Shown here piece by piece: positions 1-64,000 of a stretch of DNA of 64,000 nt; position 1 is the first letter of the stretch, and every line of letters starts with the position of its first letter. The notes beneath the pieces are model-generated. The model was given only the letters and a program-made list of their open reading frames with translations, did no database searches and had not been told where the DNA came from. The translations under genes and the position numbers were made by a program. Location: the IMG/VR virus record IMGVR_UViG_3300045988_154997, positions 32,001 through 96,000 of that record, one strand, 5' to 3'. The DNA comes from a virus. Taxonomy: Duplodnaviria; Heunggongvirae; Uroviricota; Caudoviricetes.

Positions 1-1929
1 CGTTTTAAAGCTCATTGGCTCAATTCCACCACCTAAATCTTTAAGCAGCTTGCGCATTGGGCCTGATTCAAGCTGGAAAACACCTTGAGTGTACCCAGCA
101 GCAAAACCATCCAGCACCTTGCGATCTTCAAGAGAAATGGCATCAAGATTGATATCCTCACCTGTGTTCTCTTTAATGTAGCGTTTTGCACTATCGAGCA
201 AATCGAGAGTCGCCAGGCCAAGTACGTCCAGCTTAATTAGGCCCATAGCCTCGCAGTAACGCTTGTCAAATGCGATACAACGCGCGTCACCACGTCGTTC
301 AACCGGTGTTCGTTCTGTCAGAGGAACACCTGCTACGATCATCCCTGCCGCATGTCTACCATAGCCACGCATAAGGCTTTGTAACTTGCAGGCTGCATTG
401 AATGCATCAGGATATTTTGTCGCGTATTTGTCGAGGCTTGCCAGTTGTTCGCGCAGCTCTTCCAATGGAAGGCTATCATCCTCGACGTTCTTCAGTTCTT
501 TTGATACCGCCATATCTGCGGACTCCACACCATAAATACGAGCGGTGTCACGTAGTGCAGAGGCCGCGCCCAGGTAGGTGAAGTTCGGAATGCCTGCAAC
601 GTAATCTTCGCCGTAGCGTTCATTCAGATACTCGATCACCTCATGGCGACGTGCCTGGCTGAAGTCCAAGTCCGCATCTGGCAAGTCGAGACGCTCAGGG
701 TTGATGAAACGTTCAAACAGAAGACCGTGACGGATAGGGTCGACGTTGGTTATGCCTATGCACCATGCCACCAAAGAGCCAGCGGAGGAACCACGACCAG
801 GCCCGACAGGAATGCCAGTTTCACGGCTGTGATTCATCAGATCGCGTACCATCAGGAAGTAACCACAAAATCCCAGGCGAGTAAGCGTGTCCATTTCGTA
901 CTTAAGTCGCTCAACATAAACCCTGTTCTCAGAAGCCGGTGGTGTGTAGCCAAACTCTTTTGTGGTAAGACGTTTACGCAGCCCAGCAACGGCCAGTTTC
1001 ATCAGCGTTGCAGGCTCGTCGTCTGCCATCTTTGGCAGTGCTGGTGGCAATTCATGCCAGCGCCATGTGCAGGCATCGATAATGGTATCCTGCGTTGTTG
1101 AGGCCATTGCGGCTGTTACCGGCACATCCATGCGAACGGAGAAGGCTTTCAGCGCCTCAAGGAGATGGCGGCGACCATTGACGGCGTTATCTCGCTGGTG
1201 GGGGATACGCAGACGATGCGGCTGGTCGATTTTGATGTTGTTCGTAACCATGTGCGCAATGTCTTTAATGTCTGCATCGTCGATCGATTCGTAATAAGCG
1301 GGATAGAACGCTACTGGCTCTATTTTCAGTGCGCTGGCGACTTTCATCGCCCGGACGTTAATCTGGTCGTAGAATGGGGTAGGGTGCGGATAAACCACAC
1401 TATAGAAGTTGTTTTTTCCACCCGCTGTAATCAGTGAGCTTATGATTTTTGCAAAATCGTTGCGTTGGTACACGCTACCGATGTCGGCAGTGAGCAGGAT
1501 GATGTTGCCTTTGGCATATGTAGAAACCAACTGTTCGAGCGAGAGACGCGGTACAAAGTAGAACTGTTCTCGTGTGTTGGCCGCCGTCATTAGTTCGCAG
1601 ATGTCTCGATATCCCTGCTCATTTTTAATTAGAGCGGTAAAGGAGTAGTTCCGCCCACGCTCTAATGATTCCATACATCCCATAGACTCTTTAGCAAGTT
1701 TAGCCCGGTGCTCGTATGTGGGATCATCAACAATGTTTAGTTTCACACCACAAATAACCGCCATGTCGTCACCAGCGGCACGTTGTAGTGGAATAACACT
1801 CGCAATATTCATGCTATCTGCCGAAATTACAGCGGTGTAGCCAGCTTCTCTGGCAATCTTCACCGCGTTTTCTGCTTTTAGAGCCGACTCCCCAAGAGAG
1901 AAGTCAGTTCGAACCATCAGAGCCTTCAT
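1..1929 (-). CDS. dnaE: DNA polymerase III alpha subunit (DnaE-like), N-terminal part; gene runs off the window start
   Basis: Minus-strand frame is open from the ATG at 1929 to position 1. Translation starts MKALMVRTDFSLGESALKAENAVKIAREAGY (PHP-domain-like) and contains GFCGYFLMVRDLMNHSRETGIPVGPGRGSSAGSLVAWCIGITNVDPIRHGLLFERFINPER, a classic DnaE core motif. AAAGG RBS lies upstream of 1929. Not in the ORF track because no stop codon falls inside the window. Confidence 0.85.
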   Translation of the reverse strand, partial: MKALMVRTDFSLGESALKAENAVKIAREAGYTAVISADSMNIASVIPLQRAAGDDMAVICGVKLNIVDDPTYEHRAKLAKESMGCMESLERGRNYSFTALIKNEQGYRDICELMTAANTREQFYFVPRLSLEQLVSTYAKGNIILLTADIGSVYQRNDFAKIISSLITAGGKNNFYSVVYPHPTPFYDQINVRAMKVASALKIEPVAFYPAYYESIDDADIKDIAHMVTNNIKIDQPHRLRIPHQRDNAVNGRRHLLEALKAFSVRMDVPVTAAMASTTQDTIIDACTWRWHELPPALPKMADDEPATLMKLAVAGLRKRLTTKEFGYTPPASENRVYVERLKYEMDTLTRLGFCGYFLMVRDLMNHSRETGIPVGPGRGSSAGSLVAWCIGITNVDPIRHGLLFERFINPERLDLPDADLDFSQARRHEVIEYLNERYGEDYVAGIPNFTYLGAASALRDTARIYGVESADMAVSKELKNVEDDSLPLEELREQLASLDKYATKYPDAFNAACKLQSLMRGYGRHAAGMIVAGVPLTERTPVERRGDARCIAFDKRYCEAMGLIKLDVLGLATLDLLDSAKRYIKENTGEDINLDAISLEDRKVLDGFAAGYTQGVFQLESGPMRKLLKDLGGGIEPMSFKT

Positions 1930-2107
1930 GTGTTTTTACCTTTCTGGTTTTTTTGATTTTGTCATTGGGGAAGCCTACGAATTTCCCATACATCGAAATC
2001 GCAACTTCTTTTGCTGATTGGTGACAATCGGGCTTGTCTGGACACACCAGACAAGCCTTGCCAGTTTCAGAAGCAGCGATAAGAGAGCCGAAACATCCTT
2101 TACGCAC
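1904..2107 (-). CDS. small Cys-rich protein (possible zinc ribbon); existence uncertain
   Basis: 67-aa ORF with GTG start 2 nt after the upstream stop; Cys pattern C-x13-C-x2-C-x5-C; 3' end overlaps the dnaE start by 26 nt. Confidence 0.25.
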   Translation of the reverse strand: MRKGCFGSLIAASETGKACLVCPDKPDCHQSAKEVAISMYGKFVGFPNDKIKKTRKVKTHEGSDGSN

Positions 2108-2109
2108 GA

Positions 2110-3345
2110 TTAACCAAATATTTTTTGAACAACTTCACGTGCCGCTTGCGCAGAAGCTGAAGGGAGTTTGTTAATGAAAGAACGCTCAATACCTGTCACA
2201 AAGTCGCCTCGCATCATTCCAATCTTGGCCGACAACAAAAGTTCACGAGGGCCAATCGGCTGACTGATCAGGTGTTCTTCGTATCCATCGCGAACGATAC
2301 CGGCAAACTTAACCATCTTTTCAGCGTATTCATCCACGATGCCAGCATTTATCAACATGTTGATCTCTGCCTCTTTGCTCATGTATTTCACATTCGAAAC
2401 GATGCCAAAACGCGAAAAGTTAGCGGCGTTCTGGATGTTTGTACCCTGGTACAAGCCGGTTTCATCACCAGATCCGTTCGTGTTGCCAGTGCCAATGAAA
2501 GCAAACCGTTCATGCGGAGTAATGCGACGCCATTCTTGAGTCGCCTCTTTGATGACCAACGCTTCACCTTCCAGCACTGGCTGATACACGCCAAGAATCT
2601 GTGGAAACGCAAAGTCGTATTCATCCGCGAGGTAAACCCAGCCATGCTTCATTGCGAGCGCAAGCAAGCCAGGCTCGAAATACGTAGAGCCATCACGCGC
2701 CAGAATTTGTCCCGTAACATGAGCCTCTTCCATTGATGCTGTATGTTGGGCACGGATTAACGGACGATTGAGCAAAGCACATAGTTGTGTAGGCAATGAA
2801 GATTTGCCTGTTCCTGCATGACCCCACAAATAGCCTGGTATGCCAAGTTCAAGCATCATGAAAATGTCTTTGATCAGTTCGAAGTCGCCATATACGTATC
2901 CCTTCTTCACTTCTGGAACGAACTCTGGAAACGGCGTATTGACGTTGACGCTAACCATGAGCGGCGTCCCACGTTTTGTTCCGAGTTCTTTCACCGTTAC
3001 ATTTAGCAGTTCGTGAGCTGCGACCAGATCTGTCTTGTACTCAACTGTGCCTGTATAGCCTGGGCTATTGGTCACGCCAGATGATTTGGCCATTTCGCTT
3101 ATTTGCTCGGCACGTTTAGCTTGAATTGCATCAAGTGCCTTTTTCGATAGCGTTGGCTCATCTGGAAACTGCGTTGTGTACATTTTCAGTACGGTGTCAG
3201 GATCGGCATCTTTTACTGACTCAGGAATGCCCTCGCAATTACCATTGGCTACATGGGACTTAAAATAGTGAAATGATTTTCCGCACCACTTGCAAACAAG
3301 GTAATCAGAAGGATTTTTTTCATTTTGCAGTGCAGTAGTAGTCAT
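2110..3345 (-). CDS. AAA+ ATPase, CobS/MoxR-like
   Basis: Walker A GHAGTGKS and Walker B VYLADEYD in a 411-aa protein, immediately downstream of a VWA-domain partner (CobS/CobT-like pairing). Confidence 0.7.
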   Translation of the reverse strand: MTTTALQNEKNPSDYLVCKWCGKSFHYFKSHVANGNCEGIPESVKDADPDTVLKMYTTQFPDEPTLSKKALDAIQAKRAEQISEMAKSSGVTNSPGYTGTVEYKTDLVAAHELLNVTVKELGTKRGTPLMVSVNVNTPFPEFVPEVKKGYVYGDFELIKDIFMMLELGIPGYLWGHAGTGKSSLPTQLCALLNRPLIRAQHTASMEEAHVTGQILARDGSTYFEPGLLALAMKHGWVYLADEYDFAFPQILGVYQPVLEGEALVIKEATQEWRRITPHERFAFIGTGNTNGSGDETGLYQGTNIQNAANFSRFGIVSNVKYMSKEAEINMLINAGIVDEYAEKMVKFAGIVRDGYEEHLISQPIGPRELLLSAKIGMMRGDFVTGIERSFINKLPSASAQAAREVVQKIFG

Positions 3346-3440
3346 GCGTTTTTCCTTTGTTTTCTAATGAGCTTTCAACTTCTTATATAAATATACCATC
3401 AAATATCGTAAGTGATTACTTATCATTAAGGCTATTCTAA

Positions 3441-5549
3441 TCACTTCAAAATGATACGAGATAGTTCAGTAACTACAGATGAACCAAGACTATCAACGCT
3501 CGTTACCAGGGCATGGTTTGCGTAAAATCTCTCCGGTGCGTCAGTCATGATGCCAATTGCCATCAAATCAATGTCAGTCTGCGTTTCAATTTGCTTCGCA
3601 ACCGAACGCAAATGAGCGTCAAAACCTCTCCCAACAGCCCACGGCGCGCCATCGCTTAGAACAAGCATGATCTTCTTGTCCTCCATGCGACCAGAAAATA
3701 ACGATGCAAGGCTGGCTATGCTTTCACCATCCACGTTATTAAGAAGTGGGAATGTGTAGCCTACGCACCCCATACGTGAGCGAACTTCGCGAGAATTGGC
3801 CTTTTCATTCCAATTTTTGATGATAGGTAGCATTAAAGATTCAAAGCGAGAGAACTCATACTTGATTGCCTTAAGCTCTCCTGCTGCCATATGACTACCA
3901 AATGTTGTGAAGCCGGTGATAATGTTGGGAACATTTATTCGATCAAGCGCATCGGCGATGGTATATGCACTTGCAAGAGCCAGTTTAATCGTTTCGCCGC
4001 TCATTGAACCTGATAAATCAATCACTTGTTGAACACAGGCGTTAACGGCCTTAGATTCTTCTTTTTTACGAAACACGCGATCATCATTCATTGCTAATCT
4101 GTAGATACTAGAACCATGAATGCGCCCCCGACGCTGGCCCGGTATAAACTGAACTCTGTTTCTGCTTGCAATTGCACGCTCCAGGTCTTTTGCCAGCGTC
4201 GACGAAACACCTGACGAAAGATGCTTTTCAATATATTTGTCGAAGAGTTGGTTGCCTTCAGGAACGATGCGATAACGGCTGATTGGATATCCACCTAAAT
4301 CAATATCGGAGAATGTTTTAATAAGCCGTTTGATATGGGCTTCTGCCTGATCAATCGAACCGATGAAGTCGTATGAGCGATTGTATGGCCTGTATTCGCT
4401 TTTCGAGCTTTCTGTTAACTCGCTTTTAATCGTTTCGGATAGTGCATCTTCTGTCATGCCTCCGACTTCATCTTCCATGCTATCAAGCTCCTCTAAAGCC
4501 TCTTCCAGACTCATTTTGGACGGAGTGGGAATGTCTGAAGAGCCGTCTTCTGCCGTTTTTCTTTTTTCGTGATCCGAGGTAGTTGCTTCTGTCGTCGCGC
4601 TATTGGAAGTATCAGAATCTAATACCTCTTTATCATTTTTTGTATCATCGAATATTGTTTCTGATGATTCAGAATTATCTGAATCATCACTATCGTTATT
4701 ATCATGTATGTACTTACCTTGTGACTCATCATCTATAGATATGTGGTTATCTAGCATCTCATGTGTCTTGTGATCTTCATTGTCTTCATTACTTTCTCCA
4801 GAGGAATCCGCTTGGTCAGCGTCTGAAGGATCGGGAGTTTTTCCCGGAGCTGACTCCTTACCTTTGCTTTCACTTTCAGTGTCTTTGAGGATCTTAGCTA
4901 TGGTCGCAGCCACCTTTACACAATCCTCGGTGCAGGACATGTTACGCGCGGCCACATCGATACCATGTTTTTTTAATAATGAAATTGGTTTCTCAATGAC
5001 AGGCCAGTATTCATCCATGAAATCTACGAACGGTGCTTGGCCATCCCAGGCTCTTACAACCGGACAGAGAAAGAAGTTTAGAAAAAGCGCGCGCTGATCT
5101 TTGCCACAATAAGCAATAGCCTCTGAAGCCTTTGGTTTAAAGACTTTTTCGATTATAAGGCGCTGAGTTGCCATCAGATTACGTCTTGTTCCGTTAAAGA
5201 CCTGACCCATTTTTCGCTCGATGAACACGTCTTCTAAGGCATTCCATAGCGACCAGGAAGGAACGCGTCCTTTTTCTCTCATTTTGTTGGACACACGAAT
5301 ATCGGTAAACAAAATGTGAGCAACCTCATGATCGAGAAATCCGCGCACAGCATTCATCAATGCCGGTGTTGCGTTATCCGGGATTGATGGGATGTTTACG
5401 AGAATTGGCTCTCCATCATCGTTATAGCGTACATAAGCGTCGTCCCCTCGTTCTGCAACAGGGATGTTTTTACCTGAAAGGAGAGCGACTACTCGTTTTA
5501 CACTGTCACGGAAGTCCTGAACCTCTTTGATGGAACGTTTTTTAGACAT
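3441..5549 (-). CDS. von Willebrand factor A domain protein, CobT-like partner of the AAA+ ATPase
   Basis: MIDAS-like motif VIDLSGSMSGE near the C-terminal third; long acidic Asp/Ser/Glu-rich low-complexity linker; 702 aa. Confidence 0.65.
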   Translation of the reverse strand: MSKKRSIKEVQDFRDSVKRVVALLSGKNIPVAERGDDAYVRYNDDGEPILVNIPSIPDNATPALMNAVRGFLDHEVAHILFTDIRVSNKMREKGRVPSWSLWNALEDVFIERKMGQVFNGTRRNLMATQRLIIEKVFKPKASEAIAYCGKDQRALFLNFFLCPVVRAWDGQAPFVDFMDEYWPVIEKPISLLKKHGIDVAARNMSCTEDCVKVAATIAKILKDTESESKGKESAPGKTPDPSDADQADSSGESNEDNEDHKTHEMLDNHISIDDESQGKYIHDNNDSDDSDNSESSETIFDDTKNDKEVLDSDTSNSATTEATTSDHEKRKTAEDGSSDIPTPSKMSLEEALEELDSMEDEVGGMTEDALSETIKSELTESSKSEYRPYNRSYDFIGSIDQAEAHIKRLIKTFSDIDLGGYPISRYRIVPEGNQLFDKYIEKHLSSGVSSTLAKDLERAIASRNRVQFIPGQRRGRIHGSSIYRLAMNDDRVFRKKEESKAVNACVQQVIDLSGSMSGETIKLALASAYTIADALDRINVPNIITGFTTFGSHMAAGELKAIKYEFSRFESLMLPIIKNWNEKANSREVRSRMGCVGYTFPLLNNVDGESIASLASLFSGRMEDKKIMLVLSDGAPWAVGRGFDAHLRSVAKQIETQTDIDLMAIGIMTDAPERFYANHALVTSVDSLGSSVVTELSRIILK

Positions 5550-5647
5550 GGCTAATCCTTTGTTATGAAAACAAATTATTTACTAGTGTGTTTAATGTAG
5601 CACTGCGCGAACAGGGAACTAAGCCATTCGCGCAGGGAGAAGAGGGG

Positions 5648-5860
5648 TTAACAGATTCTGACGGCTAAAGACCCGGAGCCGGTATTGAGAAGCGTGAAGC
5701 GTTTGTTGTTAAGTTCGAATATAAAGCCAGTGGTGTCATTCACACCAACCTGAATCTGCTCATTCGGTAGATCGGTAAGGATGTCTGTTACACACTCAAC
5801 AGCTAATTTTTGTACGTGTCCGATCTCAAGAGCGATTAGGCTGGAAATAGTGGTGTTCAT
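5648..5860 (-). CDS. hypothetical protein (70 aa)
   Basis: ORF only; no recognisable motif. Confidence 0.25.
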   Translation of the reverse strand: MNTTISSLIALEIGHVQKLAVECVTDILTDLPNEQIQVGVNDTTGFIFELNNKRFTLLNTGSGSLAVRIC

Positions 5861-6066
5861 TCAATCAATCCATTCTAACTTATACTATGGTAAGGAATAC
5901 TACTAAAATTTGTATCAATACTGAATACATTCATATCATATGCAAGTTACTTTTCTTACCTATTTTGGGCTAATTTTTCTCCGTGCAATGGCCTTTAACC
6001 GGTCTTTTAAGTGCCTATCGAAAAAAATGATAATAGCTTTACAACCCTAACCTTTGATGTAATATC

Positions 6067-6080
6067 GGTAAGCACTTACC
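6067..6080. promoter_or_regulatory. perfect 14-bp palindrome GGTAAGCACTTACC, candidate operator upstream of the HTH gene
   Basis: Read directly; lies about 32 nt upstream of the ATG at 6112; same core as the recurrent intergenic motif. Confidence 0.5.
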
Positions 6081-6111
6081 AGAGAGAATTGAACGCGCAA
6101 AGGTTGTGACC

Positions 6112-6498
6112 ATGTCTGATAACAAGATTGAATTTATAGAAAGTCGCTACGCTGCTTTTATCGCAGGGTTGATTGAATCCTCACCTATGAGCCAGGCCCA
6201 GATAGCCAAAACAATTGGGTATAAAAACGCCAACAACCTTTCTTTAATTAAAAGCGGCAAAATTCCTTTGCCTATCGATAAGGTTCGTCCGCTGGCGCTG
6301 GCACTGGGTATTGAGCCAAGTCGTCTTATGATGATGGTGCTGGAAGAACGCCAACCCGAACTCGCAGCATTTTTATACAAAGAAGGCACTGCTCCTCTTA
6401 ACGAGGACGAAAAACAGGTTCTTGCTGCATATAACGAGCGATTCGGTAAAGAGAAAGGCGCATCACAAAAGGTTGTTGAGGCCATAAAGTCTCTATGA
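6112..6498 (+). CDS. HTH (Cro/CI-type) DNA-binding protein
   Basis: SQAQIAKTIGYKNANNLSLIKSGK resembles an XRE-type helix-turn-helix; ATG at 6112 with AAGG RBS preferred over the track's GTG at 6106. Confidence 0.5.
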   Translation: MSDNKIEFIESRYAAFIAGLIESSPMSQAQIAKTIGYKNANNLSLIKSGKIPLPIDKVRPLALALGIEPSRLMMMVLEERQPELAAFLYKEGTAPLNEDEKQVLAAYNERFGKEKGASQKVVEAIKSL

Positions 6499-7596
6499 AA
6501 AATTTACACGAATAAGCTCTGTTGATAGACGATCTCCCTTAAATTTGTGGTCAATTTCGTCTAAATCCGGTTGCTCTACGATTGATGCGATGTACGTCGA
6601 GAAACTTTCTAAGGCGTCTCGCATCTCGTCCATATAATCGTGCCGGTCGTAGACCCGATCTATCCCCTCAAGACTGTGGTTCATGATTTTACGTGATACC
6701 TCCTGGCTTATGCCTAATGCTGGGAAGTAACTACGCGCAGTACGGCGCAAATCTCGGGGTGTAAATGGCTCAAGCTCCATCAGTTCTGGTCGTTCCAGAA
6801 TACGACGTAATGCCTGGGCTATTGCCACTTTAGACATAGGAAGGTCTTTCCCGATTTTTTTATTCGAAGGCACGAGCCACTGGCTGTCTTTACCATATTC
6901 GAACAACTCTTCAATACATGTGCGCATTAATGAGCTTAAAGGCAGAGAATGCTCACGGGCAGATTTGTTCCTCTTGCCTTGATTCCAAACCCCACGCTTA
7001 AGATTGAACTCACTTTTTTTAGCCCGCAGTACTTCGTCAGGTCGTCTTGCGGATACAAGACATAGCCTGGCCGCCCATTTTGTACCAGCACACACATTGA
7101 AGTAGTCCCATATATTCCAGAACACCCATACCTCTGCGTCGGTCAGCTTCCGCTCGCGAGGTGTGGGCTTTGCGCCACCGGCAACTTTGTTAAGTGACAT
7201 ATCGTTTAACGGTGACACGTCGATCATCCCCTGGAAGGCGCACCAGCTGAGGAACTGCTTCATCAGAGAGAAAACGCGGCGACCCATAACAATTTTGCCA
7301 TCCAGTATTAGTGGGTTGACCAGTTGGTTCACCATGAACCTATTAATATCACTTACTTTTACATCGGCAATGTGCGGCAAAACATGTATCAAAATACAAT
7401 GAACAGCGATCTCTGGCCGACGTCTTGTTATCAGCAGAGATAAGCGAGTGAATAACATGAATGCGTCCGAGAATCTCATGTCATTGCTGACCTGGGAGAT
7501 CATAACGGCCTGCATTTGAGATGCTCTTTCGAGATACTCAATCGCCTCTTTTGAGGTGTTCTCCGCAGCGCGTGCTCTGTCAAAGCTATTTTTCAT
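6493..7596 (-). CDS. int: tyrosine site-specific recombinase (integrase/resolvase family)
   Basis: C-terminal catalytic signature DLRRTARS ... NHSLEGIDRVYDRHDY (R..T.R / H / R..Y pattern of tyrosine recombinases); 367 aa. Confidence 0.75.
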   Translation of the reverse strand: MKNSFDRARAAENTSKEAIEYLERASQMQAVMISQVSNDMRFSDAFMLFTRLSLLITRRRPEIAVHCILIHVLPHIADVKVSDINRFMVNQLVNPLILDGKIVMGRRVFSLMKQFLSWCAFQGMIDVSPLNDMSLNKVAGGAKPTPRERKLTDAEVWVFWNIWDYFNVCAGTKWAARLCLVSARRPDEVLRAKKSEFNLKRGVWNQGKRNKSAREHSLPLSSLMRTCIEELFEYGKDSQWLVPSNKKIGKDLPMSKVAIAQALRRILERPELMELEPFTPRDLRRTARSYFPALGISQEVSRKIMNHSLEGIDRVYDRHDYMDEMRDALESFSTYIASIVEQPDLDEIDHKFKGDRLSTELIRVNFS

Positions 7597-7694
7597 ATGA
7601 CAATCACCGAGTTACGCCGATGCACTGTATAAGTAAACAGTATATTAGGCATAGATTCTTATAGGATCAAGAGTAAAAGTAACTCATTTTCAGT

Positions 7695-7727
7695 AATGAT
7701 TCCATACATAGTAGGTATGGAATCATT
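7695..7727. repeat. lox/dif-like recombination core candidate: 13-bp inverted repeats around a 7-bp spacer
   Basis: AATGATTCCATAC-atagtag-GTATGGAATCATT, perfect arms, about 100 bp from the recombinase start codon. Confidence 0.5.
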
Positions 7728-7804
7728 GGGGGGCGATTTTTTTGAATCTATCTTTTCGAACGGAGGGGTTGGCTTCACTTTTATCTTCATCACCTAAAAG
7801 GTAA

Positions 7805-8794
7805 TTGATTTACTTGAAAATGGCTGGTTTTATAGTATTGTCATGCGATCGCTGCAACAGGATAAGAAAAATGATAAAAGAGACACCGGAAGTCAACACG
7901 CTATCTGAGTTATTAGGGGCTACGCCTCCCAAACCTCAGCTAGTAGTGACGACTAAAGGTATTGATTTAGGTCTGGATATCTCCCTCGGAGATTGGAATA
8001 ACTCTTCATTATTATCACGACCTTCAGCTTTGTTAGCAATTGAGCATGGGGAAAATTTATTTGAACTCATGGATAAAGAGTTAGGTCTTGTTGGTATTAA
8101 TGAAGAAGGAGTGATCAAGTCAAACATCATTATCGAACTAGATCCCCATAAAACAACTATGAGAATATTAGGTAAAATTGCGGAAGCACTCATTGTTGAA
8201 GAATGTGAAAAAAACGCGAAACAAAATGAAAACTGGGCATTATTAGCAAAGAGATATACCCCTTTCACAGATAGTTTGTCTAATTATAAAGCTGTTGGGA
8301 CTGGACTCAACTATACGAAAATTAACTATCCTACTAAATATCAACCTAATGATACTCAACGGGACATTGTGTGGATAGACAAACGAGACCCACTTTCTCA
8401 ATTACTTATTTCTGCTCCAACGTCGAATTCAGGTATACAGGCTGGAATTCAAGTGAAGGTCAGTGCAAATGGTCTTAACTATCTATCACCAATGGATTTT
8501 TCTAGCAGAAGATATGAGGTCCCTATTGTTTACTTTGATTTAAATAATGATTTTTTTGAAATTCAGATGAAGATAGTGAACTCAGGAATTGATTCGGTTT
8601 ATGGAATGGATTATCACCGTGGTAGAAACATTTCTCCTGAAATACATGAAAAACTATGTGCATATTATAACCTTATATACTCCATTATCATTGGTGATAT
8701 GAAATTAGAGGCTCTGTTACTAAATGAAGAGGCACTGAAAGGGTATGTGACTGAGATTAAAGATAGACAAGGTAAAAGAATAATCGTGACGTGA
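7805..8794 (+). CDS. hypothetical protein (329 aa), AT-rich cargo gene
   Basis: Long ORF in a roughly 35-38% GC segment; no recognisable motif; true start may be an internal Met. Confidence 0.5.
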   Translation: MIYLKMAGFIVLSCDRCNRIRKMIKETPEVNTLSELLGATPPKPQLVVTTKGIDLGLDISLGDWNNSSLLSRPSALLAIEHGENLFELMDKELGLVGINEEGVIKSNIIIELDPHKTTMRILGKIAEALIVEECEKNAKQNENWALLAKRYTPFTDSLSNYKAVGTGLNYTKINYPTKYQPNDTQRDIVWIDKRDPLSQLLISAPTSNSGIQAGIQVKVSANGLNYLSPMDFSSRRYEVPIVYFDLNNDFFEIQMKIVNSGIDSVYGMDYHRGRNISPEIHEKLCAYYNLIYSIIIGDMKLEALLLNEEALKGYVTEIKDRQGKRIIVT

Positions 8795-8986
8795 AAACCT
8801 AAACTGTAAAGGCAACAAAAGGTGAAATAATAACTCATTAAAAGCACATTGTGTGAAATTTTAATCTGATAATTCATATATCGGAAGGGATTTTAGATAT
8901 TTTTAATATTTATAACTGTCCTTTTCATAGATATAGTTGATTTGAGCGCACACTTTCATGTAAAAAGCCGCCTAAGCGGCTCTTAA

Positions 8987-9232
8987 TTATAATGTACTCA
9001 CCAGAGCGGCGAATTCCGTATAGCCACCGATAGATTCGCCATTTACGAACACCTGCGGTATGGTCTCCACCGGCTTGCCAACCAGGGCGCTCAATTTCTC
9101 TTTGTCTATCCCAGCAGACACAATATCGATGTATTCGTAATCGCCAAAACCGTGACCGTGAAGCTGCTTCGCCAGCTCGACCGCACGTTTGCAGTATGAG
9201 CAGTTATCTCGTCCATAGATAGTGATCGTCAT
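8987..9232 (-). CDS. glutaredoxin-like protein
   Basis: 81 aa; N-terminal MTITIYGRDNCSYCKRA with a CxxC redox motif (CSYC) and overall glutaredoxin/NrdH-like layout. Confidence 0.75.
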   Translation of the reverse strand: MTITIYGRDNCSYCKRAVELAKQLHGHGFGDYEYIDIVSAGIDKEKLSALVGKPVETIPQVFVNGESIGGYTEFAALVSTL

Positions 9233-9372
9233 TGCTTTGCCTCGTTATGCGCTTCGCTGGGGAACGTGTAGCGGTTAGTGAAAGAGCTGAGGTGGTAGTG
9301 CTCGTGAATGTATGGATTTGACTTCTGCACCTGACGAGATGCGCGACGCGCATGTTTACATTTATTTCCCAT
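9229..9372 (-). CDS. small hypothetical protein (47 aa), translationally coupled to the glutaredoxin gene
   Basis: Internal ATG at 9372 preceded by GAAAGGA RBS; stop overlaps the glutaredoxin start (ATGA). The longer track ORF would start inside the conserved intergenic motif. Confidence 0.3.
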   Translation of the reverse strand: MGNKCKHARRASRQVQKSNPYIHEHYHLSSFTNRYTFPSEAHNEAKQ

Positions 9373-9428
9373 ATTGAGTCCTTTCAAGTGAGTATCCGAA
9401 AGAACTATACAGTTAACGTGCGTAAAAA

Positions 9429-9448
9429 GTAAGTGCTTACCTATCATT
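9429..9448. promoter_or_regulatory. recurrent intergenic motif GTAAGTGCTTACCTATCATT (palindromic core GTAAG-TG-CTTAC)
   Basis: Exact 13-mer CTTACCTATCATT also at 15558-15570 and 27927-27939; sits in the divergent region between the glutaredoxin operon and the 273-aa gene. Confidence 0.5.
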
Positions 9449-9521
9449 TATTGATAGAAGAATAGCCGCCTGTCGTGTGATACTATTTACAGAACTAAAC
9501 TGGCTTTCCACAAGGTGTAAA

Positions 9522-10343
9522 ATGACTATCCTTGAAAATCCTGATGCGAATGTTGAATCTGTTTATAGTCTTCATCCAACCACGTTGTTTCATTTTACAA
9601 AAAACGAAGATGCTTTCTATAGCATATTGGCTGAGAAATATTTTAAACCATTTCTTGCTCGCGAGGAAATAAGAGGAGTCGGGGGACGCAGGAGGTTTGC
9701 AGTACCAATGGTATCGTTTTGTGACATAAAACTATCACAAATCAGAGATCATAGCGGAAAATATGGAGAATTCGGTCTTGGGCTAACTAAGTCTTGGGCG
9801 GAAAAGAAAGGTCTACACCCAGTTCTATATATGAATAAGAGTAGTGAAATATTTTCTAAATACAATGCCAGAATTCGACTTATTAAAAATAAGTTGGTGC
9901 CGCTTTGGAAGGCTAGAGGAAATTTAGATACCAAAAACAGAATAGAGTTTGAGAAATTGAAAGCAGAATATTCTGATCTATATAATTTACTGCGTTATAT
10001 GAAAAATTACAGAGGCAAGCTAGAGCGAAAAGATAATAAAACAATAGAGAATTATATATATGCAGACGAGAAAGAGTGGCGTTATGTGCCAGCTCCTTTT
10101 ATTGGTGATTTATGGCCTAGTCTGAGTTTGGAGCGTGTTATCACTTCTGATGACAAAGCAAAAATTAGCTCAAAATTTTCAAAGTTTGGCATTGATTTTG
10201 AGTTCAATGATATAAAATATATACTTATACCTAAAGAACAACATATCCAAAAGCTAATTAACTTTCTCTCAGGTTTAGATGGATTTGAATCTTCAATTAT
10301 TAGCAAAATTCTGACCATGGATAAAGTAAAGCAAGATTTTTAA
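9522..10343 (+). CDS. DUF2971/Abi-like protein (tentative family assignment)
   Basis: ATG at 9522 with AAGGTG RBS. Motifs LFHFTK...FYSIL, FAVPMVSFCD...HSGKYGEFGLGL and C-terminal EKEWRYV echo the LYKY / MWSHY..HKGFCIGF / E.EWR pattern of the DUF2971-like protein at 23116-23835. AT-rich. Confidence 0.45.
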   Translation: MTILENPDANVESVYSLHPTTLFHFTKNEDAFYSILAEKYFKPFLAREEIRGVGGRRRFAVPMVSFCDIKLSQIRDHSGKYGEFGLGLTKSWAEKKGLHPVLYMNKSSEIFSKYNARIRLIKNKLVPLWKARGNLDTKNRIEFEKLKAEYSDLYNLLRYMKNYRGKLERKDNKTIENYIYADEKEWRYVPAPFIGDLWPSLSLERVITSDDKAKISSKFSKFGIDFEFNDIKYILIPKEQHIQKLINFLSGLDGFESSIISKILTMDKVKQDF

Positions 10344-10369
10344 TTTTTGGTTTAACGGGAGCCTAATTA

Positions 10370-11581
10370 GTGTCAATATTTTTAAGCGAAAAGGAAATGC
10401 AAAATTGGATAATTGACAAATTATCTGATCAAGATGGATTATATAATTCAATCATCAATATTGATAAATTAAATGAATTTAATCCGAAAAGACCCGAAGA
10501 GAAAAAAATTAAGGAGAGTTATCAGTTTTGTTTAAAGAACATAACATTGTTACATTTAATGACAGATGATGAGAATATCTCAGCAACAAAATCTGAGATA
10601 TTAAGACCTGATGTCGTTGCTTATTCAACAGAGAATGAATCCTTAGTTCTTATTGAGTTAAAAAATTTTTCAACACCAACAAGGGAAGCTGGAACTGAGC
10701 TAGTGGCATATGCTGCGGAACTAAAAAGTTACTTGTCATACTTGTCTGATGGAGATATTACCAATGTACTTATATCACCTGACTGGCCACCTTTGGTTAG
10801 ACACTTTATTTTTAATATGATCGTGTGGCAGAAGAAAAACTTTCTATGTTTAGAACCTTGCTATGATTTACAAGGTAACGTATCACTTACTCCTTTAGAT
10901 ATTAATAAATTAGTTATTGCGGAAGAAGCACTCAAGTTCTCATTTCGTCATCTTGGCGGGTTTCATATATGTTTGTATGATGATGAAATGTATAATCAAC
11001 CGACTTCCACTTCTCGTTTACATTCGAAATTGAATGTTATTAAAGCCAGCATGGCAAAAATGTCCTCAGACGGTGAAAAGACTAATAGCCATGGGTTTGC
11101 TATTTTATGTAGAAATTTGAACGAGAGAACTTTAGCACCATATACGATTACTCTAGTTAATGTTTCTGCGTTTTCTTCCATAGAGCGATACTTTCATTCG
11201 CCACAAATATCCAATGCTTCTCAACTCCCTAGAATAGGACAAAAAATTTATGACATTTACACTCATTACCAACCATCAGGTTTTGGGGCATCAATGTCGA
11301 AAATTTACAATTCTGGGAGGGCATATTTAGAAAAAATTAATTGCAAGCCGCGGATCGAGGTTATAGACACCTGGGATGTATTGCAAGTACATACACATGC
11401 GCCTTATATGGAAATGGTTCATATTGAAACGTGGGGAGTTTTTAAAGAAAAATTGATTGAAGGTCTAAATGAATGTTATGAGGATGAATATTACACACCT
11501 GATTTTAACGATGTAGATTTTTGCATGGTGTGTATTGAATCCTTAATTGACCAGAATTATGAATTTATAAAACTTTTTTGA
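10370..11581 (+). CDS. PD-(D/E)xK nuclease-like protein with unknown C-terminal domain
   Basis: N-terminal ILRPDVVAYSTENESLVLIELKNFS fits a D ... E-x-K restriction-endonuclease-fold signature; GTG start at 10370 with GGGAG RBS; 403 aa; about 33% GC. Confidence 0.5.
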   Translation: MSIFLSEKEMQNWIIDKLSDQDGLYNSIINIDKLNEFNPKRPEEKKIKESYQFCLKNITLLHLMTDDENISATKSEILRPDVVAYSTENESLVLIELKNFSTPTREAGTELVAYAAELKSYLSYLSDGDITNVLISPDWPPLVRHFIFNMIVWQKKNFLCLEPCYDLQGNVSLTPLDINKLVIAEEALKFSFRHLGGFHICLYDDEMYNQPTSTSRLHSKLNVIKASMAKMSSDGEKTNSHGFAILCRNLNERTLAPYTITLVNVSAFSSIERYFHSPQISNASQLPRIGQKIYDIYTHYQPSGFGASMSKIYNSGRAYLEKINCKPRIEVIDTWDVLQVHTHAPYMEMVHIETWGVFKEKLIEGLNECYEDEYYTPDFNDVDFCMVCIESLIDQNYEFIKLF

Positions 11582-11584
11582 AGA

Positions 11585-11604
11585 AAAGGGGCCGAAGCCC
11601 CTTT
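11585..11604. terminator. stem-loop AAAGGGGC-cgaa-GCCCCTTT, probable intrinsic terminator, likely bidirectional
   Basis: Directly after the stop at 11579-11581; on the minus strand it is followed by TTTTCTTC, so it also ends the tRNA transcript. Confidence 0.55.
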
Positions 11605-11680
11605 GAATATTGCGCTGAAAAAAAGTGTTGCTAGGATGTTAGCAAGCTATGGTTAAGAACGTCTGCCGTAATTGTCAATC

Positions 11681-11758
11681 ACAGCGTTGAGCGGTCTGGT
11701 TTATGTTAGCGGAGTCTTAATCGAGTTGATTAAAAGGCCAAACCGCTCAACGCTGTGT
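11681..11758. repeat. 16-bp perfect inverted repeat (CACAGCGTTGAGCGGT / ACCGCTCAACGCTGTG) forming a long hairpin abutting the tRNA-Ser 3' end
   Basis: Read directly; arms separated by 46 nt. Confidence 0.6.
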
Positions 11759-11759
11759 C

Positions 11760-11846
11760 TGGCGGAGAGTAATGGAATCGAACCATCATCGTTTGCACAA
11801 TGGGACGATTTTCAAGACCGCTTGAGCACCATGCTCCCTACTCTCC
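11760..11846 (-). tRNA. tRNA-Ser (anticodon TGA), type II with long variable arm, CCA encoded
   Basis: Minus-strand sequence GGAGAGT...CGGTCTTGAAAATCG...GGTTCGATTCC...ACTCTCCGCCA: 7-bp acceptor stem, anticodon loop CTTGAAA, T-loop TTCGATT. Confidence 0.7.
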
Positions 11847-12070
11847 GGCCGTTGTGGTGGCCGGTACTGAATCTCCGGCATACGGTGCAGCCAATTAGGA
11901 CTACGGACGATCACCGCTCGCGAAAGGGAAGATTTGCGGCCGCATTTCCCTAACATCCAAGAAAGCTATCGCATCAGTCTGCGAATCCACCACAACGGTA
12001 AGATCACTACCTTTCGACCAGTCATTGTGCACATGAACGACGATTAACCGTAATGATCTTATCGTTGTAT

Positions 12071-12147
12071 TGGTGCCGGTTAACGGACTCGAACCGCTGA
12101 CATCCTGCTTACAAGGCAGGCGCTCTACCAACTGAGCTAAACCGGCA
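12071..12147 (-). tRNA. tRNA-Thr (anticodon TGT), CCA encoded
   Basis: TGCCGGT-TT-AGCTCAGTTGGTAGAGC-G-CCTGC-CTTGTAA-GCAGG-ATGTC-AGCGG-TTCGAGT-CCGTT-AACCGGCA-CCA; canonical cloverleaf. Confidence 0.85.
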
Positions 12148-12150
12148 ATT

Positions 12151-12237
12151 TGGTGGGGAGTGATGGAGTCGAACCACCCGAGTCGCAATGACAGTAGATT
12201 TACAGTCTGTCCCGCTACCTCTACGGACTAACTCCCC
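12151..12237 (-). tRNA. tRNA-Tyr (anticodon GTA), type II, CCA encoded; two non-canonical pairs in the anticodon stem
   Basis: Anticodon arm and variable arm AGACTGTAAATCT.C.GTCAT closely resemble E. coli tRNA-Tyr as recalled from memory; acceptor GGGGAGT/ACTCCCC; T-loop TTCGACT. Confidence 0.65.
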
Positions 12238-12242
12238 TAAAT

Positions 12243-12317
12243 TGGCGATGGTGGGTGGATTCGAACCACCGACCAGTTGGTTAACAGCCAACTGCTCTAC
12301 CGCTGAGCTACACCATC
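12243..12317 (-). tRNA. tRNA-Asn (anticodon GTT), CCA encoded
   Basis: GATGGTG-TA-GCTC-AGCGGTA-GAGC-A-GTTGG-CTGTTAA-CCAAC-TGGTC-GGTGG-TTCGAAT-CCACC-CACCATC-G-CCA. Confidence 0.85.
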
Positions 12318-12581
12318 AATTCAGCACTGCCAGTATTTATTACTCAACAGTGCCAATCGCGGCGGTGTTAGTTTCTGCCAGGAAACACACCGCTACTGGC
12401 ACTTTCCGTTAGTGCCAGACGTTTTCGACTTCGCTCAATAGAAGGCAAAATCTTTAAGTAGATGATGTTTCTGAGGACAGCACCTACTTTGTAATTTATA
12501 CAATGTGATGTATGGAATCATTTGTTGTGAAAACAGGCACTAATGGCAACAGTGGTTAAACCTATACAACAATCCTGTCTT

Positions 12582-12703
12582 CACAACGTTGAGGCCACTA
12601 CTCCGATTGAATGTTTGCCCAACATGTTACATATCAACGCTCGCCGGTATCTCTGTGAATAGAACCTTAGAATTGATAAAAATGTAATGGCCTCAACGTT
12701 GTG
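12582..12703. repeat. 15-bp perfect inverted repeat (CACAACGTTGAGGCC / GGCCTCAACGTTGTG) separated by about 92 nt in an ORF-free region
   Basis: Read directly; similar in sequence to the arm of the 11681-11758 repeat (CACAgCGTTGAG). Confidence 0.6.
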
Positions 12704-12781
12704 TGCTGGCTAACCATACCAGCCGGGCTACGTCGCCGCTTTTTAACCCAGTATAAACGACATAATTGAACAAAATGACGT

Positions 12782-12857
12782 AACAGGATGGGCGGTCATT
12801 GGCTAAGAATCCGGGAGTCGTATATGAGTTGAAAATATACTGACCGCCCATTCTGTT
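12782..12857. repeat. 17-bp inverted repeat (AACAGGATGGGCGGTCA / TGACCGCCCATTCTGTT, one mismatch), spacer about 42 nt
   Basis: Read directly; followed by a further 9-bp hairpin GGAGGGAAC/GTTCCCTCC at 12867-12891. Confidence 0.55.
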
Positions 12858-13094
12858 ACTTCATCGGAGGGAACTCTCATGTTCCCTCCTGCGTTCTGCA
12901 ATCACACTCGCTCAGTGTGTCCCATTTCGGTAACGAGGCTGGAAACTGACCTCGCTGGTGTTTGGCTTATTAGGCTACTGCCAGATAGACTTCTTCGTTT
13001 GCACTTGTATTTAAGTTCAAACAGTCGCGTCTCAACGAAAACAAAGTCATCTTATACATAAAAGATAGGTAAGTAAATACTTATTATTGTATTT

Positions 13095-13385
13095 TTATTC
13101 GGTTGTGACTTTTTTGATCAAGGCCACTCTACGACTAGGTGTTCTTGTGATGGTGGCAGTGAATTGTTTCGCTTGGATAGTAATGGTTTCGTTCTCCTTA
13201 AGTTGCCCGTAGCGAGTTTCCACCAGGGTGCCAAGACGCCACAGACCATCATCGATACGTTTATGACTAGCAAATTTAATCAGCAACAGTTTTACGACTA
13301 ACTGACCTACGTAAAAGGCGAATGCGACTCCGGCCGCTAAGAAATAGGTGACCAACCACCATTCCCAAGAAGTTAACTTGCTCAT
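13095..13385 (-). CDS. small membrane protein (96 aa)
   Basis: N-terminal hydrophobic helix WEWWLVTYFLAAGVAFAFYVGQLVV; ATGA overlap with the upstream small ORF. Confidence 0.45.
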   Translation of the reverse strand: MSKLTSWEWWLVTYFLAAGVAFAFYVGQLVVKLLLIKFASHKRIDDGLWRLGTLVETRYGQLKENETITIQAKQFTATITRTPSRRVALIKKVTTE

Positions 13386-13534
13386 TTTTTCACCTTTGTT
13401 TCATGAACTACTCGATACACGCGCTTTCCGATGCACAGTGTTTTGGTTTTAAGTTCCTGCTTAATCAAATCATGACAGATGCCGAAGCCGATAAGGAAGC
13501 CAGCCATAAAAGCCAATGAGATGTATGGAATCAT
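13382..13534 (-). CDS. small membrane protein (50 aa; below the ORF-track size cutoff)
   Basis: ATG at 13534 with AGGAGCC RBS; translation MIPYISLAFMAGFLIGFGICHDLIK...; overlaps neighbours at both ends (ATGA). Confidence 0.35.
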   Translation of the reverse strand: MIPYISLAFMAGFLIGFGICHDLIKQELKTKTLCIGKRVYRVVHETKVKK

Positions 13535-13746
13535 TTAAAGGCTCCTGATTCTACTAATTGCTGTAGCAATAATTTCCCTTTATCAGTTAACTGGTAGTTG
13601 GCCGAGCGCCACGTTTCAGAAACGTTTGCAACCAACCCTAAACGCTCTAACTTAGCTCGCGTTTTAGGCTTCCAGTACTCAGGGAACTCCGGCCACTTAC
13701 TTATTTCATGAAGCGTTTCTTTCTCCCGTTTACTTAATACGATCAT
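13531..13746 (-). CDS. hypothetical protein (71 aa)
   Basis: ORF only; coupled to the ligase stop. Confidence 0.4.
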   Translation of the reverse strand: MIVLSKREKETLHEISKWPEFPEYWKPKTRAKLERLGLVANVSETWRSANYQLTDKGKLLLQQLVESGAFK

Positions 13747-15065
13747 TCTTTATCTCCGATTCGATCTTCGGTATCGCGTAAGCAACGCGGCCATTTCAGT
13801 CGTGGGTGGCGTAAGCTGCCATCAGGTGTTTTCTCGTGACAATGAACCTCGACAATACGACCACGGTACTTCTCTTTGTTGTTCCAGATCTCGTCCAGAT
13901 ATTTATGCTTAATGCCGCTCGCACGAACGATGACGCCGTTTTCAAGACGAATAACAATTTTCCCAAGCGTGTTGGCAAAACCAGAGTCCGGGTCGCCCGG
14001 CTCAAAATCGATAATTTCACCATCTTCTGAATCTTCGTCTTTTAACTTCCACCAGCTGCGGGTACGTTTAAACTCGTAAACAGAGTTCGGATCTTTGCCC
14101 ATCTCCCCTTCTTCGTTATCGTCCAGGCGTTTCATGAAGCGTTCGATGAAGTCTTCGTGGCTATGGATGATGTAGAACGGATGCAGGTGAATGTCTTGTG
14201 CGTAGCCTTCACTGCGATCGTTTTTGAACAACGCCACGAGCATAGCCAGGCGCTCTTTCAGCTTCATACCTGTCTTTGCATACTCTTTGGATTTAGCCTG
14301 TGCTCGCCATTCCGGTAGGAAGAAGTCGAAAACATGATAAATAGCGCCAATTGCCTGCACGTTCTTTTTGCGCAATGCAGATACGGACTGGTTAAATGAA
14401 CCGGCTGTGCCTTCACCATCGAAGAAGATGTGTTTGTGGCCTGAAAGTTTGCCTAATTCGAGCATGGCTGGCTTTAGGTGATCGAGAGACGTGATTGGAT
14501 TACCAGTACGAGAAAGGAAGTTAACCTCTTCTTCGTCAACAATAACCTCGCAAATTACTCGCAAACCATCGAGCTTAAGGCTGCCAATCATCGGCCATTT
14601 TGCTTTAGGGTTTGGCTTGAAGGGGTATTTGTCGCCTTTTTCTTTATACGGTGACGCCAGCTGCACCTCGAATTTCGGAATGGGATTTTCAAAAACCTTG
14701 TTGCATAGGCTAATCCCAACGCCAGCTTTCGGATCTTTTAAGAGGAAACGACGGAAGACGTCCTGCCCATCGGCGCACATTGACGCCACGATAGACTCAA
14801 CAGCAGCTATTGCTGCGTTCCCCGTCAGCTCGCGAGAGGCCAGCTTATTCAGTACATCAATGGCTTTTTCGTCACTTGGGACGGACTCACTAAGCGGCTC
14901 TGCCACTTTGTATTTCTTTACCCCAAAACGGATGAAAGGGTTGAGCATCAATGAAACCATGCTTTGTTCAAAGTCATCCATGTTGGCCAATGCCTCTTTT
15001 TTTGCATTGGTTCCCATAGCTTTCATTTCGTCCAGCTTATGCTTAAGTGCGATCAACTTTTTCAT
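13743..15065 (-). CDS. ATP-dependent DNA ligase
   Basis: Adenylation motif I KxDGxR present as SLKLDGLRVI; 440 aa. Confidence 0.8.
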   Translation of the reverse strand: MKKLIALKHKLDEMKAMGTNAKKEALANMDDFEQSMVSLMLNPFIRFGVKKYKVAEPLSESVPSDEKAIDVLNKLASRELTGNAAIAAVESIVASMCADGQDVFRRFLLKDPKAGVGISLCNKVFENPIPKFEVQLASPYKEKGDKYPFKPNPKAKWPMIGSLKLDGLRVICEVIVDEEEVNFLSRTGNPITSLDHLKPAMLELGKLSGHKHIFFDGEGTAGSFNQSVSALRKKNVQAIGAIYHVFDFFLPEWRAQAKSKEYAKTGMKLKERLAMLVALFKNDRSEGYAQDIHLHPFYIIHSHEDFIERFMKRLDDNEEGEMGKDPNSVYEFKRTRSWWKLKDEDSEDGEIIDFEPGDPDSGFANTLGKIVIRLENGVIVRASGIKHKYLDEIWNNKEKYRGRIVEVHCHEKTPDGSLRHPRLKWPRCLRDTEDRIGDKE

Positions 15066-15532
15066 TGTTGTTTTGCCTCCATATGTTGATCGATTTGCTC
15101 ATGTGTTTCTTTTGTTGTTTCTTCAATCAACGCCGCATACACGTCAGTGATCGCTGTTTGTGATGTGGCGCTCTTCTTAACCATGCTATTAATCGTTACA
15201 CTGTCACGTTTTCGTTTTATAGTTCTGGCTTGTTTATTCCGTTCTTCAACCTCCTTAATGAGTGCGGTCATATCTTCGTAATACAGAGATTCTCCTTTAC
15301 GAATCTCTTCAACCATCATTTTTAACGCCTTGCATTTGCCTGCTTTAATAGCGGTTGCGCACGACTGGAAAGACGTTCGAGGAAGACGGTTTTCTTTGAA
15401 GGCAAGAATGGTGTGCTGGCAAACGGAGTAGCTGCAATATGCCGACTCACCGTTTATCTTTACTTCCTCACAACGAAGTGAATAACCGTTATTTCCTGAA
15501 ATAGAAGGGATTTTTGACAAATCAGCTTTCAC
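15062..15532 (-). CDS. hypothetical protein (156 aa), GTG start
   Basis: ORF only; preceded by the CTTACCTATCATT motif and a 15-codon upstream ORF beginning MIGK. Confidence 0.45.
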   Translation of the reverse strand: MKADLSKIPSISGNNGYSLRCEEVKINGESAYCSYSVCQHTILAFKENRLPRTSFQSCATAIKAGKCKALKMMVEEIRKGESLYYEDMTALIKEVEERNKQARTIKRKRDSVTINSMVKKSATSQTAITDVYAALIEETTKETHEQIDQHMEAKQQ

Positions 15533-15599
15533 AATTACCGCCAGAAATAATCTTGTGCTTACCTATCATTATTTGCGTAAAAAACGACACACAGAGAGC

Positions 15600-16382
15600 T
15601 TACCAACTTCCCCAGCTAATCATCTTGCGCTGATCGCTTTCTAAGCGATAGGGGGCAAGAAGCTCTGTGACATGATTGGTGGCGTATGATTTGGCCTCTT
15701 GCTCTATCATCGGTAATTCGTTAGCAATCCTGACCATCTTCCCAGCAAATTCCGCCATTACGCCATCACACGCCTTACCCGCATCAACAATGATATGCAC
15801 AAGATCCAACTGGCTTTTGCACATGTCCCAAAGAGTCGAATATTCGCTCTCCCTGATTAGATTTACAGCATCATTAGCCCCTTTATTAATCAAAACCTCC
15901 AACAGATTTGTCGGGGTGACGAAATCGGCTTTCAGAGACAATGTTGGTTCAGCTTTTACCGACAGCAAGTAATCTTCAAAGTTTTGCTTGTCTTCCAGCA
16001 AAGCTAAACTACGCATAGCTCGAATTGATTCTCGAATAACGGCTTCAATATGTTCGTCACCTGGAGGACAGATAATGGTATCTGTATAGATGACTCTGCC
16101 ATCAAACCACGTCCCAACCTGCACTTTTAGAGTTCGTAAGTTTTCTTTGCGTACAAAAACAACTAATGCAGAACGTCGTGCATGTGCAGGTTCGCCCCAT
16201 ACGCACAACTTAACCTTCAGATAAGGTAGCCCCGGTAGCGGGATCTCGACCAAACGAGTGGCGATATGATCCATTGCCGTATTGACGGCTTTTCCAATGA
16301 TGTCTAGCCGATTGCTCTCGCTGATTTCTAAACCAGTTTTATCAATGATGTTGCAGGCTAATCTCTTAATTTCTTCTTTCAT
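15600..16382 (-). CDS. hypothetical protein (260 aa)
   Basis: ORF only; no recognisable motif. Confidence 0.5.
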   Translation of the reverse strand: MKEEIKRLACNIIDKTGLEISESNRLDIIGKAVNTAMDHIATRLVEIPLPGLPYLKVKLCVWGEPAHARRSALVVFVRKENLRTLKVQVGTWFDGRVIYTDTIICPPGDEHIEAVIRESIRAMRSLALLEDKQNFEDYLLSVKAEPTLSLKADFVTPTNLLEVLINKGANDAVNLIRESEYSTLWDMCKSQLDLVHIIVDAGKACDGVMAEFAGKMVRIANELPMIEQEAKSYATNHVTELLAPYRLESDQRKMISWGSW

Positions 16383-16507
16383 ACCAACTCCTAGCTAACG
16401 GATGAAAGTATTCTTACAAAAACTTAAGTATGTATATACTTATCATTTTAGGTGCAATAGTTCTTTATACTAAGATGCCGGGCGTATCCGCAGCCCAGCA
16501 TTCACCT

Positions 16508-16921
16508 TTAATGAGCTACAGCCTCACTGTTGCACATCTTTCTGTAGACCTGCTTATAACGCTGTAAATCATGAGGATCATTAGGTGCCAACGACTTCGA
16601 TAGGATTTTGTATACCACCCCTTTTGAAAACATGCCCTTTGGCTTCATTTCGAGTTCAACAACATATGAGTGATAGCCCACGTATGCACCAAAGCCATTT
16701 TTGGCGTTTAATTCACCACACACAAAGCCTGTCACACTCCCATCATCATGATCAGTCCTGACAAACTTATCTTTCCTAAACATCACCGACGTGGGATCTT
16801 TCATATCATCCGCAATTGCCTGTTGGCCCAGAGTAATAGCCTTCTCGTCTGTAGGCTTACACCCAACTAATGCAAACAAAGACAATAAAGCACCTGTTAA
16901 AATCAACTTCTTTTTGCTCAT
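16508..16921 (-). CDS. lipoprotein (137 aa)
   Basis: Signal peptide MSKKKLILTGALLSLFALVGC with lipobox LVGC. Confidence 0.6.
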   Translation of the reverse strand: MSKKKLILTGALLSLFALVGCKPTDEKAITLGQQAIADDMKDPTSVMFRKDKFVRTDHDDGSVTGFVCGELNAKNGFGAYVGYHSYVVELEMKPKGMFSKGVVYKILSKSLAPNDPHDLQRYKQVYRKMCNSEAVAH

Positions 16922-17154
16922 TTTGACTTCCCTTTATTTATATTTATCGTAGGTATTAGTTAACCAAAACACGAGCCGTGTCACAATAATTCCATAGCTC
17001 ATTATTTCCATCGGTGATTAATATCACATCAACTTTACAGTTCATAAATTAAATTATCAAAGCTGACAGATTAACTAAATTTAAGTACCCTTTTCGCACA
17101 CTTGACGCTTGCCGCGTCTAAACTGTTCATCCTATATCAACAGAACAAAAAAAC

Positions 17155-18300
17155 ATGAAATACATAAAATCTTCATCGTTGCTGGCATTAACTTTGCTTT
17201 TTAACTCTGGATTCGTTAACGCAGACAATAAACAAACGCTGATAGAAGCCGCTACCGCAGGGGATACCGCAGCACAAAGTGAGTTAGGTACAAATTATTT
17301 TGATGGTGTCAATGGTTTTGATAAGGATGTAGTTGAGGCCAAGAAGTGGATTGATCTAGCTGCAGAAAAGGGAGATAAAGTAGCATATTATGCACTTGGA
17401 GTTATGTACACATTTGGCGAGGGTGTAGATAAAGACCTAAATAAAGCTGTTGAGTACTACAAACTTGCGGGGGATGCTCGTGAAGGTAGAGCCTACAACA
17501 ATCTTGGTGCTATTTATCAAAAGGGGATGCTTGGTAAAGTAGATCATGCACTCGCCATTAAATACTTCAAACTAGCCTCTGATGCCGGGTATGTTAAAGC
17601 AACTTCAGTTCTTGGGGCGTATTACCAATATGGTAAAGGCGTTAAAAAGAATTATAAAAAGGCTTTTACTTATTACAAAAAGGCGGCAGACCAAGGCAGT
17701 TCAGAAGCTATGATAGGATTAGGAATACTATACGATGATGGGTTAGGCGTTAAACGCAATGATGCAGAAGCAGTTAAGTGGTATAAAAAGGCAGCGGAAC
17801 TTGGAAACGCCGACGCCATAACCAATCTTGGCATTATGTATGAGAATGGGGAAGGTGTAAAAAAGGACTATAAAAAAGCAGCCGACCTTTATCAGACTGC
17901 TTGCGATAAAGGAGAAAAAAGAGGCTGCGATTACATTGCAGAACTGAAAGAAAGCGGCAAATATCGAGCGCCGGCTTCCAAAGCCAAAACAAAATCCGCC
18001 ACCCAGCGACTTATTGCTAAATCCATTGATAAGGGCGTTAACGCTACATTTACCTGGCAGGGTGATGATGCTACCTTCACCGCTAATGATGGCAAAGTTG
18101 ACTGCACCTTCCTGAAGGATTTTTCAGAGAAAGGAGGCAATCTGGCTACCTCGTTTGTTTGCACCGACAACGTTCAAATCATCCTGAAGCAATTCAGAGA
18201 TACCAAGAATGCCTACCTCGCGGTAATGACTGACAACTTCAACACAGAAGTTAAATCATTTTCGGTCAATGTGTACGTGACTAATACTGGTTCAAACTAA
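17155..18300 (+). CDS. secreted Sel1-like repeat protein
   Basis: Signal peptide MKYIKSSSLLALTLLFNSGFVNA followed by about 7 Sel1-type repeats (A.YNLG.MY..G.GV.KD...A..WYKKAA..G); lone plus-strand gene inside a minus-strand block. Confidence 0.75.
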   Translation: MKYIKSSSLLALTLLFNSGFVNADNKQTLIEAATAGDTAAQSELGTNYFDGVNGFDKDVVEAKKWIDLAAEKGDKVAYYALGVMYTFGEGVDKDLNKAVEYYKLAGDAREGRAYNNLGAIYQKGMLGKVDHALAIKYFKLASDAGYVKATSVLGAYYQYGKGVKKNYKKAFTYYKKAADQGSSEAMIGLGILYDDGLGVKRNDAEAVKWYKKAAELGNADAITNLGIMYENGEGVKKDYKKAADLYQTACDKGEKRGCDYIAELKESGKYRAPASKAKTKSATQRLIAKSIDKGVNATFTWQGDDATFTANDGKVDCTFLKDFSEKGGNLATSFVCTDNVQIILKQFRDTKNAYLAVMTDNFNTEVKSFSVNVYVTNTGSN

Positions 18301-19545
18301 TGCTGCTATGCCTTTTACCTTGCTTAAAAGTTCAAGCTGTCGTGAGTAAGGTTTTGCGCAATAGTAGGCTTTGATAATCTGCCCCGGGGTCGCATCGCCG
18401 GGGTCGAGTCCTTCCTCGCCCAAACATGCAATTTTCACATTAAGACCGATACTGGTCAGTCGCCTGGCTGCGGCCATAGTGTTTCGTATAGCTTGCTTTT
18501 CACTATCCCACATCATGATCACATTACGTAATCCACGCGCCTTGAGCGTCAGGAACGCGCCCAACTGATCTTCTGCATCCTGAGTGGTGTTACCAGATAG
18601 ATGCATCCCGAACGTTCCTATTGGTTCCACGTAATCGCGTAATGTTTCTTCGTCAAAAATAGCTCGTTTGACCCCCATAACATCGAACGCCCCCTCACAG
18701 ACAACTACAGTCTGTTTGCCGACTGCATTGTGGCCGTTGTAGAGAAACTTACCTGAAGCTGGAAGCTGCATAGGAAAGAGGTAGCGGCGTTCTGCTGTAC
18801 CGGTAATGTCTCGTCCTTGAAATGTCTTCATTACCCCATCCAGATCGTAAACCGGTATCAGTATTCGCATATCGAAAATCTGTCCTTTAACCTGATCTGT
18901 ATACGGATCTACATAAGCGTGCTTGCCTTCGACGCAGTATCGTAGGTCAAAATACTTTGCCATTTCAGGCGATATATTTCGTTCAACCAGATAGTCTGGA
19001 AGATGGCCATCTATAGGAAGATCGTAATGACGAGGGAGTGCAACTGGTCCCTCTAACTCGACTGTGCTTGCAAGCACTATCTCTTCTTTCTTTGGTGCCC
19101 ACCCCTGGGAAAGAAGAGCGTTCTGCACATATTCCTCGAACTGTCGTCGTGATTTACCGCTGTAGTGCTTGAGGAAGACCAGCTTATTGAACTGAATCTC
19201 TTCGGGATGATCACCAGCGAAGCATTTACCGACGCCACTGGTCAGATTGAAATATACCTTCCAGTTGGAGCTGCCGCATACCGGACACTCCTTGATATTC
19301 ACTTCACGACCGCGAGTACTCACGCCTCCACGTCGATAAACGATACCTTCAGTATCCAACCATTGTTCAAAATCTAATTCGGTAATTAGCTCTTTCAGCT
19401 CGCTCACGATAATTCCACTTTTAACAGGCAATATTGTGACCAACCTAAATGTTGATATAACATAAAGGCTCATGTGTTTTTCTTTTGTGGTTTGGCAAAA
19501 GAAAAGTTGTTTCACCAATGAATCAAGCGTGGAGGTGTTCTCCAC
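18292..19545 (-). CDS. DnaG-like DNA primase (zinc-binding plus Toprim)
   Basis: Zinc-ribbon-like CPVCGSSNW...C..GDH and Toprim-like VVVCEGAFDV ... MWDSE; start codon uncertain. Confidence 0.65.
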   Translation of the reverse strand: MENTSTLDSLVKQLFFCQTTKEKHMSLYVISTFRLVTILPVKSGIIVSELKELITELDFEQWLDTEGIVYRRGGVSTRGREVNIKECPVCGSSNWKVYFNLTSGVGKCFAGDHPEEIQFNKLVFLKHYSGKSRRQFEEYVQNALLSQGWAPKKEEIVLASTVELEGPVALPRHYDLPIDGHLPDYLVERNISPEMAKYFDLRYCVEGKHAYVDPYTDQVKGQIFDMRILIPVYDLDGVMKTFQGRDITGTAERRYLFPMQLPASGKFLYNGHNAVGKQTVVVCEGAFDVMGVKRAIFDEETLRDYVEPIGTFGMHLSGNTTQDAEDQLGAFLTLKARGLRNVIMMWDSEKQAIRNTMAAARRLTSIGLNVKIACLGEEGLDPGDATPGQIIKAYYCAKPYSRQLELLSKVKGIAALV

Positions 19546-19554
19546 GCTTATTTT

Positions 19555-20895
19555 TTAGGTAACGTCTAAGATTCGCTCAATGAAGCGCATTTGTTCGAGG
19601 TTTTGTTTAACGCGAATGCTGATCCCTCCCTGCTGGTTACGCGAACCAGCAAAGTAGAGACGAGCCTCTCCTTTCGCTTCTTCTTCTTCGGTTTTGTTGA
19701 TCGTTATTACCAGGTCAGCAATACGTACTTTTTCGATGTTGTCGGCAGCGTGCATCATTGTGGCAACTTCTGACGCGCCACCTTCACGGTTTGTTTGCGA
19801 CGCCGTGATACCAGCAACGTTATGCTTGTCATAAAGAGCACGTAAATCGGTGTAGATACTACGAATGTTGGCGCGATCATCACGAAGGTCATAACTGGCA
19901 CGCATCAAATCTGCGTAGTCGACAACAACCATGTCAGGCACCATGCCGTTGGCTTTCATGCTGTTAAGCATACGGTCCAGATCTGCCGGTGACATACTTC
20001 CTGACGGACGCTCAACCACCCACAAACTACCAATCCCCTTCGTGGCTCCCAACTCTGCCAACTTACGATGAACCTCATCGCGCCGTTCCACCAGCTTGGA
20101 CATTTCTGTCTCCGACAATCTTGCATCAAAACGGTCGGATAAAATGGTGGTGTGAACCTCCAGCGAGAGATACAGAACATTGTAGCCAGCAAGCGTTGCG
20201 TTTATGGAAAACTCACCCATTGCGGTCGATTTGCCGGATTTAGCGAACCCCATGAAGAGCACCATTTCACGCTTCGCCCAGCCTTTTTGGTACAGCAACC
20301 TATCGAGCAGAGGGAGTCCAGTTGTAATGCTGTTTGGCACATACTCCTCTGAAGCCTCATATTCACGCGCTTTCAATCGCTCACTTGCGGAGGTGTAGTA
20401 GTCATAGATTCCGGTCGCTTCGTTCGAGCCTATCTGCTGAACCTTGGCCATGATTGCCATCGCCCCCTGAAAGTCGCCCTTCTCTTTCAGTTCAGCAGCT
20501 TTAATCAGAGCATCATCAAACGCTACACTTTTTGCGAATGTGGATACCTGGTCAACCATGTACGAGGTATCAGACAATTTTTCTGCAAGGATGCGCTTAA
20601 ACGCAGCAACAACATCCGGGAAGAGTTCCTCACGGATGGTCTTATCGCGTTTCGCGCGCTTAAGCATATCCAGAATCGCAGATGAAGAAGGCGCGCTCTT
20701 GTACATACGGTAATAGCCCGAAACCATATTAACCAATATGGCATTGGCCGCATTGGCAAATTGGCTAGGCACAACCAGATCTCCCGCACGAGTAAGAAAC
20801 TCGTGATCACGACAAAAATATGCCGTCAGTCTGTTCTGGAAATCTTCATCAAACTCTTCGGACAGCCCGCGTCCTGTATGGCAAAGTTCGGTCAT
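19555..20895 (-). CDS. DnaB-family replicative helicase
   Basis: Walker A GFAKSGKST, Walker B-like VLYLSLE, and VVVDYADLM plus ITASQTNRE matching DnaB H4/arginine-finger regions. Confidence 0.8.
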   Translation of the reverse strand: MTELCHTGRGLSEEFDEDFQNRLTAYFCRDHEFLTRAGDLVVPSQFANAANAILVNMVSGYYRMYKSAPSSSAILDMLKRAKRDKTIREELFPDVVAAFKRILAEKLSDTSYMVDQVSTFAKSVAFDDALIKAAELKEKGDFQGAMAIMAKVQQIGSNEATGIYDYYTSASERLKAREYEASEEYVPNSITTGLPLLDRLLYQKGWAKREMVLFMGFAKSGKSTAMGEFSINATLAGYNVLYLSLEVHTTILSDRFDARLSETEMSKLVERRDEVHRKLAELGATKGIGSLWVVERPSGSMSPADLDRMLNSMKANGMVPDMVVVDYADLMRASYDLRDDRANIRSIYTDLRALYDKHNVAGITASQTNREGGASEVATMMHAADNIEKVRIADLVITINKTEEEEAKGEARLYFAGSRNQQGGISIRVKQNLEQMRFIERILDVT

Positions 20896-20938
20896 GTGCT
20901 TTCCTTTGTTTTTTAAACAAATTGTTTTCTAGTATTAG

Positions 20939-21679
20939 TTAATTAGATAGGGGATCAATAAACCGCCGTGCTTCTTCCAGTTCTTCTGGAAAGTGGGCGG
21001 AAATAAGGCGCTCTGGAACGATTTCCATTAGCCAGATAGCAGAGAAAATTGCGCGTATGCGCTTGCTGCGGGGGATGATGCGCAAACGCTCCAGAATCCA
21101 CTCAAAATAGCTTTCCTGAATCGGGTTGAACTGCATGTCTCCCATATGCTTAAAGCTAACCAGAGAGTCATCCAGACGGGTTGTTGCGCGTCTGGATAAT
21201 TTCTCTTCGAATATCTCAATCAGTTCTGGCTGCCATAAATGCTGTGGGCGCGGCAACTTGTCCCACAGACGCCGTGCAGCTGCGGAAAGAACCGTGGAGA
21301 TAAAGTAGTCGTATGAACAGCAATAGCGATCAGCAAACTGGCGTGCTTTCCATAGCGACGTTTTATTGGCAGTCGACAACTCCTGATAAGGCAGGCGTTT
21401 TAACCCGGTGGTGAACGGAGCTGTTTCAAAGTGTTCGCGACCGTGCGTCAGCATGATATTTGAGTACTGACGTTTGTATGCCTCCGTAAAAAGACAGGTG
21501 GCCATGAGAGGATGCATGTCGCGGTAATCAAACCACTTCGTCTCGAAGAGTTCAGCCTCGTCATTGCAGCGCGACAAACCAATGTTTTCAGCGACCCACT
21601 TGTCCATAACAGCGGTATTCCACTCTGTCATGAAGTCGTACTGGTCGTTGTCAATGGTATCAAAAAAGATTTGGCTCAT
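20939..21679 (-). CDS. hypothetical protein (about 246 aa from the ATG at 21679)
   Basis: AGGTGAG RBS precedes the ATG at 21679; track start at 21688 is a GTG. Confidence 0.5.
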   Translation of the reverse strand: MSQIFFDTIDNDQYDFMTEWNTAVMDKWVAENIGLSRCNDEAELFETKWFDYRDMHPLMATCLFTEAYKRQYSNIMLTHGREHFETAPFTTGLKRLPYQELSTANKTSLWKARQFADRYCCSYDYFISTVLSAAARRLWDKLPRPQHLWQPELIEIFEEKLSRRATTRLDDSLVSFKHMGDMQFNPIQESYFEWILERLRIIPRSKRIRAIFSAIWLMEIVPERLISAHFPEELEEARRFIDPLSN

Positions 21680-21798
21680 GTGGCTCACCTGATAGGTAGT
21701 TACTTACTTATTGCAATGAGCGGATGATAGCGACTGGTGGCAGTTTTTGGAAGTGGAAACGGAAGGGAATGTGTCTGGGAAGTTGGCATAGAAAAAGA

Positions 21799-21851
21799 CC
21801 TGCTTCCGTATAAATAATAATAAGTAACTTAGTATTTATATACAGAAGCAG
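21799..21851. promoter_or_regulatory. about 54-bp conserved intergenic element with terminal inverted repeats (CCTGCTTC ... GAAGCAGG); copy 1 of 2
   Basis: Near-identical copy at 55859-55912 upstream of terS; contains TAAGTAACTTA palindrome and TATATAC. Confidence 0.5.
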
Positions 21852-21876
21852 GTTCCAAATTCAACCAGCAGGATGC

Positions 21877-23073
21877 TTAAACATCTTTTAGAAAGCCTGG
21901 AAACCAATGTTTCATGATATACCTAAAATGTGCTCTAGTTGGTTCAAAAACCTGTCTAGATACCAGCGCTCCATCAGGATGATTCTGAACAGACTGTTCT
22001 TTTTCCATATCGTAAAAATTATGAGTTATCTCTGGGGGGAAGAAAATATTTCTGTCCAGTGGCACTGTCGCAAAAGGATTGTAGTAAATATGAAGGCCGT
22101 CAAAGTGCGTCTCTTCATGAGCAGTGGAATGGCAAACTACAATATCCGCACCAGTGACTTCGTTATTTAAAAAATGCCGATATGTAGTGATGAAATGATC
22201 AGGACCTATCCTTTGTGTGTGCTTTCCCTCGTTTTTCATCCCTTCATTGGCGATGAAATCATTCACATCAATGGCTCGATATCGTGTTGACCTTACATAT
22301 CTACCGATACCGCTTTGAACCACGGCTTTTCCAAAAGTGCCGGTGGTGGAGAAAATAACCGCACTTATTTCTTTATATGAGTCGTTAGTAAATATACCTA
22401 ATGGAATTTCAACGTCTTCATTCTTTTTGATTGAGGTAACTTTAGTTTGGCTGCCAGTCACCAAATTTCTGGTGGTAGGTTCCTCAATGCCAAACAACAC
22501 TCGATTGATGATTGTGTTATTTTGAGACAATGATAAATCGGAGTCAAAGGGTGCAAGCGCCAGAACAAACGGCTTATTAACTACATGAGACATCGTAGAG
22601 TACGGGAATTTTTTGCCATTAACTCCTGTAAAAAGATCATGTTTGTCTTTGATTTTTCCGATTAATTTTAGCGTTGATTGATGTTTGAATTTTGATTCGC
22701 TAAAAAGAGCACCTGCAGGTGGATTATGTGGCCGATCTGATATCACAGCTTCGACGTTAAACTGGTAGCCTGACGGTGTAGTAACACAGAAATCGGGACT
22801 GTCTTTTGTGTAGTCGACAGAATAATCGAGACGAATAAACATTTCGTTCAGATACAATTCCCATAAGGCGGAATTGAAGGTTGTCTGAAACTCTTTAACG
22901 AATTTAGTCTGCTCACCGCTACGCTCCAGTAACCCACGCCCCCACGACTGTATCACTTCTCTTACTGGAGCATATGTATTATCTTGATAAATCTGTTTAA
23001 AAGATTCGTGCAGCTTGTTTTTTGCTATTTTGGTTGAGAACAAATCCATTATTAGCCTCACTAACCAGTTCAA
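21877..23073 (-). CDS. hypothetical protein (398 aa), AT-rich
   Basis: ORF only; no recognisable motif; adjacent to the DUF2971-like gene. Confidence 0.5.
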   Translation of the reverse strand: MNWLVRLIMDLFSTKIAKNKLHESFKQIYQDNTYAPVREVIQSWGRGLLERSGEQTKFVKEFQTTFNSALWELYLNEMFIRLDYSVDYTKDSPDFCVTTPSGYQFNVEAVISDRPHNPPAGALFSESKFKHQSTLKLIGKIKDKHDLFTGVNGKKFPYSTMSHVVNKPFVLALAPFDSDLSLSQNNTIINRVLFGIEEPTTRNLVTGSQTKVTSIKKNEDVEIPLGIFTNDSYKEISAVIFSTTGTFGKAVVQSGIGRYVRSTRYRAIDVNDFIANEGMKNEGKHTQRIGPDHFITTYRHFLNNEVTGADIVVCHSTAHEETHFDGLHIYYNPFATVPLDRNIFFPPEITHNFYDMEKEQSVQNHPDGALVSRQVFEPTRAHFRYIMKHWFPGFLKDV

Positions 23074-23115
23074 TAAGAAAAGCGCCCAACATAATCATTT
23101 GAGGAAAGTCTGGAG

Positions 23116-23835
23116 CTACTTCAGCTTTTCTTTGACAAGAAGATAACCATCATCAGGTGTACTCATTTTGTAAACCTCGATGCTCGTGTCTAGCTGTGTC
23201 CGGGCATATTCTTCTACTTCAGGAGAAACGTTATACCCAAGAATGATCTCTCTAATATATTTCTTATCAAATGCCTGAGCGCCTATTTTTTTAGTAATAA
23301 CCCTTTGTTCTTCCTCATATTTCCAGCATTCGTGCTTGTAGAAAAAGAGCTTATCAAAAAGTACCTTAAACTCATCTGTAACTTCATCGAACACGGGAAC
23401 AGAAGGTATATATTTCACATTATCAAAGCTGTGATACCCCTCAATAGAGGTAACAAAATCATCATCAAAGCCTATGCAGAAACCTTTATGCGACACTGAG
23501 TAATGTGACCACATCAAGATGTTATCTTCGTTTGGTGACAAGCACACCACACCAAAAGCCCCTAATGATTCTTTCCGCAAATCCACAGCCAACGATTTTG
23601 CAGCTTCAGGAGCTACAGCATCCCAGTCTTCAAAGGAAAAATCCTTACATCCATTGTCTTCAAAGTGTTTCCGGCGCTCCACTTCTGTACCTCCCATCGT
23701 TATCGAAACTTTGAACTCTGATGGGTCGTTGAATGAAGAAGGTGCGCTAGCAGAGATAGTGCCGTCCTCTACAAACCGTTTGAGGTTACGTAACACTTTT
23801 TGCGAATCTTCACTTCCAATATATTTGTAGAGCAT
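23116..23835 (-). CDS. DUF2971-family protein
   Basis: From the ATG at 23835: MLYKYIGSEDSQKVL...SFNDPSEF, ILMWSHYSVSHKGFCIGFD, ECWKYEEEQRV, the signature pattern I recall for DUF2971. Track start at 23874 is a TTG. Confidence 0.55.
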   Translation of the reverse strand: MLYKYIGSEDSQKVLRNLKRFVEDGTISASAPSSFNDPSEFKVSITMGGTEVERRKHFEDNGCKDFSFEDWDAVAPEAAKSLAVDLRKESLGAFGVVCLSPNEDNILMWSHYSVSHKGFCIGFDDDFVTSIEGYHSFDNVKYIPSVPVFDEVTDEFKVLFDKLFFYKHECWKYEEEQRVITKKIGAQAFDKKYIREIILGYNVSPEVEEYARTQLDTSIEVYKMSTPDDGYLLVKEKLK

Positions 23836-23879
23836 TAGGGAACCTATAGAAAGAGGTGCCAAGCAGCACCTCAATAAAA

Positions 23880-24239
23880 TTAACCTTTCTTCATCAACTC
23901 GCGTTTGATTTCATCGGTACGCATCGTGACGTCGGCAGCAGTGATCGCCTCGTTAAGTTTCACGATATCCTCGATTTCCTGCGGCGACTTCTCTGCCAGA
24001 TGGAAAATAGCAGCACGAATCACATCAGAGCGGGTGAATTTCTCGAAGCGAGGGATGAACTTCATCATCTCCAGCAGTTCGAAGTATTCGTCTTCCAGTG
24101 ACATTGTGCGGCTTTTAATTTTCTCTTTGCCACGAGTCGGGCGTCCCTGTGGTCTGACTGGTTGGCGCAAAGGAGTTGTGTTCTTAGCCGGTGCATCAGG
24201 CTCTTTGCGCTTTGCTAGGTCACCCATTTTCATGGACAT
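23880..24239 (-). CDS. small partition partner of ParA (ParG-like ribbon-helix-helix candidate)
   Basis: 119 aa, basic disordered N-terminus and C-terminal MSLEDEYFELLEMM ... RSDVIRAAIFHLAE; directly downstream of parA with a 1-nt overlap. Confidence 0.45.
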   Translation of the reverse strand: MSMKMGDLAKRKEPDAPAKNTTPLRQPVRPQGRPTRGKEKIKSRTMSLEDEYFELLEMMKFIPRFEKFTRSDVIRAAIFHLAEKSPQEIEDIVKLNEAITAADVTMRTDEIKRELMKKG

Positions 24240-24907
24240 TATTCTTCTTCCTCCAGACTCAACAGATAATCTACAAATTCTTCAAACTCGGCTTCCGCCT
24301 TTTTGTCGCGCTCGCTACCGGTCATTTCAAAGATAGAACGACCAGACTCTTCCGCATCATCGTAGACGTTGCGGTTATATAGATTGACAGGCGCAGACTC
24401 GATGCCAAACGTCTCGACAATCTCTTTAGCCGCCAGAATGCGAGACACTTGTGATGGCAAAGCCGGGCACTGGTTCATGACCGCGCGGACCTTCACTTTA
24501 TCGTTTACATTGCGAACATTGTCGATAATAGGATCGATGTCACGTAAAGATTTCAAATCACGACGCTTAGGACGCAGCGGGATAATGATAACGTCAGCCA
24601 TCAGCATCGCTTGTCGCTGAATTTCGGAGTCGAAGCCACCAGCATCTACCACTACATACTCAGCTCTACCCTGAAGCGATTTTAGGTGCTTAATGATGTC
24701 ATCCTGAACGTATGCAAAAGGAATCAGCTCAAGGTCTTCGTTCTGTCGACGGTCTTCACACCAGCTCGTTGTCGTGCGCTGAATATCTATATCGGTGATA
24801 TAAACCTTCTTCTTCTTTTTGACTTTCAGGCAAACGGCAATTTGCTGGGCAACGGTGGATTTGCCAGGCCCGCCCTTTGTGCCGCCAACCACAAAGATCT
24901 TGGTCAT
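24239..24907 (-). CDS. parA: ParA/MinD-family partition ATPase (small type Ib-like)
   Basis: Deviant Walker A GGTKGGPGKST near the N-terminus; 222 aa without an N-terminal HTH extension. Confidence 0.8.
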   Translation of the reverse strand: MTKIFVVGGTKGGPGKSTVAQQIAVCLKVKKKKKVYITDIDIQRTTTSWCEDRRQNEDLELIPFAYVQDDIIKHLKSLQGRAEYVVVDAGGFDSEIQRQAMLMADVIIIPLRPKRRDLKSLRDIDPIIDNVRNVNDKVKVRAVMNQCPALPSQVSRILAAKEIVETFGIESAPVNLYNRNVYDDAEESGRSIFEMTGSERDKKAEAEFEEFVDYLLSLEEEE

Positions 24908-25039
24908 TGGAGAGTTCCCTTTGCGTATATAATTATCGTCTGAAACAACTTGTTTTCTTATATGTGATATAGCCTAAATGCCTACGGCTGTGGTGTAAAG
25001 GTTTAATGATAGGTACATAGATTTGGTAAGGACTTAATA

Positions 25040-25064
25040 ACAAAAAACCCGCCGTAGCGGGTTT
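25040..25064 (-). terminator. intrinsic terminator (AAACCCGC-tacg-GCGGGTT plus TTTTTTG on the minus strand)
   Basis: Immediately downstream of the stop at 25070. Confidence 0.6.
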
Positions 25065-25069
25065 AGGAA

Positions 25070-25846
25070 TTAGTGGTTGGTAGACCTGGCATCAAATGTT
25101 GTAACGCCCACTTCAATGTGGCGGTCTTCTTTGGAGATGATGGTGAGAATCTGACTAGATGGGTCTATGCTGACAGCCATAGGGTTCCAGTGACGTAACT
25201 GAGCCTCGCTGTTCAATAGCAGCGCATCCCACGGTTTGACGCCATTCTGCCCAATACCACCTTCAACAAGGACATCTATAAATTCTTTATTTAAATTGTC
25301 ATAGATTTGGACACGCCCGACCAGAAGCATACCGACCGCCCAAATTCTGGCACCGTAAACCGTCTGATGGTCATCACATACCACATGGTCATGCCAATTG
25401 AGAAGGAAATTGTAAACTCTTCTAGCAAGTCCCTTTTGTTCCTTTGAAGGGGTTACAAATGCCCCTTTGATCTGGACACCAAGGTGAGAGCCTTTTTGTG
25501 AGCGAAACTGGAAACGTTTGTAGACGAACCTGGCAATCTGAATGCCGTCATCATCTTCTTGTTCATCACCAACTAACTCACGAACACTATGAACTATCTC
25601 TGCTTCTGAATACCCCTGCTCGTCAAGATCCATTGCATGTTCTTGAAGCCAATCTGCATCAGGGTCGCCTACAAATGATACTGTCAAACAGTAATCATAA
25701 TTAGATCCCGTCAAGGACCATTCTGTGAGCCGTAAAACAGAAAAATCAGAGTTAACCATGTAGCCAACTCTGATTTTCTCTCTTGCTTCACATTCAGGGA
25801 AATCAGACAGAACTTTTGAATACTCTGCTATGAATGATGGTGACAT
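25070..25846 (-). CDS. hypothetical protein (258 aa)
   Basis: ORF only. Confidence 0.5.
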   Translation of the reverse strand: MSPSFIAEYSKVLSDFPECEAREKIRVGYMVNSDFSVLRLTEWSLTGSNYDYCLTVSFVGDPDADWLQEHAMDLDEQGYSEAEIVHSVRELVGDEQEDDDGIQIARFVYKRFQFRSQKGSHLGVQIKGAFVTPSKEQKGLARRVYNFLLNWHDHVVCDDHQTVYGARIWAVGMLLVGRVQIYDNLNKEFIDVLVEGGIGQNGVKPWDALLLNSEAQLRHWNPMAVSIDPSSQILTIISKEDRHIEVGVTTFDARSTNH

Positions 25847-26245
25847 TTAGTTCGCAAGCCGCATATCCGTAGATGAATCCAGTTTCGCTATTTTAACATC
25901 TACGCGGTATTTATCTTTGATAAATTTAGCTATTTTGCTTTCAATCTCATAGAAAGCATCCTGTTCACAACGCACAACATCGGGAAACTGTTTTTCTGGC
26001 TTAACAAGAAAACGTAACCGATTGTTGAGCACCATCATTTCTGCAAACAATTTGATGGTAAACTTGCCTTCTTCAACGTCACTTTTAAGGTTAACGATGA
26101 AACGCTGATCCTTAAGCATACCCGGTTTGTTCATTTCACGAATTTGGAGCGAGTCATTCCAATGCCGCAACGGAACCGATGCGATCATCTTGGTACAGTC
26201 TCTTATCGTCTGAATAGAACGAGATGCGTTAAGTGCAGTATGCAT
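25847..26245 (-). CDS. hypothetical protein (132 aa)
   Basis: ORF only; TAAATG junction with the downstream gene. Confidence 0.45.
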   Translation of the reverse strand: MHTALNASRSIQTIRDCTKMIASVPLRHWNDSLQIREMNKPGMLKDQRFIVNLKSDVEEGKFTIKLFAEMMVLNNRLRFLVKPEKQFPDVVRCEQDAFYEIESKIAKFIKDKYRVDVKIAKLDSSTDMRLAN

Positions 26246-26419
26246 GTTTCCACCTTAGCCGGTAATAACTTTATGTCATAGCGGCGACCTTGTCGGTTTA
26301 GAGGCTACGAGTATGCGTCGATTTATTAAAACAAGGTATGATTTACTTGACATCCATGCTTCAAATCTACCTTGTGCTCTAATAATATGCAAATTTTATG
26401 TTAGAAAATTCCGCTTTTA

Positions 26420-26650
26420 TTATGGCACTTTTCTGCCCCATCCACACAATCGCTCCCCTATCATATTGTGAAAAAGTACTTCCCTTTCAGTCTCTTCGGT
26501 CATGAGATCATCACGGCTGATGTATAGCGGTGTAGCCGCATCGCAGAAAAGCACACCAGAGGATTGAGGCTTAATCACGCAACCACTTATTGTGCAACTC
26601 ATGATGAACAGTAGAAGCATCTTTGCGCCGTAACTCATCAAGTGTTTCAT
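26420..26650 (-). CDS. o-spanin candidate (Rz1-like outer-membrane lipoprotein), overlapped with the i-spanin gene
   Basis: Internal start MKHLMSYGAKMLLLFIMSCTISGC gives a signal peptide with lipobox ISGC; starts inside the i-spanin ORF in another frame and ends beyond it. Confidence 0.45.
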   Translation of the reverse strand: MKHLMSYGAKMLLLFIMSCTISGCVIKPQSSGVLFCDAATPLYISRDDLMTEETEREVLFHNMIGERLCGWGRKVP

Positions 26651-26822
26651 TTTTGACATCCACTGTGCTTTGAAGTCGTTTCCTGTCTTCCTGTTTTGCC
26701 TTCTCTTCCATTGCTCGTCGCGCCGCATTTCCGCCCATCGTGTAAGCGCCGACCAGAACGAAAAGAACGGCAGCCAGCGTAATCAAAGCAACTTTTAGCT
26801 TTGTCATCAGGCTGCCTAGCAT
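26571..26822 (-). CDS. i-spanin candidate (Rz-like)
   Basis: N-terminal transmembrane helix KLKVALITLAAVLFVLVGAY then charged helical region; 83 aa; last gene of the lysis cluster. Confidence 0.5.
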   Translation of the reverse strand: MLGSLMTKLKVALITLAAVLFVLVGAYTMGGNAARRAMEEKAKQEDRKRLQSTVDVKNETLDELRRKDASTVHHELHNKWLRD

Positions 26823-26823
26823 A

Positions 26824-27516
26824 TTAGACCATCCCTTTCTGGTGTCTTCTTACCTGCGACCAGGCGATAAATCCAGCCACAACAATAGTGGCAATACCGA
26901 AGATGATGCGTACTGTATCCCCACTAGAGATATGACCTTGTGCTTTATCCATAGCAGCGGAAACCTGCGGCATAACATCGGCCAGCTGCGCCAGACCAAT
27001 ACCTGCTGTAACAGTTGCGCCTGCTGTTTCTTTAGTTACAGGAACAGCCTTCACGGTTTTCACCGGCTTAACGACGCCAGCTCGACGCAGACCTTCCTCA
27101 ATAACTTCTGCCGCATACCAGGTGTTCAGCGTTTTTAGCGGACCTCGCCCATTCTCATGGCGAATGATTGCCTCAACCAAAGGTCGAAGAATGTCGTAAT
27201 CATGCAGATCGATGATCATGTCTGCGGTTACACCAACGGCTTTAGACACCTCATTAATGTAGGCGTCAGTGTTGTTTTCATTCGGCGGTGCCCAACGTTC
27301 AATAACTTCACGAATGGTATCGATACTTGAGCCGTCTTTTGCGCGACGTTTGTCGTGGTAGGTAATTAGAGTCACCGCCAGCGCACGAATCCCCCAAACA
27401 GGGTCTTTAAACGTGCAAAAGCGCGGTTCGTCTGGATTCGCAACCAGACCTTGCCACGGTGATCCTTTATCAAGATTACCGGGGTTATTATTACGAATGC
27501 CTCTCGGAGTCTTCAT
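26824..27516 (-). CDS. lysis-cassette protein, endolysin candidate with C-terminal transmembrane helix (function unverified)
   Basis: Conserved-looking GIRNNNPGNL motif near the N-terminus; hydrophobic C-terminus IIFGIATIVVAGFIAW; sits between the holin-like gene and the spanins. Confidence 0.3.
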   Translation of the reverse strand: MKTPRGIRNNNPGNLDKGSPWQGLVANPDEPRFCTFKDPVWGIRALAVTLITYHDKRRAKDGSSIDTIREVIERWAPPNENNTDAYINEVSKAVGVTADMIIDLHDYDILRPLVEAIIRHENGRGPLKTLNTWYAAEVIEEGLRRAGVVKPVKTVKAVPVTKETAGATVTAGIGLAQLADVMPQVSAAMDKAQGHISSGDTVRIIFGIATIVVAGFIAWSQVRRHQKGMV

Positions 27517-27529
27517 CCTTGATCTCCTG

Positions 27530-27865
27530 TTATTGCAGTCCATTTTTTACGCCATACGCGGCTAACCCCAAAAGCAGTGCAGTAATAAAGAACGACGTTA
27601 TTTTAGAAACAATGCCGCCAAAGAACCCACTGGAGATGGAATCTAACCGGTTAAGGAGTTTGTCCAGATTGGAGTGTTGAATACTATGTTGCGCCGGGGT
27701 CATATCACCAAAGTAGGTTTTCAGCTGATCATTGACCTCCTGGCCAATTTCTTCACGTAGCTCTTTACCTAATTTGCCAACAACCTCCCGAGCAACGATC
27801 GCGGCAATACGCTCAACTTGCTCTGTTGTAACGCTCGCCATCTCGTTCGACATGTTTTCCTCCAT
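27530..27865 (-). CDS. membrane protein, holin or antiholin candidate
   Basis: 111 aa with C-terminal hydrophobic helix ITSFFITALLLGLAAYGV; first gene of the lysis cluster. Confidence 0.3.
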   Translation of the reverse strand: MEENMSNEMASVTTEQVERIAAIVAREVVGKLGKELREEIGQEVNDQLKTYFGDMTPAQHSIQHSNLDKLLNRLDSISSGFFGGIVSKITSFFITALLLGLAAYGVKNGLQ

Positions 27866-27934
27866 GAAAAGTCAAATCGGGATGGCGGATTTATATCACA
27901 TTTCACCCTTTTGTTGTAGGTGTGTACTTACCTA

Positions 27935-28168
27935 TCATTCAGCATTGCAACGAACTGATGAGAAAGCACCTACTCCTACCCATCGCCAGTTATAGATGCT
28001 ACCCGCTTTGTATAAGGTATAGTCGTTCACTTTTTTAACAGCATATATGGGTATGACTGTCTCCTGTCCACCAATGATAGCCTCACCGTAACATATAGGT
28101 GTCGGCAATTTCTGGCAGCCAGTAAGAGAGAGAACAACAGCTATTGTTAGAAATAATCTTTTCATCAT
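27935..28168 (-). CDS. small lipoprotein (77 aa); possible superinfection-exclusion protein (Llp/Cor-like by context)
   Basis: Signal peptide MMKRLFLTIAVVLSLTGC with lipobox LTGC; immediately downstream of the tail-fiber locus. Confidence 0.5.
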   Translation of the reverse strand: MMKRLFLTIAVVLSLTGCQKLPTPICYGEAIIGGQETVIPIYAVKKVNDYTLYKAGSIYNWRWVGVGAFSSVRCNAE

Positions 28169-28175
28169 TTACTCA

Positions 28176-28784
28176 TCAGTTATACAGATTTCTATTTATT
28201 ACCGGTACTCTGCCATTTACGCTAAAACTATGGCCGCCATTAAGTTGGTTTACGAATATCGAGCTAACAGTATTTCCATATGCCGCATATCCATAAACCA
28301 TTGTCATGGCCCCGCCCGGTACTGGAACCGCGAACACATTTGCATATGTTGGGATTATCGCTGGCGGGTAATCAAAAACATGCCCTCCAGAACTGTTCCA
28401 CTCCGTATTATTAAGAAAGGTAAATGAAAGTGGGATATTTGCCGTATTATAGATCTCCTCTCCTCGCGCATTGAAAAAACTCATGCCCCAAGTTTCTTTT
28501 TTGGCTATACCTTTCGAAAATACGTATATCGTGGCACTAGAATCGCTACCCTGACCTCCGAAACTGTAAATCACCTGGTTGTTACGCACTATTCTGTTGG
28601 CTATTAATGAAACAGCTTTCGAATAGGCAACAAAAATCATCGGTGAACGATCTGGAGATATTTGGGTGTTAAACTCTGTCCCGCCAGACAAAGAAACAAC
28701 CTGCTTTCTCTGAAAAACGATAGGAGACAAAGAAGGAGACATCCAGACCTTCCCGTCAGATCGATATATCTTGCTTCCGTACAT
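28176..28784 (-). CDS. tail fiber-associated protein (202 aa), possible distal adhesin part
   Basis: Gly/Ser/Asn-rich beta-type composition; start overlaps the upstream ORF stop by 1 nt, in the -1 frame. Confidence 0.4.
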   Translation of the reverse strand: MYGSKIYRSDGKVWMSPSLSPIVFQRKQVVSLSGGTEFNTQISPDRSPMIFVAYSKAVSLIANRIVRNNQVIYSFGGQGSDSSATIYVFSKGIAKKETWGMSFFNARGEEIYNTANIPLSFTFLNNTEWNSSGGHVFDYPPAIIPTYANVFAVPVPGGAMTMVYGYAAYGNTVSSIFVNQLNGGHSFSVNGRVPVINRNLYN

Positions 28785-29038
28785 TATTTTTGAAAAACCA
28801 ATATGTTTAAATTGCCACTAGCTCCAGACCATGAAATGGTATTTCCAGAAACCGTAAGACTTGTGTATTTCCCATTGGTTACGTCCATTATGTAATAGTC
28901 GATTCCCAATCCCGCCTCAACCTCATATGTTCTACTTCCTGAACCAGAGGGAGTAAAATAATCGAGGTAATAAACAGGGGCCAACGCATCGACCATCTCC
29001 TGTCTTGATGGCGACCAAACCTGTGCACCATAGCTCAT
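28784..29038 (-). CDS. tail fiber-associated protein (84 aa); possibly the N-terminal part of a frameshifted or split gene with 28176-28784
   Basis: TAATG junction; composition similar to the downstream ORF. Confidence 0.35.
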   Translation of the reverse strand: MSYGAQVWSPSRQEMVDALAPVYYLDYFTPSGSGSRTYEVEAGLGIDYYIMDVTNGKYTSLTVSGNTISWSGASGNLNILVFQK

Positions 29039-29098
29039 AAATATATCCTTATACTTTTAAGCAGGGGCTGGTTTAGTTCCAGCCCCGATTGAAGTTGT

Positions 29099-32000
29099 TT
29101 ATTCTTTAGGTGAATTTAACTTCGTTTCAAGCTCCTCAACCCTTTTGGTCAATTGCTGAATATGATGAATGAGTGGTACAACCAAACGCTCATACATCAC
29201 TCCTTCAGCGACCATACCATTTGAGGAAATATCTCCTGGAGAATCATTATTTGTTGGTTCACGCCAATGGACATATTGCGGGGCAATCTCACCAACCTCT
29301 TCAGCAATAAGGCCGTAATACCCCCAATCCTTTCGGTCACCTCGACAAATTGAACGATACCAAACAGGTCTTAATGACAAAAGTTCATCAGCATATCGAT
29401 CTTGTAATGTTTCAATATCCTTTTTATAGCGCCTTGAAGATGTTGAACGCCAAACTGTATTGATACCTGGGTTTGGATCAATGTACATATTGGCACCGCT
29501 AGTAGTTGTGCCAATATCCCATATAGCAAACCCTCCACTACCGCCTGATTTGACAACCAGTGTTTCAGCAATAATATCCAGGTTGCCACTATAGCCTGTC
29601 AGTGATGATCTGCTTGCATAGGAACTTAGAAGGTTTGTTACCTCTGTTTTCGTATAAGCATTAAGGTTAGCCGCAGTCAAAGTAATATCGGCAGAGCCAT
29701 CAAACGCCACACCAGCAATTTTCCTTGCTGTCTGCAATTTTGTGGCTGTTGCGGCATTACCAGTAGTATTCTGATTACCGGTTGTATTCACACCAGGGAT
29801 TGAATCCTTAGCGGTATATACCTGCGCCCACGCTGACCATGCCGCATCAGTGGTATCTCTTCTGGAGCGAATGAAAACCGGCGCATGTGCACCGCTCGTA
29901 CCACTCCAGCCAATAAGCAACTCGCCCTCACCAGCAGCACTCGCACCTTTCATGTGCAATACGTTGCCATACGTGGTCGGGTAGCTATTGTTGTACGCCT
30001 CGTACATTTGAATGCCAGCAGTACCTTGAGTAGAACCGCTTAAAGCCGTAACTCGACCACGAGAAACCAATGTATTAATATTGATATCACCTGAACCATC
30101 AAACTTAACACCATTGATGTTTCTCGCTGTTTGCAACTTCGTAGCTGTTGAAGCATTGCCATTCAAGCTACCATTTACGCCACCAGTAACATTTAGTCCA
30201 TTACCAATAGACACAACACCGCTGCTATTATTAATTATAATCGGTCGCAAACTGTTCCATGAACCTAACGTATCTCCTGATGCTGTTAGCATGAAATATG
30301 TGCTGCCGCCGTCATTACGGATAAAGAACCCGTAGTTACCGTAAGCAATGCGGAAACCATTTGCATATTTTGAAACGATCTCACCAGAAGACGTTAACCC
30401 TCCAGATAATGTGCCACCTGAAAGCGGTAATGCTCCTACATCAGAAGCTGTTGGTTTGTTTCTAGTGTTATAAGAACGACGCCAGCCTGGTGCATAATCA
30501 CTTCCATTGTACACATAAATAAATTCCGCATTGTTAACACCACCATGACCCGATGTTGTTGTCGTTGTAACACGAATAGTGTAGTGGCTTGTTGCCTTAT
30601 TACTAAACACCTCAATCACGGAACCAGATAGATCGATCCTACCGCAACCAGTGTCGTCTATATAATTATTGTTGGCGTAAGTCCATGAGCACCGTGCGAT
30701 CCAATGTTTGTTTGTAAATGCCCCCTGATTATTTAGCCAAGTTATAAATTGAGCAGTCGTAAATGCCGTTCCGTTACCACTATTTAACCATCCAGCGGCA
30801 GCGGTTGGCGCGTTTATATCAGCCGGCTGAGGCATAAATCCAGTCGTGTAAACCTGCTCCCAACCACTTTCAAAACCATAGCCATCTCTTGAGGAACGGT
30901 AGAACAGACCACCATTTTTATAGTGAGCTTTAATTTGAAGCGTACGGCAACTACCTACACCGGTATAAAAGTTGGCAAGAATATAACTGTCGCCTGTTCT
31001 AGTTACATTGTAAGCACCAGATTCAGCATTCCACGGCACGCCACCATCAGCATCCGCATATGACCCTGTTGCCCTTCTTGCGAAAGCGGCAACATGCGCA
31101 GCGGTTAAAGTGATATCAGTAGAACCATCAAATGGAACACCGGATATTTTTCTTGCAGTCTGAAGTTTTGTAGCAGTTGCAGCATTACCAGTGGTGTTCT
31201 GATTACCCGTAGTGTTTACACCTGGAAGGTTGATATTTGCAGAACCGTCGAAACCAACTCCACCGATAGATCTTGCCGTCTGCAATTTCGTTGCTGTACT
31301 TGCATTACCATTTAATGTTCCGGTGATCCCACCAGTAACAGACAACGGACCTGAAACTGTTCCTCCGGTTGTTGGCAGTGCTCCAATATCTAACGGCGTC
31401 GGTTTCTGATGTGTGCTATACATCGTATAAACAACACCATCGGTAACGCTGGAAGGCTTACTCGCTGAATATGTTGGCGATGTATAAATAGAAACTGACG
31501 CATTTGCAGTACAATCCCAATGGATATTTACACTCGTCGCATAATTGCCAATTTCAACGTAAATATCATATGTATCGCCGGATGTGTTGATCCAGGCGAA
31601 ATTCGTTAATCCGACAGCTGTACGCTTCCACAAAGCACCTGTAATCCCTTTGGGGTTTCCATTGCCTGCTCGTAGAACCAGTTCTGAAATGCCTGCCTGA
31701 TGTGGGGAGCCGACGTTGTAACCAGCGCCACCAATCAATGCGATGTAAACGATGGAACTCGCTTGTGGCATTGTAACAGTAGCCAGTTTGAACCACCCGG
31801 CCCCGCCAGAGAAAGACATCGTTATTGAATTTAAAGTACCAATATCTTTCGGCGTTAATGTGATATCCGCAGTCAGTGCTTTCCCGTTAATTTTTCGGTT
31901 AGATGGCACCCTGCTGTTCGCATTGTCATTGACTACTTTAACTGCTTTTGGCGTTGCGGCCAGCGATTCACTGGTGCTGTCGACAGCACTGCTAAGTTTC

Positions 32001-33397
32001 ACAACACCTTTAGTTGTAAGGCTTGCGTCTTCCATCGCAACTGCACCGGCAATCTCTTCAGCACGATCAGCAGCAGCTTCCGCACGGGTCGCAGCGGATT
32101 CAGCAGCAGTTTTGCTCTGAGATGCTGCCGTCGCACTGCCTGCCGCCTCTGTTGCTTTCGTGGATGCCGTCGTGGCGCTGCCCTTCGCTGCTGACGCCTG
32201 TCTGGTCGCCTCATCTTTTGAAGCAGACGCAGATGATGCCGATGACGCCGCCGAACTGGCGGACGATGCGGCAGCCGTTTTTGAGGATTCTGCGCTGGTT
32301 TCCGACGCTTTCGCGTTCGTTTCGGATGTCTTCGCTGCGGAAGCAGACCTCGCTGCTGCGCTGGCCTGTTCAGTGGCTTCGCCAGCCTTCGTTGTGGCTG
32401 TTGAAGCAGACGATGCGGCACTTTCTGCCGATTTTCCGGCGGCGGTGGCACTGGCTGAGGCCTGCCCGGCACTTGTTGACGCGGCACTGGCAGACGACGC
32501 AGCCGCTGTTTTTGAGCCTGCCGCAGCCGAGGCGCTCTGTCCCGCTGCCGTTTCAGAAGACCTGGCGTTCGTCTCGGACGTTTTTGCCGCCTTCGCGGAA
32601 TTTCCTGCCGCCGTTGCCGAGGAAGCGGCATTACTGGCGCTCGAGGCTGCGCTCGTTTCTGATGATTTCGCTGCCTCTTTTGAGGCCGCCGCATCCCGGG
32701 CTGAGGTGGCAGCTTCTGACGCCTTCGTGGTCGCGGTGGATGCAGAAGTGGCTGCAGATTTTTGTGACGCTGCAGCATTCGTTTCAGACGTTTTCGCGGC
32801 ACCGGCACTGGTGGCCGCCGCGCTTTTTGAGGACTCTGCAGCGGATGCACTTTGAGACGCTTGAGAGGCTTTTTCTCCAGCGGTATTGGCGCTTTCTGCT
32901 GCTGCGGCAGCACTGGCCGCCGCCTCACGAGCTTTGTCGCCAGCAGCATCAATCGCGTCAGTGTTATTTTTATACCACTCAACGTTTTCGTTGTGCTCGT
33001 TGACGATCTGCATTAGCGGCTTAACGGTCACTTCTGTACCGTCTTCACGCTCGATTGTCACCTCATCCAGAGCAGTCAACCAACTGCGCATGGACTTGGA
33101 ATCAGCCGACATACGCGACATTAGTGCTGTAAAGCGCGCGCTAAACTGTGTTAAGTCGCCTTCATAGGTCGTAATGATTCGGCACGGAACTTCAGACTGA
33201 GTTTCGCCGGTATAAGGTTCTGAGAGAACAATGTTCGTATCACTGGTTACGCGCTTGATCTCATACAGCTTATTGTCGGGGCCAATGACGATCATCCCCG
33301 GCAACACACCATTAGCTGTTACGTTCCAGGCTGTCCCTGCCCCAACCAGAGTATTGCTGCCCTGTGTAAATGTGATAGTACCTTCCCTGTACCACAT
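29099..33397 (-). CDS. tail fiber protein (1432 aa) with Ala/Ser-rich repeat region, fibre repeats and C-terminal intramolecular-chaperone-like domain
   Basis: Repeated GN(A/S)ATATKLQTAR...GVxFDGSxDI fibre motifs; long AS-rich low-complexity segment; C-terminal DIETLQDRYADELLSLRPVWYRSI...GLIAEEV resembles self-cleaving chaperone domains of tail fibres/tailspikes. Confidence 0.8.
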   Translation of the reverse strand: MWYREGTITFTQGSNTLVGAGTAWNVTANGVLPGMIVIGPDNKLYEIKRVTSDTNIVLSEPYTGETQSEVPCRIITTYEGDLTQFSARFTALMSRMSADSKSMRSWLTALDEVTIEREDGTEVTVKPLMQIVNEHNENVEWYKNNTDAIDAAGDKAREAAASAAAAAESANTAGEKASQASQSASAAESSKSAAATSAGAAKTSETNAAASQKSAATSASTATTKASEAATSARDAAASKEAAKSSETSAASSASNAASSATAAGNSAKAAKTSETNARSSETAAGQSASAAAGSKTAAASSASAASTSAGQASASATAAGKSAESAASSASTATTKAGEATEQASAAARSASAAKTSETNAKASETSAESSKTAAASSASSAASSASSASASKDEATRQASAAKGSATTASTKATEAAGSATAASQSKTAAESAATRAEAAADRAEEIAGAVAMEDASLTTKGVVKLSSAVDSTSESLAATPKAVKVVNDNANSRVPSNRKINGKALTADITLTPKDIGTLNSITMSFSGGAGWFKLATVTMPQASSIVYIALIGGAGYNVGSPHQAGISELVLRAGNGNPKGITGALWKRTAVGLTNFAWINTSGDTYDIYVEIGNYATSVNIHWDCTANASVSIYTSPTYSASKPSSVTDGVVYTMYSTHQKPTPLDIGALPTTGGTVSGPLSVTGGITGTLNGNASTATKLQTARSIGGVGFDGSANINLPGVNTTGNQNTTGNAATATKLQTARKISGVPFDGSTDITLTAAHVAAFARRATGSYADADGGVPWNAESGAYNVTRTGDSYILANFYTGVGSCRTLQIKAHYKNGGLFYRSSRDGYGFESGWEQVYTTGFMPQPADINAPTAAAGWLNSGNGTAFTTAQFITWLNNQGAFTNKHWIARCSWTYANNNYIDDTGCGRIDLSGSVIEVFSNKATSHYTIRVTTTTTSGHGGVNNAEFIYVYNGSDYAPGWRRSYNTRNKPTASDVGALPLSGGTLSGGLTSSGEIVSKYANGFRIAYGNYGFFIRNDGGSTYFMLTASGDTLGSWNSLRPIIINNSSGVVSIGNGLNVTGGVNGSLNGNASTATKLQTARNINGVKFDGSGDININTLVSRGRVTALSGSTQGTAGIQMYEAYNNSYPTTYGNVLHMKGASAAGEGELLIGWSGTSGAHAPVFIRSRRDTTDAAWSAWAQVYTAKDSIPGVNTTGNQNTTGNAATATKLQTARKIAGVAFDGSADITLTAANLNAYTKTEVTNLLSSYASRSSLTGYSGNLDIIAETLVVKSGGSGGFAIWDIGTTTSGANMYIDPNPGINTVWRSTSSRRYKKDIETLQDRYADELLSLRPVWYRSICRGDRKDWGYYGLIAEEVGEIAPQYVHWREPTNNDSPGDISSNGMVAEGVMYERLVVPLIHHIQQLTKRVEELETKLNSPKE

Positions 33398-33489
33398 GTT
33401 GAATATGCTCCTTGATTTGGTGGGCTATCCTTGCCCACCATTAAGTATGTACCTACTTATTTTTACCGATATAAATATTTTTTTCTACA

Positions 33490-36400
33490 TTACAGAAGGC
33501 CAATTCTTACTCGTAGGACGTTGTTATCGTCATAAACGTCAATCCGCTGACCATTTATGACCAGTCGCCCATTACCCCCGCTATTACCGTTGATCTCAAG
33601 CGTTCCATTTTTGCCGAACCGCCATCCAGATCTACCGCTAACAAAATTGGTAGATTGCAGATCGCCTACTTTTGCATTGGTGATTGTGCCATCCTTGATA
33701 TACGCACCATTCATATAGGCGATACTGTTTTCGATAACAAATGGCGTGGTGATCTTCCCGTTAACAGAGTTGACCAAACCAAACCTGTCAGCCTGCACCA
33801 AAAACTGAGAAAGGCCAGTGGTGTCGATACCAAGCGCAATACCAGCAACATACTTCTGCCCTCCGCTCGTTGAAGTTTCCATTTTCAACGTCCACGCGGT
33901 TGACACTTTTTTGTTGGTATCAGCAATAGCTGTTGCCTGCTGTTGAATTGTCGCGGTATTTCCATCCACCTCTGCTTTCAGAGTATCGATTCGCCCACTC
34001 AGAGCATTATCTGCCTGCGTTCTCGCTGTCGTTTCAGTTGTTACCGCCGCGGAAATGTTGGCTGCCGTTTGAGACTCTAAGTTTGTGATTTGAGTCGCCA
34101 ATGCAGCATCTTGCTCTGTACGCGTTTTCGTTTCGGTTGCTACAGCCGCTTTAATATCCTCTTTGTATTGAGAGGTCAGCTTGGTGATCTGAGACGACAA
34201 CGCCGAGTCAGCATCAGTTCGAGCCTGCGTTTCAACTGCAACGGCCGCACTAATATCTTTCGCTGTCTGTGCTTTTAAACTTGAAACCTCTTTTGTTAAA
34301 GCGGTATCACCATCAGCACGAGCCGTTGTTTCTCTGGCAAGAGATGCCTCGAGATCATTAGCTTTTGCTGTAAGAGACGAAATCTGAGTGGACAATGCAC
34401 TATCGGCATCAGTCCTTGCCTTTGTCTCTACAGCAACCGCTGCGGCAATATCAGTTCCGGTTTGTGCTCGCAGGCTGTTAATTTCTCGTGAGAGCGCCTG
34501 GTCAGCACTTGCTCTGGCCTCCTGCTCCTGAGTGATGGCAGCGGATATATCACCGTCAACCTTTGACTGAAGCTGGTTTATTTGTTTGGCTAACGCAGAG
34601 TCCCCGCTTGCTCGGGCCTCCTGCTCACTACGTATTGCAGCAGAAATATCATCATCAACCTTTGCCTGAAGTTGGGTGATCTGGCTTGCCAGAGCCGAAT
34701 CTTCCGTTGCTCGGGCTTCTTGCTCTTCCTTAATAGCTGCGACGATATCGTTGCTTACTTTCGACTCAAGCTGAGTGATCTGTGTCGTCAGAGCTTCATC
34801 GGCAGATGTGCGAGCCTCCTGCTCTGTACTAATCGCCGCGCTGATATCTCCTTCAAACTTAGATTGCAGCTGAGTGACACGCTTTGCCAACGCTTCATCG
34901 CCATCGGCACGAGCGGTGGACTCTTCCAGAATACTGGCCTTAATGTCTTCGCCAATTTCTACGCGAATTTCCTCAACCTTCGTGGCCATTGCAGACATAT
35001 CATCAGCAAAGGTTTTCTGTGTTGTTGCGATCTTCGCGTTATTGACCATCTGCTTGTGCTGGTCTTCATCTTGACGAAGAGCCAGGTCAATATTTGTTTT
35101 GGCTAACGCCTCAATGTTCGTAGTCAGTTCTGCACTGGCACGATCGACCTCTGCAACCGTCTTTTTCATTTCTTCAACGGCAGCGGAGCTTTCCTCTACC
35201 GTTGACTGCAACACTTCCAGTTGTTTAGCGTTTGCAGCATCGCCTTCAACACGAGCCTCGCTTTCCTTAGCAATAAGAGCCGCCGCTTCATCTCTTGCAG
35301 CCTTTATTGCCTCGACTGTATTAGCGAGAGCTTTATCGTGTTCAGATACGGTGTTTTCGATTTCAACAATTGCAGCATCAGTAGCATCAATTTTTTCAAA
35401 CGCTTCATTGACCTTGTCGATCGTTGCCGAAACCTCACCTTTAAGCTCGGTTTGTGCGTTCTCCAAAGCATCGCTACGCTCGTTGAATTTTATTTCAAAA
35501 CCCGCGAGGTTATCGCTGAACTGCTTATCTAATTCAGCTATATCTTCCTTAACGTCGTTTACCGACCCCTCCAAAGATTCGACGCTCTGGTTGATATGCT
35601 CATTTAACTCGTCAACTGCTTCTTGAGAGGCTTTGCTGTTGATGTCCTCAAGCAGAGCCTGACCAAGCTCGGAAGATGTAATTTTGCCAGCCAGGAACGA
35701 CAGTACATCGCGAGTTGTCGCCTCTGTACCCAAGTTTGAGTTCGGAGGGCTTAACATACCTCGCTTGTTCGATGCTCGAACCCAGTAATACCACGTTTCG
35801 CTATCCCCAAGACCAGCATGTGTAAAGGTGGTGCTTGCAGACTCTGCGATCAGTTTCGCCGTATCCAGATTGTTGGTCTGGGATGCGTAAACATTAATGT
35901 GATCAAGGTCTACCGAATCTGGATTAACCCAATTCAGTATCACATTACGATAGTCTCCAACGGCCGTTAATGACGTTGGTGCATCCGGCGGTGTCATTGT
36001 GCCCAGCACCTGATAAACGGTACTGATAATTTCTGTTTTTTTACCGTTGAATGAAACCGCATACAGTTGGAAGTCGTAGCGTCCATTCTCCGCGACATTA
36101 ACGATTTCGTATTGCTCTTCGGTTACACGCGCCGATTGCCAGTTCGATACATTGTTTTCATCAGAACGTCGCCAACTGATCCAATACTCTGGAGATTTCC
36201 CTTCCCATGTTGCAGTCAGTTTTACTGACAGGTTGCCCGGGCTTGAGAGGTAAGTCCCTTCAGTGATTTGCAAATTAGACGGCTTGGAGTAAGTCGGGTC
36301 CAATACCGTCGTATTCTGCGGGATAAGCGTTGCACCATTGTCGATCGCCTCATATTTAGACGGATTGTTTTCAACAGCGGTGATGTCAAAGCTACCCGAC

Positions 36401-38220
36401 GTTTCCCCCTGAGCGATGTTAACGATGCGAACGCGCATAGGTTCGAGATCTGGTTCTGTAATTGTCCAGACACCGTTCAAAACAGGCGTTTCCGCTGACG
36501 ACAGAGCTTTTGAAAACGTAACCTTTGTTATGTTTTCGCCAGTTTCAAGAACATCGCGCTCAACGATTTTGCCTTCCTGATTCAATATCCGAATAAAGCT
36601 GCCGCTTTTAGCTAACGACACAGGCGCATCGAGAGTGATGCTGTTTTTGGTAAACTCCACAATTCGACCGGAGTTACGTTTACCTGCACGATATTTGTTC
36701 TGAATCAGAACGGTTTCACCGGGCATCAGAAATGAGGCGTCTAAGCCGGCAGTAAATGTAATTACATCCGACTCCATTCTGGCGGTATACAAAAGCCACA
36801 AACCAACTCGGTGAGCCTGGCCTCGGCTTGTACATCCAAATGCTACGACTTCTGTTTTACGCTCACCATAACGGCGCATTGCGTCCTGATCTTCAACGTA
36901 CTCGATATTTTGCTTATAACCGTCCTCCTTGTTGTTGTAGGTTACGAGCGCAACGGATGGGCGATCTTTACGCGCAGAACCTTTATAGGTAAACAGTCCA
37001 TCTTTGACGTTGGAGTTGGTAAACATCATTACCGGATCTGATGGGCTATCCTGCATGATGTTAACCATGCCACCAGCCCAAAACACCATGCCGCGGAATG
37101 CACCGGCAATATCCTGAATTAATCGGTATGCGTCTTGTCGACTGGTGATCTGCGTATTGATTGCAAAGCGTTTCTCTTTACCCCCAAAGCCATCATCGAC
37201 CTCTTCGTCACAATATCGACCAATCTGGTAGAGCTGGCCGAGGTCAATCATGGATTCCGACACAAATTGCCCAAGACCATACCGAGTATTGGTAAGCAAA
37301 TCGTAGAGAATCCACGCAGGGTTTGAAGAAGACAACAGCTTAAAAGTACCGTCCCATACGCCGACATAAGTATTGGTGTATTCGTTGTAGTTTGACGGTA
37401 CTCGGATTTTGATACCGCGCACCAAATACGAACGGGAAGGCATTGTGCTACCAAACTGCTCTGAATTGACCTTCAAGCCAACAAGAGCAGAGTTAGGGTA
37501 GTTCATTGGCGTGTCGACAATCTCACCGATGGAATCAACCCATGTGTCGTTGTAGAGGTACTGGCTACTGTTATCATCTGTAAGACGAATCACCCTAACC
37601 TTGTATGCACGACCAGGCTTAGGTAGTTTCAGCTCATAGCTACGGTAATACACGCCTGTTTTCTTTGCCGTTAGCGTGATATCAACGCTTTTCTCACCTT
37701 CTGCCACCACATCAGAAAATGTTGCGTCTCCGTTGGCGATCTGGAATTTGTACTTCACCGTAGTGCCATTTGTATCGCCAGAGCTTTTATCAACGCTACG
37801 TAAAGAGGGGAATTTCATGATGACACGAACGCGATCAGCTTCATCGTTATCGATTGAAACCGTAACGTCGTGTGTTTTTTTAAGCTGAATATTTACGGAC
37901 TTAGGCGTTTCAACAAAATCAAAACCAGCCATTGGCGTCTGGTCTTGTGAGCCGTCACGAAAATCCCATGTAATACCGCTGAAGTTGGAAGAGCCATCTT
38001 CATTCAAGATCGGTAAATCGTCGATGAAGATCGACTTTGCGCCATTTACCAGGCCACCGATAACCCCCTCGCCAAGAAGGTCGAGGATGGCTGCCATAGC
38101 ACGAGAATTGACAGTATCATCAGCTTCAACCGGGGTACGGCTGGAGCTTTTACTTTTCTTGCCACCAGCACCGGCAATAAGAAGCGGTAATTTTTTCTTC
38201 TTGAACTGTTCCATGTCCAA
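33490..38220 (-). CDS. central tail fibre / host specificity protein (lambda J-like) with extended coiled-coil repeat region
   Basis: 1576 aa; N-terminal two-thirds read as J-like with fibronectin-III-type segments; about 11 tandem 28-aa repeats (EQEARASGDSALAKQINQLQSKVDGDISAAI-like); sits downstream of gpI/K/L/M homologues. Confidence 0.8.
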   Translation of the reverse strand: MDMEQFKKKKLPLLIAGAGGKKSKSSSRTPVEADDTVNSRAMAAILDLLGEGVIGGLVNGAKSIFIDDLPILNEDGSSNFSGITWDFRDGSQDQTPMAGFDFVETPKSVNIQLKKTHDVTVSIDNDEADRVRVIMKFPSLRSVDKSSGDTNGTTVKYKFQIANGDATFSDVVAEGEKSVDITLTAKKTGVYYRSYELKLPKPGRAYKVRVIRLTDDNSSQYLYNDTWVDSIGEIVDTPMNYPNSALVGLKVNSEQFGSTMPSRSYLVRGIKIRVPSNYNEYTNTYVGVWDGTFKLLSSSNPAWILYDLLTNTRYGLGQFVSESMIDLGQLYQIGRYCDEEVDDGFGGKEKRFAINTQITSRQDAYRLIQDIAGAFRGMVFWAGGMVNIMQDSPSDPVMMFTNSNVKDGLFTYKGSARKDRPSVALVTYNNKEDGYKQNIEYVEDQDAMRRYGERKTEVVAFGCTSRGQAHRVGLWLLYTARMESDVITFTAGLDASFLMPGETVLIQNKYRAGKRNSGRIVEFTKNSITLDAPVSLAKSGSFIRILNQEGKIVERDVLETGENITKVTFSKALSSAETPVLNGVWTITEPDLEPMRVRIVNIAQGETSGSFDITAVENNPSKYEAIDNGATLIPQNTTVLDPTYSKPSNLQITEGTYLSSPGNLSVKLTATWEGKSPEYWISWRRSDENNVSNWQSARVTEEQYEIVNVAENGRYDFQLYAVSFNGKKTEIISTVYQVLGTMTPPDAPTSLTAVGDYRNVILNWVNPDSVDLDHINVYASQTNNLDTAKLIAESASTTFTHAGLGDSETWYYWVRASNKRGMLSPPNSNLGTEATTRDVLSFLAGKITSSELGQALLEDINSKASQEAVDELNEHINQSVESLEGSVNDVKEDIAELDKQFSDNLAGFEIKFNERSDALENAQTELKGEVSATIDKVNEAFEKIDATDAAIVEIENTVSEHDKALANTVEAIKAARDEAAALIAKESEARVEGDAANAKQLEVLQSTVEESSAAVEEMKKTVAEVDRASAELTTNIEALAKTNIDLALRQDEDQHKQMVNNAKIATTQKTFADDMSAMATKVEEIRVEIGEDIKASILEESTARADGDEALAKRVTQLQSKFEGDISAAISTEQEARTSADEALTTQITQLESKVSNDIVAAIKEEQEARATEDSALASQITQLQAKVDDDISAAIRSEQEARASGDSALAKQINQLQSKVDGDISAAITQEQEARASADQALSREINSLRAQTGTDIAAAVAVETKARTDADSALSTQISSLTAKANDLEASLARETTARADGDTALTKEVSSLKAQTAKDISAAVAVETQARTDADSALSSQITKLTSQYKEDIKAAVATETKTRTEQDAALATQITNLESQTAANISAAVTTETTARTQADNALSGRIDTLKAEVDGNTATIQQQATAIADTNKKVSTAWTLKMETSTSGGQKYVAGIALGIDTTGLSQFLVQADRFGLVNSVNGKITTPFVIENSIAYMNGAYIKDGTITNAKVGDLQSTNFVSGRSGWRFGKNGTLEINGNSGGNGRLVINGQRIDVYDDNNVLRVRIGLL
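33990..35000 (-). repeat. tandem roughly 84-bp coding repeats inside the J-like gene (boundaries approximate)
   Basis: Protein-level periodicity of about 28 aa; generates shadow ORFs on the plus strand. Confidence 0.55.
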
Positions 38221-38231
38221 AAAATCCTTGA

Positions 38232-38822
38232 TTACATAAGCTGGTCGATGGTGATAGAAGAACTCACGACCTGTGAGCCAACTAAAATTTCCTCGCCATA
38301 GATAAGCTGTACAGGGTTCCCCTGGTTTGTTGTGTTTTGAGGTCCATCAAAGTAATAAGAGTTCGAGTTATCCGCCTGCCTCACACTTTCGTTAGTGGCT
38401 TGCGGAGATATGATTTGCGCTATACCGCCCATCATCAGTGACAAACCGAGAGGCGCAAGAGCGGGCACCCATATCGAGGCAACCATTAATACTGCTCCAA
38501 CAACCGTCTGAAACCATCCAAAAGCAGATCCACCACTTCCTCGCGGAACAGGGGTAATGCGGATTTTTGCAATATTGTCAGACTGCCCCATCATCTGATA
38601 TTCACTCTCGTCCACAGACCACTTGTGGCCCTGTTTATTGGTGATCTGGATGTGGTATCTGTCATAGGTTTTGATATTGCGCTTCATCCATGCTTTAAAC
38701 CCAGGCTTGTTGGCCTCAATTAAATCCAGAGCCTGTTTTGTATTACGCACCTTTAGATGCCAGTGGCGGCCAAAATGTTTGGCCATAGGGCCTCCAAGCT
38801 GCACATGAACTAACTCAGACAC
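38232..38822 (-). CDS. tail assembly protein, lambda gpI-like
   Basis: 196 aa with hydrophobic segment FQTVVGAVLMVASIWVPALAPLGLSLMMGGIAQI; position between K and J homologues. Confidence 0.65.
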   Translation of the reverse strand: MSELVHVQLGGPMAKHFGRHWHLKVRNTKQALDLIEANKPGFKAWMKRNIKTYDRYHIQITNKQGHKWSVDESEYQMMGQSDNIAKIRITPVPRGSGGSAFGWFQTVVGAVLMVASIWVPALAPLGLSLMMGGIAQIISPQATNESVRQADNSNSYYFDGPQNTTNQGNPVQLIYGEEILVGSQVVSSSITIDQLM

Positions 38823-39634
38823 GTCTCATCTCCCTTGAGCAAGTCTCTGTGACGCAAGTGATGCGTCGTATGTTTCTGATACATTCCGCCGTAATAAGCA
38901 CGACAACTTAGGCGGTCGATCTGGTGATGAAGAATCATTCCATCGCCGATATAAACCGCGCAGTGGTCAGGCATTTTCCCGTATTGGATAAAGAATACGT
39001 CCCCACGTTGAGGCTCTGTTCCGGGCGCAAGACGCACCAATCCCTCGTTACGGTAGTTCTGATCGAGAATGTCGTTATCGCCGGTGTACCACGATGGAAT
39101 ATGCAGGTGTGCGTTCGGGTTTAGTTCGACGTTAAACTCACGCTTCAAATAGTCCCGACACAACATCCAGCAATCAAATACGCCAAATACATACGGTCTG
39201 CCCAGGTATGGCATTTCGAAACCATCAGGTGTGATCACATTCATCTCGCTAAAATGGAAAGGGGCATCTCCCTCAACATTCTTGCGAATAGCCAGAATCA
39301 TCCACGGAACTTCCGTCGTTTCGCAGCCTGCACGATCGGCATAAGATGCTTCTGCTGATTCATCAGTATGTGAATGCCAGATTGCGATAACATCACCCGC
39401 ATCCTCTGCCGCCATAATGTCGTCAACGTGCATTACAAAAGTGTTCTGCGGGTTCTCCGAAACATTCCGCGCTTCCATAAAGCGATATTTGTCGCCATTA
39501 GTTCTAACCAGAAAGCCACACGCTTCATTAGGGTAGCGATTTATGGCGCAGAGATAGATTTGCTGCATAACGTCAGAGCCAAGCTCAGGGATTGCTTTAT
39601 TACCCATACCGCGTAGCTCCAATAAATCCGCCAA
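38810..39634 (-). CDS. tail assembly protein, lambda gpK-like (JAB/MPN plus NlpC/P60 domains)
   Basis: JAMM-like IAIWHSHTDESAEAS and a Cys/His hydrolase-like C-terminal half (CWMLCRDY ... DHCAVYIGDG). Confidence 0.75.
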   Translation of the reverse strand: MADLLELRGMGNKAIPELGSDVMQQIYLCAINRYPNEACGFLVRTNGDKYRFMEARNVSENPQNTFVMHVDDIMAAEDAGDVIAIWHSHTDESAEASYADRAGCETTEVPWMILAIRKNVEGDAPFHFSEMNVITPDGFEMPYLGRPYVFGVFDCWMLCRDYLKREFNVELNPNAHLHIPSWYTGDNDILDQNYRNEGLVRLAPGTEPQRGDVFFIQYGKMPDHCAVYIGDGMILHHQIDRLSCRAYYGGMYQKHTTHHLRHRDLLKGDETCLS

Positions 39635-40331
39635 AATGGATCACACCGTCGGCAAAATAATTCCGACGCGCATTACAGGCGTCATAACGTTTTGTGCAGT
39701 AATCCGCACCAGACATAGACGTCTGCTGGTTATTTTTGTCGAAATATGGACCGGTATAGCCGCATTCTGGCCCTCGGTATTTCCACGGGCAGGTGTTTTT
39801 AATGATCTGACGATACGGCAGTTGCACCCCCATCAAATCGAACACACTGGACAATTCAAACTCGACAACCTGATGAGTTTCGAGAGTTTTCTGTTCGATA
39901 AACCACATTTCATCCGGGAAATGTTGGTTTGGATCTGCTGTTGGGTTGCCGTCTTTAAAATTAACGGCATCGAGGAAGCGAGCCAGCGTCATCTTGCGAA
40001 TAATGCGGCAGCCAACAAGATCGTCGTTCGCCTGAACTTCCGCAGAGACGGTTCCGGCAAAGTTCGATACCTGAATTTTTGGACGAGGCAACGTTCCCTG
40101 GCCCGTTTTGTCAAAGCCTGATGCTTTTATTGGCCACGGCTCGTATGTCACTCCTTGCCAGACGACCGGTTGCATCAGTTCGTTTGTTCCGGCGTGGAAG
40201 AATAGCTTCCCCCCTGAAGTTGTGTTCGACATATCCAGTACGAACAACTCAATGAGTGCAGAGGGAGATAAGCTCTGAATATCAGCTTTAATTCCCATTG
40301 TTTCATCCTTGAAATAAGTAGGCGCTAACAT
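39600..40331 (-). CDS. minor tail protein, lambda gpL-like
   Basis: C-terminal Cys cluster CPWKYRGPECGYTGPYF ... CTKRYDAC; position between M and K homologues. Confidence 0.7.
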   Translation of the reverse strand: MLAPTYFKDETMGIKADIQSLSPSALIELFVLDMSNTTSGGKLFFHAGTNELMQPVVWQGVTYEPWPIKASGFDKTGQGTLPRPKIQVSNFAGTVSAEVQANDDLVGCRIIRKMTLARFLDAVNFKDGNPTADPNQHFPDEMWFIEQKTLETHQVVEFELSSVFDLMGVQLPYRQIIKNTCPWKYRGPECGYTGPYFDKNNQQTSMSGADYCTKRYDACNARRNYFADGVIHFGGFIGATRYG

Positions 40332-40380
40332 CCTGTCAGCGCCACAATGATAGTAAATTAGTACTTACTTATCCAGATAC

Positions 40381-40716
40381 TTAAGCCTCAAATACTTGTC
40401 TGAATGTAGCAGTTAAGACACAGTACCCCTGATATCGCTTGACCGTATGACTGTCACATACAACTACAATCTGCTTGCCTCTTGGATTAACCCAATAGAA
40501 CGATTCAACGCCTGATCGCTCAGTCAGGAAGTCATCGATTGCATTAATTTCGTTGTATGATCTGGTAAAGGTTAACGACCATTCTTCTTTAATACGATTA
40601 AGACCTTGAGCCTGTCGCTGCTCGTAGTCATCACCAAAATTAAGTACCGTTACATTCGGTTTTACGCTTTTTTCAGATTCGTAATCTGGATACCAATTAA
40701 ACGTTTGTCTTTCCAT
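40381..40716 (-). CDS. minor tail protein, lambda gpM-like
   Basis: 111 aa, immediately downstream of the tape measure gene. Confidence 0.6.
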   Translation of the reverse strand: MERQTFNWYPDYESEKSVKPNVTVLNFGDDYEQRQAQGLNRIKEEWSLTFTRSYNEINAIDDFLTERSGVESFYWVNPRGKQIVVVCDSHTVKRYQGYCVLTATFRQVFEA

Positions 40717-40758
40717 CTCACATCCTTGTGAGACTGCCCCGGTCGGGGCAGTCGATAG

Positions 40759-43700
40759 TTAGTTACGTTGAGTGTTTGGGTTGAGTGATCCGCCAGGGCG
40801 TTTCTCTTGAGCAATAGTCTCAAGCGCGATTGCTTTCATCCGTTGAGCGGCATTGTTCCATATGCTTTCTGTATCGCCGGATTCAGTTGTGCTACCGTCA
40901 CTATGGACGTTGATCTCAATTGATACCGGAGAAAGAACATTTCCTCCTCCACTCATACCATCGGTACTGAGCGTTACAGGGATTGTTCGGCCATCAGGCA
41001 ATGGAACATACGCCTCATTCATAGAACCTTCCCCAAACAACGCTAATTGAGGCGAGTTAGCAATACCGCCTTTCTGGTATGCCCGGAGCGGGATCACGCC
41101 GTCTTTTCCGAATATTCCTCCATTTGCAAACTTCGGGATTGCAGGAATGCCTTTAGTTCCGTCAGCCACACTGCTGGTTGCGGTTTTAGCAGAGCTTGAT
41201 GTCACGCTGTCGAAACCACCGCCAGCCCAAGCTGAAACAAGACCAGATGCAACCGTTGCTCCAAAACTCAACCACTTATTACCAGAGCCGGAAGCATTAG
41301 CTCCAAGCATTGCAAACGCGGCAGACAGCGCGCCGGTAACAGAGCTTAGGTTCTGCATCGAGAAGATGGAGTCCTTCACTGCTTTTGTCTCAGCATCTTT
41401 GGCTTCAGTGCTATCAAATAGCCCTGATACCCAGCTACCAATCGCATTTGTTGCAGTGCCAATTGCGCTGGTGGTCTGCTGTGTTGTTTGCCCCAATCCA
41501 GTTACCGAACTGGACGTCTCCTTCGTGGCTTCTCCTACTGACTTGTCGCCGTTAACAGTGTTACCCATTCGTACACCTTGATTGGCAACGGCGGAAGCAA
41601 CCCCGGTCAGCAAATTACCACTCTGTGAACTACCAGCTGCGGTGGTTCCCATCCCCAACATGTTCATTAGAGGCAGCGTGATCTGCGACTTCACGACCAT
41701 ATTGGTGATATCTTTCAAAATGGACTGAGATAGGCTGGAGAAGCTCATCTTCCCGTTAATAACGAAATCAGTCAGGGCATCAGTTAAGCCACTAAACAAA
41801 TCAGTCCAGGTGTTTTCGATCTGCTCTGCCAGATTTTCGTATTCCAGTGCCAACTTCTGCGTCGCAGTCCCCGTCTCTTTAATGAGCGCGGTATTTCCAG
41901 CGGCAATAAGTTGATTGATTTTCTTAGTATAAAGCGCCACGACTTTAGGATCAGACGCCTTATCACGAAGTTCTATCAACGCTTTAAGATTACGGTTGTA
42001 GGTGCCTTCGAAATCAGCAACTTTATCTTCGCGAGACGGCGTATAGCCAGCACTAATAATGGAATCCGCCTCCGGTGCCCAAGTGGAGATCATCTGCTCA
42101 ACATTGCGGCGATTAAACATCTCGCGATATTCAGGTGTCGCATTTTTGAGGTCTTCAAGACGTTTTTTCGCCTTGTCGATCATCTCTTGAGTGATGAACT
42201 CGTTAGGAACCGCATTAGCCAAATCTGTCAGCGATTTCGTTGTATCGCGAAGAGACTGATCAAACGATACCGTAGCCTTAGAGCTTTCACCCATTTGCCC
42301 CATAAGCTGATCGGCTTTGTCCAGAGCCTTCTGGTATCCGGCTGCCAGTTTCTGTTGCGCTGCCTGTTCCTTCTTGGCCGCACGCTGCGAGGCGTTAGCT
42401 GATCGTTGGGCTGCTTTCTCGGCAGCTGCTGCATCCTGTTCACGAGCTTTAGTCAGTGCAGCAATGGCTGCGGCACGCTCTTCATCGCTCATTTTCTCCA
42501 GAGAGCTGGCGCTGGATGCTTTCTGCAAATTAAGCTGCGTCTTGAGTTGTTTAGGCCCAATAATCGGCTTACCTTCGAAGTCCATCATCGGAGTGCCGTC
42601 AGGCAAAGTACGTTGATAAGTCGCAGAATCCATCTGGTTTCGCATATATTGCGCCAGCGCCTTCTGAGCTGCTTTATCAGTTGTACCTAACCCAAGAACA
42701 GTCCCCTGGTTTGACATTACGCCCTTACCAGTTTTGGCCGCGTTATCTCTCTCGAACTCTGCCTGAGTCAGCTCCTGAGCAACGGCTTCCAAATGCTCCT
42801 GATAACCACGAATACTGCCTTGCAGTTTCTGGATCTGCTCGGTATTTCCATCCTTTTTGGCTTTTTCAAGCTGATCATTAAGAGTCGCGATTTGCTTCTC
42901 GGTCGCATTCTTACGAGAAGAAAGTGAATCAACCAGTTTTTGCGCAGGCTCCAGATAGCTTTTGTTTACCGTTTCACGTAACGGTGCCAATAGCTTGTTC
43001 TTTTCGTCATCTGAAAGTGAACCGTCATCATTGATTTTCTGGATCTTATCCAGAGCCTCCTGCCGGGCTTTCACGAATGTTGCCGCGAAAATCTGGTTTT
43101 CCGCTCGAATTTTCTCAATCTGAGATTCGGCAGCCTCTTTAGCCAAACGCTTTGCTACAGCGCCGTCACCAAGAGCTATCGTGCCGGTTATCTTTTGATA
43201 CTCTTCCTGATTTTTTTTCAGGCGTGCTTCGATGTCAGCCTTCGACTCTTTGTGAGTAATAACACCGGCAGAGTTAGATACGTAATTAACGCCCTCACCA
43301 TTTTTTAATGCTCGTTGATCAGCGAGAATCTGCTTTTCGAGCTTTTCTGCGCGATCGGCCATCTGTGCTCGTTTGGCCGCTGTCATCGCCTCTGGTATTT
43401 TCCTAATCTCGTCAACGACCTTTGAAGTTTCGCTGCGGAGCATGGTCATGTACGTGATTAGGCCAGCAACAGCTACAGTGGCAACTGTAAATGCTGCCCC
43501 TATAGGGTTTGCTGCAATGAACGCCGTTAATCCCGCAAAAGCGCCTTTAAGCCCCGTAATCGCCCCACGGATGGCGAAAATAAGAGAGGGAATCGGAGCC
43601 AGCCCCATACGTGCCGCACGATTGAATCGAGTTACTGCTGTAGCACCGAGATTAAATGGAGTCTGTATGGCGGTCGCCATCGTGGCAAAGGTGCTAACCA

Positions 43701-45333
43701 TCTGGCTCCCAGCGCCAACTACCCCCATGATCCCTGCTCGCATCAGTTTGAACGCAACCATCGCGGCCACGACCTTACCGAGATTAATTACCAGCTCTTG
43801 GTTCTTTGCTAACCATTGAGCAAGCTGACGCAACCCATCGATTGCCGTTGTTAACCCCGAACCTAAAGAATTGGCAAACGAAATCCCTTCGGCGCTATTC
43901 ATGATTGAAGCCAGTTCTTTCATCCCCTTCGATAGAGAATCCAGATATCCGGCCTGACCAACCCGATCAGCAAATAACGTGAATGACGTCTGAAGTTGCG
44001 CCAGCGCACCTGTGTAGGTTTGCATCATGTCTTTCGCTGCGTTCTCATTCTCCGCACGCAGACCAACAAACATCAGAGACAACGCCTGTTTTGCCTCAAC
44101 CGTACCGCTGGCAACGGCTTTAGTCAGTTCCCCCATAGTGATGCCTGCGGCGTCTGCCATTGCCTGCATCGCGTTAGGAACGGCTTCACCTAATTGCTGA
44201 CGTAGCTCTTCCATTGACACAACGCCCTTACCGGACATCTGCTGAACGGCCACAGCCGCACGTTTCAACAGCTCACTATCACCACCAAAACGAGCAACGG
44301 AGTCCACCAGCGCCTTCAGAGAACCATCGGTTGGATCTAAGCCAGCAGAACGAAACTTCACGAAGGAGTCTGTTAACGCCTGCATCGCGAACGGCGCATT
44401 TTGAGCCATGTCTACGATGTACCTCATATCATCAGCGGCAGCCTGGCCCGGGTTGGACTTCTCCTTATTCAACCCTCGAAGCATCACCCGCATACGTTCC
44501 ATTTCGGCCGCAGCTTCAACAATAGGCTTCTGCCACCCAAACATGATGTCAGTAACCGTTCTGGCTGCATCTCCGATCTCGCCAAGCAGGAAAATGTTGC
44601 CACGAAGGCCAGAGAACATACCTCCTTCGTTACTTTTACCGCTATGGCCAGAAGCGCCGCTACGCCGCCCGCTACCACCATCGCCACTTCCAGATGTACG
44701 AACGCGTACCGGCTTGCTAATCAGTTGCTGACGTCCGATAACTTCGTCCATCTGCTCACGAACCTTTTTCAGTCCCTCGGCAGCCTGACTCGTTGTGACA
44801 CCCCAATTACTGAGTCGCTTCGTCGTGGTATTAAGGCGCGTATTCATGCCACTCACGGACGCAGAGGCTTCTTTGACCTCCGTACCAAAGCGGCTTGCGC
44901 TTTTGCTTGCATAGGTCGCCCAATCAGAGAAATCATTTAGCTCTGATTGCACTTTACGTAATGACGCGGTGAGTTTATCTACTGAAGAAGTTGTCGTATC
45001 GACGCGCTCAATCAGGGCTTTAAGACCAGAATTGAGGCTGGTGATGTTGCCACGCATTTTACGCGTAGCATCTGAAGCAAGCTCAAAACCGGCAGCTACA
45101 TCCTGTAGTTTATCTGCCGTAGAATCGAGCTTGCTTTCCAGAACGCCAATGATACGGGCGACCGAACCCAAAGAGCGTTCAAAGGTTTGGATTTTTTGAG
45201 CAGGCTTTGTTACCTGCTCACCAAATCGAGTAAGCAGTTTCCCCGCACGATCGATTGACGCTGTAAACTGTTTGTCTTCCAGCGACAGGATAAACTCTAC
45301 GTTTTGTGACATTCCCTTGTCATCCTCTGCCAA
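40759..45333 (-). CDS. tail tape measure protein
   Basis: 1524 aa, alpha-helical, Ala/Gly-rich with hydrophobic segments; follows the G/T chaperone pair. Confidence 0.85.
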   Translation of the reverse strand: MAEDDKGMSQNVEFILSLEDKQFTASIDRAGKLLTRFGEQVTKPAQKIQTFERSLGSVARIIGVLESKLDSTADKLQDVAAGFELASDATRKMRGNITSLNSGLKALIERVDTTTSSVDKLTASLRKVQSELNDFSDWATYASKSASRFGTEVKEASASVSGMNTRLNTTTKRLSNWGVTTSQAAEGLKKVREQMDEVIGRQQLISKPVRVRTSGSGDGGSGRRSGASGHSGKSNEGGMFSGLRGNIFLLGEIGDAARTVTDIMFGWQKPIVEAAAEMERMRVMLRGLNKEKSNPGQAAADDMRYIVDMAQNAPFAMQALTDSFVKFRSAGLDPTDGSLKALVDSVARFGGDSELLKRAAVAVQQMSGKGVVSMEELRQQLGEAVPNAMQAMADAAGITMGELTKAVASGTVEAKQALSLMFVGLRAENENAAKDMMQTYTGALAQLQTSFTLFADRVGQAGYLDSLSKGMKELASIMNSAEGISFANSLGSGLTTAIDGLRQLAQWLAKNQELVINLGKVVAAMVAFKLMRAGIMGVVGAGSQMVSTFATMATAIQTPFNLGATAVTRFNRAARMGLAPIPSLIFAIRGAITGLKGAFAGLTAFIAANPIGAAFTVATVAVAGLITYMTMLRSETSKVVDEIRKIPEAMTAAKRAQMADRAEKLEKQILADQRALKNGEGVNYVSNSAGVITHKESKADIEARLKKNQEEYQKITGTIALGDGAVAKRLAKEAAESQIEKIRAENQIFAATFVKARQEALDKIQKINDDGSLSDDEKNKLLAPLRETVNKSYLEPAQKLVDSLSSRKNATEKQIATLNDQLEKAKKDGNTEQIQKLQGSIRGYQEHLEAVAQELTQAEFERDNAAKTGKGVMSNQGTVLGLGTTDKAAQKALAQYMRNQMDSATYQRTLPDGTPMMDFEGKPIIGPKQLKTQLNLQKASSASSLEKMSDEERAAAIAALTKAREQDAAAAEKAAQRSANASQRAAKKEQAAQQKLAAGYQKALDKADQLMGQMGESSKATVSFDQSLRDTTKSLTDLANAVPNEFITQEMIDKAKKRLEDLKNATPEYREMFNRRNVEQMISTWAPEADSIISAGYTPSREDKVADFEGTYNRNLKALIELRDKASDPKVVALYTKKINQLIAAGNTALIKETGTATQKLALEYENLAEQIENTWTDLFSGLTDALTDFVINGKMSFSSLSQSILKDITNMVVKSQITLPLMNMLGMGTTAAGSSQSGNLLTGVASAVANQGVRMGNTVNGDKSVGEATKETSSSVTGLGQTTQQTTSAIGTATNAIGSWVSGLFDSTEAKDAETKAVKDSIFSMQNLSSVTGALSAAFAMLGANASGSGNKWLSFGATVASGLVSAWAGGGFDSVTSSSAKTATSSVADGTKGIPAIPKFANGGIFGKDGVIPLRAYQKGGIANSPQLALFGEGSMNEAYVPLPDGRTIPVTLSTDGMSGGGNVLSPVSIEINVHSDGSTTESGDTESIWNNAAQRMKAIALETIAQEKRPGGSLNPNTQRN

Positions 45334-45589
45334 ATATTTGCATCAGTTGCTCTTTGGCGTCAGGGTCTGCCTTATCCTGGCTTGGATCGTAGACTTTATC
45401 TGTTACGACTGGTCTTCCAATCCTGAGTTGCAAACCCTCCATGAACGCCTTCACAGCCTCGCCATCCGCCTGGGACGCACGAGCGACTTGTAAGTTGCGG
45501 ACATCCTCTTCCGCACGCAGACGGTCTATATTGCGACTGAGCATCCAGAACATCGTGAGAGGAACGTTCAGTAGCTCTAATGGCGACAC
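45320..45589 (-). CDS. tail assembly chaperone T-like segment, expected to be expressed as a G-T fusion by -1 frameshift
   Basis: Frame is -1 relative to the upstream G-like ORF and stays open upstream across G's stop; run GAAAAAG near 45690-45700. Confidence 0.45.
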   Translation of the reverse strand: MSPLELLNVPLTMFWMLSRNIDRLRAEEDVRNLQVARASQADGEAVKAFMEGLQLRIGRPVVTDKVYDPSQDKADPDAKEQLMQIFGRG

Positions 45590-45669
45590 GGCGTAGTGAG
45601 CAACTACACGACTGAAATAGAATCCGAGATCTATTGAGACGGTCCTTGTCCCGGATTCATCGCGGGAAA

Positions 45670-45987
45670 TTACTTTGCCCCTTCGCCAGCCGCTTTTTCG
45701 TTTTCTTCATCAATCACTTCCATAGCGAAGGTGAAGATCTGCTGGAGTTGCGGAACAGTCAGTTTTTCAAGAACTTCGTTAGGTACTGAAGGGATAACCT
45801 TACGAACCAGATCTGCATAAGCTGTCACTTGCTCAACAGGAGACATGTTCATGAGATCTTTGCCTTCCATCTGCTTGATGGAAACGAACAGACCTACCGT
45901 CATTTCAACGATGGGATATTCCTGACCGCCAAATTTGATGCTTTTCTTCGGAGGCAGAATGGAATCTAGATCGAGTAATTTGGTCAT
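45670..45987 (-). CDS. tail assembly chaperone, gpG-like
   Basis: 105 aa, acidic C-terminus, between major tail and tape measure genes. Confidence 0.55.
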   Translation of the reverse strand: MTKLLDLDSILPPKKSIKFGGQEYPIVEMTVGLFVSIKQMEGKDLMNMSPVEQVTAYADLVRKVIPSVPNEVLEKLTVPQLQQIFTFAMEVIDEENEKAAGEGAK

Positions 45988-46042
45988 TGGTTAAAATCCT
46001 TTTAAAAGAGAGGCCCATCCTGAGCCTCTGCTTAATTACTGA

Positions 46043-46789
46043 TTAATCTGCGGGGTTAATCGTTACTGACTTAGTTGCCTTCTTACCACCGCTATTGCTG
46101 GTGAAGGAGATATTTGTAGAACCCTGCGCCACACCACGTACCAGACCCGTTTGATCTACCGTGGCCTTTTTCTGGTCTTCGGATTCCCAAACACCGGTTT
46201 TGTCTGCGGCATCAGCTGGAGTGATTTCGGCTGTCAGTTGCACAGTCTCCCCTGCTTTTACAGTTGGAGATTCCGGTTTGATCGACACGGTTTTTACCGG
46301 TTTAGGGCCGCTCATTCTTCCCAGAACGCCTTCGTCATCAGGGTATGCGCTGAACTGAACAGAGAACACACGAACATCATCAGACTGGTAAGTCATGGTG
46401 AAGTTACCTGCGGTCGCAGCTTTCGGGATGGTCAGAACGTAGTCGGTAGTGTCCTGCGGAGTCAGAACCAGCTCTTTGGCTACGTCGATCAGGTTGACAC
46501 CCTGTGCGGAAGTGATGGTCACAGCGTTGTCGTCTTCGTTCAGAGTAGACCCCGGCATCAGATCGACCATATTTTTCAACACAGACTCGGCCAGCGGCGC
46601 AGTAATGGTAATGTTACGACCCTGCACCAGCTCTGACATAATTGTCTGGCCGTGCTGGTCGACAGTGACTTTCAGCGTTTCAGTGGCTACTTCAACCTGA
46701 ACACCACCTTTGGTGTAACCCAAATCCACACCACCAAACGACACCTTACAGGCACCAAGTTTGATGTTTTTTACATGGGTATTAGACAT
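46043..46789 (-). CDS. major tail protein with C-terminal Ig-like (Big_2-type) domain
   Basis: ATG at 46789 preceded by AAAAGGAG RBS; C-terminal PKPVKTVSIKPESPTVKAGETVQLTAEITPADAADKTGVWESED is Big_2-like. Confidence 0.7.
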   Translation of the reverse strand: MSNTHVKNIKLGACKVSFGGVDLGYTKGGVQVEVATETLKVTVDQHGQTIMSELVQGRNITITAPLAESVLKNMVDLMPGSTLNEDDNAVTITSAQGVNLIDVAKELVLTPQDTTDYVLTIPKAATAGNFTMTYQSDDVRVFSVQFSAYPDDEGVLGRMSGPKPVKTVSIKPESPTVKAGETVQLTAEITPADAADKTGVWESEDQKKATVDQTGLVRGVAQGSTNISFTSNSGGKKATKSVTINPAD

Positions 46790-46838
46790 TGATGGAAAAC
46801 TCCTTTTTCCGTTAATTCTACGCATTCATTGCGCTAAC

Positions 46839-46856
46839 AGTAAGTATATACTTACC
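46839..46856. promoter_or_regulatory. recurrent palindromic motif AGTAAGTATATACTTACC in the leader of the major tail gene
   Basis: Palindrome GTAAGT-ATAT-ACTTAC about 50 nt upstream of the 46789 start. Confidence 0.5.
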
Positions 46857-46863
46857 GATTAAC

Positions 46864-47220
46864 TTAATTCAATAAATAGCCAGCAAATTCAACAGGAATG
46901 CCTGCTTCTATTAATGCTCCATCATTTTTGGGATAAATGATTGGCATCGCCATCGGTCGTACCAGTCGAAAATAAACACCACCAGATTCCGTTTCCTCTA
47001 CTGGAAACATCTCAATGATTTTATTGGCTTTCTCAACCGTCGTAGTAATTGACGAACCACGCACAATTATTGTGAATGATTCGTGGTAAAAGCCCTGTAG
47101 CTCATGATCGATGCTGATACCGGTATTTGGGTTAATAAGCAGGACGCCAGATTTCACATTGGCAGGCAAGTAGTGACAGAAAATGTCAGTCCCGACCGTG
47201 CCAATCTTTGCCTTCTGCAT
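46864..47220 (-). CDS. tail terminator or tail completion protein (by position); start uncertain
   Basis: Track ORF begins at 47370, overlapping the upstream gene by 120 nt; the internal ATG at 47220 (MQKAKIG...) avoids the overlap. Confidence 0.4.
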   Translation of the reverse strand: MQKAKIGTVGTDIFCHYLPANVKSGVLLINPNTGISIDHELQGFYHESFTIIVRGSSITTTVEKANKIIEMFPVEETESGGVYFRLVRPMAMPIIYPKNDGALIEAGIPVEFAGYLLN

Positions 47221-47248
47221 CAAACTTGCAAACGCTTCAATAAACACA

Positions 47249-47722
47249 TTAACCTCTCGTAAAACCGGCTTTTCTGGCAGCCTCAAGAATCGCTTCTGAG
47301 AACTGCTTCTCGCTAATTTCCACCGTTCTTTCCAGAAAGTGTGGCCCAACACGAGGTTTAACACCGGCAATTGGTGGGTTTGTCACGTTCTTCATTCGAG
47401 AAAGATAACCGAGTCGGTATTTACCCAGCTCCATGTACTTAGCATAGTCACCGACTTCTACGCCCGGATGCCCCTGACGTGGTTTTGCTCCAGACACAGA
47501 AAGCTCAATGCGCAGCCCTGAATAACCTTCTTTAATCACCCTGGCAAAGATGGCTGTCTCCAGAGATCCGGTTTCCAGCGGGGCCATTGCACGGCTGAGA
47601 CGCTCAACCAAACGCGCCAGCTTTTCCATGTCCCGAATAAGATATCGCTTAAATGCTTTCTGGCTGTTATTGAGTCTATTCCCCGCACGTTTGAACTGAT
47701 GCGCATCGTATTTCAGACCCAT
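47249..47722 (-). CDS. head-tail joining / tail completion protein (by position)
   Basis: 157 aa; synteny only. Confidence 0.4.
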   Translation of the reverse strand: MGLKYDAHQFKRAGNRLNNSQKAFKRYLIRDMEKLARLVERLSRAMAPLETGSLETAIFARVIKEGYSGLRIELSVSGAKPRQGHPGVEVGDYAKYMELGKYRLGYLSRMKNVTNPPIAGVKPRVGPHFLERTVEISEKQFSEAILEAARKAGFTRG

Positions 47723-48153
47723 ATATTCGCCCCCACTTCAAGATGCCCAGGTCTTCCTCGTAGCCCCCAGCGGCGATGAACACTGGACACCTTTAATTTT
47801 TGACCTTCAAGGATCAGCACATCATCAAGTTGTACAGCCGCTTCTAAAGGGACAACTAACACAGCATCAAACAGCTCCAGACTCGCCTTACCACGACTAC
47901 CAGAGCTATCAGCACGAACTGACGATTTCTCATTACTCTGTTCGAACTTAACCACGCCGACATTCGTCTTCCTGACGAATTGTAATTGCGCCTCGCCGTA
48001 AACGTTCTTTGCGCCAAAGCGGTAGATCGCAATTTCTGTTTGCCACGAAATATTCATGCTCTCTCTCTGTTGTTGTCGGTCGCTCTCATTACTGGCCAAA
48101 AACCCTTTCGACCAAAAGTAAATAATGCGACTGGCGTTACGCACGGCGAACAA
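47713..48153 (-). CDS. head-tail adaptor protein (by position)
   Basis: 146 aa; synteny only. Confidence 0.4.
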   Translation of the reverse strand: MFAVRNASRIIYFWSKGFLASNESDRQQQRESMNISWQTEIAIYRFGAKNVYGEAQLQFVRKTNVGVVKFEQSNEKSSVRADSSGSRGKASLELFDAVLVVPLEAAVQLDDVLILEGQKLKVSSVHRRWGLRGRPGHLEVGANIWV

Positions 48154-48970
48154 TCATACGGTTGTTGATGTAACTGACCAGCAAGCGCCAGGTACTGCGA
48201 GCCACATGCACGTTTGCAGCTTTACCGGTACGGTACATGTTGGTTGTTTCACCGATTGACTCTGATAAAATGCCATCCTCTCGTGCTGCGGCAACATCAT
48301 TGCCATTTGCGATCTCACACGCTTCGTTGACAACGGCAAGCATCAACGCTTCTTTGAAGTAGTCAGGGAACTCTTCAAACTTCTCCTGCGTCATCTTTTC
48401 CCAATCGACTAAATCATGCCGGTACGCTCCATCTGCTCCCCACGGAATGTCATACACATTCAGCATATTTTGAGGGCGATCGTATCGGTCAAAGTCGATA
48501 CGTAGAATTTTGCAGATTGAGAACGGTAAAGTTTTAATTCGTCTGGTAGCCTCAATGAGACGCTTGCGCATTAAGCCTTCACCATCCGACAGCAAAGTGT
48601 CCCCATTCAGCATATCGATCGCCTGCATTTGAGCATCAGCGACAGTTGCAAACGACTGTTCTGGTATCGACAGTTCAAAACTATTCAGCAGAACATACAT
48701 TTGCCGCTCTTCATGCGTCAGACCCGATGCAACAGCCTTCACAATGATGTACCGCAGATCGCGTTCTTTCTCAGAGAGCTGGTTATATTCAGCCGACACG
48801 ACAACCGGAATCGACATTTGACCGCTGGTAATTTCTAGCGGCTCGCCATCAACGAGAATAGCCCCGGTGCTGTCCTTTACTGTGTAGGTAGCAGATTCGA
48901 TATCCAGCACGTTGAAGGCAAATGAAAGGGAAACAGCTTCACCGCTACGATACGAGTCGATCTGCGCCAT
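48137..48970 (-). CDS. head morphogenesis / connector-associated protein (by position)
   Basis: 277 aa; synteny only. Confidence 0.4.
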   Translation of the reverse strand: MAQIDSYRSGEAVSLSFAFNVLDIESATYTVKDSTGAILVDGEPLEITSGQMSIPVVVSAEYNQLSEKERDLRYIIVKAVASGLTHEERQMYVLLNSFELSIPEQSFATVADAQMQAIDMLNGDTLLSDGEGLMRKRLIEATRRIKTLPFSICKILRIDFDRYDRPQNMLNVYDIPWGADGAYRHDLVDWEKMTQEKFEEFPDYFKEALMLAVVNEACEIANGNDVAAAREDGILSESIGETTNMYRTGKAANVHVARSTWRLLVSYINNRMIVRRA

Positions 48971-49404
48971 TACTCACCGCCTTGTGCTTTCAGGATGCCT
49001 TCAATCATCTCGACAATTCCTTTCGCTTTGACACCAACCTGATTACCAATCACACGTAGACCGGCAATGCCTTCATTGTCTGCAATTGACTCCAACTCTT
49101 CTCGTGTGAAAGTCTGGATCTGTTTGGCCGGTTCATCTGGTGTCCCACGTTTCATTGGCACAATGTCAGGTGCTGCTGGCTCGGTAATCAGGTCTGCGGT
49201 CAACTCGCCACGATCACTGTATGCGGCAGACGGAGAAACATTTTTGCCCTCGACTGTTGATGCTCGCATTGAGGCACAAATCCTTTGCTGATCGATAAAA
49301 GGCAACTCCGCTACGGACACCCCGTTCTCGAACTGAACGCCGCACAACATTCCCGAATAACCGGAAAATTGCGGTTCTAATAAAACAATTTTTGCTGGTT
49401 TCAT
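48970..49404 (-). CDS. hypothetical head protein (144 aa)
   Basis: ATGA-coupled to the downstream gene. Confidence 0.4.
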   Translation of the reverse strand: MKPAKIVLLEPQFSGYSGMLCGVQFENGVSVAELPFIDQQRICASMRASTVEGKNVSPSAAYSDRGELTADLITEPAAPDIVPMKRGTPDEPAKQIQTFTREELESIADNEGIAGLRVIGNQVGVKAKGIVEMIEGILKAQGGE

Positions 49405-49448
49405 AACGCATTCTCTCTACATGGGCGGCTTTCGCCGCCCAATATTGA

Positions 49449-50369
49449 TTATTCCTGTGCAGCAGTGACTTCTACGGTCGCTGTCGCTTTGTGGCTACCA
49501 TCTTGGGTAGTAACCTCGATTGTGGCAGTACCAGCCGCAACGCCAGTTACAACACCGGTTTCGCTATCCACCGTTGCAAACTCGGTATTTTTGGATTCCC
49601 AAGTAACGGTTTTATTTGTTGCTCCTGCCGGCTCGACATTTGCGGTCAGCTGAACAGTTTTGTTTGCCTCAACGGTTGTGCTATTTGGGTCGATTTCGAC
49701 GCCGGTAACAGCCACAACAGGCGCAGTTACTTCCACCGTTGCAGTTGCCTTTTTGCTGCCATCTTGGGAAACGATCTCAATCGTCGCAGTGCCAACTTCT
49801 ACACCAGTAACGTTCCCGCTCTGGTCTACCGTTGCCTTATCTTCATTTTTGGAAGACCAGGTAACAGCCTTATTCGTCGCATTTGACGGCTGAACATTCG
49901 CTTTCAGACTGACTGATTTCCCTTTCTCAACAGACGTTGATTCTGGCGTTACCGTTACGGATTGAACGGCTACCGGATTTACGGTGACTTCCACTGAAGC
50001 GGAAAGCTGGGTTTCCTGATCAGTTGCAGTAATTTTTACTTTGCCTGGTGCTGCGCCAGTTACTAATCCAGTGCCGTTAACGGTTGCAATTTGGTCATTG
50101 GCTGACTTCCAGGTGAATGAACTGGCACTCTTACCCATACTAATACCTGCACTAAGTTGAACAGTTTTCCCAACCAAAACTGACGGTGAAGCCGGGGTTA
50201 TGTTTACGGATTGGGAGAGGGGAACCGCCTGCAAACAAGCAGATAGCTGACTTTGTTGCCGCTCGGTTAAAGGTTCATCGGAGATAGAATTGGTAAATCC
50301 GGCACGGCACATATGCCCCGTAAAATCCGAAAATGCCTCTTCCGTAATCTTCATCTTTTGTTCTGGCAT
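49449..50369 (-). CDS. Ig-like (Big_2) domain protein, probable capsid decoration protein
   Basis: Three tandem Big_2-like repeats (VTV.P.S..V..GK.V.L.A.V.P..ATNK.VTW.S.N...ATVD..G.VTGV..GTATI). Confidence 0.7.
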   Translation of the reverse strand: MPEQKMKITEEAFSDFTGHMCRAGFTNSISDEPLTERQQSQLSACLQAVPLSQSVNITPASPSVLVGKTVQLSAGISMGKSASSFTWKSANDQIATVNGTGLVTGAAPGKVKITATDQETQLSASVEVTVNPVAVQSVTVTPESTSVEKGKSVSLKANVQPSNATNKAVTWSSKNEDKATVDQSGNVTGVEVGTATIEIVSQDGSKKATATVEVTAPVVAVTGVEIDPNSTTVEANKTVQLTANVEPAGATNKTVTWESKNTEFATVDSETGVVTGVAAGTATIEVTTQDGSHKATATVEVTAAQE

Positions 50370-50442
50370 TTCTCGCTCCTACAAAAAGGGTGGGCGTATA
50401 GCCCACCCTTTAACATAGATAACTACCTATCTACCACACTGA

Positions 50443-51318
50443 TTAAATTTTTACATTGGTCAGTGCAGCGATAGCCTTATCGTGCTTATTCGCCAGAGAG
50501 CAGTACCACTTCACACGGGTACGTACTGCGTCTTTGTTCTGTACAGTACCAATGTTTTCAACAACGATACCTGCGTTGTCGCCGCCATACAGACCAGTAA
50601 CGCCGTTCTCTTCTGACAGATGCAGGCAGTAGATGCTTGCTTTGCCAGCATCGGTCGGGATGAAGTCGTTGATGATGAACGGAACGCCGTTATGACACAG
50701 CATCGGACGACCGAAGTTCTCCATCATGATTTCAGACGGACCTACGTTTACTGTACGCAGCAGCGCACGGTAAGCACGCAGGTGCTCTGAACGCATCATG
50801 ATGCAGTCAGCACCAAGATCTTTCACCGCATCGACCAGTTCGTCGAACATAGAGAAAGTCATAGATGCACCGGCGATATCGATCTTCTGATCTGCGTGCA
50901 TCAGGCGTGGAATGCCGTCAAACGCCTTGTTGTTGGAGCTGGAGTCACCCAAAATCAGGTTGCGACGGAACGCACGAGCCAGACCTTTAACTTTCTGACG
51001 AACCTGAATAGCCAACTGGTTGTTGGTGTCGGCCATAGTGGTCGCCAGGAATTTATCAACGTCTACGTCACCAGCCAGAATACGCAGTTTCGCAACGCAT
51101 TCTTCGAAGGTTGCTGCACCTTCAGGGATGGTGTCGTTAACGTCGATGAAGGTAGCTTCACTCAGCGTTTTTTCACGGTTGTACAGATATGCCTTTGAAT
51201 TAATTTTCATAAAAGGCAGGATGGCAAACAGGTCATCGCGATCGATGATAGTTTCGATCACACCCTGTTCAAGTTCGTTGTTAGACAGCTTTTCAGCTTC
51301 TTCACGCAGTAGTGGCAT
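50443..51318 (-). CDS. major capsid protein
   Basis: 291 aa directly downstream of the scaffold gene; assignment by synteny and size. Confidence 0.65.
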   Translation of the reverse strand: MPLLREEAEKLSNNELEQGVIETIIDRDDLFAILPFMKINSKAYLYNREKTLSEATFIDVNDTIPEGAATFEECVAKLRILAGDVDVDKFLATTMADTNNQLAIQVRQKVKGLARAFRRNLILGDSSSNNKAFDGIPRLMHADQKIDIAGASMTFSMFDELVDAVKDLGADCIMMRSEHLRAYRALLRTVNVGPSEIMMENFGRPMLCHNGVPFIINDFIPTDAGKASIYCLHLSEENGVTGLYGGDNAGIVVENIGTVQNKDAVRTRVKWYCSLANKHDKAIAALTNVKI

Positions 51319-51343
51319 CTATCAATTCCCTTTGATTTAGATG

Positions 51344-52231
51344 TTACTTAAGTCCAATTTTCCCCAGACCGGAGGCCAACTTATCCATAGTCGACTTGTT
51401 CTTCGGTTGGGATATTGTGTAGGTCGATTTGGAATGTGAGCCTACACCCTGCTTGGCTTCGCTACGCATCAATGCGTCAGCTTCCGGATCTGCCCGCACA
51501 ATGCGTTCAATCGCGGATTCAAACGGCAACGGCTTACCTTCACCGTCAACCAGAACAGCTCGTTCTTTGTGACCTGCCGGTTTGTCATAACCCACTACGC
51601 TACCGTCTTCACCCACTTCAAAATGAGAACCGTAGATCACGCGGGCTTTTGCCGGGGTCATCAGAACTTTGTCACGTAGGAAGAGAGAGTTACTGAAGGA
51701 AGCGCCCACGGTCATCTCGACTAATTGAGATTTCAGTGATGCGTTTTCACTTTCCAGTGCTGCATAACGTTCGTCACGCTGTGCCAGCTCTGCCTGGTGT
51801 GCTTCGATCATCTGTTTTTTAACAGCATCGAACTCACCACGACGCTCCAGTTCAGCTTGCTCCGCCTCACGACGTGCGTTTTCTGCGGCCTGTTCAGCTT
51901 CTAAAAGCTGGCGAGCACGAGCCGGATCGATATCACCGTACTGAGCAAGCTGATCGGCCAATGTGCGCTCTTTCTCTTTGCGCTTCATGTTCTCCTTCAG
52001 CAGTTCAGCACCAGCTTTCTTGGTTTTACGAAGTTCGGCCAGTAACTCTTCCTGAGTCATGCCAGCGTATTCGTCATCGCCCTTCGGCTGCTCTTTTTGT
52101 TCCCCCTGTTTGTCAGGATCTTGTGTACTCTGCTCATTATCAGCAGCTACACCGCCAGCGCCTCCACGCTCATGCGCTTCAGCGACATCCATCAGACCAC
52201 GACGGGCCAAAAGCATTTGCCACAGATTCAT
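51344..52231 (-). CDS. scaffolding protein
   Basis: Charged coiled-coil-like protein (EAEQAAENARREAEQAELERR) between portal and capsid genes. Confidence 0.55.
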   Translation of the reverse strand: MNLWQMLLARRGLMDVAEAHERGGAGGVAADNEQSTQDPDKQGEQKEQPKGDDEYAGMTQEELLAELRKTKKAGAELLKENMKRKEKERTLADQLAQYGDIDPARARQLLEAEQAAENARREAEQAELERRGEFDAVKKQMIEAHQAELAQRDERYAALESENASLKSQLVEMTVGASFSNSLFLRDKVLMTPAKARVIYGSHFEVGEDGSVVGYDKPAGHKERAVLVDGEGKPLPFESAIERIVRADPEADALMRSEAKQGVGSHSKSTYTISQPKNKSTMDKLASGLGKIGLK

Positions 52232-52252
52232 AAAAATTCCTTTTGTTACTTA

Positions 52253-53827
52253 TCACTCGTTCTCTTGAGTAGATGAGTCCCCATTCCCTCGGGGTTGATC
52301 TTGCCCGCTTTCTTGGGCTGCACCACGATCATAAGTAAGTACTGACTTATTTTCAAGGGTATTTAGATCATTTTTTGGAGGAAAATTCAAGAGATCTTTA
52401 TCAAATTCCTTTTTCATCGCCTCAGTAATGTTCGGGAAAATCTTCTCAATAAGCATTTCCATCTGGTGACGACGTACAGAGTCCGGTGCCTGAAGTAATG
52501 ACAGTTTCTCGGCAACAGAAAATTCATCAGTAAGGCCACGAATATCGAAACTTTCTGGATACGCAATTAAAGAGTGGTCTTCGTCCAGATCTACCCCCAT
52601 CCATTTCGCAACCAGTAGCATGATTTGGCGTTCAGCCCTTTCCAGACGCTCTGCTTTTGTGACAAGCAAGCTATTTACACGCTGGAAGTCATACATTTTT
52701 GCGGCACCAGATGAATTATCGATTCCCTGTGCGTTGTCCTGCTTCGTTCGCTCACCAGCTACACCAACTGAATGGTAGATTTCGTTAATCACCGTCTTAA
52801 TCGTAGTGATGATCATCTGAGCTTGTTTCGGGTCTGGTGACAGATAAAACGGCTGGTTTCCACCTTCAGAATCGTAGGTGAAGACTCGCTTTGTGCCCAT
52901 TTCAAGCACTTTAGTGTGGTTTTCATCACCAGGTAAAAGCGACTGTACCGGTATAGCCAACTGGCTAAATGTCTGATCCTGAATAATGGCATCAAGGTTT
53001 GACAGATAGTTTGCAACCGCACGATCAAGATAAGCGATATCATCGATCAACGATGGGCTGAAATACGGTGATTCACTTTCTCCAATACAATCAACAGGAA
53101 ACACAGGAACTACGCCGAGATTATGCTCACCGCTATCCTCTAAAATAACTTTTGCCTGACGGCGACCTGCTCCACCAGCGCCCTTCTTCACTTCCTCACG
53201 GAACAGATACCACTCGTTTTGTGTCCACAGACGATAACGTTGGTATTCCTGACCTGTAGAAGTAAAAGGATCTGCGTCATCACGAGCGACTTCCACAATT
53301 AACGCCCACAACATATTCCCGTCGTCGTCCCATGCCACATCCAGCATTTGCTGAGGTGAAATCCAGTAGGCGTAGGCGCGAGCATCTTTCTTTTTCTCGT
53401 CAGCTACTGACTCAACATCACCACTCATCGTGCTATCGACAACAACCCATATGCGACCGTAAATAGACGACTGCAAATCAATAGCGGCCATAAATGAGTC
53501 AATAGAGGCATTCTGGCGAGTCGCACGTTTCCAGAAATTGCGGATCTGCTCTGGTGCCTCTTCGATATTTCTATGAATGTCTTCTTTAAAGAGATATTTG
53601 TTGATGAGGTTTACCACCTCACGAGTGTGGTTGAAGCGATAAGCACGTTCAACTCGCTCCTTAAACTCCTGATCTCCCTCTTTAAAGTAACGAAAGATAT
53701 TGTCTGTAAACCAACCACGCCCGCCAGCGTAAGTGCTGGCGAGGAAGTCCCAATGTTCTTTTTTCTTTTCGTATTCCGGGTGGCGTCGCGCCACCAGATC
53801 CTTAATTTGTTTGTCGTTCAATTCCAT
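52253..53827 (-). CDS. portal protein
   Basis: 524 aa immediately downstream of terL; synteny and size. Confidence 0.65.
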   Translation of the reverse strand: MELNDKQIKDLVARRHPEYEKKKEHWDFLASTYAGGRGWFTDNIFRYFKEGDQEFKERVERAYRFNHTREVVNLINKYLFKEDIHRNIEEAPEQIRNFWKRATRQNASIDSFMAAIDLQSSIYGRIWVVVDSTMSGDVESVADEKKKDARAYAYWISPQQMLDVAWDDDGNMLWALIVEVARDDADPFTSTGQEYQRYRLWTQNEWYLFREEVKKGAGGAGRRQAKVILEDSGEHNLGVVPVFPVDCIGESESPYFSPSLIDDIAYLDRAVANYLSNLDAIIQDQTFSQLAIPVQSLLPGDENHTKVLEMGTKRVFTYDSEGGNQPFYLSPDPKQAQMIITTIKTVINEIYHSVGVAGERTKQDNAQGIDNSSGAAKMYDFQRVNSLLVTKAERLERAERQIMLLVAKWMGVDLDEDHSLIAYPESFDIRGLTDEFSVAEKLSLLQAPDSVRRHQMEMLIEKIFPNITEAMKKEFDKDLLNFPPKNDLNTLENKSVLTYDRGAAQESGQDQPRGNGDSSTQENE

Positions 53828-53853
53828 TTGAATAACCTTGGATAATTACTTAC

Positions 53854-55110
53854 CTATCGAGAACCACCAAGAATAACACGGTTTTTGACTGGATACCTAC
53901 GATGTACTGGATAGCCCAATGCGTCTGCACTATGCTCAATGCCACCTGTCTTATCCATATCTCGTGTTCCAGGCTTGTAGATGACTTTTTCCAGTGAATC
54001 AATCAAATGCTTGCACTTCGGATCGATATACAGCCGGATATCTCCAGATGCGGACATCAGCATTCGGTTAACAGCATTAACACGATCCGCAATTGGCGGG
54101 TGCTTTTTCGAATAATCGACACGTAAGAATCCCTTCTCTTTGAATATGTCTACGTCAGACTCCCCACGAGCATGTTGGCGATAAGCACCTGCCGGATCTG
54201 GAAATACCGTTACCTGTGATTTCCAGCGCCAGAAGCGTCTCTCAAGCTCATCACAAACTTCTGCCGTGTTAGAGGAAAAGAGCACCAATTCATCAATTGC
54301 CCATAGCTCACCATTTGGCTGAGGTTGCAAAATTACTGAAGACATCGGGTCAATGTTGAAGTCCTGCCCTACCCATATAGGCAACCGAGGGTTGAACTGA
54401 AGCGGTTTTACATGCACGTTACGATCGAACGGGTAGTAAACGCGCCCGGACATGTTCTCAAAGCTGGCCAGGTACTCCTGAGCGAACGATTTGGGGTCCA
54501 TATCGTTCTTAGCAGCTTCAATTTCCGCCGTAGGTACAAACGGAGAATCGGCAGTTACAAACTGCCAGCTCTTCCACTGTCCCTTTCTTTGCAGCTCTAC
54601 GTTCTGGCCTATAGTCCACAGTTTGTGAAATTCCGAGAAGCCTTTTGGCGTACCAATGATCAGTGCACCGCCGCGTGTCGATGAAAGAGTAGGTCGTAAC
54701 ACCTTGTACCAGGTGTCAGCCTTCATATCCTGAAATTCATCAAGCACTACAAAATGCAACGCTACGCCGCGCAGAGTGTCAGGCTTATCAGCACCTTTGA
54801 GGGCGATCTCCGAACCGTTCTTCAACACGATTGTCATCGTGGTGTCGTTCTTTTTCCTAACCCACTTACGAGGCAGAACTTCCTGTAGATCGTCCCATAA
54901 AATCTGGCGAGCCATCTGGTAAGTAGGAGCGACATACCAGACCCTTTGCTTTTTTTCCTTTGCCGCCGCACGAATAATAGTGGAGATCGACAACCGGGAT
55001 TTTCCCCAGCGTCGACCAGCACAAACAACTTTAAATCGATGCGGAGACTGGAAGACTTTCATCTGTCCAGAATGCAGTTGCACAAGACTGAGCGAGGACG
55101 GGATTGCCAT
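53854..55110 (-). CDS. terminase large subunit
   Basis: Walker A CAGRRWGKS and Walker B VVLDEF; 418 aa; ATGA overlap with the small subunit gene. Confidence 0.85.
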   Translation of the reverse strand: MAIPSSLSLVQLHSGQMKVFQSPHRFKVVCAGRRWGKSRLSISTIIRAAAKEKKQRVWYVAPTYQMARQILWDDLQEVLPRKWVRKKNDTTMTIVLKNGSEIALKGADKPDTLRGVALHFVVLDEFQDMKADTWYKVLRPTLSSTRGGALIIGTPKGFSEFHKLWTIGQNVELQRKGQWKSWQFVTADSPFVPTAEIEAAKNDMDPKSFAQEYLASFENMSGRVYYPFDRNVHVKPLQFNPRLPIWVGQDFNIDPMSSVILQPQPNGELWAIDELVLFSSNTAEVCDELERRFWRWKSQVTVFPDPAGAYRQHARGESDVDIFKEKGFLRVDYSKKHPPIADRVNAVNRMLMSASGDIRLYIDPKCKHLIDSLEKVIYKPGTRDMDKTGGIEHSADALGYPVHRRYPVKNRVILGGSR

Positions 55111-55742
55111 TATTCGTCCTCCCCTTCACTTCCATCATCTGTCGCATCAAATTCGCTTAGAGCTTCTTCTTCCAACGTCTCAAGCAATTCGTCATCGATG
55201 ATTTCAGGCTCGTCGTCTTCCTGACGTAATTTCGCCACCTGGGAAGGCGTAAGCTCACCAAATACCAGGTTCGGAATTTCTTCCTCGTCATTTTCCGCAT
55301 GATCCATGCCCAATGCTTTGGACGAAACTTCAAAGCATTTTGCAAGGGTATTACTGGCTCTCTGTAAGCTCTTGAGAGAATCCTCAATCGCCCCTAAAGG
55401 CTTACCCTCACGTTTGGCCGTAGTGACTTCGACCATCACCATCTGCCCCAACGCATACGCCCAGCCGTCATAACGTGTACGACGTTCTTCTATCTTTTCC
55501 GCACGGGCTTTAGCGCGAAGCTCTGCGTCAGATTTAAGAGACTCACGAACCATCTTCCCAACAGAGTCCGCGCCTTTCTCTAATCCTCGCTTTTTGAAAT
55601 GTCTGGAGAGTGTTTCACGACGAATGCCGTACTCTTCCTCCAGCTTTGAGAGTGTATATTCGCCTGACGTCCATTTGGCTTCAGCTTCGGCCCACTCCGC
55701 TGGTGTCAGGCGAGTTTTTACCTCGTCTTTTTCGACCGTCAT
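55110..55742 (-). CDS. terminase small subunit
   Basis: N-terminal HTH-like YTLSKLEEEYGIRRETLSRHFKKRG and acidic C-terminus; directly upstream of terL. Confidence 0.6.
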   Translation of the reverse strand: MTVEKDEVKTRLTPAEWAEAEAKWTSGEYTLSKLEEEYGIRRETLSRHFKKRGLEKGADSVGKMVRESLKSDAELRAKARAEKIEERRTRYDGWAYALGQMVMVEVTTAKREGKPLGAIEDSLKSLQRASNTLAKCFEVSSKALGMDHAENDEEEIPNLVFGELTPSQVAKLRQEDDEPEIIDDELLETLEEEALSEFDATDDGSEGEDE

Positions 55743-55858
55743 AGATCCCTCTAAAACACACAGAGCGCGTCCATGCGCTCTAAAACAACTTGTTTACTGC
55801 ATCTGCTAACCAACTTGTTTTCTGGGGTGTTTAATTAGGTCTGGCATGTCTTACGAAG

Positions 55859-55912
55859 CCTGCTTCCGTATATATTTAATAAGTTACTTATTATTTATAT
55901 ATACAGATGCAG
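55859..55912. promoter_or_regulatory. about 54-bp conserved intergenic element with terminal inverted repeats; copy 2 of 2, upstream of terS
   Basis: CCTGCTTCCGTATATATTTAATAAGTTACTTATTATTTATATATACAGATGCAGG versus the copy at 21799-21851. Confidence 0.5.
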
Positions 55913-55937
55913 GTCTTTAAATAAGCTCCCAGACCGA

Positions 55938-56204
55938 TTACATCACCAGTAACTTCGCTTTGGCTCGACCTAAAGTGGTTAACCCAAGAGTTCGGCGGTG
56001 ATAGCGATTGTCACTGCGTTGGCGCGTATGCCCTTTCTCCACCAGCCCCTTTTTTATCAGAGCGCGAATTGAGAACTGGATACTTTGCTTGGTTGTCTTG
56101 TACGGCAAAACTTCAAGCAATTCGTCCAGGTCAAGTAGATGACCTCGCTCATAACCGAGATTGAGCGTTTTGATGATGTCCTTTTGTTTATCGGTTAACG
56201 TCAT
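55938..56204 (-). CDS. small winged-helix-like DNA-binding protein (88 aa)
   Basis: Composition and size only (IQFSIRALIKKGLVEKG). Confidence 0.35.
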   Translation of the reverse strand: MTLTDKQKDIIKTLNLGYERGHLLDLDELLEVLPYKTTKQSIQFSIRALIKKGLVEKGHTRQRSDNRYHRRTLGLTTLGRAKAKLLVM

Positions 56205-56213
56205 GGCAAATCC

Positions 56214-57104
56214 TTATGCCGGTAAAGCAATTTCTAACGGTTTATCCAAAGGTTGTTTGTCGAATGCCAGCAGTGGCAGCGTGTCAGGCAGTCGACGGCC
56301 AAAGTCAGGGTTTCGGTACACACCATACAACGGAGACGTAAAGCTCAGGTTGTGAATGTCCTTGAGCAGCTTCACAATGCTGGCCTCGTCCACCAGACTG
56401 TCGGCAATGTCCTGAATCGTCGTGCCACGATTCCGCCCAGCTTTTGCCAGGGAACTGTTCTTGTGGTAGTCCGCCACCAGATCACGCAGTGCACGGCGAC
56501 GACGAGACTCGCTCATTGCGAACAACTCTTTGACGATCGCCTCGTTATCACCCGGGTCGGAACGGAAATGGCGCTGGAATACACGCAGTGCACTTTCATA
56601 GCTCTTCGGTCGCTCAGGGCGGATGAACTTAAACCCTGCTTTCATGGCGAAGGGATTGTATTTGCTCATCGAGGACTGGATCTCAATGATTGGCCGGTCA
56701 TGCATCCTGCTAACCAGGTTAATCATTCGATAAGAGACGCCTACGCCACGATACTGAGTATCCACAACTGAGCGACTGATCACCGCAAAGTTGTTATTCA
56801 CGTACCGACCCCAGTACTGGTTAGCCACGGTGGTATTAGTGGTTGGTTTCAACTTAGGAAACATGCGGTGGCGAGGTGCCAACAGTAGTTTCGGGTAAGC
56901 CATAACCACGACGCCCACCAGACGGTCATCAAGTTCGCAGCGATAGTAAGTTGGCGCGAAAGGTTTGCCGTCTGTTTTGTAGTGAAGCGACTTAAGAGCG
57001 TGCCAGTCCTCTACAGTTCCCTTTGTAACAGTCATTCGCTCCAGAAAGTCCAGATGACGCGGAAACTCTTCAGGGCGGTAGCGTTTAATGATGATGTCCG
57101 TCAT
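56214..57104 (-). CDS. GNAT-like acetyltransferase-domain protein with C-terminal extension
   Basis: Acetyl-CoA-binding-like VVDTQYRGVGVSYRMINLV and NPFAMKAGFKF; ATGA overlap with the upstream gene. Confidence 0.45.
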   Translation of the reverse strand: MTDIIIKRYRPEEFPRHLDFLERMTVTKGTVEDWHALKSLHYKTDGKPFAPTYYRCELDDRLVGVVVMAYPKLLLAPRHRMFPKLKPTTNTTVANQYWGRYVNNNFAVISRSVVDTQYRGVGVSYRMINLVSRMHDRPIIEIQSSMSKYNPFAMKAGFKFIRPERPKSYESALRVFQRHFRSDPGDNEAIVKELFAMSESRRRRALRDLVADYHKNSSLAKAGRNRGTTIQDIADSLVDEASIVKLLKDIHNLSFTSPLYGVYRNPDFGRRLPDTLPLLAFDKQPLDKPLEIALPA

Positions 57105-57766
57105 GAATGGACCTCATCATGACTACCATTGTGATATTCCACCTTCACGCGTTCTTTGTAGTGCTTGGTGATCTGCATATCCGGGCGCAGCGCGTTCTTC
57201 AGGTCTTCGTGAGTCGTCGCCACCATTACCGTCGCACCAACCTTTCGAGCGGCACGCTGGAGGTTAGACGCCACAACCTGAGCGGTTACACGGTCGAGAA
57301 CAGCGCCGAACTCGTCAGCAGCCCACACTTTAGCGCCTGACTCAATCAGTTTGGCAATCTTGAGACGATATTTCTGACCGTCTGACATTTCAGAAGGCTT
57401 GCGAACAAACAGATATGCATCGTTCAGACCAGCCATAGATAACAACCCAAGCGCATCGCTGGTCGTTTTGCCCAACTGATCGATGACGTTAACCTCATTA
57501 TCGAAGGTAAAATCATCGATGGAGGCTACAGACAGCCCTTCATCCTTCATCTGTCGTTGCAACTCGCGCAGCACAACGGATTTGCCGGAACCGGATTGGC
57601 CGGTGATGTACACCACATCGCCCTGCTTCACTTCCAGCTCCAGATTGTCGTAAAGCGTCCACTCTTTTTCGTCCAGGCCAAGCCCGAACGACTCAGCGAT
57701 TTCCAACGTGCGCGTGGTTTTATTTACGCGTGTCTGAAACGATACGTTGATGATGTATTTGCTCAT
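57101..57766 (-). CDS. stand-alone ABC-type ATPase domain protein
   Basis: Walker A GQSGSGKS, ABC signature LSDGQKYRL, Walker B VWAADEF, H-loop ATTHE; 221 aa. Confidence 0.7.
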   Translation of the reverse strand: MSKYIINVSFQTRVNKTTRTLEIAESFGLGLDEKEWTLYDNLELEVKQGDVVYITGQSGSGKSVVLRELQRQMKDEGLSVASIDDFTFDNEVNVIDQLGKTTSDALGLLSMAGLNDAYLFVRKPSEMSDGQKYRLKIAKLIESGAKVWAADEFGAVLDRVTAQVVASNLQRAARKVGATVMVATTHEDLKNALRPDMQITKHYKERVKVEYHNGSHDEVHS

Positions 57767-58464
57767 GCAGCCATCTCCCCGGAAGAGATCTTCTCCGCAT
57801 ATGCCACAAATGCGTCTACCCCGCTTTCTCCCGTCATTTCTTCCATGTGGGCAAGCAAATCACCAACAACAATGGCAGAGCCAGCAGGAAGCGTTTTAAA
57901 GCCCAATACGTCGACAACACGTACTTCTTCCGCTGCAACTTCACGACTGATCTCGGTGTGTTCATCCTTCTGTCGTTTAGTTTCTTCGCCAAGATCGATA
58001 ACTAGCGAGTCGGTGTCCATTTCTTCTGTCATGCTACCAACGAGAACATTCAACTCACGCTCTTCAAAGCCGAAAACCTCGATATCGTCCAGAACAAGCG
58101 ACTCAAGCTCTTTCTGTAGCTTAATTGCATCGTAATCAATGCTGGCAAGTCGGTTATCTTCAAGGCGCTTCGCACGAACCTCGTCATCACTGAGATCATC
58201 GCGAACAATAACCGGTACGCGCTCAAGTCCAGCAAAAATTGCAGCCTCACGGCGGCCGTGGCCAGTAATAATTACGTCGTTCTTATCGACCGTAATTGGC
58301 TGGTCAAATCCGCGCTTTTTAATGGCTGCGGCTAGATCTCGGATCTGCTGTTCATCATGCTTTTTGGCATTCATCTCATAGGGAATAAGATCTGCCGGGT
58401 CGCGATATACGATTTCAAACTTTTTGGTCATTACATACGCTCCTTGTAGTAGTCGACCAGCCAC
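57763..58464 (-). CDS. ParB N-terminal (ParB/Srx nuclease-like) domain protein
   Basis: ITVDKNDVIITGHGRREAAIFAGLERVPVIV; acidic C-terminal half. Confidence 0.65.
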   Translation of the reverse strand: MAGRLLQGAYVMTKKFEIVYRDPADLIPYEMNAKKHDEQQIRDLAAAIKKRGFDQPITVDKNDVIITGHGRREAAIFAGLERVPVIVRDDLSDDEVRAKRLEDNRLASIDYDAIKLQKELESLVLDDIEVFGFEERELNVLVGSMTEEMDTDSLVIDLGEETKRQKDEHTEISREVAAEEVRVVDVLGFKTLPAGSAIVVGDLLAHMEEMTGESGVDAFVAYAEKISSGEMAA

Positions 58465-59129
58465 ACCAGAGCCTCACCAGCGTTCTCCATTTCATTACCG
58501 GTGTTAATAGCCTGCTCTTTGATGATGTTTTTTATGGTTTCTGCAACACGATCTGACGCATCGAAAGTTACTTTGAAGCGCATGGTCTGATGTTCCGCAC
58601 CCACACGTTCGGTTTTCTCTCGTTTGTCGGTATCGACAGGCTCATCACTACCACGAGACAACGCCTCCAGTGCTTCAAGGTCGATTGCCGCCTCTTTTGC
58701 TAAAACCATCGAGATTTCGTCGTCATACGGGGCGATTTCAGACAGTTGATAGTCAAGTTCTGACTGAATTTCTTCAATGAAGCGTTGCAATGCGATTTGG
58801 TCGTCTTCACCGTATCGCTCGTTGTCCACCAGTGACATCTGTTTAGCTACGACATCGCTAATTTTGCCCACAGAAAGCACCGGAACCGTTGAAATTCCTT
58901 GCTCAATAGCAGCACGCCAGCGATGTTCGCCGCCGAGGATTTCAAAAAATCCATCTTCAAGTTCACGAGCCAAAATTGGCTTAAAAAAGCCCAATTTTTC
59001 GATAGAACCTTTCAGTTTTTCAAAATTCTGCGCACCAACCGAATTGGTGTTCCAGGTATTCGGGCGAAGGTTGGCAACATCAACCTGCAAAATCGTGATT
59101 TTTACATCCATTTTATTGCTACAATCCAC
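58431..59129 (-). CDS. ParB N-terminal (ParB/Srx nuclease-like) domain protein, second copy
   Basis: FFEILGGEHRWRAAIEQGISTVPVL; overlaps the downstream ParB-like gene by 34 nt. Confidence 0.65.
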   Translation of the reverse strand: MDCSNKMDVKITILQVDVANLRPNTWNTNSVGAQNFEKLKGSIEKLGFFKPILARELEDGFFEILGGEHRWRAAIEQGISTVPVLSVGKISDVVAKQMSLVDNERYGEDDQIALQRFIEEIQSELDYQLSEIAPYDDEISMVLAKEAAIDLEALEALSRGSDEPVDTDKREKTERVGAEHQTMRFKVTFDASDRVAETIKNIIKEQAINTGNEMENAGEALVWLVDYYKERM

Positions 59130-59154
59130 TAAGTAATCACTTACTTATTATAAT
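59127..59154. promoter_or_regulatory. recurrent motif ACTAAGTAATCACTTACTTATTATAAT in the divergent region between the ParB-like operon and the helicase
   Basis: Shares TAAGTAATCACTTAC with the element at 3408-3427. Confidence 0.45.
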
Positions 59155-59193
59155 AGCCAAATAACATACAAAAGGCACTAAGGAAAGAGGTTT

Positions 59194-60753
59194 ATGACTG
59201 TTCGGATTGTATCTAACGCAGTTAATGCGCTTATTTCTGGCGCAGATGACAAGGTAAAGCAAATGGTGCAACAGATGTTGAGCTACGAAGTCGAGACTGG
59301 CGACTGGAAGGGCACAAGCACGATGTTCAACTGGAGTAAAAACTCGTTCCCTGCTGGCTTTGCCAAGCCTGTAGCGGCGAACTTGAACAAGGCGGGCATC
59401 AAATGTGTTCATATCCGCAAAGACAAAGCCCCGGCGCTTGGTAAACCAAATCCTGCGGTTAACCCATTCCCATACAATCCTGATTATGCGTATCAGGATC
59501 AGACTGTGGAAACACTGGTTCGAGAGGGAATGATGATTGCGCAGATCGCTACTGGTGGCGGGAAATCTAACGTTGCCTGCAAAGCAGCTGCACGTATCGG
59601 TCGAATGACATTATTTTTAACAACCCGCTCTGTTCTGATGTTTCAAATGGCCGAAAACTTCCAGAGATCCATCGACTACCGCGCCGAAAATGGCGAACCG
59701 TGGTTAAAAGACCAAAAGGTTGGAGTCATTGGCTCGGGTGAGTTCCAGGTATCACGACATATCAACGTCGCTACAGTTCAAACTCTTGCAAGTTTCCTCG
59801 AAGAACCACCACGCGATGCAACACCAGATAAGAAAAGCTACCACCTCAAACGTCGGGAGTTGGTGAAACGCTTCCTTTCAAGTGTCTCTCTTCTTATTCT
59901 GGAAGAGGCGCATGAGTCTTCAGGCTCAAATTTCTATGACATCGCCAGATTATGTGTGAACGCAGACTATCGTCTGGCGCTTACAGCCACGCCGTTCATG
60001 AAGGATTCGACGGAAGCCAACATGCGCCTGATGGCGGTGGCCGGGCGAATTGAAATTAAAGTCACAGAAAAGTACCTGATTGATCGAGGCATTCTGGCAA
60101 AGCCGTACTTCCTTTATCATAAAGTTGCCTACAAGCCAGACGAGGCCAGAATCAAGGCCGAACTTGCCAACAAACACCTCAATTTTAGAGTTGGTATGAG
60201 CACCGCCTACCAAAAGGCTTATCAGTTGGGGATCGTGTATAATTTGGGACGTAACGAGGCCATTGTTCGCGAAGCATTGCTCTATAAGCAACATTCTCTC
60301 AATTGTATGACTCTGGTTCGTCTTAAACGCCACGGGCAAATCCTGATGGAAATGATGAAAGAGTCCGGCCTTAGAGTTGACTTCATCTATGGGGAATCTA
60401 ACCAGGCGACAAGGCAAGCAAAGCTGAACAGTTTAGCGTCTGGAGAAATAGATGTTTTAATAGGCTCGACTATTCTGGATGTCGGTGTTGATGTGCCAAG
60501 CGTTGGTGCGGTCATTCTTGCTGGTGGTGGGAAAGCAGAAGTTGAAATGAGGCAGCGTGTCGGTCGTGGCTTACGAGCCAAAAAAAATCAGGCAAACGTG
60601 TGTTTTATCACTGATTTCATTGACATTAGCAACAAATACCTGTTGTCTCACTCTTATGAGCGAAAACACATCATCGACACCACACCTGGCTTTGCAGAAG
60701 GTGTATTGCCTATTGATGGAGCATTCGATTTTGGAGTTCTGAAACGAGATTAG
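59194..60753 (+). CDS. superfamily 2 (DEAD/DEAH-type) helicase
   Basis: Motif I ATGGGKS, motif II ILEEAHE, motif III LTATP, motif VI QRVGRGLR. Confidence 0.8.
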   Translation: MTVRIVSNAVNALISGADDKVKQMVQQMLSYEVETGDWKGTSTMFNWSKNSFPAGFAKPVAANLNKAGIKCVHIRKDKAPALGKPNPAVNPFPYNPDYAYQDQTVETLVREGMMIAQIATGGGKSNVACKAAARIGRMTLFLTTRSVLMFQMAENFQRSIDYRAENGEPWLKDQKVGVIGSGEFQVSRHINVATVQTLASFLEEPPRDATPDKKSYHLKRRELVKRFLSSVSLLILEEAHESSGSNFYDIARLCVNADYRLALTATPFMKDSTEANMRLMAVAGRIEIKVTEKYLIDRGILAKPYFLYHKVAYKPDEARIKAELANKHLNFRVGMSTAYQKAYQLGIVYNLGRNEAIVREALLYKQHSLNCMTLVRLKRHGQILMEMMKESGLRVDFIYGESNQATRQAKLNSLASGEIDVLIGSTILDVGVDVPSVGAVILAGGGKAEVEMRQRVGRGLRAKKNQANVCFITDFIDISNKYLLSHSYERKHIIDTTPGFAEGVLPIDGAFDFGVLKRD

Positions 60754-60755
60754 TT

Positions 60756-61034
60756 ATGAGCGAAAAGAAAACAACTTATTGTCAGGTAGCATTGTCTGAT
60801 AAGGCCAATGACAAACTTGGAAAGTTTCAAGTGAAACTAAAAGAAAAAAATATCAAAATGTCTAAGGCTGAAGTCATAAATACCATTCTGGAACAATTGA
60901 CAATGGCCGACTTTGACAAGGTTATATCTTCTGTCGGGGCTTCCGCTAAGACTCGTGAGAAAATCATGCGTATCTATGAGAACTCTAATATGACAAAGGA
61001 AGATCTCGAAACGCTATTAAGCAGATTAAAATAA
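60756..61034 (+). CDS. hypothetical protein (92 aa)
   Basis: ORF only. Confidence 0.4.
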   Translation: MSEKKTTYCQVALSDKANDKLGKFQVKLKEKNIKMSKAEVINTILEQLTMADFDKVISSVGASAKTREKIMRIYENSNMTKEDLETLLSRLK

Positions 61035-61060
61035 TCACGCTATCAATTAGGGAGACAAAG

Positions 61061-61525
61061 ATGAAGTCTCCCATACTGTTCACTTTCTGTTCTAAAACTA
61101 TCATGAAATACTCGCTTCTCCCTCTACTAACGTTACCAGTGTTGATGCTTACCGCGTGCCAATCACGCCCAATATCAATCCATGACGCCAAACCAGCACC
61201 GCAGGCCAAAGTGTTCAAGTATCAAAGCGCAGCGCCAGCTACGTTGGTGGTAATGAGAGACACAGGTTTTGTAGGAGCTGGATGTGATGCTTCCATTTTC
61301 ATCAACGGCGAAACTGTCGCAAAACTGGCTACAGGCGAAAAAGCGACTTTCCATTTAAATGCCGGAGAATTAATTGTGGGTGCATCTCTTGAAGGTGCAG
61401 GTTTATGTGCTCTAAACCCCGCTCGTCAAGAGCGAGAAACGACTCTGAAGAATGGAGACACAAAAGCGTTCAGGGTGTTCACCAGCAATTCTGGTGACAT
61501 CGACATTCTGCCAACAACTCTGTGA
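61061..61525 (+). CDS. lipoprotein (154 aa; true start may be the internal MKYSLLPLL)
   Basis: Signal peptide with lipobox LTAC. Confidence 0.55.
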   Translation: MKSPILFTFCSKTIMKYSLLPLLTLPVLMLTACQSRPISIHDAKPAPQAKVFKYQSAAPATLVVMRDTGFVGAGCDASIFINGETVAKLATGEKATFHLNAGELIVGASLEGAGLCALNPARQERETTLKNGDTKAFRVFTSNSGDIDILPTTL

Positions 61526-61529
61526 TGAC

Positions 61530-62054
61530 ATGACAACCAAAGATATTACCTACGGTATCCAAGCTGAACTCTGGCCGCGAGATTACACTAACGTTGAAAA
61601 ACTACTGATGTTCTGGCGCAGAGAACAAATTCCTGTAAGGGTCACTCTCGAAGATGGCCAGGCGTTTTGCATGTACGTTTATGGCCTCATGCCATCTCGT
61701 AACAAAGTTGACCTTTGCCCAGCCCCTTTTGACAAAGAAAATCGTATAAGGCTCCCACTTGAACGCATTAGTACAATTGAATCAGGTGTGGTTGACAGTA
61801 TCGCTCACGATTTCAAAGGTCGACTAACAGTTCACCCTGATTATGTCGATAATCGGCCATCACGCCGCGATTTTTTTGCAATTTGCAACCAAGCCTACAA
61901 AGCAAACAAATCTATAAGGGTGTACATGGCGGATGGCCGTGAAATTGAGGGGGTGTCAGCAGGCGCAGATGCTTGTCAGGTTACACTACGTGTCGAGAAC
62001 GGTAGAAAAATAGTTGTTTTGTTCGATTGGGTTGAACGAATTTTGCCTTTTTGA
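61530..62054 (+). CDS. hypothetical protein (174 aa)
   Basis: ATG at 61530 just after the lipoprotein stop; the longer track ORF overlaps the upstream gene. Confidence 0.45.
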   Translation: MTTKDITYGIQAELWPRDYTNVEKLLMFWRREQIPVRVTLEDGQAFCMYVYGLMPSRNKVDLCPAPFDKENRIRLPLERISTIESGVVDSIAHDFKGRLTVHPDYVDNRPSRRDFFAICNQAYKANKSIRVYMADGREIEGVSAGADACQVTLRVENGRKIVVLFDWVERILPF

Positions 62055-62057
62055 GTT

Positions 62058-62366
62058 ATGAAATCGATATTGTTACCACCATTATTTTTACTTTGCTCAG
62101 TTGCGGCAAATGCAATGGACTATAAGCCTGTCATTCAGTCGCTGATGAATGACGTGTGCTCAACGTCTCAGAATGTATCAGTTTGCATGTATCAATTTTC
62201 GGCAGCCGTAAAAGCAGGAAAAGCGATAGGTGAGAATGTGGAACTGTGTAAGAAAGTGGCAAATGAAGAACGGGCAATGTTGGATTGCGAATCTAGCGAG
62301 TCATCGGCACAGTTCGTTGATGCGCTATTTGACACCAATCGTAAGGCTGTAGATTCTGTTCAATAA
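62058..62366 (+). CDS. small secreted protein (102 aa)
   Basis: Signal peptide MKSILLPPLFLLCSVAANA; four Cys in the mature part. Confidence 0.5.
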   Translation: MKSILLPPLFLLCSVAANAMDYKPVIQSLMNDVCSTSQNVSVCMYQFSAAVKAGKAIGENVELCKKVANEERAMLDCESSESSAQFVDALFDTNRKAVDSVQ

Positions 62367-62377
62367 ATCTATAAGGT

Positions 62378-62410
62378 TAATAACCGGCTAAGTCCGGTTA
62401 TTATTTTTCA
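62378..62410 (+). terminator. intrinsic terminator (AATAACCGG-ctaagt-CCGGTTATT plus T-run)
   Basis: Directly after the stop at 62364-62366. Confidence 0.6.
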
Positions 62411-62649
62411 CATCACTTCTTTATATCTACAAATCAAATAACCTAAATATATATAAGGTCTAAAGCCGCAATCGATTATTTATTTAGGGAACACCTTCGA
62501 CGATCTCGCTTTTATTTCTAGGACTTTCATCCCTGCAAAAAATTTAAAAAAAACACTTGCAATCTTTTTTCGCATATCGATAATTGAACTCGTCGAAAGC
62601 GAAGACGCTAACGACAATAAATTTTAAATTTACATAAGGAAAAATTATC

Positions 62650-63300
62650 ATGGCTAACATTATCATTTCTAAAAAATCCATCATTGAAGCTGCTTCCATT
62701 GTATCCGATGAACTGCGCGAAAAAGCAGATCTGGCAACTCAAACATATAACGAACATTATAAAAATGGTACGCACACTAAAGCAGACAAAGCAAATATGC
62801 AAGCTGCGACCACTAAACTTGCTTACTTCATCAACAACGTCGTAAACGCAGTAGAAGACGAAAAATTATGCTCTGTTTTCTACTATGCGATTAAAGCAAG
62901 CAAACAAGCGCCAGAAGTATTTTTCCGTGATGCAATGACTAATAGTTATTCTCTGGAAAAACTGGTTTATCTGGTTAAATCAATTAAATCTGGTAAATGC
63001 GTTTATTCCATCGCTGATATGTCTGGATCTCGTGTATTCGCTTTAATCGATATGATTAACGACGAGATCGACACGTTCACTAATGGCGCTGTTTTCGATT
63101 TAATGAATGAAGCTAAAAAAGCGTGTGAAATTAAATTGGACGCTGGTTATACTCAAGCCAACCAGTTGATCAATCTTTGCGAACGTCTTGGACTTGTTGA
63201 AAAAGTCAAAGGAGCTGGGAGCGCGAAAGCTGGTACTCAGCAATATCGCTTCATTAAAAATGATTTCTACAATTATTTAGCTGATGCTTTCAAAGCGTAA
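62650..63300 (+). CDS. hypothetical protein (216 aa), AT-rich gene with distinct codon usage
   Basis: Candidate sigma70-like promoter TTGCAA-N16-GATAAT near 62556-62584. Confidence 0.5.
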   Translation: MANIIISKKSIIEAASIVSDELREKADLATQTYNEHYKNGTHTKADKANMQAATTKLAYFINNVVNAVEDEKLCSVFYYAIKASKQAPEVFFRDAMTNSYSLEKLVYLVKSIKSGKCVYSIADMSGSRVFALIDMINDEIDTFTNGAVFDLMNEAKKACEIKLDAGYTQANQLINLCERLGLVEKVKGAGSAKAGTQQYRFIKNDFYNYLADAFKA

Positions 63301-63348
63301 TTAATGGAATCAAGCGCCCACTATGGGCGCTTTAAAGGAGCTTTGAAA

Positions 63349-63552
63349 ATGGTCAGCTATGACAAGATCCGCGCGGAATATCGCGCAAAGTATCGCGCTT
63401 ATAAACTAGAATTAATCGATGATTTAATCGCGCAACGCGACCAATTAAATTTTACGTTTTCTGATTTGCTTAACAGCAAGCGAGATTGCAAGCGCAAACG
63501 TGAATACTTACGTTTAAGCGCATTAATCGGAAAACTTCAAAATTCTATTTAA
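63349..63552 (+). CDS. small hypothetical protein (about 67 aa from the internal ATG)
   Basis: ATG preceded by AAAGGAG RBS; the track's longer ORF would start inside the conserved hairpin. Confidence 0.4.
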   Translation: MVSYDKIRAEYRAKYRAYKLELIDDLIAQRDQLNFTFSDLLNSKRDCKRKREYLRLSALIGKLQNSI

Positions 63553-63572
63553 TTTTTTTAAGGAGCTTAATC

Positions 63573-63803
63573 ATGTTTGTTCTTATCGCTGGCGTTAACG
63601 TCCATAACGAATATTATGTTAATCGCATCGCTGGGATCGCTGGTTACGCTGGGCGCGCAGTCGAGCTTATAGATGAAACGACGCGCAAAATTGACTTATT
63701 GAGCGACCAGGAGCGAAAAAAAGCAGACGTGAACGACGCTGATATATTTTTAATGTTAAAAGCGTTTGTAGAAATGGGATTTAAAATCAGTTTACACAAA
63801 TAA
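63573..63803 (+). CDS. small hypothetical protein (76 aa)
   Basis: AAGGAG RBS (63561-63566) upstream of the ATG. Confidence 0.45.
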   Translation: MFVLIAGVNVHNEYYVNRIAGIAGYAGRAVELIDETTRKIDLLSDQERKKADVNDADIFLMLKAFVEMGFKISLHK

Positions 63804-63807
63804 AATC

Positions 63808-63834
63808 GAGCGCCCACTATGGGCGCTTTTTTCG
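63808..63834 (+). terminator. intrinsic terminator (GCGCCCACTATGGGCGC plus TTTTTT)
   Basis: Same hairpin, without the T-run, recurs at 63313-63331. Confidence 0.7.
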
Positions 63835-64000
63835 TTTCCAATACTCCCACCATAACGCGCCATCATTAGCACGTTTTTTATTGTCTTTAACTCACTCCAA
63901 CAACATAAAAATAAGCGCCAAAATAACGCTATGGACGCGTTTTTATATCCTTACCAGTACATACCCATTACTTAACACATTAACGCGCTTAAAACACGTT

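Follow-up and report, generated by a model that had tools for sequence, protein, structure and literature searches.

Two long palindromes precede the replication and packaging genes

The window (the whole 64,000-nucleotide stretch analyzed, IMGVR_UViG_3300045988_154997:32001-96000) is from an SSU5-like phage-plasmid and carries two copies of an imperfect palindrome, both read here on the minus strand. Copy A, at site R, occupies positions 21799 to 21852 (54 bp; sense strand, CCTGCTTCTGTATATAAATACTAAGTTACTTATTATTATTTATACGGAAGCAGG), and copy B, at site T, occupies positions 55859 to 55913 (55 bp; sense strand, CCTGCATCTGTATATATAAATAATAAGTAACTTATTAAATATATACGGAAGCAGG). A preliminary description had placed the copies at 21799 to 21851 and 55859 to 55912, and both were present, each extending one base farther. 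It had also placed copy A ahead of the operon with a 246-aa gene, helicase, and primase and copy B ahead of the small terminase gene (terS); this context held, with the correction that the neighboring genes all lie on the minus strand. Each copy is therefore found 24 to 25 nt past the stop codon of the upstream minus-strand gene, which is a 398-aa open reading frame (ORF) at 21877 for copy A and an 88-aa ORF at 55938 for copy B. The next start lies ~120 nt from copy A (the 246-aa gene) and 116 nt from copy B (terS). An all-alpha protein, a DnaB-like helicase, and a primase are encoded immediately downstream of copy A, and just upstream of it is defense cargo (PD-T7-5 and PDC-S31), genes that need to be active in the plasmid state, and this supports a boundary role. 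The gene set of the element also includes ParA, and its TerL matches Terminase_6N, of the T4-like type.

When the two copies were aligned, near-identity was confined to the element itself and absent from the flanks. In a search of the window, the exact 14-mer CCTGCTTCCGTATA was found in the two copies only, its reverse-complement partner occurred at the same two places with 1 to 2 mismatches, and all four matches to a 16-mer with up to 3 mismatches lay inside the copies, compared to 0.75 expected. On either strand, copies A and B folded with energies of -22 to -26 kcal/mol (z = -5.8 to -8.1), and none of 200 shuffles folded as well; the sense-strand hairpins reached -24.1 kcal/mol (z = -7.4) for copy A and -26.3 kcal/mol (z = -8.1) for copy B. 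The stem-forming arms proposed in the preliminary description were thus borne out, each copy being a stable imperfect palindrome. The stems are ~24 to 27 bp long, with internal mismatches, and have a GC-rich base (CCTGCTTC/GAAGCAGG), as would be expected of a terminator stem-loop. The A+T content between these GC clamps is 91 to 97%, and the length of the whole core, arms included, varies across copies from 52 to 57 bp. The arms therefore keep no constant helical phase relative to each other in duplex DNA, and a hairpin fits this variation better than a rigid duplex binding site does. On the minus strand, the copy A hairpin is followed at once, on its 3' side, by a T-rich run (TCTTTTTCT, 21790 to 21798) with 7 T residues in 9 nt; the 9 nt after the copy B stem (CTTCGTAAG) hold 3. 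Among relatives, the corresponding counts were 4 to 7 at site R, 2 to 6 at a third site, and 2 to 4 at the terS site. The runs at site R and the third site speak for a terminator, and the poor run of copy B and its orthologues counts against one.

A wider inverted repeat of ~100 bp, GGTCTGGG...CCCAGACC, encloses each core, and hairpins that include the outer motif folded at -33 to -50 kcal/mol. The outer motif near copy A is CCCAGAC (21773 to 21779, minus strand), 20 nt downstream in the sense direction; the homology type switches at this motif, which is a mosaic junction. At copy B, the upstream motif GGTCTGGGAGC (55925 to 55935, minus strand) begins 2 nt past the stop codon of the 88-aa gene, and the minimum-energy fold (-44.2 kcal/mol, 113 nt) pairs it with the downstream motif GCCAGACC (55838 to 55845, minus strand). 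Two further minus-strand features occupy the terS leader. Two direct repeats of AAACAAGTTG (55811 to 55820 and 55786 to 55795) are unique to site T, and a small separate GC-rich hairpin followed by GTGTGTTTT (55761 to 55782) was reported as terminator-like in the scan. This hairpin lies just upstream of the terS ribosome-binding site and belongs to the leader, outside the repeat, and its stem varies among relatives with compensating changes.

The palindromes form a conserved three-copy family

The preliminary description had staked its reading in part on further copies or conservation in relatives, and both were found. In the complete relatives PhiR41_1 and SSU5, the copies number exactly three, spread over three orthologous intergenic sites, namely, site T, upstream of terS (copy B); site R, upstream of the 246-aa/helicase/primase operon (copy A); and a third site (site M), after an adenine methylase gene, which lies outside the window. 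All recovered copies mapped to these three sites. The family is present in ~800 plasmids, including Yersinia pMT1, which keeps the terS-site copy; in E. coli, it was found at 403 places in 259 of 5,426 genomes, all on plasmids, with no chromosomal copy in any of the 5,426. No match in Rfam 15 reached the gathering score, the best being spurious matches to microRNA precursors (12 to 19 bits versus thresholds of 50 to 211), and our literature search found no description of the palindromes. These long palindromes, with GC clamps and an AT-rich core, make up a conserved family with three copies per genome at operon boundaries of SSU5-type phage-plasmids.

The arms CCTGCTTC/GAAGCAGG are almost invariant across the three paralogous sites and several genera, unlike a small ordinary hairpin in the same alignments, which varies freely. 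A plain terminator gives no account of arms this nearly fixed. The same few arm positions are repeatedly mismatched, with no compensating change, which also counts against a terminator hairpin. In SSU5-type genomes, the third site counts against one as well, its antisense hairpin far exceeding the sense hairpin in stability. The orientation of the element is inconsistent among sites and lineages. At the three sites of SSU5, PhiR41_1, and Cyrano, too, the palindrome begins 24 to 25 nt past the end of a co-oriented gene, a position that supports a terminator, except at site R of PhiR41_1; there, the preceding gene is divergent, such that nothing co-oriented is available to terminate, and this copy was likewise counted against a terminator.

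Two of the three sites have conserved sequence on either side. A variable region adjoins site R alone, where the upstream flank is nonhomologous among genomes. PhiR41_1 has at site R a copy similar to those of the terS site, a likeness that suggests conversion between sites. In deep relatives, in which the adjacent protein is 45 to 49% identical, other structures are found at the site R position: a canonical GC stem (GGGAGCA...TGCTCCC) followed by TTTCTTTC in the Morganella type, a perfect 18-bp stem in one Klebsiella lineage, and in another deep lineage only TCTGG...CCAGA, closing a weak hairpin. Inverted repeats are present at the terS sites of these lineages, too. The type of hairpin appears to have been replaced at the same position, which argues for a terminator or insulator.

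Transcript levels fall across the copy A orthologue in a lysogen

Transcription was assessed with RNA-seq data for a lysogen of the relative Cyrano, which resolve single genes (S1 Table of PMC9928086). Normalized counts were 49.8 for parA, 89.1 for CYRAN_29, and 54.6 for CYRAN_30 before the palindrome at 31159 to 31211 and 6.2 for CYRAN_31 past it; in a second condition, the log2 values were 10.4 versus 2.6, or ~200-fold (PMC9928086). The level of transcript thus dropped 9- to 200-fold, at gene-level resolution, across the orthologue of copy A (PMC9928086). A fall across the element was seen at this site only, sites T and M being uninformative because both sides are silent in the lysogen. At each of the three sites, the first gene downstream was at background (6.2, 7.1, and 9.5 compared to a median of 9.8 [PMC9928086]), and at gene-level resolution no transcription emerged from any of the three sites in the Cyrano lysogen.

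An operon-boundary terminator or insulator is the favored interpretation

With moderate confidence, we interpret the copies as terminator or insulator hairpins, and such a role is most likely, rather than that of a promoter. As polymerase passes through the palindrome, the RNA would fold into a hairpin of ~25 bp that ends or strongly attenuates the transcript. Lying ~25 nt beyond the final stop codon of a minus-strand operon, with the first gene of the next operon 110 to 120 nt farther on, the element would thus act as a boundary. Copy A would terminate a plasmid-state operon comprising parA, a 119-aa partner, and the antiphage cargo, and this termination would keep the lytic helicase/primase operon silent; copy B would terminate the operon ahead of the packaging and structural genes. 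Should transcripts read through during lytic growth, the long stems may become substrates for RNase III. The hairpin itself is the probable cause of the drop at the copy A orthologue, and copy B and the third site presumably act as copy A does.

Intrinsic (Rho-independent) terminators, possibly bidirectional, share with these elements a stable hairpin with a GC-rich base just past the end of a co-oriented gene, a T-run (copy A), and a transcript drop (at the orthologous site). They differ in that their stems are usually 5 to 14 bp long with a small loop, compared to ~25 bp with an AT-rich interior here, a length that counts against the interpretation, and the terminator scan flagged neither copy. 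Copy B furthermore lacks a good T-run, the arms are conserved across sites and genera, and there is an outer inverted motif. PeSL cassettes, which are composite terminator/promoter stem-loops at mosaic junctions of T4-like phages (Arbiol 2010, PMC2839356; Comeau 2014, PMC4122927), are similar in being repeated, conserved intergenic stem-loops near a promoter region at junctions where gene content differs between close relatives, as it does here at site R. However, PeSL stems are short and GC rich, stand beside near-consensus sigma-70 promoters, and occur in many copies in hyperplastic regions, whereas the palindromes here are long and AT cored, form a repeat without a consensus promoter, and number three per genome, with a variable region at site R only.

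Alternative functions

Among other functions, we regard as unlikely that the palindromes are landing sites for a phage-plasmid protein that would bind the arms in duplex form or once extruded as a hairpin or cruciform, either as a repressor or silencer of three lytic operons or at dispersed centromere-like sites coupling partition to lytic silencing. The linear phage-plasmid N15 has a few dispersed centromere palindromes near its lytic operons that tie partition to lytic silencing, and the layout here is similar, with few palindromic sites scattered near the lytic operons of a phage-plasmid that encodes ParA. Each of the three copies stands ahead of a lytic operon without expression in lysogens, the arms are near-invariant while nearby ordinary hairpins drift, and their variation is limited to the same 3 positions, uncompensated, much like the "don't care" positions of a half-site. 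Such binding is nevertheless difficult to reconcile with single arms that are asymmetric and ~40 bp apart and with a spacing that varies by 5 bp, or half a helical turn, features in which the elements also differ from the N15 sites. Moreover, the inverted repeat in the region of the putative repressor gene is of another type (TAAGCACTTA), nothing there resembles the arms, and unrelated hairpins replace the sequence in deep relatives. A putative role for a partition protein is further weakened by pMT1, which retains the terS-site copy despite having a different, P1-type partition system.

It is quite unlikely, in our estimation, that the hairpins are mainly RNA-processing or mRNA-stabilizing (RNase III) sites between blocks of cistrons, as in T7 early mRNA. 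RNase III prefers sizes that include those found here, and the near-perfect stems of 24 to 27 bp, or ~40 bp with the outer helix, provide the double-stranded length of at least ~20 bp needed for a putative cleavage site. The intercistronic positions within very long co-oriented gene arrays and the weak T-run at site T are also consistent with processing. The sites of T7 early and late mRNA are similar as several related hairpins between blocks of long co-oriented transcripts, but they have a characteristic internal loop and number about ten. Processing alone would account for the 9- to 200-fold drop in downstream gene signal at site R only with rapid decay of the downstream fragment; in addition, orientation is not kept, and no compensatory changes were seen.

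The preliminary description had named strong, co-regulated promoters enclosed in a stem as candidates. In this reading, the AT-rich core would contain the promoter, with the arms as operator or stem, and the replication and packaging operons would be driven in concert during lytic growth. Long operons do follow all three sites, and the motif TATAAATA, which equals the T4 late-promoter box, is kept at all three on the left inner side of the sense strand. Nonetheless, we consider this proposal very unlikely. A sigma-70 consensus scan of the minus (coding) strand found no site in or next to either copy, and a single 9/12 match on the plus strand was no more than shuffles give. Rather than rising, lysogen transcription falls across copy A (as judged at its orthologue), and the first genes past all three sites remain at background. 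The orientation of the element varies (in SSU5-type genomes, the arms of the third site appear flipped), and no sigma-like factor was identified among the genes scanned, which were part of the gene set. A putative promoter of the 246-aa/helicase/primase operon (TTCCAA, 17-nt spacer, TATCAT) lies downstream of the palindrome, at 21724 to 21752 on the minus strand, and was absent from the output of a stricter scan. Its -10-like box (TATCAT/TATGAT/TATAAA), ~70 nt downstream of the site R palindrome and thus outside it, is better conserved, being kept in all lineages, including those without the palindrome, and its -35 is poor. An equivalent consensus was not found at site T in the alignment of relatives. 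The operon promoters probably lie downstream of the palindromes, outside the cores.

Lytic replication origins, in which GC-rich inverted sites would bracket an AT-rich core for unwinding in a layout like that of herpesvirus oriS/oriL, are highly improbable. The base composition of the core, the symmetric motifs that enclose it, and the position of copy A directly ahead of the all-alpha protein, helicase, and primase would suit an origin, but no iterons or DnaA boxes were seen, the GC skew was monotonic and uninformative, a fold match was too weak to use, and a short canonical terminator occupies the same place in deep relatives. We give equally little credence to the idea that copy B only is a packaging cut region (pac/cos) with the AAACAAGTTG repeats as putative binding sites for the small terminase. 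These site-specific repeats do lie between copy B and terS, just downstream, and the SSU5 and Cyrano records are linearized at the same base inside the terS-site palindrome. The Cyrano record, however, may merely copy the SSU5 convention, PhiR41_1 was deposited as a circle with another start, the same palindrome stands at two other sites, and a T4-like TerL (Terminase_6N) usually implies headful packaging.

Least probable of all are a selfish, MITE- or REP-like miniature element capable of moving and a "linker" retained solely for promoting module recombination, since the terminal inverted repeats, the nonhomologous upstream flank of site R with a switch in homology at the edge of the element, and the apparent conversion in PhiR41_1 are opposed by exactly three fixed orthologous sites, conserved flanks at two of them, 403 of 403 E. 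coli places on plasmids, and no apparent target-site duplication in the oriented copies. Of the miniature repeated element suggested in the preliminary description, the repeat family therefore stands, and active mobility does not, given three fixed sites per genome and the lack of chromosomal copies. The high-copy chromosomal REP/BIME and ERIC repeats of enterobacteria have their own conserved heads (e.g., GTAG), unlike the plasmid-only, three-copy palindromes described here, which match no Rfam family at threshold. The two groups are alike as imperfect palindromes in transcribed intergenic regions after genes, and REP/BIME and ERIC are thought to affect termination and mRNA stability.

Results and discussion

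To determine whether the repeats reported in the preliminary description were genuine, both copies were read again and aligned with their flanks. Each read as it had been written, and the two were near-identical across the element, with unrelated flanks. Both reported sites were confirmed, but the limits were corrected to 21799-21852 (54 bp; copy A) and 55859-55913 (55 bp; copy B). The exact 14-mer CCTGCTTCCGTATA was found in the window solely within these two copies, and since its reverse-complement partner lies at the opposite end of each, both are imperfect palindromes. The terminal arms (CCTGCTTCYGTATATA and TATATACRGAAGCAGG) are GC-rich, and the core that they enclose is 91-97% A+T. Folding energies were -22 to -26 kcal/mol on either strand; none of 200 dinucleotide shuffles folded as well, which excludes chance as the source of the palindrome. 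A search of both copy regions against Rfam at permissive E-values gave no family above threshold, only sub-threshold matches to microRNA-like hairpins. A weak BLAST similarity of the AT-rich core to a "repeat region" of T1 (E about 2) was judged to be due to chance.

All genes adjoining the two copies are on the minus strand. Copy A begins 24 nt past the stop codon of a 398-aa open reading frame (ORF) and lies about 120 nt ahead of the ATG (21679) of a 246-aa gene, for which the GTG at 21688 is an alternative start (249 aa); next in order come a DnaB_C-type helicase and a primase. Copy B is separated by 24 nt from the preceding stop codon, that of an 88-aa ORF, and by 116 nt from the terminase small-subunit gene (terS), which is followed by a TerL of the Terminase_6N type. 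ORF listing and domain matches thus bore out the gene context that had been claimed for both copies. A confident structure model was obtained for the 246-aa protein, and a fold search with it gave no informative match. The terS leader (55761-55820, minus strand) has features of its own, namely, two direct repeats of AAACAAGTTG (55811-55820 and 55786-55795) that may be TerS recognition sites, and, directly ahead of the ribosome-binding site, a small GC hairpin with GTGTGTTTT after it (55782..55761). This small hairpin shows compensating changes among relatives and may act as an attenuator.

Sequence comparison indicated that the window is an SSU5-type phage-plasmid, matching Escherichia phages CMS-2020a and PhiR41_1 at 94-99.7%, Cyrano at 94-99.8%, SSU5 at 84-87%, and Klebsiella relatives at about 79%. 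When 73 nt around copy B were searched against PLSDB and 5,426 complete Escherichia coli genomes, matches were obtained in 824 plasmids of PLSDB, which come from Klebsiella, Escherichia, Enterobacter, Yersinia (including pMT1), Salmonella, Citrobacter, and Cronobacter. Matches were also obtained in 259 of the E. coli genomes (about 5%), where all 403 places were plasmid-borne, none was chromosomal, and none was annotated. The complete genomes of PhiR41_1 and SSU5 were found to hold further copies, with exactly three full ones each, and about 55 more were collected from IMG/VR. All of these lie at the same three orthologous intergenic sites: site R, upstream of the 246-aa/helicase/primase operon (copy A); site T, upstream of terS (copy B); and site M, outside the window and directly after an N6-adenine methylase gene. 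The suggestion of a miniature repeated element therefore holds as to a repeat family but not as to mobility, since the three orthologous sites are fixed; judged by its positions, the palindrome is a three-site family and not a mobile repeat. Comparison of core identity within and between genomes gave no clear pattern of concerted evolution, except that the site-R copy of PhiR41_1 (75115-75169; 25115-25169 of fetched locus L004) resembled terS-site copies (similarity of 0.93-0.95) more than other site-R copies (0.85-0.88), which suggests occasional conversion between sites.

Transcription data were available for Cyrano (pLF82, OV696614), which is closely related and shares these sites. A literature search on palindromes, termini, and transcript maps of SSU5, pMT1, and pHCM2 found nothing specific beyond this lysogen RNA-seq. 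In the lysogen counts (S1 Table of Misson et al. 2023, PMC9928086), the genes upstream of site R stood at 49.8 (parA), 89.1 (CYRAN_29), and 54.6 (CYRAN_30), and those downstream stood at 6.2 (CYRAN_31), 21 (helicase), and 10.6 (primase); in another condition, the log2 values were 10.4 before and 2.6 after the gap (PMC9928086). The 193-bp gap between CYRAN_30 and CYRAN_31 contains the site-R palindrome (31159-31211). The fall in gene-level counts across this gap indicates that co-oriented transcription stops there. The drop was visible at site R alone, sites T and M having background levels on both sides. Downstream of site R, a highly conserved leader carries a -10-like box (TATCAT, TATGAT, or TATAAA; window 21724-21729) about 70 nt past the palindrome; lineages without a palindrome of the 54-bp type retain this box as well.

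Site R is also an edge in genome organization. Homology of relatives to the window ends at the edge of copy A, and the upstream flank of the site is nonhomologous in most genomes. In the window, SSU5-type and PhiR41-type sequences switch about 28 nt downstream of the copy A core, at an outer CCCAGAC motif. Between the parA/119-aa genes and copy A, two anti-phage defense genes occupy 21877-23874 (minus strand): the 398-aa ORF is a PADLOC PD-T7-5 match (E = 1.5e-139), and a 252-aa ORF matches PDC-S31 and DUF2971. Relatives have other genes or none in the same slot, suggesting a hotspot for cargo with the palindrome as its boundary. Because defense cargo needs expression in the plasmid state, an insulator ahead of the lytic replication operon would be functionally sensible.

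Distant SSU5-like loci were retrieved via homologues of the 246-aa protein and TerS. At site R, a CCTGCT-type palindrome persists in lineages with 58-59% protein identity; its place is taken in Morganella-type elements (48-49%) by a canonical terminator, in which GGGAGCA-loop-TGCTCCC precedes TTTCTTTC. The position is occupied in one Klebsiella lineage by a perfect 18-bp stem of unrelated sequence and in another lineage by no more than TCTGG...CCAGA, which closes a weak hairpin. At site T, the distant lineages showed a different 13-bp stem, arms GTTCCCAT and ATGGGAAC flanking 105 nt of AT-rich DNA, or, in a Raoultella relative (L141, 1286-1500), two tandem degenerate palindromes. Over long range, the conserved feature is a hairpin or inverted repeat at operon boundaries, as would be expected of a terminator or insulator. 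As a separate observation, the inner arms of the Raoultella tandem (GAAGCAGG, 44 nt, CCTGCTCC) can pair "inside-out," and the short Morganella-type terminator at site R of locus L134 (ATGGGAGCA...TGCTCCCAT) looks like an inside-out remnant.

The best-supported reading, to which we give an even chance, is that the palindromes are terminator/insulator hairpins at operon boundaries and that the promoters of the downstream operons lie beyond them. The closest described concept is PeSL, the terminator/promoter stem-loop cassette of T4-like phages, although both architecture and copy number differ here. Clinical Enterobacteriaceae commonly carry SSU5-type phage-plasmids, a group that includes pMT1 of Yersinia pestis. 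A conserved, unannotated three-copy boundary element would offer a handle on how about 100 kb of co-oriented lytic genes is silenced while plasmid and cargo genes are expressed, and it would delimit transcription units as well as the downstream edge of the cargo slot beside the partition genes.

A plain terminator leaves several features unexplained, namely, the invariant arms, symmetric outer motifs, the weak T-run of copy B, and the points at which the SSU5 and Cyrano records are cut; these keep protein-binding, origin, and (for copy B) packaging-site readings alive. The core ranges in length from 52 to 57 bp. Among 32 distinct copies, the arm pairs C-G, C-G, U-A, G-C ... were unchanged in 31 or 32, and this conservation extends to a relative (L130) whose adjacent protein is only 64% identical. 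Most of the variation falls at arm positions 5, 6, and 9, for the most part without compensation; only the position 9 pair varies as CG/UG/UA, plus CA mismatches. With arms this invariant, covariation neither supports nor opposes pairing. In contrast, the small GC hairpin of the terS leader varies freely, with compensation, in the same genomes, so plain structural constraint fails to account for the arms. The sense hairpin, in the direction of the neighboring genes, exceeded the antisense hairpin in stability in 16 of the 18 distinct site-R copies and in 6 of 10 at site T, and at site M of SSU5-type genomes the antisense hairpin was much more stable, as if the arms were flipped. Taken as a test for selection at the RNA level, this comparison gave no consistent strand bias among sites.

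When all copies were oriented in gene direction, an additional, outer inverted motif became apparent, with GGTCTGGG(AG) at 18-34 nt on the upstream side of the core and (CT)CCCAGACC at 14-30 nt on the downstream side. Of 42 distinct copies, 31 carry TCTGG upstream and 33 carry CCAGA downstream, and at site R the pattern extends to copies whose upstream flanks are mutually nonhomologous. Of the 10 CCCAGAC/GTCTGGG 7-mers in the whole PhiR41_1 genome, 5 are no more than about 100 bp away from the three palindromes. Upstream flanks are rich in G (e.g., 5 C and 14 G) and downstream flanks in C (16 C and 3 G), and in minimum-energy folds the outer motifs pair to give a hairpin of about 100 nt (-33 to -50 kcal/mol). 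Comparison of record ends (L001, 1-20; L002, 2940-3000, the SSU5 record ends) showed that the SSU5 and Cyrano GenBank records are linearized at the same base within the terS-site palindrome, ...CTTATTA / AATATATAC... (window 55876/55877), which could reflect convention, an assembly break, or a real packaging end.

It is conceivable, if improbable, that the palindromes are sequence-specific sites, extruded as a hairpin or cruciform, for a phage-plasmid factor controlling three lytic modules, or that they are lytic origins, or that the terS copy is a packaging cut site. Sequence-specific recognition would explain the near-invariant arms and symmetric outer motifs. One of these modules would be replication, another packaging/structure, and the third the one that follows the methylase, and in the plasmid state the factor could serve as a hub for silencing or as a centromere-like hub; binding of a specific factor to the arms, if true, would provide a single control point for all three modules. 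As to origins, the cumulative GC skew of PhiR41_1 was monotonic and uninformative.

The proposal that the stems enclose strong promoters was not supported, since a consensus scan of the coding strand found no sigma-70-type site within or beside either copy and the Cyrano lysogen RNA-seq gave no constitutive promoter active at any of the three sites. The motif TATAAATA, which all sites conserve on the left inner side of the sense strand, does not correspond to a canonical -10 box. A terminator consensus scan likewise returned nothing on the coding strand within either core.

Other repeats were noted in the window. The arm and inner motifs were absent near a putative repressor gene (6106-6498, plus strand), where a different inverted repeat was present. 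The palindrome TAAGNNCTTA, distinct from the 54-bp palindrome, occurs three times (6069-6078, 9430-9439, and 25027-25036; 0.9 expected), once upstream of the putative repressor gene and once about 120 nt upstream of parA, and is a candidate operator motif. Finally, a minus-strand tRNA cluster (Ser, Thr, Tyr, and Asn; 11760-12317, within 11680-12864) is accompanied by four inverted repeats (11680-11757, 11987-12073, 12524-12587, and 12775-12864) with arms of 14-24 nt and spacers of about 40 nt.

Follow-up and report, generated by a model that had tools for sequence, protein, structure and literature searches.

A DUF2971 gene and a PD-T7-5 gene beside the partition cassette of an SSU5-like phage-plasmid: probably two stacked, autonomous anti-phage modules

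What is the function of the two AT-rich genes that lie next to the partition cassette of this element, and do they work together? The window analysed here is a stretch of 64,000 nt from a Caudoviricetes record (IMG/VR IMGVR_UViG_3300045988_154997), and the element that carries the locus is an SSU5-like phage-plasmid. The preliminary description had placed two genes here, one for a 239-aa DUF2971-family protein and one for an unassigned 398-aa protein, and both ORFs are indeed found on the minus strand. The 239-aa ORF runs from 23835 to 23116, as noted. The 398-aa ORF, from a TTG at 23073 to 21877, is also present, but its start had probably been set eight codons too far upstream. The pair sits where it had been placed, between an inverted repeat at 21799–21853 and a 119-aa parB-like gene that precedes parA. 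The AT-richness of the stretch is genuine and modest, with 40.1% GC over 21854–23879 against 45.9–47.8% in the flanks and 45.7% in the window as a whole. These 2.0 kb of cargo hold the DUF2971 gene and the second gene, which we identify here as PD-T7-5.

The PADLOC model PDLC04110 for PD-T7-5 matches residues 9–379 of the second ORF (398-aa numbering) over profile positions 1–342 of 346, with E = 1.5e-139, so this protein can no longer be called unassigned. The gene (21877–23049, minus strand) likely starts at the ATG at 23049 and encodes 390 aa, the TTG at 23073 adding eight codons. A GAGG ribosome-binding site lies 7 nt upstream of this ATG, all 24 of the 24 aligned homologues start with M-(D/N/S)-L-F at its position, and the RefSeq length of the protein is also 390 aa. 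The protein has a predicted N-terminal PD-(D/E)xK nuclease domain, followed by a β-rich C-terminal domain. PD-T7-5 was described as one CDS, cloned with 119–143 bp flanks, that restricts T7 alone, and was classed as a nuclease-type defence (Vassallo et al. 2022, PMC9519451, Tables S1–S2). The window protein resembles it in the full-length HMM match, the length of 390 aa, the predicted PD-(D/E)xK nuclease, the E. coli origin, and the carriage on a mobile element; the allele tested against T7 may be that of the window or a 76%-identical chromosomal allele. However, the window copy lies directly downstream of an ADP-ribosyltransferase (ART)-like gene, which the single-gene description does not mention. 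An earlier list of the defence systems of SSU5 clade-J phage-plasmids already includes PD-T7-5 (bioRxiv 10.1101/2025.09.12.675607).

The assignment of the 239-aa protein (23116–23835, minus strand) to DUF2971 (PF11185) holds, with a Pfam E of 1.2e-6 and 30.2 bits against a gathering cut-off of 22. Four models of PDC-S31, a computational defence candidate in PADLOC, also match the protein, the best with E = 2.6e-38. Of the motifs originally quoted, LYKY (residues 2–5), SFNDPSEF (34–41), MWSHY (108–112), and HKGFCIGF (116–123) are all in place, and the last, of E.EWR type, reads Y-E-E-E-Q-R (173–178), an ExExR without the Trp. The residues that are invariant in 46 DUF2971 sequences, namely Y3, N36-D37-P38, W109, H111, Y112, H116, G118, K167, W171, Y173, E174, and R178, are all present in the 239-aa protein, and its E176 is kept in at least 90% of them.

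Modelling predicts an ART fold for the 239-aa protein, nearest to that of DarT, the ssDNA thymidine or guanosine ADP-ribosyltransferase of DarTG toxin–antitoxin systems. However, the protein is only 9–17% identical to DarT, its motif-I His is not conserved, and it has large helical inserts. Y112 and E174-x-E176 of the H-Y-E triad are present, while the first strand, L-Y-K-Y, has no conserved His. This agrees with the poor conservation of motif I in the ART HYE clade, in which DUF2971 has been placed near DarT and AbiGi (PMC12522546). Sequence searches of PDB chains with the DUF2971 and PD-T7-5 family profiles gave nothing meaningful, and the matches in a viral fold library were uncharacterised proteins only. 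A DarTG system was ruled out because there is no adjacent macrodomain antitoxin: the neighbours of the DUF2971 gene are the parB-like gene and PD-T7-5, with no DarG and no Macro domain match in Pfam. The lactococcal DUF2971 protein Aristaios (Grafakou et al. 2024) is a validated single-gene abortive infection (Abi) protein that blocks the transcription of phage genes and the production of phage proteins (PMC11381338, PMC13064643, PMC12967558). The 239-aa protein has in common with Aristaios the PF11185 family, an ART-like predicted fold, and a single-gene, plasmid-borne setting, a likeness that rests on shared PF11185 domain membership, whereas Aristaios has 316 aa and comes from a Gram-positive host.

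The edges of the cargo are sharp. On the left, 24 nt past the PD-T7-5 stop codon, lies the conserved inverted repeat (21799–21853, minus strand), a terminator-like hairpin followed by CUUUUUCU. Its RNA fold has an energy of −27.6 kcal/mol and z = −4.45, which was equalled by none of 200 shuffles. The backbone is homologous to that of Cyrano, PhiR41_1, SSU5, and Klebsiella phage-plasmids up to 21852–21864; farther out in this flank is a gene for a 249-aa hypothetical backbone protein (20939–21688, minus strand; PHROG 2500), upstream of a DnaB-like helicase gene. On the right is the backbone partition cassette (23880–24907, minus strand), made up of parA (24907 to 24239) and the 119-aa parB-like gene (24239 to 23880), with ParA-type Pfam matches and with proteins 100% identical to those of Cyrano and of an E. 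coli variant plasmid. Homology to other phage-plasmids restarts on this side at 23879–23884, or at 23812 in Cyrano, 23850 in a Salmonella element, and 23710 in Klebsiella L100. Matches among other SSU5-like phages are thus confined to the flanks, which bears out the earlier view of the pair as accessory cargo.

The content of this slot varies from element to element. In Cyrano and Klebsiella, DUF2971 is its only gene, and SSU5 has DUF2971 with two unrelated genes there. Elements of Salmonella, Cronobacter, and Enterobacter carry PD-T7-5 as the sole occupant, PhiR41_1 has PD-T4-3, and in Klebsiella GArcari the slot is filled by an unrelated gene. The slot is precisely defined, from the parB stop codon to the conserved terminator hairpin, and we conclude that it is a recombination-prone, mix-and-match defence hotspot in which PD-T4-3, PD-T7-5, and DUF2971 are exchanged. 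As in the P2 and P4 hotspots (Rousset et al. 2022, Vassallo et al. 2022), there is a fixed position with conserved backbone borders and AT-rich cargo in which defence genes are swapped. Unlike those hotspots, it is located in a phage-plasmid, immediately downstream of a partition operon, and is edged by a conserved terminator hairpin. Clinical E. coli, Shigella, Salmonella, and Klebsiella commonly carry SSU5-like phage-plasmids, and the cargo beside the partition genes of these elements would help to decide which other phages, therapeutic ones included, infect their hosts. What had been a hypothetical gene and a DUF gene are now two named defence candidates.

Are the two genes found together elsewhere? 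Three diverged alleles of the pair exist, one of them in a second genomic context, but either gene is far commoner without the other. In PLSDB, the 249-aa backbone gene is present in 764 plasmids (tblastn), a DUF2971 relative in 236, and PD-T7-5 in 13 enterobacterial plasmids, and only 11 plasmids, which are near-clonal, have both genes of the pair. A chromosomal PD-T7-5 homologue is found in 136 of 5426 complete E. coli genomes, and the one of these that was inspected is solitary, in an integrase island beside ssrA. At 80 PD-T7-5 loci from other species, searched with custom DUF2971 HMMs and by phmmer with AbiGi and DUF2971 seeds, no DUF2971 or AbiGi ORF lies within 5 kb. The 43 same-strand upstream neighbours at these loci contain no ART family by Pfam and are heterogeneous (methylases, type I R-M subunits, SIR2, HEPN, an integrase, and others). 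An obligate pairing is therefore rejected. DUF2971 is likewise found alone, as a 51%-identical gene that P2-like prophages carry between genes for tail-fibre assembly and for the sheath. Degraded partner genes were also considered and rejected, as tblastn found no remnant of PD-T7-5, or of the 403-aa protein of a second module in the window (see below), at solitary DUF2971 or AbiGi loci.

The second allele pair, with DUF2971 55% and PD-T7-5 76% identical to the window proteins, is on a plasmid whose ParA, ParB-like, DnaB, and 249-aa proteins are 98–100% identical to those of the window. The third pair (73% for DUF2971 and 80% for PD-T7-5) has a spacing of about 67 nt, like that in the window, and is located not in the par hotspot but downstream of a CbtA toxin gene. 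Furthermore, AbiGi is found 66–89 nt upstream of a 76–77%-identical PD-T7-5 in Yersinia and Proteus prophages.

We suggest that the hotspot cargo probably consists of two anti-phage modules of one gene each, which act independently and are stacked head to tail in the SSU5-like phage-plasmid. This is the best reading because the slot content is mixed and matched among related phage-plasmids and an ART-like neighbour is absent from 80 diverse PD-T7-5 loci, and it builds on the observed family memberships, folds, hotspot boundaries, and independent distribution of both genes. From these we infer what the enzymes do, what they act on, what sets them off, and how the genes are transcribed. PD-T7-5 would respond to infection by cleaving the nucleic acid of the phage, with its β-rich C-terminal domain presumably sensing or targeting. 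By analogy with DarT and Aristaios, the DUF2971 protein might, upon infection, carry out the NAD+-dependent ADP-ribosylation of nucleic acid or of a component of the gene-expression machinery. Phage transcription or replication would thereby be blocked, which amounts to abortive infection.

The DUF2971 gene may be transcribed from the par operon. A consensus scan of the window gave no promoter match in the gap that separates it from parB. Transcription would pass through a weak hairpin found in the terminator scan between the parB-like and DUF2971 reading frames (23853–23872, minus strand). This short, GC-rich hairpin with a U-rich tail, with a fold of −14.6 kcal/mol and z = −2.47, is possibly a partial terminator. 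PD-T7-5 may also be transcribed from a promoter of its own, as two candidate σ70-like promoters (23270–23243 and 23192–23165; 23165–23270, minus strand) lie within the 3′ end of the DUF2971 gene. These would agree with the published PD-T7-5 clone, which is active with 119–143 bp of upstream DNA. The promoter assignments are suggestions only, because shuffled sequence yields at least as many sites in the promoter and terminator scan. Between the two genes is a 66-nt spacer (23050–23115, minus strand), which contains the GAGG of PD-T7-5 and has no stable structure (fold z = +0.84). Both transcripts would stop at the conserved hairpin.

Against pure stacking, the pair moves together more than simple stacking predicts. 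Some cooperation is conceivable, because the pair recurs in three alleles and a second context and because AbiGi precedes PD-T7-5 in Yersinia and Proteus. Do the two genes, then, form a single system, in which an ART-like sensor or modifier acts with a PD-(D/E)xK nuclease effector in an AbiG-like layout? The ART might mark phage DNA, or stall it, for subsequent cleavage by the nuclease, or one protein might regulate the other or widen its range, each being partly active alone. The gene order, orientation, and 42–68-nt spacer common to the three diverged alleles in two unrelated contexts point in this direction, as do the differing prophage settings of the AbiGi genes directly upstream of PD-T7-5, and the second ART-like gene in the window that is followed by a roughly 400-aa PD-(D/E)xK-like gene. 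However, PD-T7-5 functions as a single cloned gene (PMC9519451), and each gene is solitary, at the same hotspot and elsewhere, far oftener than paired. Whole-hotspot exchange through the conserved flanks would move unrelated neighbours together anyway. Furthermore, the A7 homopolymer at codons 182–184 of DUF2971 (23286–23292, minus strand) differs by one A in two database variants, P0262 (−1 A, 183 aa) and P0260 (+1 A, 189 aa), and these C-terminally truncated proteins adjoin an intact PD-T7-5, although they keep all conserved catalytic motifs. We thus consider a cooperative system unlikely.

Lactococcal AbiG, which consists of AbiGi and AbiGii, has a comparable layout. It too has two genes, for about 240 aa and then about 400 aa, and the sizes of the two proteins reportedly resemble the 239 and 390 aa of the pair. 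AbiGi falls in the ART superfamily near DUF2971 in a published analysis, and a true AbiGi precedes PD-T7-5 in Yersinia and Proteus. However, neither the 239-aa nor the 390-aa protein has an AbiGi or AbiGii match in Pfam or PADLOC, and profile alignment of DUF2971 with AbiGi (hhalign) gives a probability of 1.8%, so the pair is not AbiG. AbiGi relatives are themselves frequently solitary. It is quite improbable that an ART-like protein, DUF2971 or AbiGi, and a PD-T7-5-type nuclease form a recurrent, mobile, cooperating two-gene cassette. If they did, the substrate of the nuclease might be made or uncovered by ADP-ribosylation of the phage DNA, or the ART could be a back-up set off by phage inhibition of the nuclease. 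PD-T7-5 would then be an AbiGii-like partner in a broader class of ART and nuclease, with two versions on this phage-plasmid. If the DarT-like ART and PD-T7-5 do not cooperate, the locus is one more small defence island carried by a mobile element. It is largely an ordinary locus, of modest interest for the recurrence of one pairing.

It is very unlikely that DUF2971 is instead a gene for plasmid maintenance or phage lifestyle with PD-T7-5 as an unrelated insertion beside it, whether through addiction or exclusion tied to parAB or through an ART acting on host targets in lytic growth. Phage T4 does use the ARTs Alt and Mod on host targets. DUF2971 relatives are always near parAB in the 236 of about 764 SSU5-type plasmids that have them, including pHCM2 of S. 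Typhi, and in Cyrano a 4-nt overlap of the gene with the stop codon of the parB-like gene suggests that it is co-translated with the par operon; the lack of a promoter match upstream of DUF2971 in the window fits with this. However, two thirds of the backbone plasmids are without DUF2971, its place being taken by defence genes such as PD-T4-3, and a close relative is solitary in a moron slot of P2-like prophages. DUF2971 is only 41–55% identical between plasmids whose flanking proteins are 83–100% identical, which is typical of arms-race cargo. The sole DUF2971 protein tested, Aristaios, is an Abi defence, and PADLOC lists the subfamily (PDC-S31) as defence-island-associated.

The second module of the window is a separate locus (9522–11581, plus strand), with genes for a 273-aa protein (9522–10343) and a 403-aa PD-(D/E)xK-like protein (10370–11581). 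The 273-aa protein had been noted for a diverged form of the DUF2971 motif pattern. Its motifs do come in a similar order (LFHFT, PMVSF, FGLGL, EKEWRY), but it belongs to AbiGi (Pfam, 4.1e-25; PADLOC, 5.5e-47), with no DUF2971 match in Pfam and none to the custom DUF2971 HMMs at E ≤ 1e-3. The suggestion that the element has two paralogous accessory modules finds no support. BLASTP of the 239-aa against the 273-aa protein gives E = 3.3, and there is no BLASTP match between the 390-aa PD-T7-5 and the 403-aa protein. The hhalign probability of 1.8% for DUF2971 (46 sequences) against AbiGi (35) is accompanied by one of 0.2% for PD-T7-5 (25) against the 403-aa family (31), in which the sole aligned stretch is a generic 'PDF' nuclease motif. 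Paralogy of the modules is therefore rejected, although DUF2971 and AbiGi fall within one ART superfamily (PMC12522546). The two modules are at most analogous, each with an ART-like protein and a roughly 400-aa PD-(D/E)xK-like protein. The 403-aa family has weak HSDR_N_2 and YhcG_C matches and invariant P80-D81, E96, and K98. This module is found in 18 E. coli plasmids, several of them without the DUF2971 and PD-T7-5 pair, and is thus independently distributed.

The larger protein of the pair, left unassigned in the preliminary description, is PD-T7-5: it matches the PADLOC PD-T7-5 model from end to end (E = 1.5e-139), and the PD-T7-1 model more weakly. Vassallo et al. 2022 (PMC9519451) identified PD-T7-5 through functional selection against T7; there it is a single CDS of 1.17 kb in the class "Nuclease", with flanks of only 119–143 bp on each side in the clone (PMC9519451, Tables S1–S2). 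Later papers give PD-(D/E)xK or RmuC-like predictions for it (PMC10952713, PMC10270631), and a 2025 preprint already lists it among the defence systems of E. coli/Shigella SSU5 clade-J phage-plasmids (10.1101/2025.09.12.675607). As a defence system, this gene was thus known before. Conservation across its family is high (about 50% identity between members as distant as those of E. coli and Rhizobium), and E64, D86, and E100 are invariant in the family alignment. Two starts can be considered, at 23073 (398 aa) and 23049. The ATG at 23049 is most likely the true one, giving 390 aa, because GAGG lies 7 nt upstream, every aligned homologue starts there, and the RefSeq protein has 390 residues.

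The 239-aa product was correctly recognized as a DUF2971 member, with 30.2 bits against Pfam DUF2971 (cut-off 22) and matches to four PADLOC PDC-S31 models (best E = 2.6e-38). It keeps Y112, E174, and the other residues invariant in the family, as well as E176, which is at least 90% conserved. The published placement of DUF2971 in the HYE clade of ADP-ribosyltransferases (ARTs), near DarT and AbiGi (PMC12522546), agrees with this protein. It shares its domain with Aristaios, a single-gene lactococcal Abi system in which DUF2971 is the sole domain and which blocks both transcription and protein production of the phage (PMC11381338, PMC13064643, PMC12967558). This gene adds a member to a candidate family that was already known. 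There is an A7 tract within it at 23286–23292, and database variants of 183 aa (one A lost, giving an immediate TAG) and 189 aa (one A gained, giving the tail NRRSGI) are found alongside intact PD-T7-5. These variants reflect either a slippage-prone off-switch or a homopolymer sequencing error.

The window is from an SSU5-like phage-plasmid. On the minus strand, parA (24907 to 24239) is followed by a parB-like gene for 119 aa (24239 to 23880), the DUF2971 gene (23835 to 23116), the PD-T7-5 gene (ending at 21877), a strong hairpin (21799–21853), a backbone gene for 249 aa (21688 to 20939), and lastly a DnaB-like helicase gene. The placement of the pair between an inverted-repeat element and parA is borne out. 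With a folding energy of −27.6 kcal/mol (z = −4.45, RNA fold) and a U tract behind it, the hairpin resembles a terminator for the transcription unit formed by par and the cargo. The GC content of the cargo is 40.1%, while that of the flanks is 45.9–47.8%.

The region 21700–24300 matches Escherichia phages CMS-2020a, PhiR41_1, and Cyrano at about 94%, and also Klebsiella phages and SSU5, at its two ends only (16–22% of the query). In local blastn, backbone homology stops at 21852–21864, just past the hairpin, and returns at 23879–23884, the parB-like stop codon, in PhiR41_1, SSU5, and Klebsiella phage GArcari; this right-flank homology reaches 23812 in Cyrano, 23850 in a Salmonella element, and 23710 in the Klebsiella locus L100. 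The Salmonella element precisely lacks the segment 23054–23849. The slot holds DUF2971 by itself in Cyrano and Klebsiella phage-plasmids, DUF2971 plus two unrelated genes in SSU5, PD-T7-5 as the only gene in phage-plasmids of Salmonella, Cronobacter, and Enterobacter, and an unrelated 363-aa gene in GArcari. The three DUF2971 copies (Cyrano, Klebsiella, SSU5) are 41–46% identical to that of the window. In PhiR41_1 it holds a PD-T4-3 homologue on the opposite strand (L083:1767–2534, PADLOC 1.6e-23). The locus is a hotspot with exchangeable content, and the PD-T4-3 homologue supports its being one for defence. The 119-aa gene after parA in Cyrano (L084:2474–2833) is labelled 'RelE/ParE putative toxin'; its product is 100% identical to the parB-like protein of the window and has no match among toxin families.

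Do the two genes form one system? The exact pair (99–100% identical) is found in 13 of 5426 complete E. coli genomes, always on a plasmid (twelve of about 111–113 kb, one of 240 kb). Among PLSDB plasmids, the 249-aa backbone gene is on 764, DUF2971 relatives on 236, including pHCM2 of S. Typhi, and PD-T7-5 relatives on 38, of which 13 are phage-plasmids of enterobacteria. Both genes are together only on the 11 near-clonal plasmids with the exact pair. We consider it most likely that the genes are autonomous and stacked, since exchange of the whole hotspot by way of the conserved flanks would carry neighbours jointly whatever their function. A cooperative ART-plus-nuclease cassette is a real but minor possibility. 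It is favoured by a plasmid with backbone proteins 98–100% identical, which has both genes as diverged alleles (55% for DUF2971, 76% for PD-T7-5), and by a third allele pair (L112:1696–3658, L113:486–2448; 73% and 80%) with the same spacer length. In L112 the pair follows a gene of the CbtA toxin family, not parAB, and is outside any par hotspot; therefore, the two genes are able to move as a unit. Furthermore, AbiGi, another ART-like family, is encoded 66–89 nt upstream of PD-T7-5 (76–77% identical to that of the window) in prophages of Proteus terrae (L089:3187–5176) and Yersinia enterocolitica (L090–L092:3249–5182), in differing prophage surroundings.

However, PD-T7-5 was alone in the published clone. 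It occurs on 136 complete E. coli chromosomes (72% nucleotide identity), and the single copy inspected, that of strain 118UI, is solitary in an integrase island beside ssrA. None of 80 PD-T7-5 loci from other species has a DUF2971 or AbiGi ORF within 5 kb, and their upstream neighbours are heterogeneous. Conversely, a DUF2971 gene is solitary in P2-like E. coli prophages (L096–L099:4001–4726; 51% identical to that of the window), between the tail-fibre-assembly and tail-sheath genes, and another is in a Pantoea element. The truncated A7 variants beside intact PD-T7-5 are a weak argument against an obligate pair, because they keep all catalytic motifs. Co-occurrence elsewhere is real, but not obligate. 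What is new here, and only mildly, is the sharply delimited hotspot next to par and the repeated order of an ART gene followed by PD-T7-5. The 51%-identical prophage protein is indexed in 138 blocks of the collection. The chromosome of E. coli NCTC9064 has a homologue of PD-T7-5 (L106:3934–5944, PADLOC 4.8e-135) within a CP4-like island that also holds radC, yeeU, and cbtA; the same-strand gene ahead of it codes for a 241-aa Peptidase_C92 protein (YiiX-like permuted papain).

PD-T7-5 would probably cut phage nucleic acid with its predicted PD-(D/E)xK domain, the C-terminal domain probably serving in sensing or targeting. By analogy with DarT and Aristaios, the DUF2971 protein would probably ADP-ribosylate DNA or a gene-expression component after infection, in an NAD+-dependent reaction with an abortive outcome. 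Two promoter-like sites on the minus strand within the 3′ end of the DUF2971 gene (23270–23243 and 23192–23165), from a scan that was not above chance, could allow independent transcription of PD-T7-5, which fits the short published clone. The DUF2971 gene of Cyrano overlaps the parB-like stop codon by 4 nt, which suggests that its translation is coupled to that of the par operon.

The preliminary description was confirmed in its observation of the pair and supported in part in its interpretation; its proposal of two paralogous modules was not. The 273-aa protein (9522–10343), taken there as DUF2971-like, is AbiGi (Pfam 4.1e-25, PADLOC 5.5e-47) rather than DUF2971. Its 403-aa downstream partner has no PADLOC or AbiGii match; it shows a PD…ExK signature (P80-D81, E96, K98) and weak nuclease matches (HSDR_N, YhcG_C), and belongs to PHROG 30092; its family also includes relatives of about 700 aa. 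Pairwise BLASTP and profile–profile comparison of the two modules gave nothing significant. The modules are alike in layout, and their ART-like halves in superfamily according to the literature; this likeness is not one of paralogy. The AbiGi module (9522–11581) forms an island of 33.6% GC, with an integrase gene (6493–7596) on one side and a Ser, Thr, Tyr, and Asn tRNA cluster (11760–12317) on the other. It is found on 18 plasmids of E. coli and is distributed independently of the PD-T7-5 pair; AbiGi relatives are often solitary. A 329-aa ORF adjoining the integrase gene (7805–8794, 36% GC) has no match in Pfam, PADLOC, or PHROG and is unexplained cargo. The segment 32001–33000 has an odd composition, with 60% GC and an AT skew of −0.33, far from that of the remaining window.

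What the first reader, a model, noticed from the sequence alone, without database searches (positions are those of the whole stretch)
23880..25064. Plasmid-type partition cassette (small ParA plus RHH-like partner) inside a phage genome: phage-plasmid lifestyle
A 222-aa ParA with deviant Walker A and no N-terminal HTH, followed by a 119-aa basic protein with a ribbon-helix-helix-like C-terminus, is the architecture of type Ib plasmid partition systems. Together with the tyrosine recombinase and lox-like site, and alongside complete virion, lysis and replication modules, this argues that the element is maintained as an extrachromosomal prophage. The SSU5/pHCM2/pMT1-like resemblance is from memory of that group's gene content.
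Basis: partly seen in the sequence, partly recalled or inferred. Interest (0 to 1): 0.5.

Follow-up and report, generated by a model that had tools for sequence, protein, structure and literature searches.

The report
Partition cassette of an SSU5-like phage-plasmid
This is the plasmid-segregation module (a small ParA ATPase plus an uncharacterised partner protein) of a well-known group of E. coli/Salmonella viruses that live as free plasmids; the module is real and probably functional but largely expected, and the only open points are the partner's fold and the still-unidentified centromere.

Summary
A 222-aa ParA (24239-24907, minus strand) has a deviant Walker A (KGGPGKS) and no HTH. Its stop overlaps (TAATG) the start of a 119-aa basic protein (23880-24239). 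Terminator-like hairpins bracket the pair.

The window is 100% identical to the circular 112.6-kb E. coli plasmid pYLPM7a, an SSU5-like phage-plasmid. In 261 complete E. coli genomes the cassette sits on plasmids in 262 of 262 places, never on a chromosome. The phage-plasmid reading is right, and already known for this group.

ParA's closest solved relative is ParF of TP228 (type Ib). The partner belongs to an orphan family (18 representatives among 1.84 billion proteins) that always follows this ParA, down to 31% identity. It has a disordered basic tail with an invariant N-terminal "MGDLAK" peptide and a helical domain. The ribbon-helix-helix call rests only on consistent sub-threshold hits; three fold searches found nothing.

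No iterated parS array exists. Instead, a 58-nt upstream core is 93-98% conserved where synonymous sites are 53-77%. It holds a promoter and a 13-bp palindrome that recurs at 17 sites, almost all just upstream of operon starts. Best reading: an uncharacterised type Ib-like partition system; centromere unidentified.

The parts
24239..24907 (-). parA: a 222-aa small Walker-type partition ATPase of the ParF/type Ib kind, with no HTH domain
   Evidence: The ORF is. Pfam gives AAA_31, MipZ, CbiA and VirC1. NCBIfam ParA_partition aligns residues 9-213 to model positions 6-202 of 203 at 115 bits, below the 180-bit cut-off. PHROG 164 'ParA-like partition protein' scores E 2e-51. The best solved match is TP228 ParF (4dzz/5u1g), E 3e-10. 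The KGGPGKS motif is shown.
23880..24239 (-). Partner gene: 119 aa, the putative centromere-binding and ParA-activating protein. It has an invariant N-terminal MGDLAK peptide, a basic disordered tail (residues 1-47) and a four-helix domain (48-117) with an RHH-like strand-helix-helix signature at about residues 42-85.
   Evidence: The ORF is and the TAATG overlap with parA. The family alignments are A1-A3. The AlphaFold model has pLDDT 72.7, with residues 1-23 below 50. The family is an orphan.
24944..25001 (-). A 58-nt non-coding core under strong constraint (-94 to -36 from the parA ATG). It is the candidate operator and/or centromere for the partner.
   Evidence: It is 93-98% identical in six lineages whose parA synonymous third positions are 53-77% identical. 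It diverges (59-68%) only in the lineage where the partner is about 50% identical.
24971..24999 (-). Putative sigma-70 promoter: TTTACA (24999-24994), a 17-nt spacer, then TAGGCT (24976-24971)
   Evidence: I read it from the alignment. The same TTTACA-N17-TAGGCT arrangement lies upstream of parA in the distant locus L013. The consensus scanner did not call it, because the -10 hexamer matches only 3 of 6 positions.
24943..24955 (-). A 13-bp palindrome, AAACAAGTTGTTT, between the promoter and the RBS. It is one copy of a plasmid-wide operator-like element.
   Evidence: In the window there are 17 matches at up to 2 mismatches against 3.6 expected. In the whole plasmid there are 9 exact copies against 0.05 expected. 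Copies share position and flanks at most sites, just upstream of gene starts. The element is conserved in the Klebsiella relative (16 exact copies).
24959..24971 (-). A second palindrome, TATAT-CNC-ATATA, specific to the par promoter. Its central base varies (A, G or C) among relatives.
   Evidence: It is not over-represented elsewhere in the window (7 matches against 3.9 expected).
25045..25064 (-). Terminator-like hairpin of the preceding gene; it marks the upstream boundary of the par transcription unit
23853..23872 (-). Terminator-like hairpin 8 nt after the partner's stop codon; it marks the downstream boundary of the unit
   Evidence: Conservation among relatives ends at 23880.

Best explanation
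The cassette is the active-partition module of an SSU5-like phage-plasmid prophage, which is kept as a low-copy circular episome.

Shown here: a small ParF-like Walker ATPase and a downstream gene form one conserved transcription unit with overlapping stop and start codons, and that unit is found only on about 100-120-kb plasmids and phages.

Inferred mechanism, by analogy with TP228 ParF/ParG and pSM19035 delta/omega:
- The 119-aa partner dimerises through its helical, probably ribbon-helix-helix-like, domain.
- It binds specific DNA, most likely within the constrained 58-nt promoter core. There it would both autoregulate the operon and nucleate the partition complex.
- Its disordered basic N-terminal tail presents the invariant MGDLAK(R) peptide to the ATP-bound, nucleoid-associated ParA dimer.
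- This stimulates ATP hydrolysis, and sister plasmid copies are moved apart by a diffusion-ratchet.

The par promoter additionally carries a 13-bp palindrome that recurs just upstream of more than a dozen other operon starts on the plasmid. So par expression is probably also wired into a phage-wide regulatory circuit whose binding protein is unknown.
For: ParA family and motifs are. Overlapping stop/start codons (TAATG) and flanking terminators are.

The ParA-partner pairing holds in all relatives, down to 31% partner identity, always after the tail-fibre and lysis genes.

The partner's layout matches type Ib centromere-binding proteins. It has a disordered basic tail (pLDDT below 50 for residues 1-23; pI 11.4 for residues 1-47) followed by a folded domain. 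An invariant Gly is followed four residues later by Lys (MGDLAK), which resembles the Gly16/Arg19 ParA-activating motif of ParG described in PMC5393062.

RHH-type hits recur in register. Eleven of 15 members hit aCcr1 (best E 1.6e-4), 2 hit RHH_1 (E 5e-3), 1 hits ParD, and pRN1 ORF56 appears at E 1.2.

The upstream core is far more conserved than synonymous sites, and it co-diverges with the partner in the L011/L012 lineage.

The element is extrachromosomal everywhere: 262 of 262 places in E. coli genomes, and 774 plasmid records of which 740 are non-mobilizable. No other parA-type gene is listed in PLSDB's (incomplete) annotation of pYLPM7a.

In the Cyrano lysogen the partner gene is transcribed 9-fold above prophage background, and the episome is at about 5.5 copies (PMC9928086). 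pCXC100 ParB is a precedent for a type Ib centromere-binding protein that was undetectable by sequence yet proved to be RHH (PMC3074162, abstract).
Against: - No stability, DNA-binding or ATPase data exist for this system; I found none in the paper library.
- No iterated centromere array lies next to the cassette, unlike classical type Ib systems.
- ParA scores below NCBIfam's equivalog cut-off (115 bits against 180).
- At about 5.5 copies per chromosome, random segregation would already be moderately effective, so the contribution of active partition is unmeasured.
Confidence: 0.8

Rival explanations
1. It is a partition system, but the partner is also a KorB/omega-like global regulator. On this reading it binds the 13-bp palindromes dispersed across the plasmid. 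Those sites would double as dispersed centromeres (as recalled for N15) and would couple segregation to repression of replication and virion operons.
For: The palindrome sits in the par promoter and at 16 further sites (17 in all), most of them just upstream of gene starts, including those of the DnaB-like helicase, the small-terminase-like gene and nrdB. It is conserved in a relative with about 49% partner identity. The partner's putative DNA-reading strand, SRTxSxE, is invariant. pSM19035 omega is an RHH centromere-binding protein that binds several promoters (PMC9499535 and PMC2441792 abstracts). The RK2 KorB and N15 precedents are from my own knowledge.
Against: pMT1 lacks both the small ParA and the partner, yet keeps 4 exact palindromes (about 0 expected) at homologous promoters. 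Two of them are more perfect than in pYLPM7a. The distant loci L013 and L014 keep the partner's invariant strand but have no clear palindrome in their par promoters. An HTH regulator next to the integrase co-occurs with the whole supergroup, pMT1 included, and is an equally good or better candidate binder. The pMT1 argument is weakened because shared ancestry alone could preserve the sites.
Confidence: 0.12
2. The true centromere-binding partner of ParA is one of the two ParB_N-domain proteins encoded 32 kb away (57763-59111). The 119-aa protein would then be an unrelated accessory or regulator.
For: Two ParB N-terminal-domain proteins are present (Pfam ParB_N, E 3e-13 and 1e-8). Surveillance papers use an SSU5 'parB' as a typing marker (10.1101/2025.09.12.675607).
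Against: These genes lie in a separate operon with an ABC-type ATPase, upstream of the terminase genes. They are only about 222-226 aa, and Pfam finds no domain in them other than ParB_N. pMT1 retains them at 88-90% identity although it has lost the small ParA, so they do not depend on it. The 119-aa gene, in contrast, overlaps parA (TAATG) and is strictly co-inherited with it.
Confidence: 0.04
3. The pair is not a DNA-partition system. The partner would be a RelE/ParE-type toxin (as annotated in phage Cyrano), or ParA would be a MipZ/MinD-like positioning or defence ATPase (RefSeq sometimes names it 'division plane positioning ATPase MipZ').
For: The Cyrano record names the partner 'RelE/ParE putative toxin'. 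Pfam MipZ hits ParA at E 2.7e-13. The flanking genes are anti-phage defence genes.
Against: The partner and its family have no ParE/RelE match in Pfam or NCBIfam, even at E up to 10. The MipZ hit covers only residues 4-132, whereas ParF and ParA_partition align over the full length. Neither protein matches any PADLOC defence model. The flanks vary between relatives while the cassette is constant.
Confidence: 0.04

Closest known systems
TP228 ParF-ParG-parH (type Ib partition system)
   Same: Both have a small Walker ATPase (206 aa against 222 aa) without an HTH, and ParF is the best solved-structure match. In both, a small downstream partner has a disordered N-terminal tail carrying a Gly plus a basic residue, followed by a folded DNA-binding domain. 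In TP228 autoregulation is carried out by the partner (PMC5393062).
   Different: The partner here is 119 aa rather than 76 aa. It has two extra C-terminal helices and no detectable homology to ParG. No array of short repeat boxes lies upstream. ParA scores below the NCBIfam equivalog threshold.
pSM19035 delta-omega (type Ib; an RHH protein acting as both regulator and centromere binder)
   Same: Both pair a small ParA with a small partner whose binding sites lie in promoter regions. That provides a precedent for a centromere equal to an operator with no separate parS locus.
   Different: Omega binds arrays of 7-bp heptads, and no such array is present here. There is no sequence similarity.
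pCXC100 ParA-ParB (Leifsonia; type Ib)
   Same: Its centromere-binding protein had no detectable DNA-binding motif by sequence and was shown to be RHH only by crystallography (PMC3074162). The situation here is the same.
   Different: The host is Gram-positive and the sequence is unrelated. Its centromere repeats are defined.
P1 ParA-ParB-parS, and the pMT1/P7-type system (type Ia) of other phage-plasmids
   Same: They play the same biological role, which is active segregation of a prophage kept as a low-copy plasmid. pMT1 belongs to the same SSU5 supergroup.
   Different: Type Ia systems have a large ParA (about 400 aa) with an HTH and a large HTH ParB. pMT1 carries that system instead of this cassette.
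SSU5 gp033/gp034 and the SSU5_pHCM2 phage-plasmid group
   Same: These are direct orthologues. The cassette DNA is 86% identical and ParA is 92% identical, with the same synteny after the lysis genes.
   Different: SSU5_034 is annotated as 96 aa, but the full 119-aa overlapping ORF is present there too. The flanking accessory and defence genes differ.

Membership tests
Type Ib (small-ParA) plasmid partition system | Walker-type ParA of about 200-230 aa with a deviant Walker A and no N-terminal HTH domain | tested here: met
   ParA is 222 aa with KGGPGKS at residues 11-17, and the P-loop starts at residue 3. It aligns over its full length to ParF.
Type Ib (small-ParA) plasmid partition system | ParA passes a curated partition-ATPase model | tested here: inconclusive
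   NCBIfam NF041546 ParA_partition gives E 2.3e-33 and 115.5 bits with an end-to-end alignment, but this is below the 180-bit equivalog cut-off. PHROG 164 'ParA-like partition protein' gives E 2e-51.
Type Ib (small-ParA) plasmid partition system | A small centromere-binding-protein gene lies immediately downstream in the same operon | tested here: met
   The stop and start codons overlap (TAATG), one promoter region and one terminator serve the pair, and the pairing is conserved down to 31% partner identity.
Type Ib (small-ParA) plasmid partition system | The centromere-binding protein is a ribbon-helix-helix dimer | tested here: inconclusive
Type Ib (small-ParA) plasmid partition system | A flexible N-terminal tail of the centromere-binding protein carries a ParA-activating motif | tested here: inconclusive
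   A predicted disordered basic tail and an invariant MGDLAK peptide are present. Interaction with ParA and ATPase stimulation cannot be tested here.
Type Ib (small-ParA) plasmid partition system | A cis-acting centromere of iterated short repeats lies adjacent to the operon | tested here: not met
   No repeat array lies in or near 23700-25300. There is only a constrained 58-nt core with two different 13-bp palindromes and a TAGGC-N3-TAGGC direct repeat.
Type Ib (small-ParA) plasmid partition system | The system stabilises an otherwise unstable low-copy replicon | not testable with these tools
   This needs a plasmid-loss assay.
SSU5 supergroup phage-plasmid (SSU5_pHCM2-like) | Sequence identity and synteny with SSU5/pHCM2-type elements, including virion, lysis and replication genes | tested here: met
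   The window is 100% identical to pYLPM7a, and the cassette is 86% identical to SSU5 and 97.6% to Cyrano. Annotated genes include terminase, portal, capsid, tape measure, tail fibre, endolysin and holin homologues, DnaB-like helicase, primase, ligase and DnaE.
SSU5 supergroup phage-plasmid (SSU5_pHCM2-like) | Maintained extrachromosomally, not integrated | tested here: met
   The source record is circular, 112,588 bp. Across 261 complete E. coli genomes there are 0 chromosomal and 262 plasmid locations. Cyrano was measured at 5.5 copies (PMC9928086).
RelE/ParE toxin (annotation of the partner in phage Cyrano) | Match to ParE/RelE toxin family models | tested here: not met
   Pfam gave no such hit for any of 16 family members at E up to 10, and NCBIfam gave none for any of 15 members at E up to 1.

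The most novel reading that the evidence does not exclude
The orphan 119-aa partner is not a canonical RHH ParG-like protein. Instead it would be a new kind of centromere-binding protein that also acts as a plasmid-wide regulator. It would recognise the 13-bp AAACAA-N-TTGTTT palindromes found just upstream of more than a dozen operon starts (helicase, small terminase, nrdB and parA itself). Dispersed operator sites would then serve as the centromere, and segregation would be coupled to control of lytic genes. This would be a KorB/omega/N15-like logic in the most abundant enterobacterial phage-plasmid group.
Probability: 0.1. Interest if true: 0.65.

Novelty: new member of a known kind. Interest (0 to 1): 0.3.

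Why it matters
SSU5-like phage-plasmids are carried by about 5% of completely sequenced E. coli (261 of 5,426). They are also common in Klebsiella, Salmonella (pHCM2 of S. Typhi), Shigella and Enterobacter, and they carry defence, toxin-antitoxin and sometimes resistance genes. I found no experimental dissection of their segregation module. The partner is unnamed in RefSeq, truncated in some records and mis-named a toxin in one. Naming it correctly improves annotation of hundreds of records. Identifying the centromere and the binder of the dispersed palindrome would explain how these elements stay stably inherited and how lysogeny is controlled. It would also give incompatibility and curing handles. 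The lifestyle inference itself is textbook for this group and adds nothing new.

Tried and rejected
1. Iterated parS repeats upstream of parA. The repeat finder, TRF and a k-mer cluster scan found none near the cassette. The only strong arrays on the plasmid are iterons near the replication origin and a gene-free region, both outside the window.

2. Fold assignment of the partner.
- Two AlphaFold monomer models were made (pLDDT 63.3 and 72.7).
- The afdb50 library was unavailable.

3. Profile searches.
- Full-length and core profiles against PDB sequences gave nothing below E 0.4.
- A 1.84-billion-protein profile search and a second homology search with a core-only profile found only the same orphan family and no bridge to annotated domains.

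The references were unverified single sequences and the alignment mode was doubtful, so I give this no weight.

5. An apparent partner swap in L011 (RefSeq calls a 72-aa gene) is rejected. The full 121-aa family member is there, and the annotation is truncated.

6. The RelE/ParE toxin annotation is rejected because no family support exists.

7. Defence-system membership of ParA or the partner is rejected.

8. The gene-free repeat region (record 78043-79606) as a par-linked centromere cannot be supported. It is not conserved in the Klebsiella relative that has the cassette.

9. The palindrome as an RNA hairpin is judged unlikely, from inspection only. The stem would be 5-6 A-U/G-U-rich pairs with a 1-3-nt loop.
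Full report
**What is there**

The window region 23853-25064 contains, on the minus strand, a compact two-gene unit.
- parA lies at 24239-24907 and encodes 222 aa.
- A second ORF lies at 23880-24239 and encodes 119 aa.
- The second ORF's ATG overlaps the parA stop codon (TAATG). This overlap is kept in seven of nine lineages compared.
- A terminator-like hairpin of the preceding gene (25064-25045) and another 8 nt after the second ORF (23872-23853) bracket the unit.

ParA carries the deviant Walker A KGGPGKS (residues 11-17), a DxD Walker A' and a VVVDAGG Walker B. It starts directly with the P-loop fold, so it has no N-terminal HTH. The partner is basic (pI 9.56), entirely because of its first 47 residues (pI 11.4).

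**Where the window comes from**

The region is 100% identical to the circular 112,588-bp E. coli plasmid pYLPM7a (window base 1 = record base 10981). It is 98% identical to Escherichia phages PhiR41_1, CMS-2020a and Cyrano, 86% to Salmonella phage SSU5, and about 80% to Klebsiella phage-plasmids.

The annotation of the rest of the window shows the expected SSU5-type gene set:
- replication genes: DnaE, DNA ligase, primase and a DnaB-like helicase;
- a tyrosine integrase next to an HTH regulator;
- lysis genes: holin, endolysin and spanin homologues;
- virion genes: tail fibre, tape measure, capsid, portal and terminase.

SSU5-like elements are a described supergroup of phage-plasmids (PMC7969092). 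Cyrano (pLF82) was measured at about 5.5 copies per chromosome, and siphovirus particles with SSU5-like dimensions were attributed to it (PMC9928086).

Among 5,426 complete E. coli genomes, the cassette occurs in 261. All 262 places are on plasmids and none is on a chromosome. In PLSDB it is in 774 records, mostly 100-120 kb, and 740 of them are typed as non-mobilizable. The phage-plasmid lifestyle is thus strongly supported. It is also already known for this group.

**ParA**

- Pfam assigns AAA_31, MipZ, CbiA and VirC1.
- NCBIfam's "ParA family partition ATPase" aligns end to end (E 2e-33), but at 115 bits it is below the 180-bit equivalog cut-off.
- PHROG 164 "ParA-like partition protein" matches at E 2e-51.
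- The best solved relatives are TP228 ParF, aligned over the full length at E 3e-10. MipZ aligns only over the N-terminal half.

By size and architecture this is the small class of Walker-box ParA. In that class, autoregulation and centromere binding are carried out by the partner protein (PMC5393062).

**The partner**

The partner has no Pfam family, belongs to PHROG 5111 (unknown function), and has no significant match among PDB sequences.

The family is tiny. A word-indexed search of 5.8 billion proteins found 25 clusters. An exhaustive profile search of 1.84 billion representatives found 18. A second search with a core-only profile added only fragments.

Every member examined in context follows a roughly 222-229-aa ParA, even at 40% and 31% identity. 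The position is the same each time, after the tail-fibre and lysis genes (loci L013 and L014). An apparent exception in a Klebsiella plasmid is an annotation truncation.

The alignments show four parts:
- an invariant N-terminal peptide, [MFL]-G-[DG]-L-x-K;
- a variable linker;
- a basic stretch, PVRPQGRPTRGK;
- a conserved I-K-S-R-T-x-S-x-E-[DE]-E segment, followed by helices that include the invariant [ST]-R-S-D-V-x-R-A-A.

The better AlphaFold model (pLDDT 72.7) predicts no regular structure before residue 48, with confidence below 50 for residues 1-23. It predicts helices at 48-59, 70-82, 86-97 and 101-117.

This layout, a flexible basic tail with a Gly-plus-basic motif followed by a small DNA-binding domain, is that of ParG. 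In ParG, Gly16 and Arg19 of the tail dock into the ParF dimer and stimulate hydrolysis (PMC5393062).

**Is the partner's domain ribbon-helix-helix?**

The evidence is consistent but weak.
- Eleven of 15 members hit the RHH family aCcr1 (best E 1.6e-4; 21 bits against a cut-off of 60).
- Two members hit Pfam RHH_1 (E 5e-3 and 0.11), and one hits ParD antitoxin.
- The RHH protein ORF56 of pRN1 appears in register at E 1.2.

I therefore call the RHH fold probable, not shown. The RHH-like part is central in the protein, not C-terminal. The "RelE/ParE toxin" label in the Cyrano record has no support. pCXC100 ParB is a precedent for a type Ib centromere-binding protein that sequence methods could not classify (PMC3074162).

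**Cis-acting DNA**

The suggested check, iterated parS-like repeats upstream of parA, is negative. No array lies in or near the cassette.

Aligning ten lineages shows something else. Conservation always extends about 106 nt upstream of the ATG, to roughly 25014. A 58-nt core (24944-25001) is 93-98% identical in lineages where parA synonymous third positions are only 53-77% identical.

The core contains:
- a promoter-like TTTACA-N17-TAGGCT, with the same arrangement upstream of parA in the distant locus L013;
- an invariant spacer, CCGCAGCCGTAGGCATT (CCACAG... in this window), which includes a TAGGC-N3-TAGGC direct repeat;
- a par-specific palindrome, TATAT-CNC-ATATA, whose central base varies;
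- a second palindrome, AAACAAGTTGTTT.

In the lineage where the partner is only about 50% identical (L011 and L012), the par-specific part has diverged (59-68%) while the second palindrome persists. The invariant spacer and the par-specific palindrome are my best candidates for the partner's operator and centromere. This is inference.

**The second palindrome is plasmid-wide**

- In the whole plasmid, AAACAANTTGTTT occurs 9 times exactly (0.05 expected) and 17 times with at most one mismatch (0.35 expected).
- Fourteen of the 17 copies lie within 66 nt upstream of an annotated minus-strand gene start, and those with the conserved flank share one orientation. In the clearest cases the copy sits about 12-15 nt downstream of a -10-like hexamer.
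- Many copies share the flank ACACCAnnAAGA.
- Targets include the DnaB-like helicase (20915), the small-terminase-like gene (a pair at 55783 and 55808), a CobT-like gene (5569), nrdB and parA itself.
- The Klebsiella relative pKqq_SB1124_3 has 16 exact copies at equivalent places. Some promoters there are flanked by two copies 51 bp apart.

So the par promoter appears to belong to a phage-wide set of palindrome-bearing promoters.

**Who binds the palindrome is unknown**

- pMT1 has lost the small ParA and the partner and uses a type Ia ParA/ParB. It still keeps four exact copies at homologous promoters, together with the HTH regulator.
- L013 and L014 keep the partner's invariant strand but lack a clear palindrome in their par promoters.
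- The HTH regulator and integrase pair co-occurs with the whole supergroup.

These points favour a regulator other than the partner, but shared ancestry weakens the pMT1 argument. I put the KorB/omega/N15-like reading, in which the partner binds dispersed sites that double as centromeres, at about 0.1.

**Other candidates considered**

- The two ParB_N-domain proteins (57763-59111) sit in a separate operon with an ABC-type ATPase next to the terminase genes. pMT1 retains them without the small ParA. They are unlikely partners.
- Neither ParA nor the partner matches a defence model, although the genes just downstream do (PD-T7-5 and PDC-S31/DUF2971).

**Verdict**

This is the partition module of an SSU5-like phage-plasmid, with type Ib-like gene architecture.

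It fails one defining feature of classical type Ib systems, the adjacent repeat-array centromere. A second feature, an RHH centromere-binding protein, remains inconclusive. I therefore describe it as working like a type Ib system, not as a proven member.

I found no published functional study of it. The lifestyle conclusion is not new. The orphan partner, the constrained promoter core and the dispersed palindrome are modestly interesting leads.

Noticed in passing
window 5569-5581, 20915-20927, 24943-24955, 55783-55795, 55808-55820 (plus 12 sites outside the window on pYLPM7a): An operator-like 13-bp palindrome, AAACAANTTGTTT, occurs 9 times exactly (0.05 expected) and 17 times at up to 1 mismatch. 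Fourteen of the 17 copies lie within 66 nt upstream of an annotated gene start, in the clearest cases just downstream of a -10-like hexamer and with a shared flank. Targets include the helicase, small-terminase-like, CobT-like, nrdB and parA genes. It is conserved in a Klebsiella relative (16 exact copies) and in pMT1 (4 exact copies). The binding protein is unknown, and I found no description of it in the paper library.
   Followed up: partly
window 21877-23073 and 23116-23874 (minus strand): The two genes immediately downstream of the par cassette are anti-phage defence candidates: PD-T7-5 (E 1.5e-139) and PDC-S31/DUF2971 (E 2e-38). Both flanks of the cassette vary between relatives (toxin-antitoxin pairs, ApeA/HEPN, Abi_2 elsewhere), so the cassette sits between accessory-gene hotspots.
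   Followed up: partly
window 57101-59111 (minus strand): An operon of two short ParB_N-domain proteins (226 and 222 aa; about 32% identical to each other) plus an ABC-type ATPase lies upstream of the terminase genes. pMT1 retains it at 88-90% identity although it lacks the small ParA. Its function is unknown, and it is probably not the partition ParB.
   Followed up: partly
window 23880-24239; SSU5 locus L002 5999-6289; L011 2158-2376; Cyrano CYRAN_29: Public records handle the partner inconsistently. SSU5 (96 aa) and a Klebsiella RefSeq record (72 aa) truncate it, most call it 'hypothetical', and Cyrano calls it 'RelE/ParE putative toxin'. The full 119-121-aa ORF is present in all of them, and there is no toxin-family support.
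   Followed up: yes
outside the window: pYLPM7a record 78043-79606 (locus L016 about 3060-4630): A 1.5-kb gene-free, strand-biased A/C-rich region carries GCCATTAC four times at roughly 90-135-bp spacing and several AAACAACT half-sites. It is not conserved in the Klebsiella relative. It could be an origin, a non-coding RNA or a lineage-specific cis site.
   Followed up: partly
outside the window: pYLPM7a record about 1096-1620 and 112467-112553 (loci L017 and L016): Dense iteron-like repeats (ACAGCATAC and ACCGCTGA) lie where repA lies in pMT1. This is presumably the plasmid replication origin. The gene running across the record start is not in the PLSDB table.
   Followed up: no
window 6112-6498 (+) and 6493-7596 (-): An HTH_19 regulator (sub-threshold Pfam hit) overlaps the end of a tyrosine integrase convergently. 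The pair is conserved in 865 plasmid records, including Yersinia pMT1 and some Acinetobacter plasmids. In Cyrano it is annotated as the putative repressor and is transcribed 10-fold above background in lysogens. It is a candidate binder of the palindrome.
   Followed up: partly
window 34508-34725: A 99-bp tandem repeat (2.2 copies, 76% matches) lies inside the large phage tail protein gene (33490-38214).
   Followed up: no
window 8000-12000 and about 11600-13090: A low-GC stretch (0.37 against about 0.46 elsewhere) carries an AbiGi-family gene and hypothetical genes, probably acquired cargo. The adjacent 1.5 kb has no listed CDS. The syntenic place in Cyrano holds tRNA-Ser, tRNA-Thr and tRNA-Asn genes. 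I did not run a tRNA scan.
   Followed up: no
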